Of a stretch of 64,000 nt of DNA, positions 1 to 64,000 are shown piece after piece. The translations under genes were made by a program, and so were the position numbers. The notes under the pieces are model-generated. The model did not search any database and was not told the origin of the DNA. It saw only the letters and a program-made list of their open reading frames with translations. Each line of letters starts with the position of its first letter. Position 1 is the stretch's first letter. The stretch lies in contig NIVC01001976.1 of assembly GCA_002269645.1 (NCBI GenBank), positions 124,001 to 188,000 on the forward strand, given 5' to 3'. This stretch comes from Macrostomum lignano. Its lineage: Eukaryota.

Positions 1-2444
1 TGTCTGTCTGTCTGTCTGGACAACAGCTGTATTTTTTAATAACCCCTAGTAAACCCTCTGAATTTGTTTATCAGTAAAATTTTATCAGAAATTTGTAATA
101 CTGGTATATTTTTATGTAACTGTATCGCAATGAAGGGCTTTTAAAGCATCGAAAATCTTAACACTGTTAGACCTGTTAAATATTGATTGCAGCGAATTTC
201 CATGCACAATGGATTTAATTGAGTGTAAGACGGCACACCCTTTGGAATTTGTTAATTCTAAGCAGTGCATGGCGTTTGCATTCATTGGGAATCGTGCTTG
301 AAAATTTATATGCAAAAATTATGCAATTTTTTTGAAGTCGAAAACGCAATTTATCGCCCGCCACAGAACCAGAAAGCGAAATAAAATCCAAGCGTATTTT
401 TTGTTTTATCGTCGTCAGCTTTGTTTAATACGATCCATCCGGGCCTGTGTAAAGAATTGTGAGCAGTTTTGTGGTGAGCAACATATTTTTTGGTTAAAAA
501 ATGATATCTGTTCGGTCGGATCTCATGAATTAGTAACGAAATGAGAAGTCTGAGGCTCTACAGCTACAGGTTTACCGGACTGAATCACTTGGGAATTCGG
601 CTGTGAGTCAGTATTCGCGGCTAAAATATTCATGCAGTTTGCTTGAATGTCGAGTTCATGGATGTCTGTCACACTCTCAAAGATCGCGTGAACTTGAGGC
701 TAGGGGCTGGTTTTTGATGCAGACGTATGTAGATAACGTTATGTTTTCGAGAAACTTTTTTCATACAATTTAACGGATTGTAACGATTGTTTGAATACTC
801 ACTCTGGGGGTCTTTTGTCCCTTTTCCTTGTCCTTTGAAGTTGACCGCACTCTGTGTTTGGGGGTTTGACCTTACATTGCCGTATACATGTAGATCTTCC
901 CAAATGAATGTGCATGGCTACGCATGGAACCGCAAGGTCGGGCTATCGAGGACTGTTTCTTGGAAAAAAATAATATAGAGGCAGGTATTATCGAAAAATA
1001 CATTGGAAGTTTCCATCTTTTCAGAACAAAAATTATTATTGCTTTTGATAGGAGGCCTTTCATATATAATTCTATACGAGTATTGATATCATGAGGCTTA
1101 GGCCTAGGTATCCATCAAAGCATCAAAGGTTGGTTGTTGCTTTTGTTAAATTAAATTTGTCAAGCATTGCAGAGACATGCAGTTCTTGCGATCCCGAATA
1201 AAGTCAGACATAATTTGGTAAGACCCATTTTTTGACGTGACGCGATGGAGTTCCCTGTTGCCTGTTAGGAATACATTTAGTAAGCTACTAACATAAAGGT
1301 ATGCGTAAAATATTGGCCCGCTGCGTGTTTCGAGAGTAGCTAAGTGCAGGCCTTTCTAACTCGGTTAAAAATAATTGAGGCGACGACTTTTTTAAGCTTT
1401 ACCTGACTGTAAAGTAAGGGCAGTTTTATACTTTTATATGGTCACTAGGGAGTCGCTAATTGATGGATGGATTTAATCCAGCATTAATTATGCTTGAGTC
1501 AGTTATAAATTTGATGCCTATGACCTGATAGATCACTCCTATTCCGTATAAGTTGCAGAATTCTCTTGCTTTATAAACCTTGAGTCGCCATCTTTCACTG
1601 AGATTGTATGATGGACATGCAGTGTTTTGTAAAGTTATCGTGTAAATTTGTCGGGGGTTTTTGTCGTGTGATTCACACCCATGAAGGGCCAACCCACAAG
1701 CCAACCCACACCCTGTGTGTACAGTATTGGCGTGCTTGCATGTGCTCAGTCAGGAGTCGGCGTAATAGACAGAATTGCCGTCTGCGCTGGTTGCAGCATG
1801 ACGTCACTGAAGGCGCTGCGTCAGGGTGCCCCCAGACGGCCCTCCTTCAGTCATTATTATACATGTCAGGTTCTGCTTAAGATGTTTTTATCTACCTTTG
1901 CAAACTGGAAGAACAACCAAGGCTTTCTGCTTCTGATAGGGGGTTTGCTTCCAGTCCATGCATGCTCCATCCACAGCCCATGCAGGTCATAAAAATAGCC
2001 ACCGACTCTCATTTCGCAGCTCGCATGTTAATTCAGCTTCACAGATTTCTGCAAAGGGAACCGCAAGCTGTTTTATGACTGGACGCATCCGTTGGGAAAT
2101 TAAGCAGCCCTGCATGGAGAGCCGCCAAGAGTCGAGTAGCATATAAACAGATTCTGTAAAATAAAGTATTCGGTCTGGTCTCAATATAAATTACAGCTTG
2201 CATGACTCGGGAGAAGATTTTAATTAAACAACCCCCCGTGCAGCTTGAGTGATTGATGGCGCGAAAGTCGAAATTCGACTCGAAAAAATAGTGGAAAAGT
2301 GGCGTCTTTTTGTATATTTTTGTATGAGTAGCTATAGTTTTATTTGGAGCTCAGACAAGACGCATCGAAAAAATTGCATATGTATTTTCAGGTTTCGTGT
2401 ATATAGTTTTCTGACTTGCTGGCGCGAGTGGATGAATATTCGAT

Positions 2445-3034
2445 GGATGCTGAAGGTGCTGTGGATGCTGAAGGTGCTGTGGATGCTGAAGGTGCGGTGG
2501 ATGATGAAGATGCGGTGATTGCTGAAGGTGCTGTGGATTCTGAAGGTGCTGTGGATGATGAAGGTGCGGTGGATGATGAAGGTGCAGTGGATGCTGAAGG
2601 TGCTGTGGATGCTGAAGGTGCAGTGGATGCTGAAGGTGCAGTGGATGCTGAAGTTGCGGTGGATGCTGATGGTGCTGTGGATGCTGATGGTGCTGTGGAT
2701 GCTGAAGGTGCGGTGGATGATGAAGATGCGGTGATTGCTGAAGGTGCTGTGGATGCTGAAGGTGCTGTGGATGCTGAAGGTGCGGTGGATGATGAAGATG
2801 CGGTGATTGCTGAAGGTGCTGTGGATTCTGAAGGTGCTGTGGATGATGAAGGTGCGGTGGATGATGAAGGTGCAGTGGATGCTGAAGGTGCTGTGGATGC
2901 TGAAGGTGCAGTGGATGCTGAAGGTGCAGTGGATGCTGAAGTTGCGGTGGATGCTGATGGTGCTGTGGATGCTGATGGTGCTGTGGATGCTGAAGGTGTT
3001 GTGGATGCTGAAGGTGCTGTGAGTGCTGAAGGTG
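2445..3034. repeat. 18-bp minisatellite (GATGCTGAAGGTGCTGTG) with a 288-bp higher-order duplication
   Basis: About 32 monomers read directly; variant monomers recur at +288 bp (ORFs 2519 and 2807 are twins). Confidence 0.95.
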
Positions 3035-3097
3035 AAAATCTGCAATACAATTGAAAATTCCAAAAGATTTTCGGTCCAATTTCAAAGAGCTCTGTAG

Positions 3098-3877
3098 TCA
3101 GTTCGGACTGTCTCCAACCACAGCCTCATTCACGGTGAGATCGTTGGTGAAGACGCCAACCATGTTGCCATGACAACAGCAACAACTTTGGGCGGGACAG
3201 CATCTCACGCAGCGACTCAACATTCGTCTCACTTCTCTCCTCAGCTCGGCCATGAAGACAAACTGAACCAAAGGGTCTGTGAGGCAGCCCAGCAGGAAAG
3301 TGTGATGCAGAGCGAACGGCATGGTGAGTCCAGTCTCAGCCAGAAGGTAGTGCACCGTGAAGGGCGCAATGATCACCAGGCGACAGGCAGCCAGGACGGT
3401 CAGCATGGCACACAGGCGGAGCATGCAGTTGTTCTGCGTCTGTTGCTGCTGGCTTCTGTGCTGCAGAAGTCGCACAAAAGTCGCAGCGTAAGCGACTGAG
3501 GATCCGACAAACAGGGACGCGGCGATGAGCATGTGCAGCCAGCGGATGGCTTCGCCGAGGCGCATTCGAATGTCGCAGCTGCTGGTCAGCGATTCCGCAA
3601 TGGGAACGGCGCAGCCAGCGGCCATGAAGGGCGCAGCCATGGCCAGGAACAGCCCGCTGGCTGTGCGACGGTTCCAGCGAGTGGACAGCGGCTGGAAGAC
3701 GGCCAGGGCGCGGTCCACAGCCAGGCAGAAGCTGGCCGCCATCTCCGTGCCGATCAGGGCGTCCCGGGGTGCCAGGAAGGCCGACGCCGGCCAGTAGAAA
3801 CGCTCGAAGCGGAACAGAGGATTGGCCTCGACGTTGCCAAAGCCCAGGGTGGCCGCGAACCAGCAGTAGATGCACAT
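3098..3877 (-). CDS. Class A (rhodopsin-like) GPCR, exon 2 (TM3-TM7, helix 8)
   Basis: LAVDRALAVFQPL (DRY-like), hydrophobic helices, and DPLVQFVFMAELRREVRRML (NPxxY/helix 8-like). Acceptor cccgtgcag|ATG TGC is phase 0; TGA at 3098-3100. Confidence 0.85.
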   Translation of the reverse strand: MCIYCWFAATLGFGNVEANPLFRFERFYWPASAFLAPRDALIGTEMAASFCLAVDRALAVFQPLSTRWNRRTASGLFLAMAAPFMAAGCAVPIAESLTSSCDIRMRLGEAIRWLHMLIAASLFVGSSVAYAATFVRLLQHRSQQQQTQNNCMLRLCAMLTVLAACRLVIIAPFTVHYLLAETGLTMPFALHHTFLLGCLTDPLVQFVFMAELRREVRRMLSRCVRCCPAQSCCCCHGNMVGVFTNDLTVNEAVVGDSPN

Positions 3878-3957
3878 CTGCACGGGCGAGGGGTGTGCAG
3901 TTGAATGGGATTGTAGAGCAGGGGTTTGAGCATAGGACTCACGGCTGAAATGTCACA

Positions 3958-4140
3958 CCACACACCAAGCCTTAACTCTGCATTGCTTCAGTTCACCCAG
4001 CTGTAAAATGGGTGCCAGCATTAGCTGGGGTAATTTAGGGTGTGTGTGGCGACCCCCCCCCCAGTCCTTGGACTGAAACAGCGTTCAGATGCGCCGCGCA
4101 ATAGCTGCGGCTGAGCTGTTGGTTATAAAAAAGAAGAGTT
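3958..4140 (+). mobile_element. CORE/MIR-type SINE remnant
   Basis: cttaactctgcattgcttcagttcacccagctgtaaaatggg resembles the conserved CORE-SINE central box (…CTCAGTTTCCTCATCTGTAAAATGGG). Boundaries approximate. Confidence 0.45.
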
Positions 4141-5401
4141 AAAGGCAAGAGGATAACCTTAGTCGAAGGGGTGGACAAAATGTCAGTCAGGTGGAAGCCT
4201 ACGACTTAATGAAAAAAGCTGGTAAAGTTCAACATCTAGCTATAGATAAAATATTAATAAATATTTTGTCCTTATTGATACCAGGTACCTGCAACAAATA
4301 AATCATCAATAACATTCGCAAAAAAGCTGCGGGGCACCTGGCGCAGCGCCTTCGGTGACATCGGTGCCACAACCAATTCTGTCAATTCTGCTGACTCCTC
4401 AGCATGCAAGCTATGGCAATGCTGTACGCGGGCACACACTCTTACACACGCTCACACAGGGTGTACAATCACCAAGCAAGTACACCCTGTGCCTTTTGGG
4501 TTGAGCCTCATGGCTAGCTGGGTGAATCTTACGTGTACCCCCTAGGCAAATTTAAATGCACAAAAGCCCCAAATGAATGTGTCATCTTATCCTAGCGTTT
4601 TGAGTGCTAGGAGTATCGGATTGGGCATCTCATCGCTGTCTTTAAATCTATCTATCATTTTTACTGTAAGTAGTGTCTCCTGCGACGGATTTTCTTCTCT
4701 GTCTTTTCAGCCTTTTAGCGACAGCAGCACGTGACGCAGCATTGCAAAAGAAGCAACTGCCAATCAACATTTCATCGATTGAACTGGCAACCTCATGGCT
4801 GGTCTATTGTTCTCAAAGTCTATAGAGAATAGTCCAATAGAAAACGGTCCAATATACCAGTTTAAAAGTACAGTCGGGTGTTCGAGTTGTACTTTTAACT
4901 CTTAATCTTCCTGTCGACCAAATGAAGTCTGATTTTTTTGCTATCAACGCAGCACTTTTGACGGCAAACCTCTTTAGTAAAGACAAATTTCCAGAAATAC
5001 ATTTCCTTCATCGATCCATATCGTGTCTCCCGTAGATGAGCAAACCAGCAAACTGTCATGCTGCCATGGGAGACATTGTATGCGTACTCAGTGCCATGGC
5101 TGCTTCTTGAATGCTGAACTGTGTGAATATTTATTCAAGCTGGTGATATTCCAATTTCAAGTGGTTAACGGCAGTTCTCAGGTGCTGTTTGAGCTTGTCA
5201 AACACAGCAGGAGCTGCACTGCTGCTCCAACTGTTTATGGAAGACGAAACAGAAATCCTAGAGAAGATACGAGTTTTGGGAGAATAGGGTGCAGATGCGG
5301 AACTGAAATAGAACTATTTTGTCTGCAACTAGGGCGATGCTAACTTGAAAGTTTTAACTGGCATGGACTCTTCACAGTCAGAGCTGAAATAGGGACACGG
5401 A

Positions 5402-6130
5402 TAGACAGACACTAAGACAGGAACTATGACAGACACTGAGACAAACACTAAGACAGACTCTAGGAAGGACACTAAGACAGACACTGAGACAGACACTGAG
5501 ACAGACACTGAGACAGACACTGAGAAGGACACTGAGACAGACACTGAGACAGACACTGAGACAGACACTGAGACAGACACTGAGAAGGACACTGAGACAG
5601 ACACTGAGACAGACACTGAGACAGACACTGAGACAGACACTGAGAAGGACACTGAGACAGACACTGAGACAGACACTGAGACAGACACTAAGACAGAAAC
5701 TGAGACAGACACTGAGACAGACACTAAGACAGAAACTGAGACAGATACTGAGATAGACACCGAGACAGACACTGAGACAGAAACTGAGATAGACACCGAG
5801 ACAGACACTGAGACAGACACTGAGACAGAAACTAAGACAGACTCTAGGAAGGACACTAAGACAGACACTGAGACAGACACTGAGACAAACACTAAGACAG
5901 ACTCTAGGAAGGACACTAAGACAGACACTGAGACAGAAACTATGACAGACACTAGGACAAACACTAAGACAGACTCTAGGACAGACACTAAGACAGACAC
6001 TGAGAAGGACACTGAGACAGACACTGAGAAGGACACTAAGATAGACACTGAGACCGACACTAGACAGACACTAAGACAGACACTAAGACAGACACTAAGA
6101 CAGACACTAAGACAGACACTGAGACAGACA
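5402..6130. repeat. 6/12-bp GAGACA/GACACT microsatellite-like array in the GPCR intron
   Basis: Direct reading; it produces the spurious TETD and SV ORFs. Confidence 0.95.
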
Positions 6131-6146
6131 GCCCGTCGCCACTCAC

Positions 6147-6425
6147 CTGAGCAATCAGCAGGCTGCTCAAGCTGCAGTTCAGCACCGCCACAATACTGAG
6201 CAGTCTGCGGAAGCTGGACCTCTTGGTGATGCCGCCTTTGCAAGCAGCCTCCAAGATGAACGAGTTGAGCACGCAGCTCAGCGCACCGGCGGCCCCGTAG
6301 GCAGTCAAGAAAGGCACATTGAGATGCGTCAGCAGAGCGTAGGTCTTCGTCTGCGGGCAGTCAGCTGAGCTCGCTTCAGTTGAAGCTGCTGTCATTTTGC
6401 CAATGCAATGAGAAATGTCTGCCAT
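6147..6425 (-). CDS. Class A GPCR, exon 1 (N-terminus, TM1-TM2); joined CDS about 352 aa
   Basis: TM1 FLTAYGAAGALSCVLNSFIL and TM2 SFRRLLSIVAVLNCSLSSLLIAQ. Donor CAG|gtgagt falls after 93 codons (phase 0), matching the exon 2 acceptor. Confidence 0.75.
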
Positions 6426-6870
6426 AAATCAAGACATGCGATCTGTCAATCCGGCTGCCAGATGGACATTTTTATCAAATCGAGCAGTTAATTGCAGTAT
6501 CGTTGGCATTGGCTGCTGCGGGTCTGGGGGTGTGGCATCCAGCTCCCCTTAGCAACCAGAACTTCTATTGAACCGGAAGTGCGGCTGTGCATGCATCGGC
6601 CATTGTCCCGGACAGGAGGAGTGAGCAGCTGCTCCGAACTGGGGCGGACTGGATTGACCAGCTGAAAAAGAAGCTGATTTTGGGAGCTCTGCGAAGTTTA
6701 CTCTGACAACTAATGGTAAAAAAATGGCTGCAGGATGCCAGACTGCATGTGAAAAGTGCACGATTTGATCTGAGTCCACCTTGCTCCAGTTTTGAGTTCT
6801 CAAAAGTGTCTCCCATTTTCTGCAGCAATCATTTACATCCAAGTTCCTGGAAAGTTCCAGACACCAATTG

Positions 6871-8292
6871 CACAGACATGTCACTGATTACACAGACATG
6901 TCACTGATTACACAGACATGTCACTGATTACACAGACATGTCACTGATTACACAGACATGTCACTGATTACACAGACATGTCACTGATTACACAGACATG
7001 TCACTAATTACACAGACATGTCACTAATTACACAGACATGTCACTAATTACACAGACATGTCACTGATTACACAGACATGTCACTAATTACACAGACATG
7101 TCACTAATTACACAGACATGTCACTGATTACACAGACATGTCACTAATTACACAGACATGTCACTGATTACACAGACATGTCACTAATTACACAGAAATG
7201 TCACTGTTTACACAGACATGTCACTGATTACACAGAAATGTCACTGATTACACAGACATGTCACTAATTACACAAACATGTCACTGATTACACAAACATG
7301 TCACTGATTACACAAACATGTCACTGATTACACAGACATGTCACTGATTACACAGACATGTCACTGATTACACAGACATGTCACTAATTACACAAACATG
7401 TCACTGATTACACAAACATGTCACTGATTACACAGACATGTCACTGATTACACAGACATGTCACTGATTACACAGACATGTCACTGATTACACAGACATG
7501 TCACTGATTACACAGACATGTCACTGATTACACAGACATGTCACTAATTACACAGACATGTCACTAATTACACAGACATGTCACTAATTACACAGACATG
7601 TCACTGATTACACAGACATGTCACTAATTACACAGACATGTCACTAATTACACAGACATGTCACTGATTACACAGACATGTCACTAATTACACAGACATG
7701 TCACTGATTACACAGACATGTCACTAATTACACAGAAATGTCACTGTTTACACAGACATGTCACTGATTACACAGAAATGTCACTGATTACACAGACATG
7801 TCACTAATTACACAAACATGTCACTGATTACACAAACATGTCACTGATTACACAAACATGTCACTGATTACACAGACATGTCACTGATTACACAGACATG
7901 TCACTGATTACACAGACATGTCACTAATTACACAAACATGTCACTGATTACACAAACATGTCACTGATTACACAGACATGTCACTGATTACACAGACATG
8001 TCACTGATTACACAGACATGTCACTAATTACACAGACATGTCACTGATTACACAGACATGTCACTAATTACACAAACATGTCACTGATTACACAAACATG
8101 TCACTGATTACACAAACATGTCACTGATTACACAAACATGTCACTGATTACACAGACATGTCACTGATTACACAGACATGTCACTGATTACACAGACATG
8201 TCACTAATTACACAGACATGTCACTGATTACACAGACATGTCACTGATTACACAGACATGTCACTAATTACACAGACATGTCACTGATTACA
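6871..8292. repeat. 20-bp satellite CACAGACATGTCACTGATTA, about 71 copies, with a 540-bp higher-order repeat
   Basis: Rare variants (cacagaaatg tcactgttta) recur at 7191 and 7731. Confidence 0.97.
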
Positions 8293-8466
8293 GGTTATAA
8301 TTTCACTCGAACTGACACACAGAACCACAGGCGCAGGACAAAAAATCGAATGCAGTTGGTCTGGAAGGCGGCTGTTAGGGTATCAGGCTCTGATTCGAAC
8401 CCCATAGAAACCGCTCTGCTCACAACATGAGCAGCCCAACCCTCATAAACTTGAGCACAGGTCACC

Positions 8467-8700
8467 AAGAGTGACCAATTGATAAAAATTTCAAGAGTGA
8501 CCAATTGATAATTTCAAGAGTGACCAATTGATAATTTCAAGAGTGACCAATTGATAATTTCAAGAGTGACCAATTGATAAATTCATGAGTGACCAATTGA
8601 TAATTTCAAGAGTGACCAATTGATAATTTCATGAGTGACCAATTGATAATTTCAAGAGTGACCAATTGATAATTTCAAGAGTGACCAATTGATAATTTCA
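8467..8700. repeat. 23-bp minisatellite AAGAGTGACCAATTGATAATTTC, about 10 copies
   Basis: Direct reading. Confidence 0.95.
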
Positions 8701-9410
8701 AGGGCCGGTGCCGTCCGGTACCGATCCTTCGGTCCAGGCCTCGATGTCGCTAAGTGGTCGGCTCTTGAGGGCCTGCCGAGCTGCGGCCTTGGGACCGTCG
8801 GATCGGGAGGCCGCTCTGGCGATGTCTAGGTCGAAGGAGACCTGCTCGCACTGGGCGTCCCAGGGTGCGCTGCCGGAATCCATGCCGCTGGGTGAAAGGC
8901 CGTCCAGGGTCTGGCAAATGTCAATATAGGTAGCTGCGCGGCGCCAGCAGCCGCGGAAAGGGCGTGTGAGATCGCGTTGATCGACGAGGGTCCCCGTTGT
9001 ATTGGGGGCGCTGTCCGTGCGGTGTTCCTCTTGGCAAAGTAGGAACGCCTCATGGCAGCGGCTTTTGAGTCGAGGCTGCAGCACGCGACTGAGGCTGGCG
9101 TGTCGGCTGGGAGGCGGAGGACCCGCTCGCGGAGGCAGGCGGCCCTCTCGGAGACGAGGTGGCTGAACAGCAGCAGGTCGGCAAGCTGCAGGACTGCTCT
9201 GGCATCCGTTGGCAGGATACTGCCTGTAATGGAGCAAGCTGTTCGCGTTTGATGCTGAGCCGCGTGGACGGTGCTGCACAGGCTACTCATCCGTATTCAG
9301 CGATTAGGCGACTCGTGCTGATGTAAGCCGTGTGTAGGGTGCGCATGTCCTCCCCGGTAGAGCGGATTATCGGGGAGTTTCTGATGGCGTTAGCGGGGAT
9401 TCGCTAGGAT
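8701..9410 (-). mobile_element. Decayed non-LTR retrotransposon (I/Ingi-like LINE) fragment: RT thumb to start of RNase H
   Basis: Across frames it reads TLHTAYIST..LIAEYG, ACSITGSILPTDARAVLQLADL, ERVLRLPADTPA and IEAWTEGSV (YTDGS-like). Stops and frameshifts present. Confidence 0.65.
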
Positions 9411-9504
9411 CAGGCAGCAGATCTCTAATCCCATATCCATCCTTTTTTCCAGTCCCCAGCCGCCGCAAAGTCCTGTGGAAACACATTCTCCATCTGCTCA
9501 TCAG

Positions 9505-9768
9505 CTGTCACCCATCAGTGGAGTGGCTGGACGCCGGTTCTGCTTCATCAACAGCGAGTCAGCAGCCCGCACCTGGGCCCAGGTGAAAAACCGGCCATCG
9601 ATGGACTTTGAGAAGATGACTCACTCAATCCGACTGTACTATCCCGGCAAGGAGAACATCGTGTACAAAGGGGTCAGGGACTTGGAGTACGGGTTCAACA
9701 TGGGGAGCACTGAGGTGCGAGCTTTCATGGAGCTGAGCCAATGTGCTGAGCCTCAGGTGCGCAGATGA
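9505..9768 (+). pseudogene. ETS DNA-binding-domain segment (C-terminal two-thirds), orphan exon, probably frameshifted
   Basis: RFCFINSESAARTWAQVKNRPSMDFEKMTHSIRLYY...EYGF matches ETS helix 2-helix 3-wing. The expected VEWLD is in another frame at 9518-9532. AG acceptor at 9503-9504; no 5' exon identified. Confidence 0.65.
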
Positions 9769-9942
9769 GTGGACAGCAGCTGCATTGCATGAAGTCATTT
9801 TTACTGAGCTGTGCAGACTCCTGACTCTTGATGAGCGCATGCGGATGTTACTATAGTTGTACTTTTGATTTGCTCACTGATAAATAGATTTAAATATATT
9901 TTTTGTTATTAACAAATTTTTCATTTGTTATTTGATTTGTCA

Positions 9943-10369
9943 CCCTGGGCTGGGACCTGAGCATTGTGATCTGTGACTCTGGGCTGGGACCTGAGCATTG
10001 TGATCTGTCACTCTGGGCTGGGACCTGAGCACTGTGATCTGTCACTCTGGGCTGGGACCTGAGCACTGTGATCTGTCACTCTGGGCTGGGACCTGAGCAT
10101 TGTGATCTGTCCCTCTGGGCTGGGACTGAGCATTGTGATCTGTCACTCTGGGCTGGGACCTGAGCACTGTGATCTGTCACTCTGGGCTGGGACTGAGCAT
10201 TGTGATCTGTCACTCTGGGCTAGGACTGAGCACTGTGATCTGTCACTCTGGGCTGGGACCTGAGCACTGTGATCTGTCACTCTGGGCTGGGACCTGAGCA
10301 CTGTGATCTGTCACTCTGGGCTGGGACTGAGCATTGTGATCTGTCACTCTGAGCTGGGACCTGAGCACT
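9943..10369. repeat. 33/34-bp minisatellite CTCTGGGCTGGGACCTGAGCATTGTGATCTGTCA, about 12 copies
   Basis: Direct reading. Confidence 0.95.
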
Positions 10370-11251
10370 TGGGCGTTGGGCGACAGCGAGGGGCGCCGGT
10401 CCCGGACGCCACCGGACGCCAGTCTGCTGTCGGGTGCCGTCTTGACGGCCTCAACGTGGAGGCGACAGCAGCGCACCTGAGCCCTTTGTCTCAATTCGCA
10501 CTGGAAGGAGTGGCGGGTCGGCAGTGAGGGTGAGACAGAGAGAGGGGCAGAGAGCCGAGCTGCTTGCCAACCAACTGGCTGAAGCTGTGGCAGTTGAGAT
10601 GGCCGTGCAGCGGCAGAGTGGGAGAGAAAAACTCACCAAGGCGGTTTAACAAGGCACTTTCCTGTACACCCGAGCCGCCTCACCCAACTGATGCGATTTC
10701 AAGCCATTCATTGTTTTGCTTTGAACAGACCAAAACACACTGAGTACAGGTGAGGGACTGAGCAGCATTTTGCACCGCTCAGTAGGCCACTAAATCCAAT
10801 TAAAGATCTCAAACTGCACTGAGGCACAATGGGTCAGCTCAGCCTCATCAAGTACAGCTTGGGGTGGCCGCTGCAAACGCAGCCTCTCCGTTGCCATGCT
10901 GGGTGCACAGAGGCGAAGGCGGCGGACTCAGCGCTCATGCTCGGGAGAGAAGTTTCGGCTACTCAGGCCGGGGTGGTCGGCCTCGCCAGAGGCTGCAAAA
11001 GGAGGGCAGCTGATAGATGAGGCGGTAAAATCTTTCTGGCAACCGGCTGCACAAACCTTTGAAAACCAGAAAAAAATTTCCAATCACGAAGCCGCCCCAT
11101 TTACTATCTTCCGTCTTTTATACCCTCGCTCCCTCTTCCTTCCCGCTACACCCTACTTACTCGATCTTTTACTCAATCCAATTATGGACCAACGGAAAAA
11201 TATTTTTGCTCTTACCTTCTAGTGTGGGCACTAAACAGCGCACCAAGCGAA

Positions 11252-13115
11252 ATGAACGAACAAATCAGTGCTGAGGAGGCTGCCAGCACAGGAAACATCG
11301 AAGCACTCAAACATCATCTGAACCTTCTACGAGGAAGGAACAAAATATATCTTTTTTGCAAACCCGCTTTAACACTTGCTGCGAGCGAGGGTCACTTAGA
11401 AGTCGTGAAGTTTCTCGTGCCAAAAGTCGCTAACAAAGCAAAAAGAGATAAGTGCTGCATCAAGGCAGCCAAATCTGCTGCAAGCAATGGTCAGTTAGAA
11501 GTCGTCAAGTTTCTCGTGCAGACAGCCACTAACAAAAAAAAAGAGATCAGTGCTGCATCGAGGCTGCTGAATCTGCTGCAAGCAATGGTCAGTGGGAAAT
11601 CGTCAAGTTTCTGGAGGCGACAGTCGCTGACCAAATAAAAAGAGATCAGTGCTGCATCAAGGCAGCCAAATCTGCTGCAAGCAATGGTCACTTAGAAGTC
11701 GTCAAGTTTCTTGTGCAGACAGCCGCTGACCAAATAAAAAGAGATCAGTGCTGCATCAAGGCTGCTAAATCTGCTGCAAGCAATGGTCACTTAGAAGCCG
11801 TCAAGTTTCTTGTGCTGACAGTCGCTGACGAAAAAAAAGAGATCAGTGCTGCATCGAGGCTGCTAAATCTGCTGCAAGAAATGGTCACTTAGAGACGGTC
11901 AAGTTTATCGTGCTGACAGTCACTGACAAAAAAAGTAATTATTACTGGATCAAGGCTGCTGAATCTGCTGCAAGAAATGGTCATTTAGAGACGGTGAAGT
12001 TTCTTGTGCTGACAGTCACTGACAAAACAAAAAGTAATTATTACTGGATCCAGGCTGCTGAATCTGCTGCAAGAAATGGTCATTTAGAGACAGTCAAGTT
12101 TCTCGTGACGACAGTCACTGACCAAACAGAAAGAGATGATTGCTGCATCAAGGCTGCTAAACCTGCTGCAATCAATGGTCGCTTAAAAGTCATCAAGTTT
12201 CTCGTGACGACAGTCACTGACCAAACAAAAAGATGATTGCTGCATCAAGGCTGCTAAACCTGCTGCAATCAATGGTCGCTTAAAAGTCGTCAAGTTTCTC
12301 GTGACGACAGTCGCTGACCAAAAAAAAAGAGATGATTGCTGCATCAAGGCTGCTAAACCTGCTGCAATCAATGGTCGCTTAAAAGTCGTCAAGTTTCTCG
12401 TGCCGATAGTCGCTGACCTGACAAAAAGAGATCAGTGCTGCATCGAGGCTGCCAAAACTGCTGCAAGCGAGGGTCAGTGGGAAGTCGTCAAATTATTCAT
12501 CTTGTGTCTCTCAAGTCCGGATCAGAGAGCGAATCTCCGTTTCCAATGCGCAGTCGCGGCTTGCTCTCGTCTTCACGAAGATGTCGTTGCCTCCCTCGGC
12601 CTCGATCCTGACTGGCTCTTCCAATCCAGCTCCATCCTCAGCTTCACTGCAGCAATGGCCATTGAAGGCAAGAACTCTGTTCTCACCGACACCCTCTCTC
12701 GAATGCAACCAGCTCACATCACACAGCTGCTCCGTCTCTCCATCTCTCAAAGACACATTGCTCTTGCTGTCACAATTGCTGTCACACTGATCAATGATGA
12801 GCGAGTCAGCACACAGCATGTCGATCTGCCAGACAGCACTGGAGCCACTGCTCTCATGCTGGCAGCTGATGCAGGTCATCACGAGCTCATTGAGAAACTC
12901 ATCGATCTCGGTGCGTCAGTGCGTGCTGAAGACAGTCAGGGTCGGACTGCTCTGTCACGAGCGTGCGAAGCCGGTCACGTGCGATCAGCCAAGGCTCTGA
13001 TGGACAGAGGAGCGGATGCGAGTCATCGAGACGGTCGGGGTCTGACGTGTGCGCAGGTGGCAGAGCGATTTGAGCAGCGGCAGGTGCAGCGACTGCTGGA
13101 TTTCAGTGAAGCGCG
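11252..13115 (+). pseudogene. ANK-cGLR copy 1, exon 1: 12 ankyrin-like 33-aa repeats, spacer and about 3 canonical ANK repeats; frameshifted as assembled
   Basis: 99-bp periodicity broken by -1 (A run 11534-11542), -1 (A run 11831-11838) and -2 (about 12232). Ends CG|gtgagt, a phase-2 donor. Confidence 0.85.
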
Positions 13116-13712
13116 GTGAGTGAGGCGAGAATTTCGCAAACATCTCTTCAGTATATTTTCATTTTTAGTTAAGCATTTCTGTACTAAAAATGTAGCAAAG
13201 TGGCGCACCGATCGTATTTTCAGTATATTACTATGTGGCGAACACAAGAAAGAAGAACTAGGCGGATTTCTAAGGCAAGGCACGGTCAAAAATGGCGAAT
13301 TGCAACATAAAAAAAGTCAATCAGCCACTCCCTGCGCACAAATGCAGCTGACAGTAGACCGCAGACTTCCTTCCCCGCATTGCAGAAATCTGGAGGTCCG
13401 GCAGGCAGCCGCTCACCATTTGGATTCGGGCCTTCATGGGTGAGTCTGACCGGTTCGGCTTTACCTGCCGCATTGCGCCTTCCAACAGGCTGGCAGCTTG
13501 GGGCAGAAATTGCAGCGAAACTCAGCAGGTTTGAGATTGGGCTGAGCTCTCCTGCTTGAGATGCCAGTCTGAGTGCTGCAGCAGCTGCACTCTCAGCTCT
13601 CCTGCTTGAGGTGCCAGTCTGAGTGCTGCAGCAGCTGCACTCTCAGCTCTCCTGCTTGTTCTGTCCATCCAACTCTGAGCAAATCACCCACATGCATCTC
13701 AAAACATTCCAG

Positions 13713-14074
13713 GCTCTCAGACGACTCCCAGCAAGACATGCGCCTGAGCAAGTGGCTGCATCGACGGCTCAGCGATGCGGGATTCACCGAGCAGAGAGCA
13801 AAGTGTCAGCAGAGACTGGCTGACTGGCTGGAAGGAGTCGCTCGAGTCCTCACGCAGGATGGCAGGCAGATGACGGGCAGCTACGCCGAGGGCTGGGCCA
13901 ACAGTCTGGTGCAAGTGAACGGCAGGACAGCTGCAGACTCGGATATTGACTGGACTGTGCTGGTTGATGGGCAAAAGTTCCATCTGGAAGGTATCTGCAC
14001 AGAATCTTTTCTTTGCAGAGGCGCTACTCGGCTGCAGGTCACGGAGGGCCACGCACAGGTGGCAGTGGGAGCAG
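13713..14074 (+). CDS. ANK-cGLR copy 1, exon 2: nucleotidyltransferase N-lobe (GS and DxD motifs)
   Basis: Acceptor cattccag|G (phase 2); MTGSYAEGWANS...ADSDIDWTVLV; donor GCAG|gtgagt (phase 1). Confidence 0.85.
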
Positions 14075-14681
14075 GTGAGTGAGGCTGGGTTCATCATCAG
14101 AATGCTGAGATTTGCATGCAACTGAAAGCCCATTAACTTTGCTCAATTTTAAATTCCCAACCGAGTGGCGCCCAGCCTCCAGCAGCTTCTGTGACTGCGA
14201 ATGTCGGCTTGGGTGCTGAAATAAGCGGCAGGCGAAATTGAAAAGAAAACTCTGATGCCATCTGGCTGAGCCAGGCCATTGGGTTTTGAATTCACAGGCT
14301 CCGATTGCAGCAGAGTGGGTGCAGCGGTGCTTGGGTGACCCACGGTAGGCGGCATGGCTCTGCTGAGGTGCTGCTGCTCTCACTTGGAGAATTTCAAACA
14401 AAATAAACCGAAGCTGCCCTGACTGCTGATTGGTGCCTTTCTGCGGGGCACTGAGTCCTGATGATGCTTGAGCAGCTGTGCTCAGCTGCAGCCTGATGAA
14501 GCCAGAGCAGCTGAAGCTGAATCTGGGCGAACTCAGTGGGTGCAGAGGCTCATGCCTCACAGGTGCATTTACGAGCTATTTGGCTCTTAAGAGAATTTTA
14601 AAATTTAAATTTAGCAAGTTTCAAACCAACCCATCTTTTTCACTCGCCACAAAGCGACTTTCCGCTCACCGCGCTCTGCAG

Positions 14682-16168
14682 GCAACCAACCTGCAGTGAC
14701 AGCCACGGCGTGCGGTGTGCGGCCTGCACAGGACACGTGCCATGCGATCGAGTGCTGCAGCAGCTTCTGTGAGGACAGAATTAGAAAACTGATTGAAGAC
14801 ACATATATTCCAGTTCACCTCGTTCGGGCGACCAGACCGAGCTCGAACAACGAGCTCAGAGTGAGCTTCAGCTTCCAAGAGAAAGACATCATGAGACGGC
14901 TGAGCACAGTCCAAGGCCAGCTGTTCACACTCATCAAGTTCATCTTCAAGAGACACTTGCCGCTCACTCTGGACACACCTGGACTCAAGACCTACCATGC
15001 AAAGACTCTGCTCTTCACAATGCTGGAGAAGCATGGCACAGATCCTGAAACTGAGGCTTGGAAGCCCGACAATCTGATCGCTCTGCTCAAGGAGTCTCTC
15101 GACATGATGCTGAGCTTCATCGACTCGAGCAGCTCGCCCGATGAGTGCATGCCGCACTTCTTCATGCCCGACGCTCCGCTCTACTTCAAGAACGCTGGAA
15201 TCGGCGGCGACTTCGACAACACGAAGGCGAGGGTTCGAGACCGACTTTGTGAGCTGAGAAGCGACATCGGAGGAGTGGTCGAGCAGCTGAGGAGACTCGT
15301 GAGACCTCTGCAGTCAGAGAAGTTCTACTTTCACCCGTTCACTCTGCTGCCTCTGACAGCGCCGCCTGCTGTCACGGAGATAAGGGACAGTAGATACTAA
15401 ATACTAGAGAAATTCCGGTTCGAATACGTGTACAGTGTGGTGCACCAGTGTGTGGGCGAGCTGCAGTCGGAATCGAGCGACAGAGACACCCTGATGAGGC
15501 AGCTCAGTCTCCTTCGTGAGCTGAAGTGGTGCAAGTGCGCCGCCCTGTGCATGACCGCCATGGCGCATTTGAAGTTCAAGGACGATAAGGAGGCTGGGAG
15601 ACTCGCGATGAAGATGCGGGGACATCAAGTTGAGTCGGGGTTGAAGCCATTGGATATTCGAGATAAGGGTAGATACCAGTTTAGTGAGATAAAACTGCCG
15701 GAAGACTCAGACTGGGCGTGGAGGTTCTGCCTCCCCTGCGACTCTCCGCCTCGCTTCCCATTCCTTCCCGAGTTCACGCAGACTCTGTTCACAGCCAGAC
15801 TGTCGCAGCCTCTCTCCTCCCACCTGTACGTGAACTTCCGCTGCCTGAGCTGGAGTCTCCAAGCTGAGCTGCTCCGCAATCGCGCACCTGCAATCGCATT
15901 CGATCATTGGATTGAACAGCTGCTTGGAGACCCGGACTTGGAGGAGCTGCTCACTCTGGCTCACTACAGCGACTGCCGCGAGCACGTGGAGCTCAGCCTG
16001 CAGCAGATGGAGATGATCGAGAAAGAGAGACGCGTCGCCATGGAGACGCAGGACGAGGAGAAGATCGGCTGGGTCAGGCGGAAGCTGGAGAGACTTGATG
16101 CAGCAGCCGGAGTCCTCAAAAACGAGCCGCAAAGTCGAGGTCGGAAAAGGAAGGCTGAATCAGACTGA
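14682..16168 (+). pseudogene. ANK-cGLR copy 1, exon 3: third catalytic Asp, Mab-21 C-lobe and helical tail; in-frame TAA at 15398-15400
   Basis: Acceptor ctgcag|GC (phase 1); QDTCHAIEC, HLVRAT..ELRVSFSFQEK, LKTYHAKTLLF, CMPHFFMPDAPLYF. Copy 2 has TAT at the TAA codon. Confidence 0.85.
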
Positions 16169-16874
16169 CTACCTGGTGCGGTGCTCGATGCTGACACAAT
16201 TTCATGTACTCTGGGTTTTCAAATCAAACGATGAATGCCGACTTAATGAGGGATCTGCGTGTTCTGCCAATTTCTGTATACTCGTAATTTAGCAACTGAG
16301 ATGCTGCTTTGGTTTGTCTGGAATATTCAGGAAATGAGCACATCGAGAGCCATCGAGTGAGAGCAGCCCTCCTGCTGTGAACTGCAGTTTTGCGCATTTG
16401 TACTGCAATTAAATTCACACTGCATGCTGAATTGCTTTTTCCGTTCAAACTGTGTGTCTGCTTTGATGCGAGCTTTTCTCTGCTATTTTGTTCTGCGGAC
16501 TTCAATACCCAATTGCCAATGCTGTTTATTGAAATATTCAAGCCGCATGTACAGGCTGCAGTTTTCTGTATGAAACTGGAAAATTCGAAGTTCGGCTGGG
16601 TCAGGGAGAAACTGGAGAGACTTGATGCAGCAGCTTGAGTCGAAATCGGAATTTTGTAAGCTTCTCTGGCTTTTTCTCGAGCTGTTTGAGAAATTTTTCT
16701 CTACAAAATACTTTTTTACTCTAAATATTCTCGATGTTTTTTATGGCTTAAAAGTTTGTGTCGGTGCTCTTCGTTATTTTTAAAGTAACTGCTCTCAGAA
16801 TCAGCTCGATCAGTCTGCAAATTGATTTTGTCATGTACTTTCCCCATGTGCTCATGTGCTTAGCAGCAACTGCA

Positions 16875-17822
16875 AGCCTGACAGCTCCCTCATGAACATT
16901 CAGTGACTGACAGCCTGACAGCTCCCTCATGAACATTCAGTGACTGACAGCCTGACAGCTCCTTCATGAACATTTAGTGACTCACAGCCTGACAGCTCCC
17001 TCATGAACATTCAGTGACTGACAGCCTGACAGCTCCCTCATGAACATTCAGTGACTGACAGCCTGACAGCTCCTTCATGAACATTTAGTGACTCACAGCC
17101 TGACAGCTCCCTCATGAACATTCAGTGACTGACAGCCTGACAGCTCCCTCATGAACATTCAGTGACTGACAGCCTGACAGCTCCCTAATGAACATTCAGT
17201 GACTGACAGCCTGACAGCTCCCTCATGAACATTCAGTGACTGACAGCCTGACAGCTCCCTAATGAACATTCAGTGACTGACAGCCTGACATCTCCCTCAT
17301 GAACATTCAGTGACTGACAGCCTGACAGCTCCCTAATGAACATTCAGTGACTGACAGCCTGACAGCTCCCTCATGAGCATTCAGTGACTGACAGCCTGAC
17401 AGCTCCCTCATGAACATTCACTGACTGACAGCCTGACATCTCCCTCATGAACATTCAGTGACTGACAGCCTGGCAGCTCCCTCTTGAACATTCAGTGACT
17501 GACAGCCTGACAGCTCCCTCATGAACATTCAGTGACTGACAGCCTGACAGCTCCCTCATGAACATTCAGTGACTGACAGCCTGACAGCTCCCTCATGAAC
17601 ATTCAGTGACTGACAGCCTGACAGCTCCCTCATGAACATTCAGTGACTGACAGCCTGACAGCTCCCTCATGAACATTCAGTGACTGACAGCCTGACAGCT
17701 CCCTCATGAACATTCAGTGACTGACAGCCTGACAGCTCCCTCATGAACATTCACTGACTGACAGCCTGACATCTCCCTCATGAACATTCAGTGACTGACA
17801 GCCTGACATCTCTTTTATGAAC
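16875..17822. repeat. Spacer satellite A, 37 bp (GACAGCCTGACAGCTCCCTCATGAACATTCAGTGACT), about 25 copies
   Basis: Direct reading; homologues at 38187-38766 and 63955-64000. Confidence 0.95.
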
Positions 17823-18421
17823 ATCAGCTCCGTCATGAAATTTTATTTTGTTTTTTATTTCTGTTTCATATTTGTCAGAAAACGATATGAATGATAAAAT
17901 TCCCTAATGTGTACTTCTGCACTAGAAGGTTTATATTATGTTTACCTGATTGTTACAGTTCGAAAATAGATTTGAAAATAATGGAAGAATTCGTGCATGA
18001 AGTCTCGAAATTTTCGACTTTTGCCCATAATGCTGCCTTTAAAGTGCGGCAAAGAGTTTTTTGGTTAAGGAAACTAAATTTGATTTTTTACGGCGGCACA
18101 ACACGAGGATTGCATTGAATTCCGAATATAATATGATAATGATAAACCAAATCACAGGCAGATCCCTAAAGACAACAATAACACAAAACACATGGAACGC
18201 TGCGGGTCAAAAAAGGTCAGCCAGCACTTCATCAGCCAGCAGGCAGTCGGCAGCACCTCCTGAACTTCCGGCTGTGGGTGGCCACTCAACGCGGATGACT
18301 CGCTCTGAAGCATCTGAAGTGCAGCAGCCAGCGCCGCATCAGGCTGCGGTTCGAACGAGTCCGTCAGAGTCCTGCGCTCGGCGTTGCCAAGGACAGCCCT
18401 CGCAGTTCTTCACGGGCATCG

Positions 18422-19527
18422 GGCGCCACTGACTCATCTGTATTGGCGCCACTGACTCATCTGTATTGGCGCCACTGACTCATCTGTATTGGCGCCACTG
18501 ACTCATCTGTATTGGCGCCACTGACTCATCTGTATTGGCGCCACTGACTCATCTGTATTGGCGCCACTGACTCATCTGTATTGGCGCCACTGACTCATCT
18601 GTATTGGCGCCACTGACTCATCTGTATTGGCGCCACTGACTCATCTGTATTGGCGCCACTGACTCATCTGTATTGGCGCTACTGACTCATCTGTATTGGC
18701 GCCTGCACTGACTCATCTGTATTGGCGCCACTGACTCTTCTGTATTGGCGCTACTAACTCATCTGTATTGGCGCCAATGACTCATCTGTATTGGCGCTAC
18801 TGACTCATCTGTATTGGCGCCACTGACTCATCTGTATTGGCGCCAATGACTCATCTGTATTGGCGCCACTGACTCATCTGTATTGGCGCCAATGACTCAT
18901 CTGTATTGGCGCCAATGACTCATCTGTATTGGCGCCACTGACTCATCTGTATTGGCGCCACTGACTCATCTGTATTGGCGCCACTGACTCATCTGTATCA
19001 GCGCCACTGACTCATCTGTATTAGCGCTACTGATCTGTATTGGCGCCACTGACTCATCTGTATTGGCGCCAATGACTCATCTGTATTGGCGCCTGCACTG
19101 ACTCATCTGTATTGGCGCCACTGACTCATCTGTATTGGCGCCTGCACTGACTCATCTGTATTGGCGCCACTGACTCTTCTGTATTGGCGCTACTGACTCA
19201 TCTGTATTGGCGCCACTGACTCTTCTGTATTGGCGCTACTAACTCATCTGTATTGGCGCCAATGACTCATCTGTATTGGCGCCAATGACTCATCTGTATT
19301 GGCGCCACTGACTCATCTGTATTGGCGCCACTGACTCATCTGTATTGGCGCCACTGACTCATCTGTATTGGCGCCACTGACTCATCTGTATTGGCGCCAC
19401 TGAGTCATCTGTATTGGCGCCAATGACTCATCTGTATTGGCGCCAATGACTCATCTGTATTGGCGCCAATGACTCATCTGTATTGGCGCCACTGACTCAT
19501 CTGTATTGGCGCCAATGACTCATCTGC
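18422..19527. repeat. Spacer satellite B, 23 bp (CACTGACTCATCTGTATTGGCGC), about 48 copies
   Basis: Direct reading; each monomer contains TGACTCA and ATTGG. Confidence 0.95.
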
Positions 19528-19651
19528 ACTGCCGCAGTCAGCACACCAATACACACCAAGTTCATCACGAACATTCAGACCCCAGAGGTAAAATATTCTC
19601 ACCAACGTAGGCAAAAACTAAATTTTTTTGGGTGAACCCAATCTTTTATTG

Positions 19652-20128
19652 AAGCTGATCCGGTTGCTAAAGAAATTATCAAGCTTTATCGGTCGCTAAG
19701 GAAATCATCAAGCTGATCCGGTTGCTAAGGAAATCATCAAGCAGATCCGGTTGCTAAGGAAATCATCAAGCTTATCCAGTTGCTAAGGAAATCATCAAGC
19801 TGATCCGGTTGCTAAGGAAATCATCAAGCTTATCCAGTTGCTAAGGAAATCATCAAGCTGATCCGGTTGCTAAGGAAATCATCAAGCTCATTCGGTTGCT
19901 AAGGAAATCATCAAGCTTATCCGGTTGCTAAGGAAATCATCAAGCTGATCCGGTTGCTAAGGAAATCATCAAGCTTATCCAGTTGCTTAGAAAATCATCA
20001 AGCTTTTCCGGTTGCTAAGGAAATCATCAAGCTGATCCGGTTGCTAAGGAAATCATCAAGCTGATCCGGTTGCTAAGGAAATCATCAAGCTTACCCTGTT
20101 GCTAAGGAAATCATGTTTCCATAGCAAC
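19652..20128. repeat. Spacer satellite C, 29 bp (GATCCGGTTGCTAAGGAAATCATCAAGCT), about 16 copies
   Basis: Direct reading; followed by GTTTCCATAGCAAC at 20115-20128. Confidence 0.93.
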
Positions 20129-21189
20129 GCTGCGTAAATCGAAAGCGGGAAATGCTTCTTAGAAACAGTGCTCAAACCCGAACAATTCTGCAATCCAGCT
20201 TCATTCCCCTGCATCATTCACAACCAGAAATTCGAACCAATGAACGATATGAGGCATAAAAAATGCTCATAAGTTTAGGAACAGGGATGGTCCAAAGCAC
20301 CTGGTCGTGTCACCTGGCCGAGGCTGGACGGCAGCGAGAGGACCCGATGAGAGCCTGGAGCGAGGGGACCAAAGTCAAGAAGTTGGCCCCAACATTGCGG
20401 TCGCCAGCCTCTGTCAAAAACACCCACCGCAGCTCGGCTCACACCAGCAGCAGCATCAAGGATCTCAGCAGTGCGTACATCAGCAATGAGCCGCGGATCA
20501 GCCCAGGACAGCCAAGACCAGCTCAGCAGGAGTTCATTGCGCTTCCCATGCTCAATTGTCTGCTCAAGTGAAAGTTAGAAAAGCTCAGCAGGAGTTCATT
20601 GTGCTTCCCACGCTCAATTGTTTGCTCAAGTGAAAGTTGGGAAAGTTCAGCCTGCTGAAATTGGCTCGCACTGAGAACGTCTGGTTCTCACGGAAACTGC
20701 TGAGACCAGCCGCCCCGGATCTGCGACAGCTGCGACTCTGGTGGAGCTGCCGAAGGATGCAGGACGGCCGGGTGCAATCAGGCCGTGTTGCCATGGAACT
20801 GGCTCGCAGGCTTCCAACTTTCTCACCAAATAAAATTGCCAGGCCTTCTTGCTGTTGCTATTGAAAGCAAGAACACATTTAGCCGCCTATACTGACCGAA
20901 AATAAACCTCTTATAAACTGCCAGCCTTATTCAAATGCAAATCTCACACCTGACACCCAAATTTTACTCGAAGCTCAAAGCCAAGCAGCATTCGGAGCTC
21001 AGCCACTGAGTGCCACAGCGATAGCTGCCTGAGCAGTGCATTCCGCCTGCCCTGTGGCGGCCGCTGCAGCTGACATGGAGGCGGCTGTGAACCTTCTTGA
21101 CGGAACTGACTGCCTGATTGCCGAGCTGGAGATCAGAGCTGCTGACTGCCGCATCGATGCTAGACTGCTGGTGATGAGCATCACTTTAG

Positions 21190-21284
21190 GATTCCCCTAG
21201 CAACCTGATCCGGGATTCCCTTAGCAAACTGATCTGGGATTCCCCTAGCAACCTGACCCGGGATTCCCCCAGCAACCCGATCTG
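21190..21284. repeat. Spacer satellite D, about 25 bp (TTCCCCTAGCAACCTGATCCGGGAT), 3-4 copies
   Basis: Direct reading; expanded to about 21 copies in spacer 2. Confidence 0.8.
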
Positions 21285-22197
21285 ATAATTATAGACATAT
21301 TTGATTAGCAATCCATGAACTTCCTAAGCAGCCGGTTTTACTTGTTGGAAATAAACAATTCAAATGCTTTCCCAGAGCGCCATAAGTGACTGCAGCTACC
21401 CAATGAACACAGCTTCTCCTTCCCGATTACAGCAGTGAGGCATTGCAATATCAGCACAGAATGGGCCATGGCTGATGAAGCAATGGCAGTCACTGATGCA
21501 GCACTAAAGGGCCAGCAAATGCACATAATAGCTGATGCTGGGCCAGCATTGATACTCACAGCAACTGAACTCAAATAATGGCATTTTTACACTAACTGTG
21601 CTCAGAAGTATTCTGTCTCAGTTCTCGCTCATACACACAATCACGCAGGGTGCACAGCGGCCCGGACTGTCTAATCCTCAGGCGTACACGAACTGCAACT
21701 CCATCAATATTTAGTCACTACTGACTACTGCTTTTTAGATTGTTAGTAGTAGGTAAGGAGAATGCTCAGCATAATTATTATTTAATAACTTTATATTATG
21801 ATGCGAGGTGTATTGACAAAAATAATAAAACATCTTCATGCACGGGCGTGGAGGTTCCGCCTCTCCTGCGACTCTCCGCCTCGCTTCTCATTCCTTCCCG
21901 AGTTCACGCAGACTCTGCTCTCGTGAGATGCCACTCAGCTGTGGCAAATCCAGACGGTTGTCGGCATGTCGACCAGGTGAAGCCTTGGCGGTCTAAACGA
22001 CTAAAGGCTGGGGATTCCAGCTGCGTGTTTGTTGCATCAAGCTCCGGGTTTTCTGATTGGTCGAGCCCGGGATGACCAGCTCGACTCTGATTGGCTGAGC
22101 TCGAAACTCTGAAATCCTCTCGACCTTTGAGACCCCATTGGACTTGGCAGGTGCGAGCATAAATCATAAAAATGGGTAAGGCTAGCCAACAAGGTGA

Positions 22198-23278
22198 AAG
22201 GTAGGTGATCATATATAAACTGTGACAGGTAGGTGATCATATATCTAATGTGACAGGTAGGTGATCATATATCAAATGTGACAGGTAGGTGATCATATAT
22301 CAAATGTGACAGGTAGGTGATCATATATCGACAGATAAGCCACTCAACAAAAGTAGATACCACAGAAACCATTGACTCCTATTGACCCCATTGACCCCAT
22401 TGACCCCATTGACCCCATCGACCTCATTGACCCCGTTGACCCCATCGACCTCATTGACCCCGTTGACCCCATTGATCCCATTGACCCCATTGAGCCCCTT
22501 AGAGTGAATCTTCAATGAGTGAGTCACCAATGTGGCCTCAGCTCACAGTCACCAATGAGTGAGTCACCAATGTGGCCTCAGCTCACAGTCACCAATGAGT
22601 GAGTCACCAATCTGGCCTCAGCTCACAGTCACCAATGAGTGAGTCACCAATCTGGCCTCAGCTCACAGTCACCAATGAGTGAGTCACCAATCTGGCCTCA
22701 GCTCACAGTCACCAATGAGTGAGTCACCAATCTGGCCTCAGCTCACTCCAGTGCGCCAATTCCAGGGCGCCAATAGGGCGCCAATGCCAGGCCGCAGTGC
22801 AGGGGCAGCAGCAAAAGGGCGCCAATGCCAGGCCGCAATGCAGGGGCAGCAGCAAAAGGGCGCCAATGCCAGGCCGCAATGCAGGGGCAGCAGGAAAAGG
22901 GCGCCAATGCCAGGCCACAGTGAAGGGGCAGCAGGAAAAGGGCGCCAATGCCAGGCCACAGTGAAGGGGCAGCAGGAAAAGGGCGCCAATGCCAGGCCGC
23001 AGTGCAGGGGCAGCAGCAAAAGGGCGCCAATGCCAGGCCGCAATGCAGGGGCAGCAGCAAAAGGGCGCCAATGCCAGGCCGCAATGCAGAGGCAGCAGCA
23101 AAAGGGCGCCAATGCCAGGCCGCAATGCAGGGGCAGCAGCAAAAGGGCGCCAATGCCAGGCCGCAATGCAGGGGCAGCAGCAAAAGGGCGCCAATGCCAG
23201 GCCGCAATGCAGGGGCAGCAGGAAAAGGGCGCCAATGCCAGGCCGCAATGCAGGGGCAGCAGGAGAAGGGCGCCATGG
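22198..23278. repeat. Abutting spacer satellites E (28 bp, 22198-22329), F (9 bp TTGACCCCA, 22371-22497), G (40 bp, 22514-22748) and H (41 bp GC-rich, 22763-23278)
   Basis: Direct reading; same order at 42695-43643. Confidence 0.92.
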
Positions 23279-24607
23279 CTGCGGTGCAGAGGCTGCATTT
23301 GAGCGCCGGTCCTCAGCGCCTATCCTGGCGGGGTCGCCAGAAGGGCAGCTCAAAACTTCAGTGCTTCCGCAGCAGCCCCTCAGCTCAGCCCAGTGGATTC
23401 GCCCCTGCTGCAAAATGGCTGAGTGCCGCACTGCTCAAACTCAAACTGCTGCAGGATGGTGGAAGCAAGAGGAGAGCAAATGCTCTGTGTGGCAGGTGGG
23501 CGAGCGGTCAGCCCTGGCAACACGGGAGACATAGGAGCGGTCAGAACAAAAAAGTGTTCTGCATCACAAATTTTCATGGTTGAGTTTTATAACATAGTGA
23601 AAATATTTTCTTTGAAACTTCCCGTACCATAAACACTGAGCTCGTGCTCAGTTTCCACTGAAACTCAGTTGTGTTATGTAGTATTGTGAGCAGACAGTCA
23701 GCTGCCTCCGCCAATATTTACAAGCTGCTCTTTGGAAACGAACCGGCCTGGGCCGCCTAAGCCTTCCACGTCTGCTGCGCTCCCCGCGGCCAGCTCATCC
23801 ATTGTTTTGGGGTGGACCAGAGGTTCCGCTTTCCAATGTGCGTTTCGGCCCCACTTCTGCCAGTACGCAGCCAAGTTCTACTCAATTGTCTGAGGGTAGG
23901 GATTACCTGCACTTGCCCTGTCAGCCATCCGGATGTACGGGAATGAATTTCTGTGACGGCTGCGTAAGCTCCGTTTCCCTCCCAGCCTTCCCTCCGCTGC
24001 ATTGTTTGGTCTTCCTACCTCTGACCCTCTGTCTCTTCATTTCATCTCAAGTACCGTGTTTGCTTGCTGCAGAGCCTCCTGTCTGCTTTTGCAAGTTCCG
24101 CCTTCTCTGCAAACTGCGAGTCTCTGCCTGCCGCTCCATCTGCAGATTGACGAGTTCAAAATCATAACTGGCAATCGGTGAGTCCTTCTCTGCCCTGCTT
24201 CAGTCTGCTGGGCTGGCGTTGGAGTGAGCTGTCAGTTAGGCTTGCGATTAGGCTGGGGAAAATGTGCTGGCGCCCCCGGCGCTAACGAAGCCGTCACAGC
24301 CTCACAGTCACTTCAATATGGGGCCGGATGATTAGCAGAAGCTGACTGACCATCTCACATTCCTACAGATAACTGATAACCCAATTAACTGTTTAAATTG
24401 GTGCCACTTGAAACAACAGCGATTATAACAAAGGATAATAATAATTAGAGACACGCAGACGATATACTACTCCCAGTAGGGTGAGGCGTCACTTTGAACA
24501 GCCGGTCAGGTCGCTTATAAATATGAATAAAAAACAGAGCTGGCAGTGGGAGAAGCCCCGGACCGGTGCGGCCGGCTTTGAGACTCGCCGCACAGCAGGG
24601 GGCTTTG

Positions 24608-25010
24608 CTAACAGGCTGTAACACTGTAACACCCTGTGTCTAACAGGCACCAGCACACTGTAACACCCTGATTTAGTGTGTCTAACAGGCACCAGCACAC
24701 TGTAACACCCTGATTCGGTGTGTCTAACAGGCACCAGCACACTGTAACACACTGATTCGGTGTGTCTAACAGGCACCAGCACACTGTAACACCCTGATTT
24801 AGTGTGTCTAACAGGCACCAGCACACTGTAACACCCTGATTCGGTGTGTCTAACAGGCACCAGCACACTGTAACACACTGATTCGGTGTGTCTAACAGGC
24901 ACCAGCACACTGTAACACACTGATTCGGTGTGTCTAACAGGCACCAGCACACTGTAACACACTGATTCAGAGTGTCTAACAGGCATCGGCACACAGTAAC
25001 ACACTGATTC
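24608..25010. repeat. Spacer satellite I, 42 bp (CTAACAGGCACCAGCACACTGTAACACCCTGATTCGGTGTGT), about 9.5 copies
   Basis: Direct reading; only about 1 monomer at 44982-45017 in spacer 2. Confidence 0.93.
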
Positions 25011-26658
25011 TGTCTATGATATTGTTTATGACTGTCTTTTCGTCTGTTGTCTACCACTGTCACGACTGTTTATGATATTGTTTTATTTTCATTCTCCTCA
25101 AAACAAGGATTGATAAACGATTTGAGGACTATTAAAATCGTCTCAGACGAGTATAATGAACGCAAAAGTGCAACAACGAGGCAACAAGTAGTTAAAAGTG
25201 ACAAAAATTGTCCAAAAGTTTATCTCATTATTGTTAACTGTGTAAATGTAGACAGTCACTCCGATGCAACAGCTAAATTAACGCATTGCACTTGCTCCCA
25301 TCCTGTTTGCACACTTCGAAAAAGAATCTCCTCAGAAGATTCTTCCAACTGCTTCGACTCGGTTCTTCGATCGGTTTGGAGGCAAGAAGTGATTTGGTTT
25401 CCTCCTTGCAAATCTGTGCAATCTCATGAGGCCACGCAAGTTGTTAAGATAAGGAGCCAGCACTGAATGTATGACTCTGACTGACTCTCTATGCTAGTCT
25501 GGCCAAAATGAGGTCCAATAGCGGCAATGTGCGTTTCGAATCCGCTTCTCCTGCCAATGCGCAGTCAAATTTTACTTATTTCCTGTTTTCTGTGCTTTCG
25601 CTATCAGCCCTTCCGTGCAGGAATGACTTTCTGTGACAGCTTTGGATCGCTCGTTTCGATAAGCGCTCACTCTGCTGTGCATTTCTGTGCTTTGCTTTGA
25701 CTTTTGGCTTGACTTCATCTCCCAGCCTGCTTTCAAACCAGCATTCGATACCTCTGCAGCAGCCCACCATACTTTATTTGGTCTTTCTGACCTCTTCTCT
25801 CTCCTTTCTCGTCGTTTTTTTCAGACGTCCTGAGCAGTTTGGGTACTGCAGAGCGTCCTGACTGCTTTTGAGAGTTGTGCTTTCTCTGCGAGTCTCTGCT
25901 GCCGCTCCGTCAGCAGACTGGCGAGTTCAGAACTGGCCATCGGTGAGTCCCGCTCTGCCCTGCTGCAGTCTGCTGTGCTGGCGTTAGAGTGAGCTGTCAA
26001 TTGGGCATGCGATTTCCCACTCACTAAATCCTTTACTCTGAATTCACAGACTGGCTTCTCCTTCTCTTCTCCCTCCTTCTGCCCCTCTTCTTTCCCCTGT
26101 TCTTCTCGCTCCCCTCTTTCTCCCTCCAGTTCAGGTTCACTCTGGGCTGAGACCTGACCATGGTGACTACTTACACCGCTCAGTAGGAGAGATTTAAAGA
26201 TCTCAGACTGCACTGAGGCACAGTGTGTTAGCTTGGCCTTATCAAGGATATGTACAGCTTGGGGTGGCCGCTGCAGCCGCAGCCTCTCCGTTGCCATGCT
26301 GAGTGCACAGAGGCGAAGGCGGCGGACTCAGCGCTCATGCTCGGGAGAGAAGTTTCGGCTGCTACGGCCGGGGGTGCATGTGCCTGAGACTGCAGAGGGT
26401 GGACAGCTGAGAGACTCTGGTAACCTGCTGCACAAACCTTTGAAACGCATGCCTCTCTGACAGCAGCCGTGACTGACATCTGCCACTCTGACAGCATCCA
26501 GGATTCATTAGGTGTTTCCTTGAAAAGTCTTAAAAAGTACGACGCCACCCTCTTTCTTTCTGCCAGTTTGTTTAAACCACTTTAATTACTCGTAAAAAAC
26601 CAGGAGAAAACTATTTACGTACCTTCTAGATGAAGCACACATCAGCGCACCAAGCAAA

Positions 26659-28232
26659 ATGAGCGAACAAATCAGTGCCGATGAGGCCGCCAAGACAGGA
26701 AATATCCAGGCACTCCAACATCATCTGAACCTTCAGCATGGAAGAAACGAAATATATGTTTTTTGCAAAACAGCTTCAAGACTTGCTGCAAGCGAGGGTC
26801 ACTTAGAAGTCGTGAAGTTTCTCGTGCCAAAAGTCGCTAACAAAGCAAAAAGAGATAAGTGCTGCATCGAGGCTGCTGAATCTGCTGCAAGAAATCGTCA
26901 ATGGGAAGTCGTCAAGTTTCTCGTGCCGACAGTCGCTGACCAGACAAAAAGAGATCAGTGCTGCATCCAGGCTGCTAAATCTGCTGCAAGAAATGGTAAC
27001 TTACAAGTTGTCAACTTTCTCGTGCCAAAAGTCGCTAACAAAACAAAAAGAGATCAGTGCTGCATCAAAGCTGCTGACTCTGCTGCAAAAAGTGGTCAGT
27101 GGGAAGTCGTCAAGTTTCTTGTGTCGACAGTCAAAGACAAAAGAAAAAGAGATCAGTGCTACATCGAGGCTGCTGAATCTGCTGCAAGAAATCGTCAATG
27201 GGAAGTCGTCAAGTTTCTCGTGCCGAAAGTCGCTAACCAGACAAAAAGAGATCAGTGCTGCATCCAGGCTGCTAAATCTGCTGCAAGAAATGGTAACTTA
27301 CAAGTTGTCAACTTTCTCGTGCCAAAAGTCGCTAACAAAACAAAAAGAGATCAGTGCTGCATCGAGGCTGCTGAAACAGCTGTAATCCGGGGTCAGTGGA
27401 AAGTCCTCAAGTTTCTCGTGCCAAAAGTCGCTAACAAAACAAAAAGAGATCAGTGCTGCATCGAGGCTGCTGAAACAGCTGTAATCCGGGGTCAGTGGAA
27501 AGTCCTCAAGTTTCTCGTGAAACAAGTCGCTGACCAAGCAAAAAGAGATCACTGCTGCATCGAGGCTGCTGACTCTGCTGCAAGCAATGGTCAGTTAGAA
27601 GTCATCAAGTTCCTCATCACGTGTCTCTCAAGTCCGGATCAAAAAGCGCAGCTCCGTTTCCAATGCGCAGTCCCGGCTTGCTCTCGTCTTCGCGAAGATG
27701 TCGTTGCCTCCCTCGGCCTCGAGCCCGACTGGCTCTTCCAATCCAGCACCATTCTCAGCTTCACTGCAGCAATGGCCATCGAAGGCAGGAACTCTGTTCT
27801 CACCGACACCCTCTCTCGAATGCAGCCAGCTCGCATCACACAGCTGCTCCGTCTCTCCATCTCTCAAAGACACATTGCTCTTGCTGTCACAATTGCTGTC
27901 ACACTGATCAATGATGAGCGAGTCAGCACAGAGCATGTCGATCTGCCAGACAGCACTGGAGCCACTGCTCTCATGCTGGCAGCTGATGCAGGTCATCACG
28001 AGCTCATTGAGAAACTCATCGATCTCGGTGCGTCAGTGCGTGCTGAAGACAGTCAGGGTCGGACTGCTCTGTCACGAGCGTGCGAAGCCGGTCACGTGCG
28101 AGCAGTCAAGGCTCTGATGGACAGAGGAGCGGATGCGAGTCATCGAGACGGTCGGGGTCAGACGTGTGCGCAGGTGGCAGAGCGATTTGAGCAGCGGCAG
28201 GTGCTGCGGCTGCTTGATCCCAGTGGAGCGGG
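26659..28232 (+). CDS. ANK-cGLR copy 2, exon 1 (9 variable ankyrin-like repeats, spacer, canonical ANK repeats); intact
   Basis: Open from ATG 26659; DSTGATALMLAADAGHHELIEKLIDLGA canonical ANK; GG|gtgagt phase-2 donor. Join 26659-28232, 29646-30007, 36060-37723 = 3600 nt (1199 aa plus stop). Confidence 0.9.
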
Positions 28233-28851
28233 GTGAGTGAGGCGAGAATTTTGCAAATCTTTTTAGTATTGGATATCATATCCTGCTCTAGTAAAGCATT
28301 TTTATTATGTTCGTTGGAATTCTTGGTAAATAGGCTTAAAACAAAAATATTTTAAAGGATATTCGGGGTTAAGCAACGAAGTAGTGAACTCAAGGACGAG
28401 AGATGAAGTGAGACAGAGTGAGATGAGAAAAAAGACAAGAGACAAGACGGAAGGCGCAGAAACTAAGAAGTTGCTTTTTTAAGTTTCTGATGAGTGAAGA
28501 AATAATATTAGTGTCCATGCGAGGAAAGGCTGCTTTCGGTCATCCGCTTCTACCTGCTCTCCCTCCTCCTTTTACCTTAAAAAACGTTGGAAATGGATGA
28601 TGCTGCAAAAAATCTAGAAATGTGTGGCGCAAAACATTTTAAAATGGTGAGAACTGCTGTGAGAACCCTCGCTTTCCTTCCTGCATTGCAGAAGCCCAGA
28701 GGCCCGGCAGGCAGCCGCTCACCCCTTGGATTCGGGCCTCCATCGGTGAGTCTGACCGGTTCGGCTTTCACTGCCGCATTGCACCTTCCAACATGCTGGC
28801 AGCTTGGGGAAAAAATTCCAGCGAAACTCAGCAGGGTTGAGATGGGTTGGA

Positions 28852-29590
28852 CTGAGTGCTGCAGCAGCTGCACTCTCAGCTCTCCTGCTTGAGATGCCAG
28901 TCTGAGTGCTGCAGCAGCTGCACTCTCAGCTCTCCTGCTTGAGATGCCAGTCTGAGTGCTGCAGCAGCTGCACTCTCAGCTCTCCTGCTTGAGATGCCAG
29001 TCTGAGTGCTGCAGCAGCTGCACTCTCAGCTCTCCTGCTTGAGATGCCAGTCTGAGTGCTGCAGCAGCTGCACTCTCAGCTCTCCTGCTTGAGGTGCCAG
29101 TCTGAGTGCTGCAGCAGCTGCACTCTCAGCTCTCCTGCTTGAGGTGCCAGTCTGAGTGCTGCAGCAGCTGCAATCTCAGCTCTTCTACTTGAGATGCCAG
29201 TCTGAGTGCTGCAGCAGCTGCACTCTCAGCTCTCCTGCTTGAGGTGCCAGTCTGAGTGCTGCAGCAGCTGCACTCTCAGCTCTCCTGCTTGAGATGCCAG
29301 TCTGAGTGCTGCAGCAGCTGCAATCTCAGCTCTTCTACTTGAGATGCCAGTCTGAGTGCTGCAGCAGCTGCACTCTCAGCTCTCCTGCTTGAGATGCCAG
29401 TCTGAGTGCTGCAGCAGCTGCAATCTCAGCTCTTCTACTTGAGATGCCAGTCTGAGTGCTGCAGCAGCTGCACTCTCAGCTCTCCTGCTTGAGATGCCAG
29501 TCTGAGTGCTGCAGCAGCTGCACTCTCAGCCCTCCTGCTTGAGATGCCAGTCTGAGTGCTGCAGCAGCTGCACTCTCAGCTCTCCTGCTT
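28852..29590. repeat. Intron-1 VNTR, 50 bp (CTGAGTGCTGCAGCAGCTGCACTCTCAGCTCTCCTGCTTGAGATGCCAGT), about 15 copies
   Basis: Direct reading; about 2 copies in copy 1 (13544-13658) and copy 3 (LINE-interrupted). Confidence 0.95.
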
Positions 29591-29645
29591 GTTCTGTCCA
29601 TCCAACTCTGAGCAAGTCACCCACACGCATCTCGGATCATTCCAG

Positions 29646-30007
29646 GCTCTCAGACGACTCCAAGCAAGACATGCGCCTGAGCAAGTGGCTGCATCGACTG
29701 CTCAGCGATGCGGGATTCACCGAGCAGAGAGCAAAGTGTCAGCAGAGACTGGCTCGCTGGCTCGAAGAAGTCGCTCGAGTCCTTGCACAGGATGGCAGGC
29801 AGATGACGGGCAGCTACGTAGAGGGCTGGGCCAACAGTCTGGTGCAAGTGAACGGCAGGACAGCTGCAGACTCGGACATTGACTGGACTGTGCTGGTTGA
29901 TGGGCAAGAGTTCCATCTGGAAGGTGTCTGCAAAGGATATGGTTCCTGCCGAGACGCCACTCGGCTGAAGGTCACGGAGGGCCACGCACAGGTGGCAGTG
30001 GGAGCAG
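29646..30007 (+). CDS. ANK-cGLR copy 2, exon 2 (NTase GS/DxD)
   Basis: tcattccag|G acceptor; MTGSYVEGWANS...DSDIDW; GCAG|gtgagt donor; 362 nt as in copy 1. Confidence 0.88.
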
Positions 30008-30810
30008 GTGAGTGAGGCTGGGTTCATCCTCAGAATGCTGAGATCCGCATGCAACTGGAAGCCCATTAACTTTGCTCAATTTTAAATTTGCAATGGAGTG
30101 GCGCCCAGCCTCCAGCAGCTTCTGTGACTGCGAATGTCGGCTTGGGTGCTGAAACAAGCGGCAGGCGAAATTGAAAAGAAAACTCTGATGCGCACTCGTA
30201 GATACTGCTGAATCATTGTCGTGTTTTAATATAGGAATGTACATCTCGCTTTATATGTACATTTATGCCAACAACTCTATCGTTCACTGCCCCGCGGAGC
30301 TTTCGTGTTTTTTATCCCACACTGCCAAATACCGTGGGTTTCACAGATACGAGTAGTACTTGTCTAAAGAGGTATTCAGCTATCTTTATTCTGGTCGAAT
30401 GAATTATCGAGCTTTGAAACTACCGAACTGAAGCTCTACATTGCGCGCTTTTCTTTATTATTCTTATCAAGTCTTCAAGTCAATTATATCTTTTTGATAA
30501 TTACAAACCGGGTTTCGTTTTAAAAATAAGAAAATTGAGTGGAAACTTCCACCTTTTAGGTTGGAAAGTGTTGTACTTTTCGTAGTAATGGAGACGAATG
30601 CAAGGTGCCGAGTTAGGAAGAGATCGTAGATGCATGCAGCGCGTATATTTTTTCCAGCAGCAAAGTAGCTGGCTGCTATACTTAAAATAGGAATAAGGCT
30701 TCACCCATAAACCATAGAACTTAAGTTCATACACAACACCCCCACATTTTAGCAATTAACCTGGAGAGAAATAAATGACTGTTTTCTATTTTGTCTAACG
30801 ATCAAATAAA

Positions 30811-33187
30811 TCAGGAATAGGTCAGCCGATCAGGGGCTTTTCGGAGCCTCTGACTTCGACGAGAAACTTGGTACTCGGGACTTTGATCGCTGGTTGTCTC
30901 CACTTCAGCAGGAGTCGTAGTCTCCATTTCCTTCTCCTTGCTGCTGCCAACATTGGCAGGTCTAGGCGAGGTAATCTCTTGTGAGTTCTCTGTAGTCCTT
31001 GGCGTTGCATCAGATGCATGGACAACCCGTCCTTTGCTGTCCAAGTAGGTATTTGATCCATGAAGTTCTTGGATTTCTTCTGGGACCTTGTCTGACTTTC
31101 CTTCGACGTTGATGTAGACAGGAATTGGGGTAGTTAGCGGTTTGTCCCATTCTGTAAAGGTTGCAGTGAGGCGCGTTCTTGGGCGTTGCATAAACAGTTG
31201 TGCAGCAGGAATCGCTCCTTCGGAATTCGGTGTAGTGTTCTTCGAAAGGCAGAATGATATCAACACCTTCTCACATTCGGAACCTATGTCATTACTGTTC
31301 TGCTTCAGAGTCACTTTCAACTCTTGGATAGCTCTCTCCACAATCCCATTTGACTGGTGATGACCAGGTGGTGTTAGGACGTGGTTAATTAGATTCTTCT
31401 TGAGAAATTCTGCGAACTCTTTTGATCGAAAATTGGTTCCATTGTCAGTCACAATGCACGTTGGAAGTCCCATGTTCTTAAATGTTCGTCTGCATGCTGG
31501 AATAAGAGAGTTGGCTGTGAGATTTGACAGCTGATGTACATCAATCCACCGAGAGAACGAGTCGATGAGAACCAAGAAGTGTTTCTCCTTTGAAATATGC
31601 TATGTCCAGATGAACACGTTCGAAGAAGAACTTTGAATCCTCCCATGAATGCAGATTTGCATTTGTTCGCTTTCTCGAATTTAGTTGGCAGGAAGGACAC
31701 CTTTGAACGAAGCTATTGATCTGGGCGTCAATGTAAGGCCACCAGAAGTACTCTCGAGCTAGTCTGATCATGCGCACAATGCCCGGATGATTCTCGTGAA
31801 GAATTTGAAGACTTTCTTTGCGCATGGACTTTGGAGGCACGATTCGGATCCCTTTAAACAGAATCCCGTTTTGAATGGAGTATTCCGCCTTGGATTTGGT
31901 GTACGGAAGAAGCTGTTTAGAAATGTAGCTTGGCCAACCTTGAGTAACAAACTTCTTGATAATATCAATTTCAGGGTCTCTGGTGTTGGCGACACGCCGA
32001 AGAATTGTCCCAGAAGAAGAAAATTCTACGAGAGAGTTTACCTCCAGCAGATTGACATCAAATTTTGAAAACGAAGTAGAAGCGTTTGTTGAAGGAATTC
32101 TGGACAGAGTATCTGCTGCGAGCATGGTGTCTCCCTTTGAGTAAGTGACGGTGTAGTCATAGGATCTGAGCAGCAATGCCCATCTCTGGAGTCTCGCAGA
32201 AACTCGGTCAGGAACTTTCGTTGTAGAGAAGATGTACTGCAAAGGTCTGTGATCAGAGATGATGGTAAAATGACGGCCTGCCAGAAATTGATGAAAATAT
32301 TTTAAACCCTCGATGATTGCAAGAGCCTCCCGCTCAATGCGATAGTTGGCGTCAGCCTTGGTCAAAACTCTGCTTCCCAGCCATACAACTTCTTTTTGGT
32401 TCGTGTCGTGGGACAGCACAAATCCTACTCCACTCTGAGAAGCGTCGCAGGTTAGAAACAACGGCCTCTTTATATCATAAGAAACGATTCGACCTTCCGT
32501 TACAGCAGCTTTCAGTTGGGAGAACGCACCTGAGTGAACGACGGTCCATTTCCACTGAACCCCTTTCTTTAGGAGGTAATAGAGCGGCTTGGCGATCATA
32601 GAGAAATTCCGACAAAAAATCCCGTAGTGTCTTAAGGTGCATATAGCACTTCTCAATTGATCCCGGTCCTTTGGCTCTGACAAGTTGGATAGAGCTTCCA
32701 CTCTTGCAGGATCAGGCAGAAGTTTCCCATCTCGGAGGAGAAGTCCCAAAAATTTGACTTCTTTCTTGCACTCCTGAGTCTTACGCTCATTGATCTTGAA
32801 TCCATGCTTTTTCAGTTTTTCCTTGACTTGCACCAGGATCTGTCGATGCTGCTCCACTGTTTCAGTGCCTAGAATGATGTCGTCCTGATAAGAAGCAGTG
32901 CCTGGTATTCCTTTGAGCAAGATATCCATAACTTCCTGAAATATCAGTGGTGCTGCCGATATCCCAAATTGTAACTTGCGGAAGGCAAAATGCCCTACGT
33001 GGGTGGAAATACACGTAAAATCCTGACTTTCTGGCGTTAGGGAAATCTGCAAGAATGCGTCTTCGAGGTCGAGCACTGAATACACTTTCGAATTTGGGAT
33101 CTTTTGAAGGATTTCTTTCAAAGTTGGCAGTCGATATCGATCTCTCGGTCTATCAGTCTGTTGAGAGTGACTGAATAGTCTCCACAC
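30811..33187 (-). pseudogene. pol (RT, RNase H, integrase) of the Mag-like element, frameshifted
   Basis: LDLEDAFLQI, YQDDII, CDAS, HENHPG...CPSCQ, TDNG, PPGHHQSNGIVERAIQELK. Extra GA near 33145 and extra A near 31583 break the frame. Confidence 0.9.
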
Positions 33188-34470
33188 AGTCTAATGGGTC
33201 TCTTTGATCCTTCTGGTTTCAACACAGGAACAATAGGGCACGATACCTTAGGCGAGTGAACTGGGTAGATGATACCTGCACTTTCCAGTCCTTTCAGCTC
33301 CAGTTCAACCAAAGTTTTAATTGAGAACGGAAGGGATCTGGCAGGAAAGCACATTCCATCGTCCTTCAGGCGAAAGCTGGCCTGGAATCTTGAATTTTCA
33401 TCACACTGCACTGGATGGCACAGAAATTCGTCTACCGTCAATAGGTTGAAGGCACGAATAAAATTTATTCCCAAAATGGCTTGACTGGATGGGTCCCCGA
33501 CATATATGTCTCCGCATGCCGTTTTGCCATTTCTCAGCTCAATCGTGACGTCCTTAGCCATGCCTCGTACGGAAACTGAAGCTCCCCCGAAAACTTTGAG
33601 TGATCGAATGTCCGCGTCAACCATGTGCAATCCGGCTTGCTCTACGATGGTTACTGGCAAAATTGTTACCTGACTACCAGAGTCGACGCACATATGGACT
33701 GTGGAATCACCGATCGTGCAGACTATTTTCCAGAGTTCGTCGCATGGAGTAGCCTTGATCACCGAGTACACAGCTGAATCAGGTGGGTCAGCGTCGGTTG
33801 CTTCAACTTCCGCGTACGTGACTTTCTTGCTGCTACCGATGTTGGACCTGCATGCTCTGGCAATGTGCCCGGTTTTTCCGCACTTGTGACATGTCACATT
33901 ACGGAGCTTGCAGGTATTTCTAAGATGACCCGGGTTACCACAGGAATGGCAGCTAGACTTAGAATGATTCGGCGCTGTTGGCATTGGCCTGGATACCGTT
34001 GGATACTTTTGGTTGCTGCCGGTCTTCTTGTGAGTGGTTTTCTGCATTGCTGCGACGGTTTTGCTCGAATCAGTAGCTTGAGATACGGACTCCGATAAGA
34101 GACTATCCTTAACCGCAGTCTCTAGATCCAGCTTTTCCTTCACTAGTAATTTTTGCTTCAGAGAATTATCAGCCAGTCCGAAAATATACTGAGAAAGAAT
34201 TAACTCTTCTCGCAGGTTGCCGAATTCGCATTTGTTGGCTTGTGTCTTCAGTCTCTCCAAAAACTTTGTCACCGACTCACCCTGTATTTGGACCATAGTA
34301 TGTAGCAGATGTCTGTCGTAGTGAAGAAGGCGCTTGGGTTTCAATTGGCTCAGTGCCGCTTCTTTGATGAAATCGAACGTACACTTTGTATCGTTTAAAA
34401 TGTCTTCTGGCTGCACAAGTGTCTCAATCAGTGAAAATGCGGCATCACCACAAGTAGCAATTAGAACGGC
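33118..34470 (-). pseudogene. gag-protease of the Mag-like element (N-terminus cut off by a nested LTR)
   Basis: Two CCHC knuckles (CHSCGNPGHLRNTC, CHKCGKTGHIARAC) and the protease motif VDSGSQVTIL. The N-terminal piece VEQYFKRLGFYISATEKNDQSKA lies at 35551-35640. Confidence 0.9.
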
Positions 34471-35549
34471 TGATGTGTTCCTTATTACCCGACTTTTGGT
34501 AATCAAAGAACACTCACTTCTAGCTCAGTAGCTAGGCAACCCAGTACGTCAACAGAAGGTATTTAATTACCTTGAGTCCTTAAGTGAGAGCTCTCGTCAA
34601 TACTCCTTGTTCGTTGATCTCGCTATCTGTAGCGTTCCTGTCCTTCAGGAATTCCGGGCGCCGGTCAACAGTTGATCTGGTCCGCTCTTGCAATGGTCTC
34701 CTTGACTTCTTGCCGGCCGGTTATCTGTAGTTCGGACCAATCGGAAGCTTCCAAATTAACAATGGGTACCCTGCGCCAAACTGCGGTTTAATGTAAGCCT
34801 ACTCCTTCTAGTAGTGCCTCTATGCACTCCAGGTATGGCTCCGGAAACCACTGATAGTCTTCTAAGATCTATCAGGGGCAGTCCTTCTGGAGACTGCAAC
34901 CAGTAGAGTCTAAACAGACTCAGGAGTCTCAACAGACTCACAATAAACTCAAGTCACTCTTGGACTTGAGCGAGACGTCTCAACCAACAGGCGCAAATGA
35001 GTAAGGCTTACCGCAAGAACCCGACCACGTCTTCGAGTTGCTTCAGGAAGTCTGCTGCAGAGCTTCCTCTTCGGAGCTTTCTCTCTCGGAGATTCTGTGG
35101 CTCCGGGTCCGTTCCGGACCACTTGTATTTATAGGCAAATGGACCCCCATGAGGTCACGTGGGTCCTACTCTTCAGCTGTCAAAAAGGTCACGGTTTGGT
35201 TGCTGTCAAACTTGGCAGGGTAGAAAGTTACTCCATTGGTTCAGTGTAAAAGCGCGTGATTGGTCATCGCATTCGAGTTATTTTTAGTTACATTTGATTG
35301 GGTCACGTGCGTACGGTTGAATGATGCATCTTTCCTGGGGTTTGCGTTCGACACGTACAGGTTACACGTGATTGGGTGATTTCTAAATTTAGCATGCTCA
35401 AGGTCTCTCTTTTTCTATTGGTTAGTCAGAATATACTTATAATTCAAAGCATACTTTTATTCATGCTCTTCAACTTACTACTGAATAAAATGTGTGAGTA
35501 GTACGTTAACACTTTTATGTCTTTTTTACGGGAGGTAGAACACTCTACA
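34471..35549. mobile_element. Nested solo LTR (1079 bp) inserted in gag
   Basis: TG...CA ends (tgatgtgttc...gaacactctaca); CGGC duplicated at 34467-34470 and 35550-35553; removing it rejoins gag KA|VLIATCG. Confidence 0.8.
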
Positions 35550-36059
35550 CGGCTTTGCTCTGGTCATTCTTTTCCGTTGCGCTAATGTAAAAACCGAGGC
35601 GCTTGAAATACTGTTCGACATCGGGGTAGCACAGCGGCATCTCCCCCCAGTCGGAAGTCGAGTCCGGAAGACATCGGAATGAAGATTTGGTGACTGCAGT
35701 ATCGTCCCCCGGAGAATTAAATTTTCCTCGTCGCCATGTTGTACTTTTCGTACTAATGGAGACGAATGCAAGGTGCCGAGTTAGGAAGAGATCGTAGATG
35801 CATGCAGCGCGTATATTTTTTCCAGCAGCAAAGTAGCTGGCTGCTATACTTAAAATAGGAATAAGGCTTCACCCATAAACCATAGAACTTAAGTTTATAC
35901 ACAACAGAAAGGAAAGGTAATTTAAATTAACTGTTAATCCTCTAAGTTCTATAGCAGTCGAGAGAAAATATTGTTGTTTTAAATGATATTTCATTAGTTT
36001 CAACCAACCCATCTTCTTCACTCGCCACAAAGCGACTCTCCGCTCACTGCGCCCTGCAG

Positions 36060-37723
36060 GCAACCAACCTGCAGTGAGAGCCACGGCGTGCGGTGTGCGG
36101 CCTGCACAGGACACGTGCCATGCGATCAAGTGCTGCAGCAGTTTCTGTGAGGTCAGGATTAGAAAACTGATTGATGACACATATATTCCAGTTCACCTCG
36201 TTCGGGCGACCAGACCGAGCTCGACCAACGAGCTCAGAGTGAGCTTCAGCTTCCAAGAGAAACACATCATGAGACGGCTGAGCACAGTCCAGGGCCAGCT
36301 GTTCACACTCATCAAGTTCATCTTCAAGAGACACTTGCCGCTCACTCTGGACACACCTGGACTCAAGACCTACCATGCAAAGACTCTGCTCTTCACAATG
36401 CTAGAGAGGCATGGCACAGATCCTGAAACTGAGGCTTGGCAGCCCCACAATCTGATCACTCTGCTCAAGGAGTCTCTCGACATGATGCTGAGCTTCATCG
36501 ACTCAAGCAGCTCGCCCGATGAGTGCATGCCGCACTTCTTCATGCCCGACGCTCCGCTCTACTTCAAGAACGCTGGAATCGGTGGCGACTTTGACAACAC
36601 AAAGGCGAGGATTCGAGACCGACTTTGTGAGCTGAGAAGCGACATCGGCGGAGTGGTCGAGCAGCTGAGGAGTCTCGTGAGACCTCTCCAGCCAGAGAAG
36701 TTCTACTTTCACCCGTTCACTCTGCTGCCTCTGAGTGCGCCGCCTGCTGTCACGGAGGAAAGGGACAGTAGATACTATATACTAGAGAAATTCCGGTTCG
36801 AACACGTGTACAGTGTGGTGCATCAGTGTGTGAGCGAGCTGCAGTCGGAATCGAGCGACAGAGATACCCTGATGAGGCAGCTCAGTCTCCTGCATGAGCT
36901 GCAGTGGTGCAAGTGCGCCGCCCTGTGCATGACCGTCATGGCGCATTTGAAGTTTGGAGAATCTGAGAAGGCTGAGAGACTCGCGATGGAGCTGCAGAGA
37001 CATCAGGTTGAGTCAGGGTTGAAGCCACAGGATATTCAAGTATATGACTTGCCAAAAGACTCAGACTGGGCGTGGAGGTTCTGCCTCCCCTGCGACTCTC
37101 CGCCTCGCTTCCCATTCCTTCCCGAGTTCACGCAGACTCTGTTCACAGCCAGACTGTCGCAGCCTCTCTCCTCCCACCTGTACGTGAACTTCCGCTGCCT
37201 GAGCTGGAGTCTCCAAGCTGAGCTGCTCCGCAATCCCGCACCTGCAATTGAACTGGAGGATTGGAAGCGAGAGCTGGAAGATGAGCCGGACTTGGAGGAG
37301 CTGCTCACTCTGGCTCACTACAGCGACTGCCGCGAGCACGTGGAGCTCAGCCTTCAGCAGATGGAGATGATCGAGGAAGAGAGACGCGTCACCATGGAGA
37401 CGCAGGACGAGGAGAAGATCGGCTGGGTCAGGCAGAAGAGGTGGCGAGTTTCGAACCGCAGCGGCAGCGACAGCGGCGCTCACCGCAGCAGGGAAGATGA
37501 GGAGCGGAGGCTGTGGGCGAGGGCGAGGCTGCGTCGAGACGGCGGGGCCGACTTTGGGCGCCTGGTTGCCATGGAAACTGCAGCGGAGCAGAGAGACAGC
37601 TGGACTCACGCCAAGCTCAGTCGGATGAGACTAGAGAAGCTGGAGAGACTTGATGCAGCAGCCGGAGTCCTCAAAGTCGAGTCGCAAAGTCGAGGTCGGA
37701 AAAGGAAGGCCGAGTCAGACTGA
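36060..37723 (+). CDS. ANK-cGLR copy 2, exon 3 (catalytic Asp, Mab-21 C-lobe, helical tail with a 67-aa insert)
   Basis: ccctgcag|GC phase-1 acceptor; QDTCHAIKC, SFSFQEKHIM, LKTYHAKTLLF; open to TGA at 37721-37723. Confidence 0.9.
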
Positions 37724-38186
37724 CTGCGTGGTGCGGTGTTCCGTACTGACACAAATTTCATGTAATTTTGGTTTGTTCAATCGAACTGTTTATTTTGCTG
37801 CATGCTGGGTTGATGAGGGTTCTGCGCGTTCTGCCAATTTCTGTCTAATTTAGCAACTGAAATGCTGCTTTGTTTTCTCTGCTTTTTTAGGAAATGAGCA
37901 CATGGAGAGCTATCGAGTGCGAGCAGCCCTCCTGCTATGAACTGCAGTTTTGCACATTTGTTGAACTCATAATTTTGTAAGCTTCTTTGGCTTTTGCGTG
38001 AGCTGTTTGAGAAATTTTACTCTATTTATTTCTGACATATTTCAGATGCACTCTTGTGTCTTAAGAATTTGTTGTCCGTTCTCTTTGGTTTTTTAAGTAC
38101 CAGTTTTGAGTACTTTCTCAATCAGCCTTCAAATTTATTACATCATGTACTTTCATCATATTGTCGTGTACCCTGCAGCAACTGCC

Positions 38187-38766
38187 AGCCTGACAGCTAC
38201 CTCATGAACATTCACTGACTGACAGCCTGACATCTGTTTTATGAACATTCACTGACTGACAGCCTGACAGCTCCCTAATGAACATTCAGTGACTGACAGC
38301 CTGACAGCTCCCTAATGAACATTCAGTGACTGACAGCCTGACAGCTCCCTCATGAACATTCAGTGACTGACAGCCTGACAGCTCCCTAATGAACATTCAG
38401 TGACTGACAGCCTGACAGCTCCCTCATGAACATTCAGTGACTGACAGCCTGACAGCTCCCTCATGAACATTCAGTGACTGACAGCCTGACAGCTCCCTCA
38501 TGAACATTCAGTGACTGACAGCCTGACAGCTCCCTCATGAACATTCAGTGACTGACAGCCTGACAGCTCCCTCATGAACATTCAGTGACTGACAGCCTGA
38601 CAGCTCCCTCATGAACATTCAGTGACTGACAGCCTGACAGCTCCCTCATGAACATTCAGTGACTGACAGCCTGACAGCTCCCTCATGAACATTCACTGAC
38701 TGACAGCCTGACATCTCCCTCATGAACATTCAGTGACTGACAGCCTGACATCTCTTTTATGAACAT
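38187..38766. repeat. Satellite A (37 bp), about 15 copies
   Basis: Direct reading. Confidence 0.95.
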
Positions 38767-39471
38767 CAGCTCCGTCATGAAATTTTATTTTGTTTTTTAT
38801 TTCTGTTTCATATTTGTCAGAAAACGATATGAATGATAAAATTCCCTAATGTGTACTTCTGCACTAGAAGGTTTATATTATGTTTACCTGATTGTTACAG
38901 TTCGAAAATAGATTTGAAAATAATGGAAGAATTCGTGCATGAAGTCTCGAAATTTTCGACTTTTGCCCATAATGCTGCCTTTAAAGTGCGGCAAAGAGTT
39001 TTTTGGTTAAGGAAACTAAATTTGATTTTTTACGGCGGCACAACACGAGGATTGCATTGAATTCCGAATATAATATGATAATGATAAACCAAATCACAGG
39101 CAGATCCCTAAAGACAACAATAACACAAAACACATGGAACGCTGCGGGTCAAAAAAGGTCAGCCAGCACTTCATCAGCCAGCAGGCAGTCGACGAATCGC
39201 CTGTGGCTGCCTGCAGCGTCAACAGCAGCACCTCCTGAACTTCCGGCTGTGGGTGGCCACTCAACGCGGATGACTCGCTCTGAAGCATCTGAAGTGCAGC
39301 AGCCAGCGCCGCATCAGGCTGCGGTTCGAGCGAGTCCGTCAGAGTCCTGCGCTCGGCGTTGCCTGAGCTGCGCCGCCCTCTGACGGTCAGGCAAGGCTTC
39401 GGACTGCAGGGCCGCCCTCACACAGCCACAGGCAGCCATCATCTGTATTGATCTTCACGGACATCAGAAAC

Positions 39472-40573
39472 CACTGACTCATCTGTATTGGCGCCACTGA
39501 CTCATCTGTATTGGCGCCACTGACTCATCTGTATTGGCGCCACTGACTCATCTGTATGGCGCCACTGACTCATCTGTATCGGCGCCACTGACTCATCTGT
39601 ATTGGCGCCACTGACTCATCTGTATTGGCGCTACTGACTCATCTGTATTGGCGCCACTGACTCATCTGTATTGGCGCCACTGACTCATCTGTATTGGCGC
39701 TACTGACTCATCTGTATTGGCGCCACTGACTCATCTGTATTGGCGCCACTGACTCATCTGTATGGCGCCACTGACTCATCTGTATCGGCGCCACTGACTC
39801 ATCTGTATTGGCGCCACTGACTCATCTGTATTGGCGCCACTGACTCATCTGTATTGGCGCCACTGACTCATCTGTATTGGCGCCACTGACTCATCTGTAT
39901 TGGCGCTACTGACTCATCTGTATTGGCGCCACTGACTCATCTGTATTGGCGCCACTGACTCATCTGTATGGCGCCACTGACTCATCTGTATCGGCGCCAC
40001 TGACTCATCTGTATTGGCGCCACTGACTCATCTGTATTGGCGCCACTGACTCATCTGTATTGGCGCTACTGACTCATCTGTATTGGCGCCACTGACTCAT
40101 CTGTATTGGCGCTACTGACTCATCTGTATTGGCGCCACTGACTCATCTGTATTGGCGTCACTGACTCATCTGTATGGCGCCACTGACTCATCTGTATTGG
40201 CGCTACTGACTCATCTGTATTGGCGCCACTGACTCATCTGTATTGGCGCCACTGACTCATCTGTATTGGCGCCACTGACTCATCTGTATTGGCGCTACTG
40301 ACTCATCTGTATTGGCGCCACTGACTCATCTGTATTGGCGTCACTGACTCATCTGTATGGCGCCACTGACTCATCTGTATCGGCGCCACTGACTCATCTG
40401 TATCGGCGCCACTGACTCATCTGTATCCGGTTGCTAAGGAAATCATCAAGCTAATCCGTTTGCTAAGGAAATCATCAAGCTTATCCGGTTGCTAAGGAAA
40501 TCAAGCTTATCCAGTTGCTATGGAAGTCATCAAGCTGATCCGGTTGCTAGGGAAATCCTGTTTCTATAGCAAC
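39472..40573. repeat. Satellite B (23 bp, about 41 copies, to 40426) directly fused to satellite C (29 bp, 4-5 copies)
   Basis: Direct reading; the unique segment separating B and C in spacer 1 is absent here. Confidence 0.93.
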
Positions 40574-41481
40574 GCTGCGTAAATCGAAAGCTGGTAATGC
40601 TTCTTAGAAACATTGCTCAAACCCGAACAATTCTGCAACCCAGCTTCATTCCCCTGCATCATTCACAACCAGAAATTCGAACCAATGAACGATATGAGCC
40701 ATAAGAAAATGCTCATAACTTTAGGAACAGGGATGGTCAAGGGCACCTGCTCGTGTCACCTGGCCGAGGCTGGACGGCAACGAGAGGACCCGATGAGAGC
40801 CTGGAGCGAGGGGACCAAAGTCAAGAAGTTGGCCCTAACATTGCGGACGCCAGCCTCTGTCAAAGACACCCACCGCAGCTCGGCTCGCACCAGCAGCAGC
40901 ATCAAGGATCTCAGCAGTGCGTACATCAGCAATGAGCCGATCAGCCCAGGACAGCAAGACCAGCTCAGCAGGAGTTCATTGTGCTTCCCATGCTCAATTG
41001 TTTGCACAAGTGAAAGTTAGAAAAGCTCAGCAGGAGTTCATTGTGCTTCCCATGCTCAACTGTGTGCACAAGTGAAAGTTAGAAAAGGTCAGCAGGAGTT
41101 CATTGTGCTTCCCATGCTCAACTGTGTGCACAAGTGAAAGTTGGAAAAGTTCAGCCGAATGAAGCTGGTTTGCACTGAGAACGTCTGGTTCTCACGGAAA
41201 CTGCTGAGACCAGCGCCCCGGATCTGCGACAGCTGCGACTCTGGTGGAGCTGCCGGAGGATGCAGGACGGCCGGGTCAGATCAGGCCGTGTTGCCATGGA
41301 ACTGGCTTGCAGGCGTCCAAACTTTCTCACCAAATAAAATTGCCAGGCCTTCTTGCTATTGCTATTGAAAGCAAAAACACATTTAGCCACCTGTACTGAC
41401 CGAAAATAAACCTCTTATAAACTGCCAGCCTTATTCAAATGCAAATCTCACATCTGACACCCAACTTTTACTCGGACCAGG

Positions 41482-42020
41482 CAACCCCCCTAGCAACCTG
41501 ATCAGGGATTCCTCTAGCAACCTAATCAGGGATTCCCCTAGCAACCTGATCAGGGATTCCTCTAGCAACCTGATCAGAGATTCCCCTTGCAACCTGATCT
41601 GTGATTCCCTAACAACCTGATCCGGGATTCCCTAACAACCTGATCCGGGATTCCCCTAGCAATCTGATCTGGGATTCCCTAGCAACCTGATCTGGGATTC
41701 CCTAACAACCTGATCCGGGATTCCCCTAACAACCTGATCTGGGATTCCCTAGCAACCTGATCTGGGATTCCCTAACAACCTGATCCGGGATTCCCTAACA
41801 ACCTGATCCGGGATTCCCCTAGCAATCTGATCCGCGATTCCCCTAGCAACCTGATTAAGGATTCCCCTAGCAACCTGATCAGGGATCCCCTATTAACCTG
41901 ATCCGCGACTCTCCTAGCAACGTGATCAAAGATTCCCCAAGCAACCCTATTAGGGATTCCCCAAGCAACCCTATTAAGGATTCCCCTAGCAACCCGATCA
42001 AGGATTCCTCTAGCAACGCG
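41482..42020. repeat. Satellite D (24-25 bp), about 21 copies
   Basis: Direct reading. Confidence 0.92.
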
Positions 42021-42694
42021 ATCTGCTAATTATAGACATGTTTGATTGGCAGTCAATGAATTTCTCTAGTATTCGGTTTTCGTGTTCTCGCTCATACACA
42101 CAATCACACAGGGTGCACAGAGGCCCGGACTGTCTAATCGGCAGGCATGTACACTCTCTGTGGCCTGGGGGTTGGCGGTACACGAGCTGCAACTCCATCA
42201 ATATTTAGTCACTACTGACTACTGCTTTTTAAGATTGTTAGTAGTAGGTAAGGAGAATGCTCAGCATAATTAACATTTAATAACTTTATATTATGATGCG
42301 AGGTGTATTGACAAAAATAATAAAACATCTTCATGCACGGGCGTGGAGGTTCCGCCTCTCCTGCGACTCTCCGCCTCGCTTCTCATTCCTTCCCGAGTTC
42401 ACGCAGACTCTGCTCTCGTGAGATGCTGCTCAGCTGTGGCAAACCCAGACGGTGTCGGCATGTCGACCAGGTGAAGCCTTGGCGGTCTAAACGACTAAAG
42501 GCTGGGGATTCCAGCTGCGTGTTTGTTGCATCAAGCTCCGGGTTTTCTGATTGGTCGAGCCCGGGATGACCAGCTCGACTCTGATTGGCTGAGCTCGAAA
42601 CTCTGAAATCCTCTCGACCTTTGAGACCCCATTGGACTTGGCAGGTGCGAGCATAAATCATAAAAATGGGTAAGGCTAGCCAACAAGATGAAAG

Positions 42695-43643
42695 ATAGGT
42701 GATCATATATCAACTGTGACAGGTAGGTGATCATATATCTAATTTGACAGGTAGGTGATCATATATCAAATGTGACAGGTAGGTGATCATATATCAAATG
42801 TGACAGGTAGGTGATCATATATCGACAGATAAGCCACTCAACAAAAGTAGATACCACAGAAACCATTGACTCTTATTGACCCCATTGACCCCATTGACCC
42901 CATTGACCCCATCGACCTCATTGACCCCGTTGACCCCATCGACCTCATTGACCCCATTGACCCCATTGAGCCCCTTTGAGTGAGTCTTCAATGAGTGAGT
43001 CACCAATGTGGCCTCAGCTCACAGTCACCAATGAGTGAGTCACCAATCCGGCCTCAACTCACAGTCACCAATGAGTGAGTCACAAATCTGGCCTCAGCTC
43101 ACTCCAGTGCGCCAATTCCAGGCCGCTGCGGGCAGCAGGAAAAGGGCGCCAATGCCAGGCCACAGTGAAGGGGCAGCAGGAAAAGGGCGCCAATGCCAGG
43201 CCGCAATGCAGGGGCAGCAGGAAAAGGGCGCCAATGCCAGGCCGCAATGCAGGGGCAGCAGGAAAAGGGCGCCAATACCAGGCCGCAATGCAGGGGCAGC
43301 AGGAAAAGGGCGCCAATGCCAGGCCGCAGTGCAGGGGCAGCAGGAAAAGGGCGCCAATGCCAGGCCGCAGTGCAGGGGCAGCAGGAAAAGGGCGCCAATG
43401 CCAGGCCGCAGTGCAGGGGCAGCAGGAGAAGGGCGCCAATACCAGGCCGCAATGCAGGGGCAGCAGGAAAAGGGCGCCAATGCCAGGCCGCAGTGCAGGG
43501 GCAGCAGGAAAAGGGCGCCAATGCCAGGCCGCAATGCAGGGGCAGCAGGAAAAGGGCGCCAATGCCAGGCCGCAGTGCAGGGGCAGCAGGAAAAGGGCGC
43601 CAATGCCAGGCCGCAGTGCAGGGGCAGCAGGAGAAGGGCGCAA
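42695..43643. repeat. Satellites E, F, G and H of spacer 2
   Basis: Same monomers and order as 22198-23278. Confidence 0.92.
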
Positions 43644-46600
43644 TGGCTGCGGTGCAGAGGCTGCATTTGAGCGCCGGTCCTCAGCGGCTGTCCTGGCGGG
43701 GTCGCCAGAAGGGCAGCTCAAAACTTCAGTGCTTCCTCAGCTCAGCCCAGTGGATTCGCCCCTGCTGCAAAATGGCTGAGTGCCGCACTGCTCAAACTCA
43801 AACTGCTGCAGGATGGTGGAAGCAAGAGGAGAGCAAATGCTGTGTGTGGCAGGTGGGCGAGCGGTCAGCCCTGGCAACACGGGAGACATAGGAGCGGTCA
43901 GAACAAAAAAGTGTTCTGCATCACAAATTTTCATGGTTGGGTTTTATAACATAGTGAAAATATTTTCTTTGAAACTTCCCCTACCATAAACACTGAGCTC
44001 GTGCTCAGTTTCCACTGAAACTCAGTTGTGTTATGTAGTATTGTGAGCAGACAGTCAGCTGCCTCCGCCAATATTTACAAGCTGCTCTTTGGAAACGAAC
44101 CGGCCTGGGCCGCCTAAGCCTTCCACGTCTGCTGCGCTCCCCGCGGCCAGCTTATCCATTGTTTTGGGGTGGACCAGAGGTTCCGCTTTCCAATGTGCGT
44201 TTCAGCCCCACTTCTGCCAGTACGCAGCCAAGTTCTACTCAATTGTCTGAGGGTAGGGATTACCTGCAGTTGCCCTGTCAGCCATCCGGATGTACGGGAA
44301 TGAATTTCTGTGACGGCTGCGTAAGCTCCGTTTCCCTCCCGGCCTTCCCTCCAGCTCTCCCCTGCATTGTTTGGTCTTCCTACCTCTGACCCTCTGTCTC
44401 TTCATTTCATCTCAAGTACCGTGTTTGCTTGCTGCAGAGCCTCCTGTCTGCTTTTGCAAGTTCCGCCTTCTCTGCAAACTGCGAGTCTCTGCCTGCCGCT
44501 CCATCTGCAGATTGACGAGTTCAAAATCATAACTGGCAATCGGTGAGTCCTTCTCTGCCCTGCTTCAGTCTGCTGGGCTGGCATTGAAGTGAGCTGTCAG
44601 TTAGGCTTGCGATTAGGCTGGGAAAATGTGCTGACGCCCCCGGCGCTAACGAAGCCGTCACAGCCTCACAGTCACTTCAATATGGGGCCGGATGATTAGC
44701 AGAAGCTGACTGACCATCTCACATTCTTACAGATAACTGATAACCCAATTAACTGTTTAAATTGGTGCCACTTGAAACAACAGCGATTATAACAAAGGAT
44801 AATAATAATTAGAGACACGCAGACGATATACTACTGCCAGTAGGGTGAGGCGTCACTTTGAACAGCCGGTCAGGTCGCTTGTAAATATGAATAAAAAACA
44901 GAGCTGGCAGTGGGAGAAGCCCGGACCGGTGCGGCAGGCTTTGAGACTCGCCGCACAGCAGGGGGCCGGCAGGTTGCATTTCTAACAGGCAACAGCACAC
45001 TGTAACACCCTGATTCTGTGATATTGTGCATGACTGTCGATTTGTCGACGGTATTGTCTGTGTCTGCTGTCTACAACTGGATGATATTGTATTTTTCGAG
45101 CCATTAAATTTCTTCTCAGTCCTCAAAACGAGGACTCAGAAACGATAGGTTGAGGACTCAGAAAGAAACGATTTTAGGACTTAAACGATTCAATCGTCTC
45201 ATACGAGTAGAAGCAAGATGAATACAAATGTGCAACAACGAGGCAAAAAGTAGTTAAAAGTGGAAAACAATTGTCCAAAAGTTCATCACATTAAGAGCGT
45301 ATTAACTCTGTAAATGTAGACAGTCACTCCCATGCAACAGCTGAATTAAAGCATTGCACTTGCTCCCATCCTGTTTGCGCTTTTCGAAAAAGAATCGCCT
45401 CAGAAGATATTTCCAACTGCCTCGACTCGGTTCTTCAATCGGTTTGGAGACAAGTGCTTTGGTTTCACCTTGCTAATCTGTGCAATCTCATGAGGTCACA
45501 CAAATTGTTAAGATGAGGAGCCAGCACTGAATGTATGACTCTGACTGACTCTCTATGCTAGTCTGGCCAAAATGAGATGGCCATATGCGTTTCCAACCCT
45601 CTTCTCCTGCCAATGCGCTGTCAAATTGTACTCATTGGTGTGCGGGCAGGGCCTTCTTTCCTGTGCTCTGTGCTTGCACCATCAGCCCTCCTGTCGTGCG
45701 GGAATGACTTTCTGTGACGGCTTTGTACGCTCGTTTCGACAAGCGCTCACTCTGCTGTGCATTTCTGTGCTTTGCTTGACTTTTGGCTTGCCATTCTCTT
45801 CCAGATTGCTTTCCAACCAGCGTTCAATACCTCTGTAGCAGCCCACCATAATTTATTTGGTCTCTTATTTTTCCACAAGTACCGTGTTTGGTTATTGCAG
45901 AGCGCCCTTTCTGCTTTTGAGAGTTGTGCTTTCTCTGCGAGTCTCTGCTGCCAGAAGCCTTGCGAGTTCAGAACTGGCCATCGGTGAGTCCTGCACTGCC
46001 CTGCTGCAGTCTGCTGTGTTGGCGTTGGAGTAAGCTGTCGATTTCCCACTCACTGAATCCTTTACTCTAAATTCACAGACTGGCTTCTCCTTCTGTTCTC
46101 CCTCCTTCTTCCCCTCTTCTTTCCCCTGTTTTTCTCGCTCCCCTCTTTTTCCCTCGAGTTCAGGTTTACTCTGGGCTGAGACCTGACCACTGTGACTACT
46201 TACACTGCTCAGTAGGAGAGATTTTAAGATCTCAGACTGCACTGAGGCCCAATGGGTCAGCTCAGCCTCATCAAGTACAGCTTGGCGTGGCCGCTGCAAC
46301 CGCAGACTCTCCGTTGCCATGCTGGGTGCACAGAGGCGAAGGCGGCGACTCAGCGCTCATGCTCGGGAGAGAAGTTTCGGCTGCTCAGGCCGGGGTGGTC
46401 GGCCTCGCATGAGACTACAGAGTGTGGGCAGCTGAGAGACTTTGGCAACCTGCTGCACAAACGTTTGAAATGCATGCCTCTCTGACTGCAGCCGTGACTG
46501 ACATCTGCCACTCTGACAACATCTAGGAATCATTAGGTATTCCCTTCACAAGTCTTCAAAATCACGACGCCACCCTTTTTCTCTCTGACCGTTTCTCTAA

Positions 46601-46683
46601 ATCCATTAAAGTACTCGTAAAAAACCAGGAGAAAACTATTTACGTACCTTCTAGATGAAGCACGCACCAGCGCACCAAGCGAA

Positions 46684-49641
46684 ATGAGCCAACAAATCAG
46701 TGCCGATGAGGCCGCCAAGACAGGAAATATCCAGGCACTCAAACATCATCTGGACCTTCAGAGAGAAACAAACAGGATATATCTTTTTTGCAAAAGCTAT
46801 TCTAAACTTGCCGCAAGAAAGGGTCAGTTAGACGTGGTCAAGTTTCTCGTGTCTAAAGTCACTGACCAAACAAACAGAGATCAGTGCTGCATCGAGGCTG
46901 CAGAATCTGCTGCATACAATGATCAGTGGAAAGTCATCAAGTTTCTCGTGCCTGAAGTCGCTGACCAAACAAAAAGAGATCAGTGCTGCATCGAGGCTGC
47001 CACATCTGCTGCATACAATGGTCAGTTAGAAGTGGTCAAGTTTCTCGTGCCGAAAGTCGCTGACCAAACAAAAAGAGATCAGTGCTGCATCAAGGCTGCC
47101 AAATCTGCTGCATACAATAGTCAGTTAGAACTGGTCAAGTTTCTCGTGCCGAAAGTCGCTGACCAAACAAAAAGAGATCAGTGCTGCATCGAGGCTGCCA
47201 AATCTGCTGCAGTCGAGGGTCACTTAGAAGTCGTCAAGTTTCTCGTGCCGACAGTCGCTGACCCAACAAAAAGAGATCAGTGCTGCATCGAGGCTGCAGA
47301 ATCTGCTGCTGACAATGATCAGTGGGGAGTCGTCAAGTTTCTCGTGCCGACAGTCGCTGACCAAACAAAAAGAGATCAGTGCTGCATCGAAGCTGCCACA
47401 TCTGCTGCATACAATGATCACTGGGAAGTCGTTAAGTTTCTCGTGTGGATAGTCGCTGACCAGACAAAAAGAGATCAGTGCTGCATCGAGGCTGCCAAAT
47501 CTGCTGCATACAATGGTCAGTTAAAAGTGGTCAAGTTTCTCGTGCCGAAAGTCGCTGACCAAACAAAAAGAGATCAGTGCTGCATCGAGGCTGCCAAATC
47601 TGCTGCAGTCGAGGGTCACTTAGAAGTCGTCAAGTTTCTCGTGCCGACAGTCGCTGACCCAACAAAAAGAGATCAGTGCTGCATCGAGGCTGCAGAATCT
47701 GCTGCTGACAATGATCAGTGGGAGTCGTCAAGTTTCTCGTGCGACAGTCGCTGACCAAACAAAAAGAGATCAGTGCTGCATCGAAGCTGCCACATCTGCT
47801 GCATACAATGATCACTGGGAAGTCGTTAAGTTTCTCGTGTGGATAGTCGCTGACCAGACAAAAAGAGATCAGTGCTGCATCGAGGCTGCCAAATCTGCTG
47901 CATACAATGGTCAGTTAAAAGTGGTCAAGTTTCTCGTGCCGAAAGTCGCTGACCAAACAAAAAGAGATCAGTGCTGCATCAAGGCTGCAATATCTGCTGC
48001 AGTCAAGGGTCACTTAGAAGTCGTCAAGTTTCTCGTAGCGATAGTCGCTAACCAGACAAAAAGAGATCAGTGCTGCATCGAGGCTGCAAAATCTGCTGCA
48101 TACAATGGTCAGTTAGAAGTGGTCAAGTTTCTCGTGCCGAAAGTCGCTGACCAAACAAAAAGAGATCAGTGCTGCATCAAGGCTGCAATATCTGCTGCAG
48201 TCAAGGGTCACTTAGAAGTCGTCAAGTTTCTCGTGGCGATAGTCGCTGACCAAACAAAAAGAGATCAGTGCTGCATCGAGGCTGCAGAATGTGCTGCATA
48301 CAATGGTCAGTTAGAAGTGGTCAAGTTTCTCGTGCCGAAAGTCGCTGACCAAACAAAGAGAGATCAGTGCTGCACCGAGGCTGCAAAATGTGCTGCATAC
48401 AATGGTCACTTAGAAGTCGTCAAGTTTCTCGTGCCGAAAGTCGCTGACCAAACAAAAAGAGATCAGTGCTGCATCAAGGCTGCCAAATCTGCTGCAAGAA
48501 ATGGTCAGTGGGAATTCGTTAAGTTTCTCGTGCCGACAGTCGCTGACCAAACAAAAAGAGATCAGTGCTGCATCGAGGCTGCCAAATCTGCTGCATACAA
48601 TAGTCAGTTAGAACTGGTCAAGTTTCTCGTGCCGAAAGTCGCTGACCAAACAAAAAGAGATCAGTGCTGCATCGAGGCTGCCAAATCTGCTGCAGTCGAG
48701 GGTCACTTAGAAGTCGTCAAGTTTCTCGTGCCGACAGTCGCTGACCCAACAAAAAGAGATCAGTGCTGCATCGAGGCTGCAGAATCTGCTGCTGACAATG
48801 ATCAGTGGGGAGTCGTTAAGTTTCTCGTGCCGACAGTCGCTGACCAAACAAAAAGAGATCAGTGCTGCATCAAGGCTGCCAAATCTGCTGCTGACAATTA
48901 TAAGTGGGAAGTCGTTAAGTTTCTCGTGCCGATAGTCGCTGACCTGACAAAAAGAGATCAGTGCTGCATCGAGGCTGCCAAAACTGCTGCAAGCGAGGGT
49001 CAGTGGGAAGTCGTCAAGTTACTCATCTTGTGTCTCTCAAGTTCGGATAAGAGAGCGAATCTCCGTTTCCAATACGCAGTCCCGGCTTGCTCTCGTCTCC
49101 GCGAAGATGTCGTTGCCTCCCTCGGCCTTGAGCCCGACTGGCTCTTCCAATCCAGCACCATCCTCAGCTTTACTGCAGCAATGGCCATCGAAGGCAGGAA
49201 CTCTGTTCTCAACGACACACTCTCTCGTATGCAGCCAGCTCACATCACACAGCTGCTCCGTCTCTCCATCTCTCAAAGACACGTCGCACATGCTGTCGCA
49301 ATTGCTGTCACACTGATCAATGATGAGCGAGTCAGCACACAGCATGTCGATCTGCCAGACAGCACTGGAGCCACTGCTCTCATGCTGGCAGCTGATGCAG
49401 GTCATCACGAGCTCATTGAGAAACTCATCGATCTCGGTGCGTCAGTGTGTGCTGAAGACAGTCAGGGTCGGACTGCTCTGTCACGAGCGTGCGAAGCCGG
49501 TCACGTGCGAGCAGCCAAGGCTCTGAAGGACGGAGGAGCGGATGCGAGTCATCGAGACGGTCAGGGTCAGACGTGTGCGCAGGTGGCAGAGCGATTCGAG
49601 CGGTGGCAGGTGCTGCGGCTGCTGGATCCCATTGGAGCGGG
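46684..49641 (+). CDS. ANK-cGLR copy 3, exon 1 (23 variable ankyrin-like repeats); two 1-nt deletions at about 47721 and 47742 as assembled
   Basis: Strict 99-bp period; GG|gtgagt phase-2 donor. Restoring 2 nt gives a 4812-nt joined CDS (1603 aa). Confidence 0.85.
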
Positions 49642-49646
49642 GTGAG

Positions 49647-49846
49647 TGTTGGTCTAGGCAAAACTGAGCCAGGTCATGTTTGCATGCGAAGAAGACTACG
49701 ATTGAACAGAACCATGCTCACTGGCAAGCGCAAATGTACAAACTGTTAGGGGTAAAACGATAGCGCGCAAGAATGACCAGTCACGGGAGGGAGAGAGAGA
49801 GAAAGTGACAGTGAAACAACGTGAAAACTAAGGTACAACTCGAACA
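49647..49846. mobile_element. 200-bp solo LTR inserted in the exon-1 splice donor of copy 3
   Basis: TGTT...AACA termini; TSD GTGAG at 49642-49646 and 49847-49851; copies 1 and 2 show the empty site gtgagtgaggcg. Confidence 0.85.
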
Positions 49847-50397
49847 GTGAGTGAGGCGGGAATTTTGCGAACATCTTTTCATGATATTATCATTTTTTTA
49901 AGCTAAGCACAAGCAATCTGGAGCCCCCCTACGGGGTGCACACATGGACAATTCCTTCTTCTGTTTTATAAATCACCTTATTCGAGTAAAATTGTCACGG
50001 ACAAAGATGTTTCCTAAGAATCTCTATTTTGTGAAAGTAACAAAAATGCGAAAAATTACAACAAAATAACACAACAAAGATAACACGCATTTGTCTTAAT
50101 AGAATGAATAACTCAGACCGCAAGCATCCCCCAAATAGCAAGCATCCTCCGGTAGCATGCACCCCCTCCCTAGATAGCAAGTACCCCCCAGATGGAGAGC
50201 AACCCAGACACGAAGCATCCTACCCCCCCCCCCCCCAAGATGATAGAAAGCAACCCAGACAGCAAGCAATCCTACCCTCCCCCCCCCAAGATACAAAGCA
50301 TACGCCCCAGCAAGCACCCCCAAACAATAGCAAGCACCCCCAAAATACAATCTCAAGTATCCCCCAGATAGCATACCCCAAGATGGCAAGATTCTTA

Positions 50398-51283
50398 GCA
50401 ATAATCCTTGGTTTATCAAGTGCAGTAATCCTTGGTTCATCAAGTGCAGTAATTCTTGGTTCATCAAGTGCAGTAATTCTTGGTTTATCAAGTGCAGTAA
50501 TCCTTGGTTTATCAAGTGCAGTTCCTTGGTTTATCAAGTGCAATAATCCTTGTTTCATCAAGTGCAGTAATCCTTGGTTCATCAAGTGCAGTAATCCTTG
50601 GTTTATCAAGTGCAGTAATCCTTGGTTTATCAAGTGCAATAATCCTTGGTTTATCAAGTGCATTAATCCTTGGTTTATCAAGTGCAGTAATCCTTGGTTT
50701 ATCAAGTGCAATAATCCTTGGTTTATCAAGTGCAATAATCCTTGGTTTATCAAGTGCAGTAATCCTTGGTTTATCAAGTGCAGTAATCCTTGTTTCATCA
50801 AGTGCAGTAATCCTTGGTTCATCAAGTGCAGTAATCCTTGGTTTATCAAGTGCAATAATCCTTGGTTCATCAAGTGCAGTAATCCTTTGTTTATCAAGTG
50901 CAGTAATCCTTTGTTCATCAAGTGCAGTAATCCTTGTTTCATCAAGTGCAGTAATCCTTGGTTCATCAAGTGCAGTAATCCTTGGTTTATCAAGTGCAGT
51001 AATCCTTGTTTCATCAAGTGCAGTAATCCTTGGTTCATCAAGTGCAGTAATCCTTGGTTTATCAAGTGCAGTAATCCTTGTTTCATCAAGTGCAGTAATC
51101 CTTGGTTCATCAAGTGCAGTAATCCTTGGTTTATCAAGTGCAGTAATCCTTGGTTTATCAAGTGCAATAATCCTTGGTTTATCAAGTGCAGTAATCCTTG
51201 GTTTATCAAGTGCAGTAATCCTTGGTTCATCAAGTGCAGTAATCCTCGGTTTATCAAGTGCAGTAATCCTTGGTTTAGCAAGT
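50398..51283. repeat. 24-bp minisatellite ATCAAGTGCAGTAATCCTTGGTTT, about 37 copies
   Basis: Direct reading; source of the SNPWFIKC and GLLHLINQ ORFs. Confidence 0.95.
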
Positions 51284-51286
51284 TGA

Positions 51287-52482
51287 TGTAACCACGTTTT
51301 GATCGCGGGGTCATGTCAGGAAATTTTCGAAATGTCCCCGATCCCCTTTGACCCACTGGGCAGAGCTGTCGAGACTGGACCGGGTGCCTGACCAGGCGCA
51401 ATGACTCCCGCTCTGTAGCGACCCCCTGCTGTCTCTGTTCCGTCTCCCACTCAGACACACTTGCCCTTCCGGAGCCCCCTGTTTGTGCACCTCGTCTGCC
51501 TCCCCATTTCTCATGCGCCACACCCCATGCATCATGTACTTCTCATGTTTCCCATCTTTTTGTCAACGTTATAGCACGGTTTTCTTGCGCTGTCCCTTCT
51601 TCATCCCGTGCCTACTTAGAGTATTGCTTGTGCTCCTCGTCACCCTATCTCCTTTTAGAATCCCAAATGGTGACGCAAGGCTCGTGATCCCTCCTTCACC
51701 CCGATGACTCGATCATCACCCTCCTCTTTCGCAGCCTTTTCTCATGCTACGAGTATTATTCTCTTATCAAAATTTCTCATGCGACACCCACCCCTCCTCC
51801 GCCTCTATTATTCTCTTTTACTATTTTTTGTTCTCCTTTGTGCACATAATTATCACATTTTTCCAGATTTTCTCGTTTTTTTGTTCTCGTTTTCGCACCC
51901 AATTGGCATCCCTCTCTCGATTTTTGCTCTGCTATTGTTCTCGGTTCTCCCCAATTATCCCCGTTTTCCATTTCCTTTGATCTCGTTCTGGATCCCATTG
52001 TTCTTATTTGCTTACGCAACACTTCTTCGGCTCCCCGCTGTGCTCATTTTCCCCCACCCCTCCTCCAAATTGCGCAATTCTCCCATTTCTCATGTTGCTA
52101 TGCCGTTGTCATACTTCTCATCATGACTCATTGACGCCATTTTCCCGGCAGCCAATCAGAGAGAGGGAGTCTTGGAAACGAGCTTGGAGCGGCCGCTGTG
52201 AGGACTATTTAAAGAAGTGATTTTCGGCTTGATAGCCTCCAGAAGTCTTTCTTTCCTTCCTTCGGATGGTTGCCTTTGGCCTTTGCTACGGCTAACGCCT
52301 AGGGCTTGTACCTTCGGTCCTACCTTTGGACTCGTTTCGTCTATAAGACGAACCTATGCCTGCCCGCGGTCCAGCATGCTCAGCATCACCTGAGCTTCAT
52401 CAGCGCCTCGTCGCTTCAGCGCATCGCCACTTCACTACCTGCCTGTCTGCAGTCAACAGCCGCCCTCGGTCACTCCATCGCC

Positions 52483-52524
<42 letters not shown>

Positions 52525-53213
52525 AGCTGCCGGTGAGTTCCTGTACTGATACTCTAATCGACCTTGCTTATCCGGGGTTTGCTTATTTCCCATTGCTTGA
52601 TTAGAGAACTGAGCCATTTGTGTACCGTACTTTGCTGCATTTTACTCAATAGTGAAGCCGCCGAATCGCCTGCTTATTTCGCCTAAGGGCCTAATTATTA
52701 AAAATTACTAAACTCCTCCTTATTCACTCTTTCACCACCATTTCACTCATGAGTTGCTGAGCCTTTCTCCCTGGGTGACAAAGCATAAGGAAGTTTGGGT
52801 AAGCTAATGGCCTCTCCCTGTGCAAACCCCGCCTGTGAGTGCGTGCTGCGGGTCCGTGTGTGCGTGCAGTAGAGGGAATTAGCGAGTTGTGGCACAGAAT
52901 GGCAGCAGGAAGGTTGCAACCCCATGCTGACGCGTCCCTTCGCCCTGAGCAATCTGAACTTTAGCTAGCACATGTTCACCTCACACTACTCTTAGTAATT
53001 GAAGCCGCAAGTCCGCCTCATTCACAGCCACAAAGGATCCCCTGCTGAGAAATCCTCCAGGTTGATCCCAGAATACCCGATTGTGCCCAAAGCAGAGTCC
53101 TTTTTGGGCGGGACAGTCTGGAGCTGGAGGTCCTTCAGGTAATTGCCCGGTCATAGGCAGCCTACGGTCATTGCTCCTCCCTGCGAAGCGGACGGCCATC
53201 AAGGGCGGTTACA
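51287..53213. mobile_element. Putative long solo LTR or TIR element (about 1.9 kb)
   Basis: Inverted termini TGTAACC...GGTTACA (extendable to TTGATGTAACC); a degenerate 24-bp monomer resumes after it; internal (CT)n; no TSD found. Confidence 0.4.
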
Positions 53214-53379
53214 TCAAATTGCAATAATTCTTGGCTTAGCAAGTGCTACGTGGCAAAATGGCGAGCACAGTAAAGAAGAGGAGAAAAAGATGGGCATCAG
53301 TTTGCTCAGGTGCAGTCCACGGCAGACCGCAGCCGGTTTGATATTTTTAAATCATCAAGAATCATCATCCAACTATACT

Positions 53380-53830
53380 AATTGTCTAATCCAACTATAC
53401 TAAACGTCTAAGATCTGTTTATCTGTCTGTCTGTCTGTCTGTCCATCTGAAACGCTCTAGAGATTGAACCGATTGACGAATTTTGATCGCGTTTTCGCTA
53501 AAAGATCTGGAAAGAAGAAAGTTAAAATTTCTTTAATCTGCTTCAATGCTAAAGGAATTAAATATTCGAAAAATGGTTTTAAATGGCGTTTTCAATGTAT
53601 TTTTTATCAACCTGCTTGCAGCGAGAGAATTCACAGCCAATTTAAATGATTGCGCCAGAGCCAACTGATAAGAAAACTCACTGGGCCCCACTGCCGAGAT
53701 AATTACTCTATTTAAATTGCGCAACCATACCAGGGGTCAAAAAAATACTCTGGATGCTGGCAGACAGCTCTTATACGTCTAAGATCTGTTTTTCTGTAAC
53801 GCTCTTTTACTGGGGCTACGCTAAGCTTCT
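53380..53830 (+). mobile_element. Possible non-autonomous Helitron-like element
   Basis: ctatacta start, (TCTG)n, gaaccgatt and a CTAG end resemble invertebrate non-autonomous Helitrons; pattern match only. Confidence 0.35.
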
Positions 53831-54806
53831 AGAGCAATGCTAATCGGTTTTAAGTGCTAATTTGCAAAGGGTATTGCTAATCTGGGTGAGCAGCGCGAAT
53901 CGGGGAGAGCAGTGCTAATCTGACGCATATAATAATTAGTAATAAATATGTAAGAAGATTGCAAATCAAATTTCAACTGCAAGTTGCAAACATTTCAAAT
54001 GGTTTCAATTATTGAGAAGCATCGAGATTAGTGGCCATCTGCTCACTGATTGTGCAAAACAGTGCTGGTGAGCCATCATTGCTAAACTGCTGGTGAACCA
54101 TTGCTAAACTGCAGAATATTCTGCAAAACTAAGGCCGTTCAATTCTGGGCAAGTTTGCTGAGGACACTGAGGAGAACTGCAGATTGTCGAAAGGATCATT
54201 CAGTCTGCAGAGGGGACAAGCTGTAAACAGTTTCTCAAGACTTATGAGCGTCGTATAGCTGCAAACTGCTGAGTGGATAACTGCGGACTGATTGGGGGGC
54301 AGACTTCTGAGGATAATAACTATATACAGAGTTTTGAGCGGATAATAACTTTTGAGGATTAATTGCCAGTTGTTGGAGGAATTACTGCGGACTGCTGAGT
54401 GAATTATTTTTGCTAGCTGAGGGGACAATTCTAGCCCTAATTTTAATGCTGAGGTATTAAATGCTTAAGTTGATAAAAGTTGTATTGACTGCAAAGTGGA
54501 TAAATGGAGGCTGCTAAGAGATAACTGCAGTCTGTTTTGCGGGATTAGATGAAGGGATCATTTCAGGTTGTTGTGGTGATAACTGCCGATTTCTGAGGGT
54601 TAACTTCAAACTGCTGAACTTACTAAACCTCTTGAAATGCTAAACTTCTTAAATAGCAAATGGTTTATTTCGACCATCTGTCAATAGGCACAATAACCGC
54701 AGTAGGCAGGTAGTAACAGGCATAGACTGAAGTTGGCGGTTCGAGTCTGCATTGGAGCAAAGAATTTATCTTTGTGACCTGTGACAATAATGATTGTCAC
54801 AGGTCA

Positions 54807-55461
54807 GTGCTGAACCATTGCTAAACTGCTGGTAAACCATTGCTAAACTGCTGGTAAACAAATTGCTAAAGTGGTGATGAACCATTGCTAAACTGCTGGT
54901 GAACCATTGCTAAACTGCTGGTGAACCATTGCTAAACTGCTGGTGAACCATTGCTAAACTGCTGGTGAAGCATTGCTAAACTGCTGGTAAACCATTGCTA
55001 AACTGCTGGTGAACCATTGCTAAACTGCTGGTGAACCATTGCTAAACTGCTGGTGAACCATTGCTAAACTGGTGGTGAGCCATTGCTAAACTGGTGGTGA
55101 GCCATTGCTAAACTGCTGGTAAACCATTGCTAAACTGCTGGTGAACCATTGCTAAACTGCTGGTGAACCATTGCTAAACTGGTGGTGAACCATTGCTAAA
55201 CTGGTGGTGAGCCATTGCTAAACTGGTGGTGAGCCATTGCTAAACTGGTGGTGAACCATTGCTAAACTGGTGGTGAACCATTGCTAAACTGCTGGTGAAC
55301 CATTGCTAAACTGCTGGTGAAGCATTGCTAAACTGCTGGTAAACCATTGCTAAACTGCTGGTGAACCATTGCTAAACTGCTGGTGAACCATTGCTAAACT
55401 GCTGGTGAACCATTGCTAACCTGCTGGTAAACAAATTGCTAAAGTGGTGATGAACCATTCC
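54807..55461. repeat. 22-bp minisatellite AACCATTGCTAAACTGCTGGTG, about 29 copies
   Basis: Direct reading. Confidence 0.95.
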
Positions 55462-55579
55462 ATTGTTTAAGAAAGGCTACCTTTAAAGAGAAGAAAACTC
55501 AGCGAAAAAATAGCGAAAAAAATCACCATGTTAAACATAACAGAAGCGCTCTGTCGAACATAAAAGACTCATTGGGATT

Positions 55580-57130
55580 TGCTAAGATGTCAAGGCTCAT
55601 GATAGACATTCTGAGATGTCGTGTCAAGGCTCAGGGGGAATTGCTATAATGATGTGATTCTGGGGAGAATTGCTATGATTTCAAGGTTCATTTGGGAAAT
55701 CGCTGAGGTATCAAGGCTCAATAAAAATGCTTTGCTGTCAAGGATCATGGAGATAACTACAAGCACTAAAATGCTGCGACTGTTGGAGGAATTGCCGACA
55801 TTGTTAGGGAAAGAGTAAGACGTAAATCATAAATGAATTGGCTTGTCAAACATAAAAGACTCATTGGGGAGTTGCTAGAATGTCAAGGCTCATGGGGAAT
55901 ATCTGAATTATAATGTGGCTCAATGCTCAAGGGGAAATGTTGTGATTGCAACACATGGGGATATTTCCGATATTTTGTGGCTTAAATAGGAGTTGCTGAG
56001 ATATCAAGGCTCATTATGGAATCACTGAGATTTCAGAGCTCACGGGGGATTCCTGTAATGCTGTAGGCTGTGACTCTTGGGTATTGCTGAGATGCTAAGG
56101 TTCACAGGGGAATGGCTGAAATTTCAAATGCTCCTAAAGGGAATAGCTGAAATTCACGAAATTTCAAGGTTAATTGGGTATACGCTCAGGCTCAAGGCTC
56201 ACGGGGGATATTGCTATTAGTACCCGGCCCGGAAGGAACCCAGAGAAACAGAGGAACACCGAGGTTGGCGAGAACACGGAGGCGAAGCAACGGCCTCCCA
56301 CAAGACTCGAATGCTTGTATATTTGGTGACGAACACGGCATTAACAGCCGAATAAAAACCGAAGAAAAAATTTTTTTTTTAAATCGACCAAGGTTAGCGA
56401 GAGCGAGAACGCAGGAGCTCCTGAGAAAACGGGGCAATAAAAACCCTCAGCAGGCGGAGGGGGGAGGGCCGCTGCACAAAGGAGGGTAGAGACACACAAC
56501 GTACAACCCCCCCCCCCACGCCAACCCCGCGCACGCACAAAGGCCCAAAACCAACCCCCCCGGGGGTACTAAAGCTGGTCTGCTCAAAGGCACGCCTCAG
56601 AGCAAACCAAGGCAACATTCCAAGACTCACTTATGGGTTAGGGTTAGGGGCTTCGGGTCAGTTTTGGTTCAATCATAGAATAACCGCTCAACCATCAATT
56701 AGACTTACTAAGATGGGAATTGCTAAGATTTCAAGGCTCATGGGGGGAATCGCTGGGTTGACAAGGCTCATGAAGAAATTGCTGAGTTATCAAGGCTCAT
56801 ATGGGGATTGCTGAATTGGGGAGAGGGGAGTTGAGTTGTTGGGATGTCAAGGCTTACTGAGCTGGAAGAATTGAGTTGATGTCAATGATCGAGTTTAATT
56901 GCTGCGATGTCGATGCTTACTGAGGGAATTGCTGAGATTTCAAGGCTTACTGGGGTAATTGCTGAGATTTCAAGGCTTATTGGGGGAATTACTGAGATGT
57001 CAAGGCTCGAGTTTAATTGCTGCAATGTCGATGCTTAATAAGGGAATTTCTGAGATGTCAAAGCCTACTGGGGAAATTGTTGAGATGTCAAGGCTCATGG
57101 GGGATGGCTGAATTGTTGGGGAGGGGGGGT
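55580..57130. repeat. Degenerate about 30-bp repeat (TCAAGGCTCATGGGGGAATTGCTGAGAT core), interrupted at about 56217-56710
   Basis: Recurrent tcaaggctca and gctgagat motifs. Confidence 0.6.
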
Positions 57131-58037
57131 TAGGTTGTTGAGCGATTGTCAGATCGTCAAGTAGTACGGCTCAAGTAGCTCATTTAATTCAGATAATGAA
57201 ATAGTACACACAAGTGATTCTGAATTCTGCTGATAGGAAATACCAGCGTGTTTATTAAAGGTTTGATTCTTTGAGTTAGGCTAATAAAGAGGGGGTCAAA
57301 GGCCGTCAGGGATTGACATATTGAGCTCCTGTTACGGACCAGAATATGCCCAGGCCAATGACGATATGCTCTAAGATTTTGTGCTTGAAAGGATAAGCAC
57401 TATTTGCTGATTGAAAAAGGGTTTTGGGCTGATGAAGGAAACTATTTTGCTGGTAAAAGTTTTGATTCATAGCAATTTATTTTTTTTCAAAATGAGAAAA
57501 ATTAATTTTTGATTAATGGAAATGAAAATTAATGGTTACTGTTGGGCCAAAACAAAAACCACTTGGTGTCATTTTAAAGCCCCTCAGCGGGGAGCTAAAT
57601 GGCTAGTCCATCCAATATACTAAAACTAAAGTCTCAAATCTCCGGCCCAGCAAGCGAGCTTCTCCTTCAATCTGCGGAATTCACTCGCTCTTGGCTCGAC
57701 TCTCTTTCTCATTGATACTTCTACCTTAAAGAGCGTTGGAAATTGATGAAGCTGCAGATGAAGATTAATTTTTAAATCAATCAAGAAATATGTGGCGCAA
57801 AAAACATTGTAAATCCTCACTGCTGTGAGAACCCTGGCTTTCCTTTCCGCATTTCAGAAGCCCAGAGGCCCGGCAGGCAGCCGCTCACGGCTTGGATTCG
57901 GGCCTCCATCGGTGAGTCTGACGGTTCGGCTTTCTGCCGCATTGCGCCTTCCAACAGGCTGGCAGCTTGGGGCAGAAATTGCAGCGAAACTCAGCAGGGT
58001 TGAGATTGGGTTGGACTGAGTGCTGCAGCAGCTGCAC

Positions 58038-58495
58038 CCAACAGGGACCGGGTGCCCCAGTCCATCGGGGGCACGGTCATGGACACTGCCTTGTCGTGGC
58101 GACCCGGCTTAATCCTGTTGTCGGCCCAAGCCGGTTGCCGGCGGCAGGAGAACCAAAGTGTCCTCCACCCTTCGGCTGTCGACAGGGACACAGCGGCTGA
58201 CTGCGTCCCTGCCGCCCTGCTGGCAGGCAGGCGCTCCGACTCGGCTGGGAGTGCGACCGACCAGGCGCCGAAGCCAGTGTCGGCCGGTCCAGCACTCGCC
58301 CCATGCGAGGCTGCGTCTGGTCCCCTGGCTGGCTCGTCTGGGATGACGTTGGCGTTGACTGGCTCCGGTGGGAGGATAACATGCCATGCTCCCGCGCTGG
58401 CAGCAACCACCCTACCGGAGTCCAGGATGATGCGCGGCTTGTCCCCTCCCTGCCCGGCGCTCGGAGGCGCTTCCTGACAGGCTATCCCCAACATC

Positions 58496-58552
<57 letters not shown>

Positions 58553-58572
58553 AACAACAACAATAACAACAA
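58038..58572 (+). mobile_element. 5'-truncated LINE 3' end with a (CAA)n tail
   Basis: 13-bp TSD GCAGCAGCTGCAC (58025-58037 and 58573-58585); (CAA)n at about 58488-58572; degenerate zinc-knuckle CRRQENQSVLH..GC. Confidence 0.85.
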
Positions 58573-58710
58573 GCAGCAGCTGCACTCTCAGCTCTCCTGC
58601 TTGAGATGCCAGTCTGAGTGCTGCAGCAGCTGCACTCTCAGCTCTCCTGCTTGTTCTGTCCAACTCTAAGCATTAAGCAAGTCACCCACACGCATCTCGG
58701 ATCATTCCAG

Positions 58711-59075
58711 GCTCTCAGACGACTCCCAGCAAGACAGGCGCTTGAGCTTTGAGCTGCATCAACTGCTCAGCAATGCGGGATTCACCGAGCAGAGAGCAAA
58801 GCGTCAGCAGATGCTGGCTGACTGGCTGCAACATGTCGCTCAAGTCCTCACACAGGATCGCAGGCAGATGACGGGCAGCTACGCAGAGGGCTGGGCCAAC
58901 AGTCTGGTGCAAGTGAACGGCAGGACAGCTGCAGACTCGGACATTGACTGGACTGTGCTGGTTGCTGGGCAAGAGTTCCATTTGGAGGGTGGCTGCTATA
59001 AATTGTATGGTTCCTGCCAAAACGCCACTCGGCTGCAGGTCACGGAGGGCCACGCTCAGGTGGCAGTGGGAGCAG
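58711..59075 (+). CDS. ANK-cGLR copy 3, exon 2 (NTase GS/DxD)
   Basis: tcattccag|G acceptor; MTGSYAEGWANS...DSDIDW; GCAG|gtgagt donor; 365 nt (one extra codon). Confidence 0.88.
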
Positions 59076-59786
59076 GTGAGTGAGGCTGGGTTCATCATCA
59101 GAATGCTGAGATCCGCATGCAACTGGAAGCCCATTAACTTTGCTCAATTTTAAATTCGCAACCGAGTGGCGCCCAGCCTCCAGCAGCTTCTGTGACTGCG
59201 AATGTCGGCTTGGGTGCTGAAACAAGCGGCAGGCGAAATTGAAAAGAAAACTCTGATGCCAACTGGCTGAGCCGGGCCATTGGGTTTTGAATTCACAGGC
59301 TCCGATTGCAGCAGAGTGGGTGCAGCGGTGCTTGGGTGACTCACGGTAGGCGGCAGGGCTCTGCTGAGGTGCTGCTGCTCTCACTTGAAAAATTTCAAAC
59401 AAAATAAACCGAAGCCGCCCTGACTGCCTGATTGGTGCCTTGCTGCTCGCACTGAGTCCTGATGATGCTTGAGCAGCTGTGCTCAGCTGCAACCTGATGA
59501 AGCAAGAGCAGCTGAGGGCAAACTCAGTGGGTGCAGAGGTTTTTATTCGGCTCTTCAGAGGGCGCCAAAATTTTGTGGCGTCTCATCAAGCAGCCAAAAA
59601 TCTATTGAATACCAGCTAAAGATTTAAAGGCTAACATACAATAACATATGTACAATAGCATGTGTATATTCAGCTAGTGTATAAATACGAGGCAAATAAA
59701 TCGTAAGTAGCAAACAGGTGCGCTCCCTCGCAACTGATGACACAACTTTATGTATCTATAATTTCTGTGCAAACGATTGCGGCGCC

Positions 59787-61290
59787 AGTTCCTGACCGAC
59801 TTTCACGAGGGCATCGGCGGCCACTTCCAACTCCCGACGAAAATTCCCAAGGAGTCGACACTCACAGCCGGCTCAAGCGCTGGTGGTTGCTGCTGAGGGG
59901 GACCGAGCTGCGGACGCCGGCGCCACCGGAACTCCCTGCGCGACACCGCAGCACTAGCTGCCCGTGGTCGCCAGGAGTTAGCGAAATGGGCGACAACGCC
60001 TTCTCGCTGTTTCCGGACGCACGGAGCCCCCTGCAGCTAAGTCAAGTGGTTGCTGCTGCAGGAGTTCACCTTCACCTTCAAGTGCTCAAAGGGCGTCGAC
60101 AAAGTGGAGGCAGGCGGCCTGTCGAGGATGCACGAGAGACGTTTTTTATCGTCAGCAACAGAGCTGCAGCCGCAGGTGTCCAACCGAGAGATACGGCAGG
60201 CGAAGCGGGCCGATCAGAAGCTCAAGCTGGTCATCGATGCACTGGAGAACGACAGCGCGACCCCGCCAAGTTGGTCCGACAGCGGACTGCGACACCTCAG
60301 CCGCATCTGGCGGAAGTTGCGGATTCAAGACGGCTTTCTCTGTCGCGCCTTTAACGATGCTGCGGGACAGAGGGAGGTGTCCGTGATTCCTGAGTCGAAG
60401 TTCCTGACCGACTTTCACGAGGGCATCGCGGCCACTTTGGACCGGAGAAAATGGCCGACACGCTGAAGCAGACCGCGTACTGGCCTGGGCTGCAGAGCGA
60501 CGCGGTGAGTTTCTGCCAGGAGTGCCAGACCTGCCAGCTGAAAAAGGCGCAGCACCGGCCAGCAGCCCCACTCGGTGAGATGCCGATCGGCAAGCCCTAG
60601 CAGACGGTGGCGATCGATGTTCTGAAGGTGCCGACATAAGACCGAGGCAACAGCTACCTGCTGGTGATGCAGGACCAGTTCTCCAAGTTCCTGACCGCCA
60701 TGCCGATGCCAGATCAGACCGCCAAGACCATCGCGGACGCTGCAGTGAAGGTCTTCTCCCTGCTCGGAGTCCCGTCTATCATCCACTCGGACCGGGGCGC
60801 GAACTTCGAGAGCGAGCTGTTCCAGGAGACGCTGCGAGCACTGGGCATCAGGAAGACGCGCAACACGCCGTACCATCCGCAGGGAAATGGACTGGTGGAG
60901 CGCGGTAACAAGTCGCTGCTGCAGCTGCTGAGGCTTTTCGCCGAGACCGAGTCCAGCTGGGAGGAGCAGCTGTCGCTGGCGGTCCTGTCCTACAACTCCA
61001 GGGTCCACAGCTCAACCAAGGTGGCACCGCTGACGGTGATGACCGGCTACGACTCGGCGCTCCCAACGAAGATGAGGAGCAGCATCAGCACCTACTTGGC
61101 ACTACTGGGGTGGCGGCTGGCCTGGATTCGCGAATTCGTCAAGGAGAACTTGGTAGCCGCAAGACAGCAGCAGAAGGCGGCTCACGACAAGAAGGCGTTA
61201 GATCTGTTGCAGTTTCTCCAAGGCGCCGAGGTGCTGCTCAGCATTGAAATGTGGCGCTCGAAGCTGGCGCCCTATGCGCAAGCGGTTTGA
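59787..61290 (+). mobile_element. Decayed gypsy pol fragment (RNase H end, integrase zinc finger and core) in intron 2 of copy 3
   Basis: RLKRWWLLL, YWPGLQSDAVSFCQECQTCQ, HSDRGANFES, TPYHPQGNGLVER; stops and frameshifts; no LTRs seen; a ~40-bp piece is duplicated (59787-59826 and 60399-60437). Confidence 0.85.
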
Positions 61291-61763
61291 AGCCCAGCCC
61301 GACTCTGACCAGCTCCGCCAGCAACCGGTGACCCACCAGGTCGTGCCGGAGCCCAGCCCAGGACTTTTTTTGCGTTTTCTCTTTTTATTGGGGGTAACAA
61401 AAGTACGAATAGTTACTTATCTAAACAGGTGTTAAGCGATCGAATAAATGGTCGAATGAATGACAGAGCTTTGAAACTACGCGCTTGTATTAAGTTTTCT
61501 TATCAAGTCTTTAAGTCCAATTCAATATTTTTCATGATTGCATGCCGGGTTGCTGCTTAAAAATATGAAAATTGGGTGGAAACTTCTACCTTTTGGCCTT
61601 TTAGGTTTGAAAGGAGAGTAAATTTAATTTAACTGTCGAATCATCAGAACTGTATAGCAGCTGAGAGAAAATATTGTTGTTTTAAATGATATTTCATTGG
61701 ATTCAAACCAACCCATCCTTTTCACTCGTCACAAAGCGACTCTCCGCTCACTGCGCCCTGCAG

Positions 61764-63250
61764 GCAGCCAACCTGCAGTGACAGCCACGGCGTGCGGTGT
61801 GCGGCCTGCACAGGACACGTGCTATGCCATTCGGTGCTGCAGAATTTTCTATGTGGACAGAATTAGAAAACAGACGGTAAACAGTGATGGGAAAATTCAC
61901 CTCGTTCGGGCGACCAGACCGAGCTCGACCAACGAGCTCAGAGTGAGCTTCAGCTTCCAAGAGAAACACATCATGAGACAGCTGAGCACAGTCCAGGGCC
62001 AGCTGTTCACACTCATCAAGTTCATCTTCAAGAGACACTTGCCGCTCACTCTGGACACACCTGGACTCAAGACCTACCATGCAAAGACTCTGCTCTTCAC
62101 AATGCTGGAGAAGCATGGCACAGATCCCGAAACTGAGGCTTGGCAGCCCCACAATCTGATCGCTCTGCTCAAGGAGTCTCTCGACATGATGCTGAGCTTC
62201 ATCGACTCGAGCAGCTCGCCCGATGAGTGCATGCCGCACTTCTTCATGCCCGACGCTCCGCTCTACTTCAAGAACGCTGGAATCGGCGGCGACTTCGACA
62301 ACACGAAGGCGAGGGTTCGAGACCGACTTTGTGAGCTAAGAAGCGACATCGGCGGAGTGGTCGAGCAGCTGAGGAGTCTCGTGAGACCTCTGCAGTCAGA
62401 GAATTTCTACTTTCACCCGTTCACTCTGCTGCCTCTGACAGCGCCGCCTGCTGTCACGAAGATCAGGAAAGGACGTGACTATCCAGCTAGGTACTACAAG
62501 TTCGCAGACGTGTACAGTGTGGTGCACCAGTGTGTGAGCGAGCTGCAGTCGGAATCGAGCGACAGAGACACCCTGATGAGGCAGCTCAGTCTCCTTCGTG
62601 AGCTGAAGTGGTGCAAGTGCGCCGCCCTGTGCATGACCGCCATGGCGCATTTGAAGTTCAAGGACGATAAGGAGGCTGGGAGACTCGCGATGAAGATGCG
62701 GGGACATCAAGTTGAGTCGGGGTTGAAGCCATTGGATATTCGAGATAAGGGTAGATACCAGTTTAGTGAGATAAAACTGCCGGAAGACTCAGACTGGGCG
62801 TGGAGGTTCTGCCTCCCCTGCGACTCTCCGCCTCGCTTCCCATTCCTTCCCGAGTTCACGCAGACTCTGTTCACAGCCAGACTGTCGCAGCCTCTCTCCT
62901 CCCACCTGTACGTGAACTTCCGCTGCCTGAGCTGGAGTCTCCAAGCTGAGCTGCTCCGCAATCGCGCACCTGCAATCGCATTCGATCATTGGATTGAACA
63001 GCTGCTTGGAGACCCGGACTTGGAGGAGCTGCTCACTCTGGCTCACTACAGCGACTGCCGCGAGCACGTTGAGCTCAGCCTGCAGCAGATGGAGATGATC
63101 GAGAAAGAGAGACGCGTCGCCATGGAGACGCAGGACGAGGAGAAGATCGGCTGGGTCAGGCGGAAGCTGGAGAGACTTGATGCAGCAGCCGGAGTCCTCA
63201 AAAACGAGCCGCAAAGTCGAGGTCGGAAAAGGAAGGCTGAATCAGACTGA
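61764..63250 (+). CDS. ANK-cGLR copy 3, exon 3 (catalytic Asp, Mab-21 C-lobe, helical tail); intact
   Basis: ccctgcag|GC phase-1 acceptor; QDTCYAIRC, SFSFQEKHIM, LKTYHAKTLLF; 1487 nt, same length as copy 1. Confidence 0.9.
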
Positions 63251-63954
63251 CTACCTGGTGCGGTGCTCGATGCTGACACAATTTCATGTACTCTGGGTTT
63301 TCAAATCAAACGATGAATGCCGACTTAATGAGGGATCTGCGTGTTCTGCCAATTTCTGTATACTCGTAATTTAGCAACTGAAATGCTGCTTTGGTTTGTC
63401 TGGAATATTCAGGAAATGAGCACATCGAGAGCCATCGAGTGAGAGCAGCACTCCTGCTGTGAACTGCAGTTTTGTACATTTGTGCTGCAATTCAATTCAC
63501 ACTGAATGCTGAATTGCTTTTTCCGTTCAAACTGCGTGTCTGCTTTGATGCGGGCTTTTCTCTGCTATTTTGTTCTGCGGACTTCAATACCCAATTGCCA
63601 ATGCTGTTTATTGAAATATTCAAGCCGCATGTACAGGCTGCAGTTTTCTGTATGAAACTGGAAAATTCGAAGTTCGGCTGGGTCAGGGAGAAGCTGGAGA
63701 GACTTGATGCAGCAGCTTGAGTCGAACTCGGAATTTTGTAAGCTTCTCTGGCTTTTTCTCGAGCTGTTTGAGAAATTTTTCTCTACAAAATACTTTTTAC
63801 TCTAAATATTCTCGATGTTTTTATGGCTTAAAATTTTGTGTCGGTGCTCATCGTTATTTTTAAAGTAACTGCTCTCAGAATCAGCTCGATCAGTCTGCAA
63901 ATTGATTTTGTCATGTACTTTCCCCATGTGCTCATGTGCTTAGCAGCAACTGCA

Positions 63955-64000
63955 AGCCTGACAGCTCCCTCATGAGCATTCACTGACTGACAGCCTTACA
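63955..64000. repeat. Start of satellite A after copy 3 (the array probably continues beyond the window)
   Basis: agcctgacagctccctcatgagcattcactgactgacagcc in the same context as 16875. Confidence 0.85.

Follow-up and report, generated by a model that had tools for sequence, protein, structure and literature searches.

A probable tandem triplication of an ankyrin-fused cGAS-like receptor gene in Macrostomum lignano

In this study, we analysed a window of 64,000 nucleotides of Macrostomum lignano DNA (contig NIVC01001976.1, positions 124001-188000). As a whole, the region is probably best explained as a triplicated gene for an ankyrin-fused cGAS-like receptor (ANK-cGLR), of which copy 2 is functional and would encode a partner-gated enzyme making a nucleotide messenger. 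Self-BLAST of the window revealed three tandem units of ~20 kb each, and tblastn located in each of them one ANK, one nucleotidyltransferase (NTase) and one Mab-21 exon, all on the + strand. The copies differ at a dS of about 0.06-0.15, and the region would represent a recent tandem triplication of a gene from a large family of ankyrin-fused cGLRs that is specific to Macrostomum. Of the three copies, only copy 2 is intact, while copy 1 is decayed, with frame changes in its ANK exon and a premature TAA, and copy 3 is doubtful, with a net change of -2 nt in its ANK exon.

Gene structure of the three copies

Copy 2 corresponds to GenBank PAA62074.1 (P0037), a protein of 1217 aa that maps exactly onto four coding exons. 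Since a genome-guided RNA-seq transcriptome underlies the M. lignano annotation (PMC5730564), the ANK and Mab-21 parts of copy 2 lie on one mRNA model. The proposal that the ANK, NTase and Mab-21 open reading frames form one spliced gene was borne out by this RNA-seq-derived protein and by Pfam, AlphaFold and Foldseek. Exon 1 (26659-28232, + strand) contains the start codon, matches residues 1-525 of PAA62074.1 exactly and ends at a GT donor at 28233. The NTase exon (29646-30007, + strand; AG at 29644-45, GT at 30008-09) encodes the spine helix, beta-1, the G-S element (29809-29814) and the D-I-D element, the Asp codons of which are at 29875-29877 and 29881-29883. The last exon (36060-37723, + strand; AG at 36058-59) encodes the third Asp (36110-36112) and the Mab-21_C helical lobe, followed by a C-terminal domain of about 230 aa, a basic tail (...RGRKRKAESD) and the stop codon. 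When joined as originally proposed, these three exons amount to 3600 nt and contain no stop codon except the terminal one. All of the splice junctions named there have GT/AG, those of copy 2 are exact, and the introns have the claimed phases (2 for the first, 1 for the second) and lengths (0.6-9 kb). However, the proposed exon set was incomplete, as it missed an in-frame micro-exon of 54 nt (28692-28745, + strand), which encodes the 18 aa SPEARQAAAHPLDSGLHR and is present in PAA62074.1; with it, the annotated product has 1217 aa and not 1199. The micro-exon and its AG/GT splice sites are also conserved in copy 1 (13386-13439) and copy 3 (57858-57911), both on the + strand.

The last intron of copy 2 reaches 6 kb because a Ty3/gypsy-type LTR retrotransposon (30569-35906, - strand) sits in it. 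The direct repeats of this element are 170 nt long and 99% identical (30569-30738 and 35737-35906), and its three ORFs contain zf-CCHC/aspartyl protease, RVT_1/RNase H and rve domains. Apart from this one LTR element, the tandem units are packed with minisatellites. Long ORFs at 22.7-23.6, 43.0-43.9 and 50.1-51.5 kb were rejected as genes, since they fall within minisatellite sequence in which several frames are open. We also rejected the possibility that ANK and Mab-21 are neighbouring genes fused by annotation. Paralogs keep the same exon order and plan with introns of only 70-350 nt, and the fusion is therefore no gene-model artefact. Copy 2 (PAA62074.1) is probably the functional gene of the cluster.

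In copy 1, the ANK exon (11252-13115, + strand) is degenerate and contains about 12 units, some of them off-length (100, 98 or 97 nt), and tblastn and stop maps showed that its reading frame changes three times (2>1>3>1). The micro-exon, which aligns with that of copy 2, is used in the annotated product P0015, and the NTase exon (13713-14074, + strand; P0015 residues 190-310) keeps GS and DSDID. The last exon (14682-16168, + strand) has a premature TAA at 15398-15400 where copy 2 has TAT, and P0015 ends there as a truncated fragment of 548 aa. We therefore regard copy 1 as either a truncated form or a pseudogene that is still transcribed.

The ANK exon of copy 3 (46684-49641, + strand) contains about 23 units, and its length equals that of copy 2 plus 14x99 nt minus 2 nt. 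The shortfall of 2 nt is due to 1-nt deletions near 47723 and 47742, about 20 nt apart, which leave two units of 98 nt. An alternative ATG is found at 47711, and the ORFs at 46684-47754 and 47711-49645 do not share the same frame. This array is either frameshifted and broken or else mis-assembled; the assembly combined PacBio sequencing with polishing by Pilon, and its redundancy is recognised (PMC5730564). The micro-exon was placed by alignment, and the NTase exon (58711-59075, + strand; 82% identity by tblastn) keeps GS and DSDID and has one extra codon. The last exon (61764-63250, + strand) is open (ORF 61697-63250). In its 3' half, it shares 96.5% identity with copy 1, a pattern resembling gene conversion, and self-BLAST matched 14620-16920 of copy 1 to 61702-64000 of copy 3. 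No annotated protein product was found for copy 3.

Fold and catalytic motifs of the enzyme part

The AlphaFold model of the enzyme part (576 aa) had a pLDDT of 85.3 and a pTM of 0.87. A search of this model against the PDB with Foldseek placed cGAS at the top: the best matches were all cGAS (probability 1.0, E about 4e-7, TM(target) 0.52-0.55), followed by Sp-cGLR1 (8gjy) and MAB21L1 (5eog). Alignment to a cGAS/cGLR profile with hhalign gave a probability of 98.3%. PDB profile searches were swamped by ankyrin when the full alignment was used and yielded weak cGAS matches (E about 0.09) with the single sequence, so the fold assignment was drawn from structure prediction. Among the Pfam domains that had been anticipated, Ank_2 (E=1e-44 in copy 2, 1e-57 in copy 3) and Mab-21_C (E=1.5e-5, 25.5 bits against a cut-off of 24.1) were found, but the N-terminal Mab-21 model PF03281 did not match the NTase exon. 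The enzyme part is thus predicted to have the bilobed cGAS/Mab-21 fold.

PAA62074.1 contains the motifs TGS (G598-S599), D620-I-D622-W and Q-D681-T. In the model, GS follows the strand at 50-54, DxD lies in the strand at 77-84 and the third Asp in that at 136-144. The Pol-beta NTase catalytic motif set is therefore present in the modelled fold, with the third Asp placed by motif and strand position; global hhalign puts the third Asp of cGAS 3 residues off. Alignments confirmed that each of the three copies keeps GS, DSDID and QDTC[HY]AI, and paralogs likewise conserve GS, DxD and the third Asp. The Mab-21 signature motifs RVSFS..EK, TYHAKT and HFFMPD also align to cGAS. The catalytic acidic triad, the absence of which characterises the non-enzymatic MAB21L1/2 type, is present in the protein.

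The helical/beta domain at the C-terminus is specific to the family; it had no Pfam match and no significant Foldseek match in the PDB (best E 0.84, TPR-like). The basic tail resembles a nuclear localisation signal.

Ankyrin array and gene family

The arrays consist of tandem 33-residue ANK repeats with a periodicity of 99 nt. In copy 2, about nine degenerate 33-aa units of the form 'KRDxCC...VVKFLV' are followed by a degenerate ANK-like stretch and two to three canonical ANK repeats. The TPLH motif is missing from most units, which have KRDxCC in its place. As originally proposed, the number of repeats is copy-specific (about 12, 9 and 23 units in copies 1, 2 and 3); apart from small indels, the arrays differ in length by integer multiples of 99 nt, and higher-order duplications of 396 nt are seen in copy 3. 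Unequal crossing-over within the 99-nt array would change the number of repeats. Entropy was highest at unit positions 15, 28, 11 and 16 (canonical ANK positions 13, 26, 9 and 14), and variable positions 15, 16 and 28 are thus 13, 14 and 26 of the canonical repeat. At the variable set, the positions of which were picked post hoc, pN/pS was 1.39 compared to 0.29 elsewhere, in units that are not independent of each other. The beta-turn is ordinarily a major binding surface of ANK repeats, and its positions (KRDQCC) are invariant among these units. The excess of amino-acid change at a few repeat positions is suggestive of a diversifying ANK surface. The ANK part is basic (pI 9.2).

The enzyme part had been described as near-invariant, which did not hold: the three proteins are 81-88% identical, and dN/dS among the copies was 0.45-1.1 in every region and near 0.7 throughout. 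Together with the damage in two copies, these values would fit relaxed constraint as well as adaptive change. Against the distant paralog P0017, dN/dS was 0.24-0.32, which points to long-range purifying selection on the family, and the block GSYAEGWANSLVQVNGRTAADSDIDW has hardly changed between paralogs at a dS of about 1. The ANK-cGLR family is strongly expanded in M. lignano, with dozens of cGLR genes, most of them ankyrin-fused. The closest paralog is PAA68676.1 (P0001), which has the same exon plan and shares 84% identity with copy 2 across the enzyme and C-terminal part. The paralog P0041 is fused to a caspase domain, with D-M-N in place of DxD and no third Asp at the aligned position. 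In such sister genes, the sensor module would be coupled directly to a caspase.

The original prediction had considered the architecture undescribed, but ANK-cGLR fusions, including M. lignano proteins, appear in Li et al. 2023 (PMC9980059). ANK- and TPR-fused cGLRs are presented in Figures 1C and S2A of that report, and Ank_2 domains in M. lignano cGLRs are given in its Table S2. Five M. lignano cGLRs were cloned there (nos. 89-93, including PAA93208.1 as 92 and PAA68676.1 as 93), with the constructs in the screen comprising the NTase part only and the ANK deleted. Nos. 89-93 carry no 'active' note in Table S3 and are not among the 15 selected active enzymes. PAA62074.1 was not found in the accessible portions of these tables. 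The published ANK-cGLRs share species, family and ANK plus cGLR architecture with this locus, whereas tandem clusters, variation in repeat number, the C-terminal domain and pseudogenised copies are not described by Li et al. The locus adds no new kind of system, as the family is already in the animal cGLR catalogue.

Proposed function and comparison with known systems

The protein would consist of four parts, namely an N-terminal ANK solenoid, a short linker, a cGAS/Mab-21-fold nucleotidyltransferase, and the C-terminal domain with its basic tail. We propose that the enzyme would stay inactive until the ANK array, and possibly also the C-terminal domain, binds a partner, which is more likely to be a protein than a nucleic acid. 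It would then make a nucleotide second messenger in the form of a cyclic di- or oligonucleotide.

A different reading is that the cGAS-like module is catalytically silent and serves as a structural or ligand platform, with the ANK part recruiting partners and no messenger being made. We consider this unlikely, since copy 2 and most paralogs strictly conserve GS, DxD and the third Asp, and GSYAEGWANSLVQVNGRTAADSDIDW is nearly unchanged at the same dS of about 1. A scaffold role has been proposed for MAB21L1/2, and MAB21L1 is among the structural matches; however, the catalytic residues are absent in MAB21L1/2 (PMC9980059). None of the M. lignano constructs is counted among the active enzymes of Li et al. 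(PMC9980059), and the motif losses in caspase-fused P0041 show that the family tolerates loss of catalysis. It is quite doubtful that the locus is mainly genomic debris, that is, a recent segmental duplication with decaying extra copies, the ANK length reflecting neutral slippage, unequal crossing-over or assembly error. This reading draws on the three frameshifts and nonsense codon of copy 1, the net -2 of copy 3, the dN/dS near 0.7 everywhere among the copies and units packed with minisatellites and an LTR element, in a repeat-rich genome that is duplicated in part and has a redundant PacBio/Pilon assembly (PMC5730564). However, the 3.65-kb coding sequence of copy 2 is unbroken and has transcript support, purifying selection acts on the family as a whole, and only a few repeat positions, set in a conserved framework, show the nonsynonymous excess.

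The enzyme might also have another output, such as linear 2'-5' oligonucleotides like those of OAS or nucleotidylation of an ANK-bound protein, in a non-pathogen and possibly nuclear process. The Pol-beta NTase fold is common to OAS and other transferases, which would allow for this, and the NLS-like tail RGRKRKAESD and the basic ANK part are compatible with it. So is the reported absence of STING from flatworms (Schistosoma; PMC4117786). Nevertheless, cGAS and cGLRs give the best matches by both structure and profile, and the Mab-21 signature motifs align to cGAS, making such an output very improbable.

Returning to the partner-gated enzyme, a bolder and rather improbable extension is that the Macrostomum ANK-cGLRs form a germline, fast-turnover repertoire of protein sensors. 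Specificity would come from hypervariable ANK positions and repeat number, through unequal crossing-over in tandem clusters, and the nucleotide messenger would act on a non-canonical receptor. Both cGAS and STING were reported missing in flatworms (Schistosoma; PMC4117786), and Table S5 of Li et al. 2023 does not include Macrostomum (PMC9980059). STING-seeded database searches, which had limited sensitivity, gave no M. lignano protein among the best 120 matches listed, most of which were from vertebrates.

Macrostomum, a free-living flatworm from an early branch, serves as a transgenic model in the laboratory. Flatworms are commonly described as lacking cGAS-STING, and the dozens of cGLR genes in Macrostomum contrast with this reputation. 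We found no dedicated study of Mab-21, cGAS or STING in Macrostomum in the literature. With its ANK-deleted constructs, the 2023 catalogue left the question of which ligands ANK- and TPR-fused cGLRs bind (PMC9980059). This locus offers an intact, transcript-supported full-length gene and two natural variants in array length, with further handles in a C-terminal domain that has no structural relative and in sister genes fused to a caspase. It is therefore a starting point for asking whether cGLRs can be receptors for protein ligands.

By functional analogy only, the protein may be likened to NLRs (LRR) and lamprey VLRs, which also combine a variable-length solenoid and a conserved signalling module with large germline expansion. 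Here, however, the repeats are ANK and not LRR, NACHT/NB-ARC is absent, variable positions are few and there is no evidence of somatic assembly. MAB21L1 and MAB21L2 share the fold (5eog) and Pfam Mab-21_C with copy 2, but they are described as having no predicted functional active site (PMC9980059), whereas copy 2 has the conserved residues. cGAS, Drosophila cGLR1 and Sp-cGLR1 of Stylophora share with copy 2 the bilobed fold and the G-S, [DE]x[DE] and [DE] elements at only 12-17% sequence identity. Compared to these enzymes, the copy 2 protein shows no evidence of a Zn-thumb and adds an ANK solenoid and a C-terminal domain of 230 aa.

Gene structure of copy 2

The enzyme part encoded by copy 2 of the tandem ankyrin (ANK) and cGAS-like nucleotidyltransferase (NTase) genes was 100% identical, in an exhaustive search, to the 1217-aa product PAA62074.1 (P0037; BOX15_Mlig034155g1), which is encoded on NIVC01001976.1 of GCA_002269645.1. 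The fetched PAA62074.1 locus corresponds to window positions 16659-47723, which sets the window at 124001-188000 of the contig. The plus strand holds an ANK exon (26659-28232), an NTase exon (29646-30007), and a last exon (36060-37723), which the original prediction had joined. These junctions are correct, with GT after 28232 and 30007 and AG before 29646 and 36060, and the 3600-nt join has a single, terminal stop codon. The three named exons map exactly to the GenBank product. A 54-nt micro-exon (28692-28745) with AG/GT flanks, which encodes the 18 additional residues of that product, had been overlooked. Since its length is a multiple of three, the argument made from splice phases is not disturbed by its omission. 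Copy 1 (13386-13439) and copy 3 (57858-57911) also keep this micro-exon, splice sites included.

The Mlig_3_7 GenBank annotation was built from a genome-guided RNA-seq transcriptome using StringTie, TACO, and TBONE (PMC5730564). Therefore, the link between the ANK and Mab-21 parts rests on transcript evidence. The paralogs P0011, P0017, and P0001 likewise have their exons arranged as ANK, optional micro-exon, NTase, and rest, and the introns of P0011 and P0017 are only 70-350 nt long. This arrangement gives independent support to the joining of ANK and Mab-21 in one gene. The last exon of copy 2 also contains ~198 extra coding nt (37439-37635) that are missing in copies 1 and 3 and are common to the C-terminus of PAA68676.1. 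Insertions account for the differences in intron length among the copies. In copy 2, the last intron, of 6 kb, contains a young Ty3/gypsy-type LTR retrotransposon on the minus strand (30569-35906), with LTRs of 170 nt that are 99% identical and with three distinct ORFs, overlapping one another, for gag/protease, RT-RNase H, and integrase.

Tandem units and the state of the three copies

Self-comparison of the window showed three minisatellite-rich tandem units of ~20 kb each, starting near 11.2, 26.6, and 46.6 kb. Minisatellite arrays with periods of ~20-60 nt lie at 2431-3034, 5393-6130, 6862-8292, 16869-17827, 18418-19526, 22513-23275, 28852-29591, 39471-40426, 43106-43645, 50398-51283, and 54807-55459; among them is a 50-nt array within the first intron of copy 2. 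Long arrays make up a large share of the introns and spacers, and they account for spurious ORFs in several frames. Upstream of the cluster, a minus-strand ORF adjoining minisatellites (3098-3883) had weak matches to rhodopsin-type/serpentine 7TM receptors (Pfam 7tm_1 and Srd, E about 1e-4). The spacers 3' of copies 1 and 2 hold relics of the C-terminal domain of 24-26 aa at 21846-21923 and 42341-42412, which are 81-88% identical. These relics suggest that the duplicated unit carried along a piece of an older copy.

Of the three copies, only copy 2 is demonstrably intact. The ANK exon of copy 1 runs through reading frames 2, 1, 3, and 1 in order, and its indels are visible as repeat units of 100, 98, and 97 nt. 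In the alignment of the last exons, TAT of copy 2 is replaced in copy 1 by TAA (15398-15400). P0015, the 548-aa product annotated for copy 1, begins within the ANK exon and stops at this TAA, indicating that copy 1 is transcribed but truncated. The ANK exon of copy 3 is longer than that of copy 2 by 14x99-2 nt. It contains two 98-nt units, each short one base of a brief homopolymer and ~20 nt apart, and the deletions split it into ORFs 46684-47754 and 47711-49645; the remaining exons are open. As the assembly was made from PacBio reads with Canu and polished with short reads (PMC5730564), and the arrays are highly repetitive, these deletions could be either real or assembly errors.

Enzyme fold, C-terminal domain, and paralogs

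Pfam assigned the copy 2 ANK exon to Ank_2 (E=1e-44) and the last exon to Mab-21_C, barely over the cut-off. An AlphaFold model of the 576-aa enzyme and C-terminal part, built with 30 paralogs, was of high confidence (pLDDT 85.3, pTM 0.87). Its best PDB structural matches were all cGAS (probability 1.0, target-normalised TM 0.52-0.55), followed by coral Sp-cGLR1 and human MAB21L1. Profile comparison against a small alignment of cGAS and cGAS-like receptors (cGLRs) gave 98.3% probability, and the Mab-21 signature motifs align to cGAS. In the model, G-S directly follows strand 50-54, D-I-D opens strand 77-84, and Q-D-T lies within strand 136-144, so that the predicted placement of the catalytic elements is as the Pol-beta NTase fold demands. 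In PAA62074.1 numbering, the residues are G598-S599, D620/D622, and D681. D681 is assigned by motif as the putative third catalytic Asp, and the cGAS Asp lands three residues downstream of it in a global hhalign alignment.

The Mab-21 lobe is followed by a family-specific C-terminal domain of ~230 aa (36716-37426 on the plus strand, in the last exon of copy 2, with equivalents in copies 1 and 3). The domain is acidic (pI 4.8), and its confident model (pLDDT 82.8) consists of helical hairpins and a small sheet, with no Pfam match and no significant PDB structural match. Every copy terminates in RGRKRKAESD, a basic tail similar to a nuclear localisation signal.

The best matches of the copy 2 enzyme part were in Macrostomum lignano proteins only. 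The exhaustive search returned 162 cluster representatives at E<=1e-3, 63 of them at E<=1e-30; all ten representatives looked up were from M. lignano, bar one metagenome fragment. Most family members carry ANK repeats. P0029 is without ANK repeats and without an acidic DxD, and some paralogs (P0029, P0017) have hydrophobic C-terminal tails resembling membrane anchors or transmembrane segments. In a sister lineage (P0041/PAA59752.1 and the 1444-aa PAA80948.1), a cGLR-like part, with the C-terminal domain in PAA59752.1, is followed by ANK repeats and then a caspase (Peptidase_C14). The PAA59752.1 gene (NIVC01002235.1, L005 6001-9651) is compact, with introns of 73-102 nt.

Repeat variation, proposed mechanism, and catalogued cGLRs

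The evidence best supports a ligand-regulated cGLR, in which the ANK solenoid would control an otherwise cGAS-like active site; the C-terminal domain may also control it. We infer that the enzyme is catalytic and responds to a ligand. As had been predicted, the GS, DxD, and third Asp motifs are kept in all three copies, and also in paralogs at dS ~1. The protein may instead be a non-catalytic scaffold. Within the family, the NTase of the caspase-fused PAA59752.1 is probably inactive, since D-M-N replaces its DxD. A transferase with a different output is another rival.

The cluster may also be a duplication in decay, its repeats changing by neutral slippage. The three copies have a dS of 0.06-0.15 and a dN/dS of 0.45-1.1 across every region, enzyme included, so the enzyme is not near-invariant as the original prediction held. 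Regional dN/dS among the three copies did not set a conserved effector apart from a variable ANK C-terminal part. In comparison with P0017, a distant paralog, dN/dS was lower (0.24-0.32), which shows long-term constraint on the family. Over the 3' half of the last exon and its downstream flank, copies 1 and 3 share 96.5% identity (14620-16920 vs 61702-64000), and identity to copy 2 is only ~90%, which indicates a likely history of gene conversion or nested duplication.

The invariant framework KRDQCC..AA.SAA....VVKFLV, with fixed beta-turn positions, is common to 27-29 in-frame 33-aa units of the arrays. These units vary mainly at positions 15, 28, 11, 16, and 17. An alignment on the AAxNGxLEVVKxL core equates unit positions 15, 16, and 28 with canonical ANK positions 13, 14, and 26, which lie on the usual ANK binding face. 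The pN/pS was 1.39 for the variable positions, compared with 0.29 for the others, for a set chosen after the data were seen and units related by recent duplication; 396-nt higher-order repeats in the copy 3 array are among these duplications. This variability is a hint of diversification, possibly under selection, and not a test. We hypothesize that ANK-cGLRs diversify and serve an immune function.

From Schistosoma, Wu et al. 2014 reported that flatworms have lost cGAS and STING (PMC4117786). STING-seeded searches showed no M. lignano protein among the top 120 matches listed. According to Li et al. 2023 (PMC9980059), most platyhelminths are without cGLRs, apart from Mab21-like proteins. Our literature search found no paper on ANK-cGLR function or Macrostomum cGLRs, and PAA62074.1 was absent from the portions of the Li et al. 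tables searched (PMC9980059). Five constructs in their screen were from M. lignano, and none bears the note marking the 15 active enzymes. Number 93 is PAA68676.1 (P0001), the best match of the copy 2 enzyme part, and number 92 is PAA93208.1, with a construct sequence that matches the P0011 enzyme part; in both constructs only the enzyme part was retained (PMC9980059). The original prediction correctly spotted a real member of a gene family, with a nearly correct gene model, and knew of no description of its architecture as a system. Li et al. catalogued ~3000 animal cGLRs, of which some carry modules of the TPR or ankyrin type, and Ank_2 domains are given in their Table S2 for several M. lignano cGLRs (PMC9980059), so the ANK-cGLR combination had already been catalogued.
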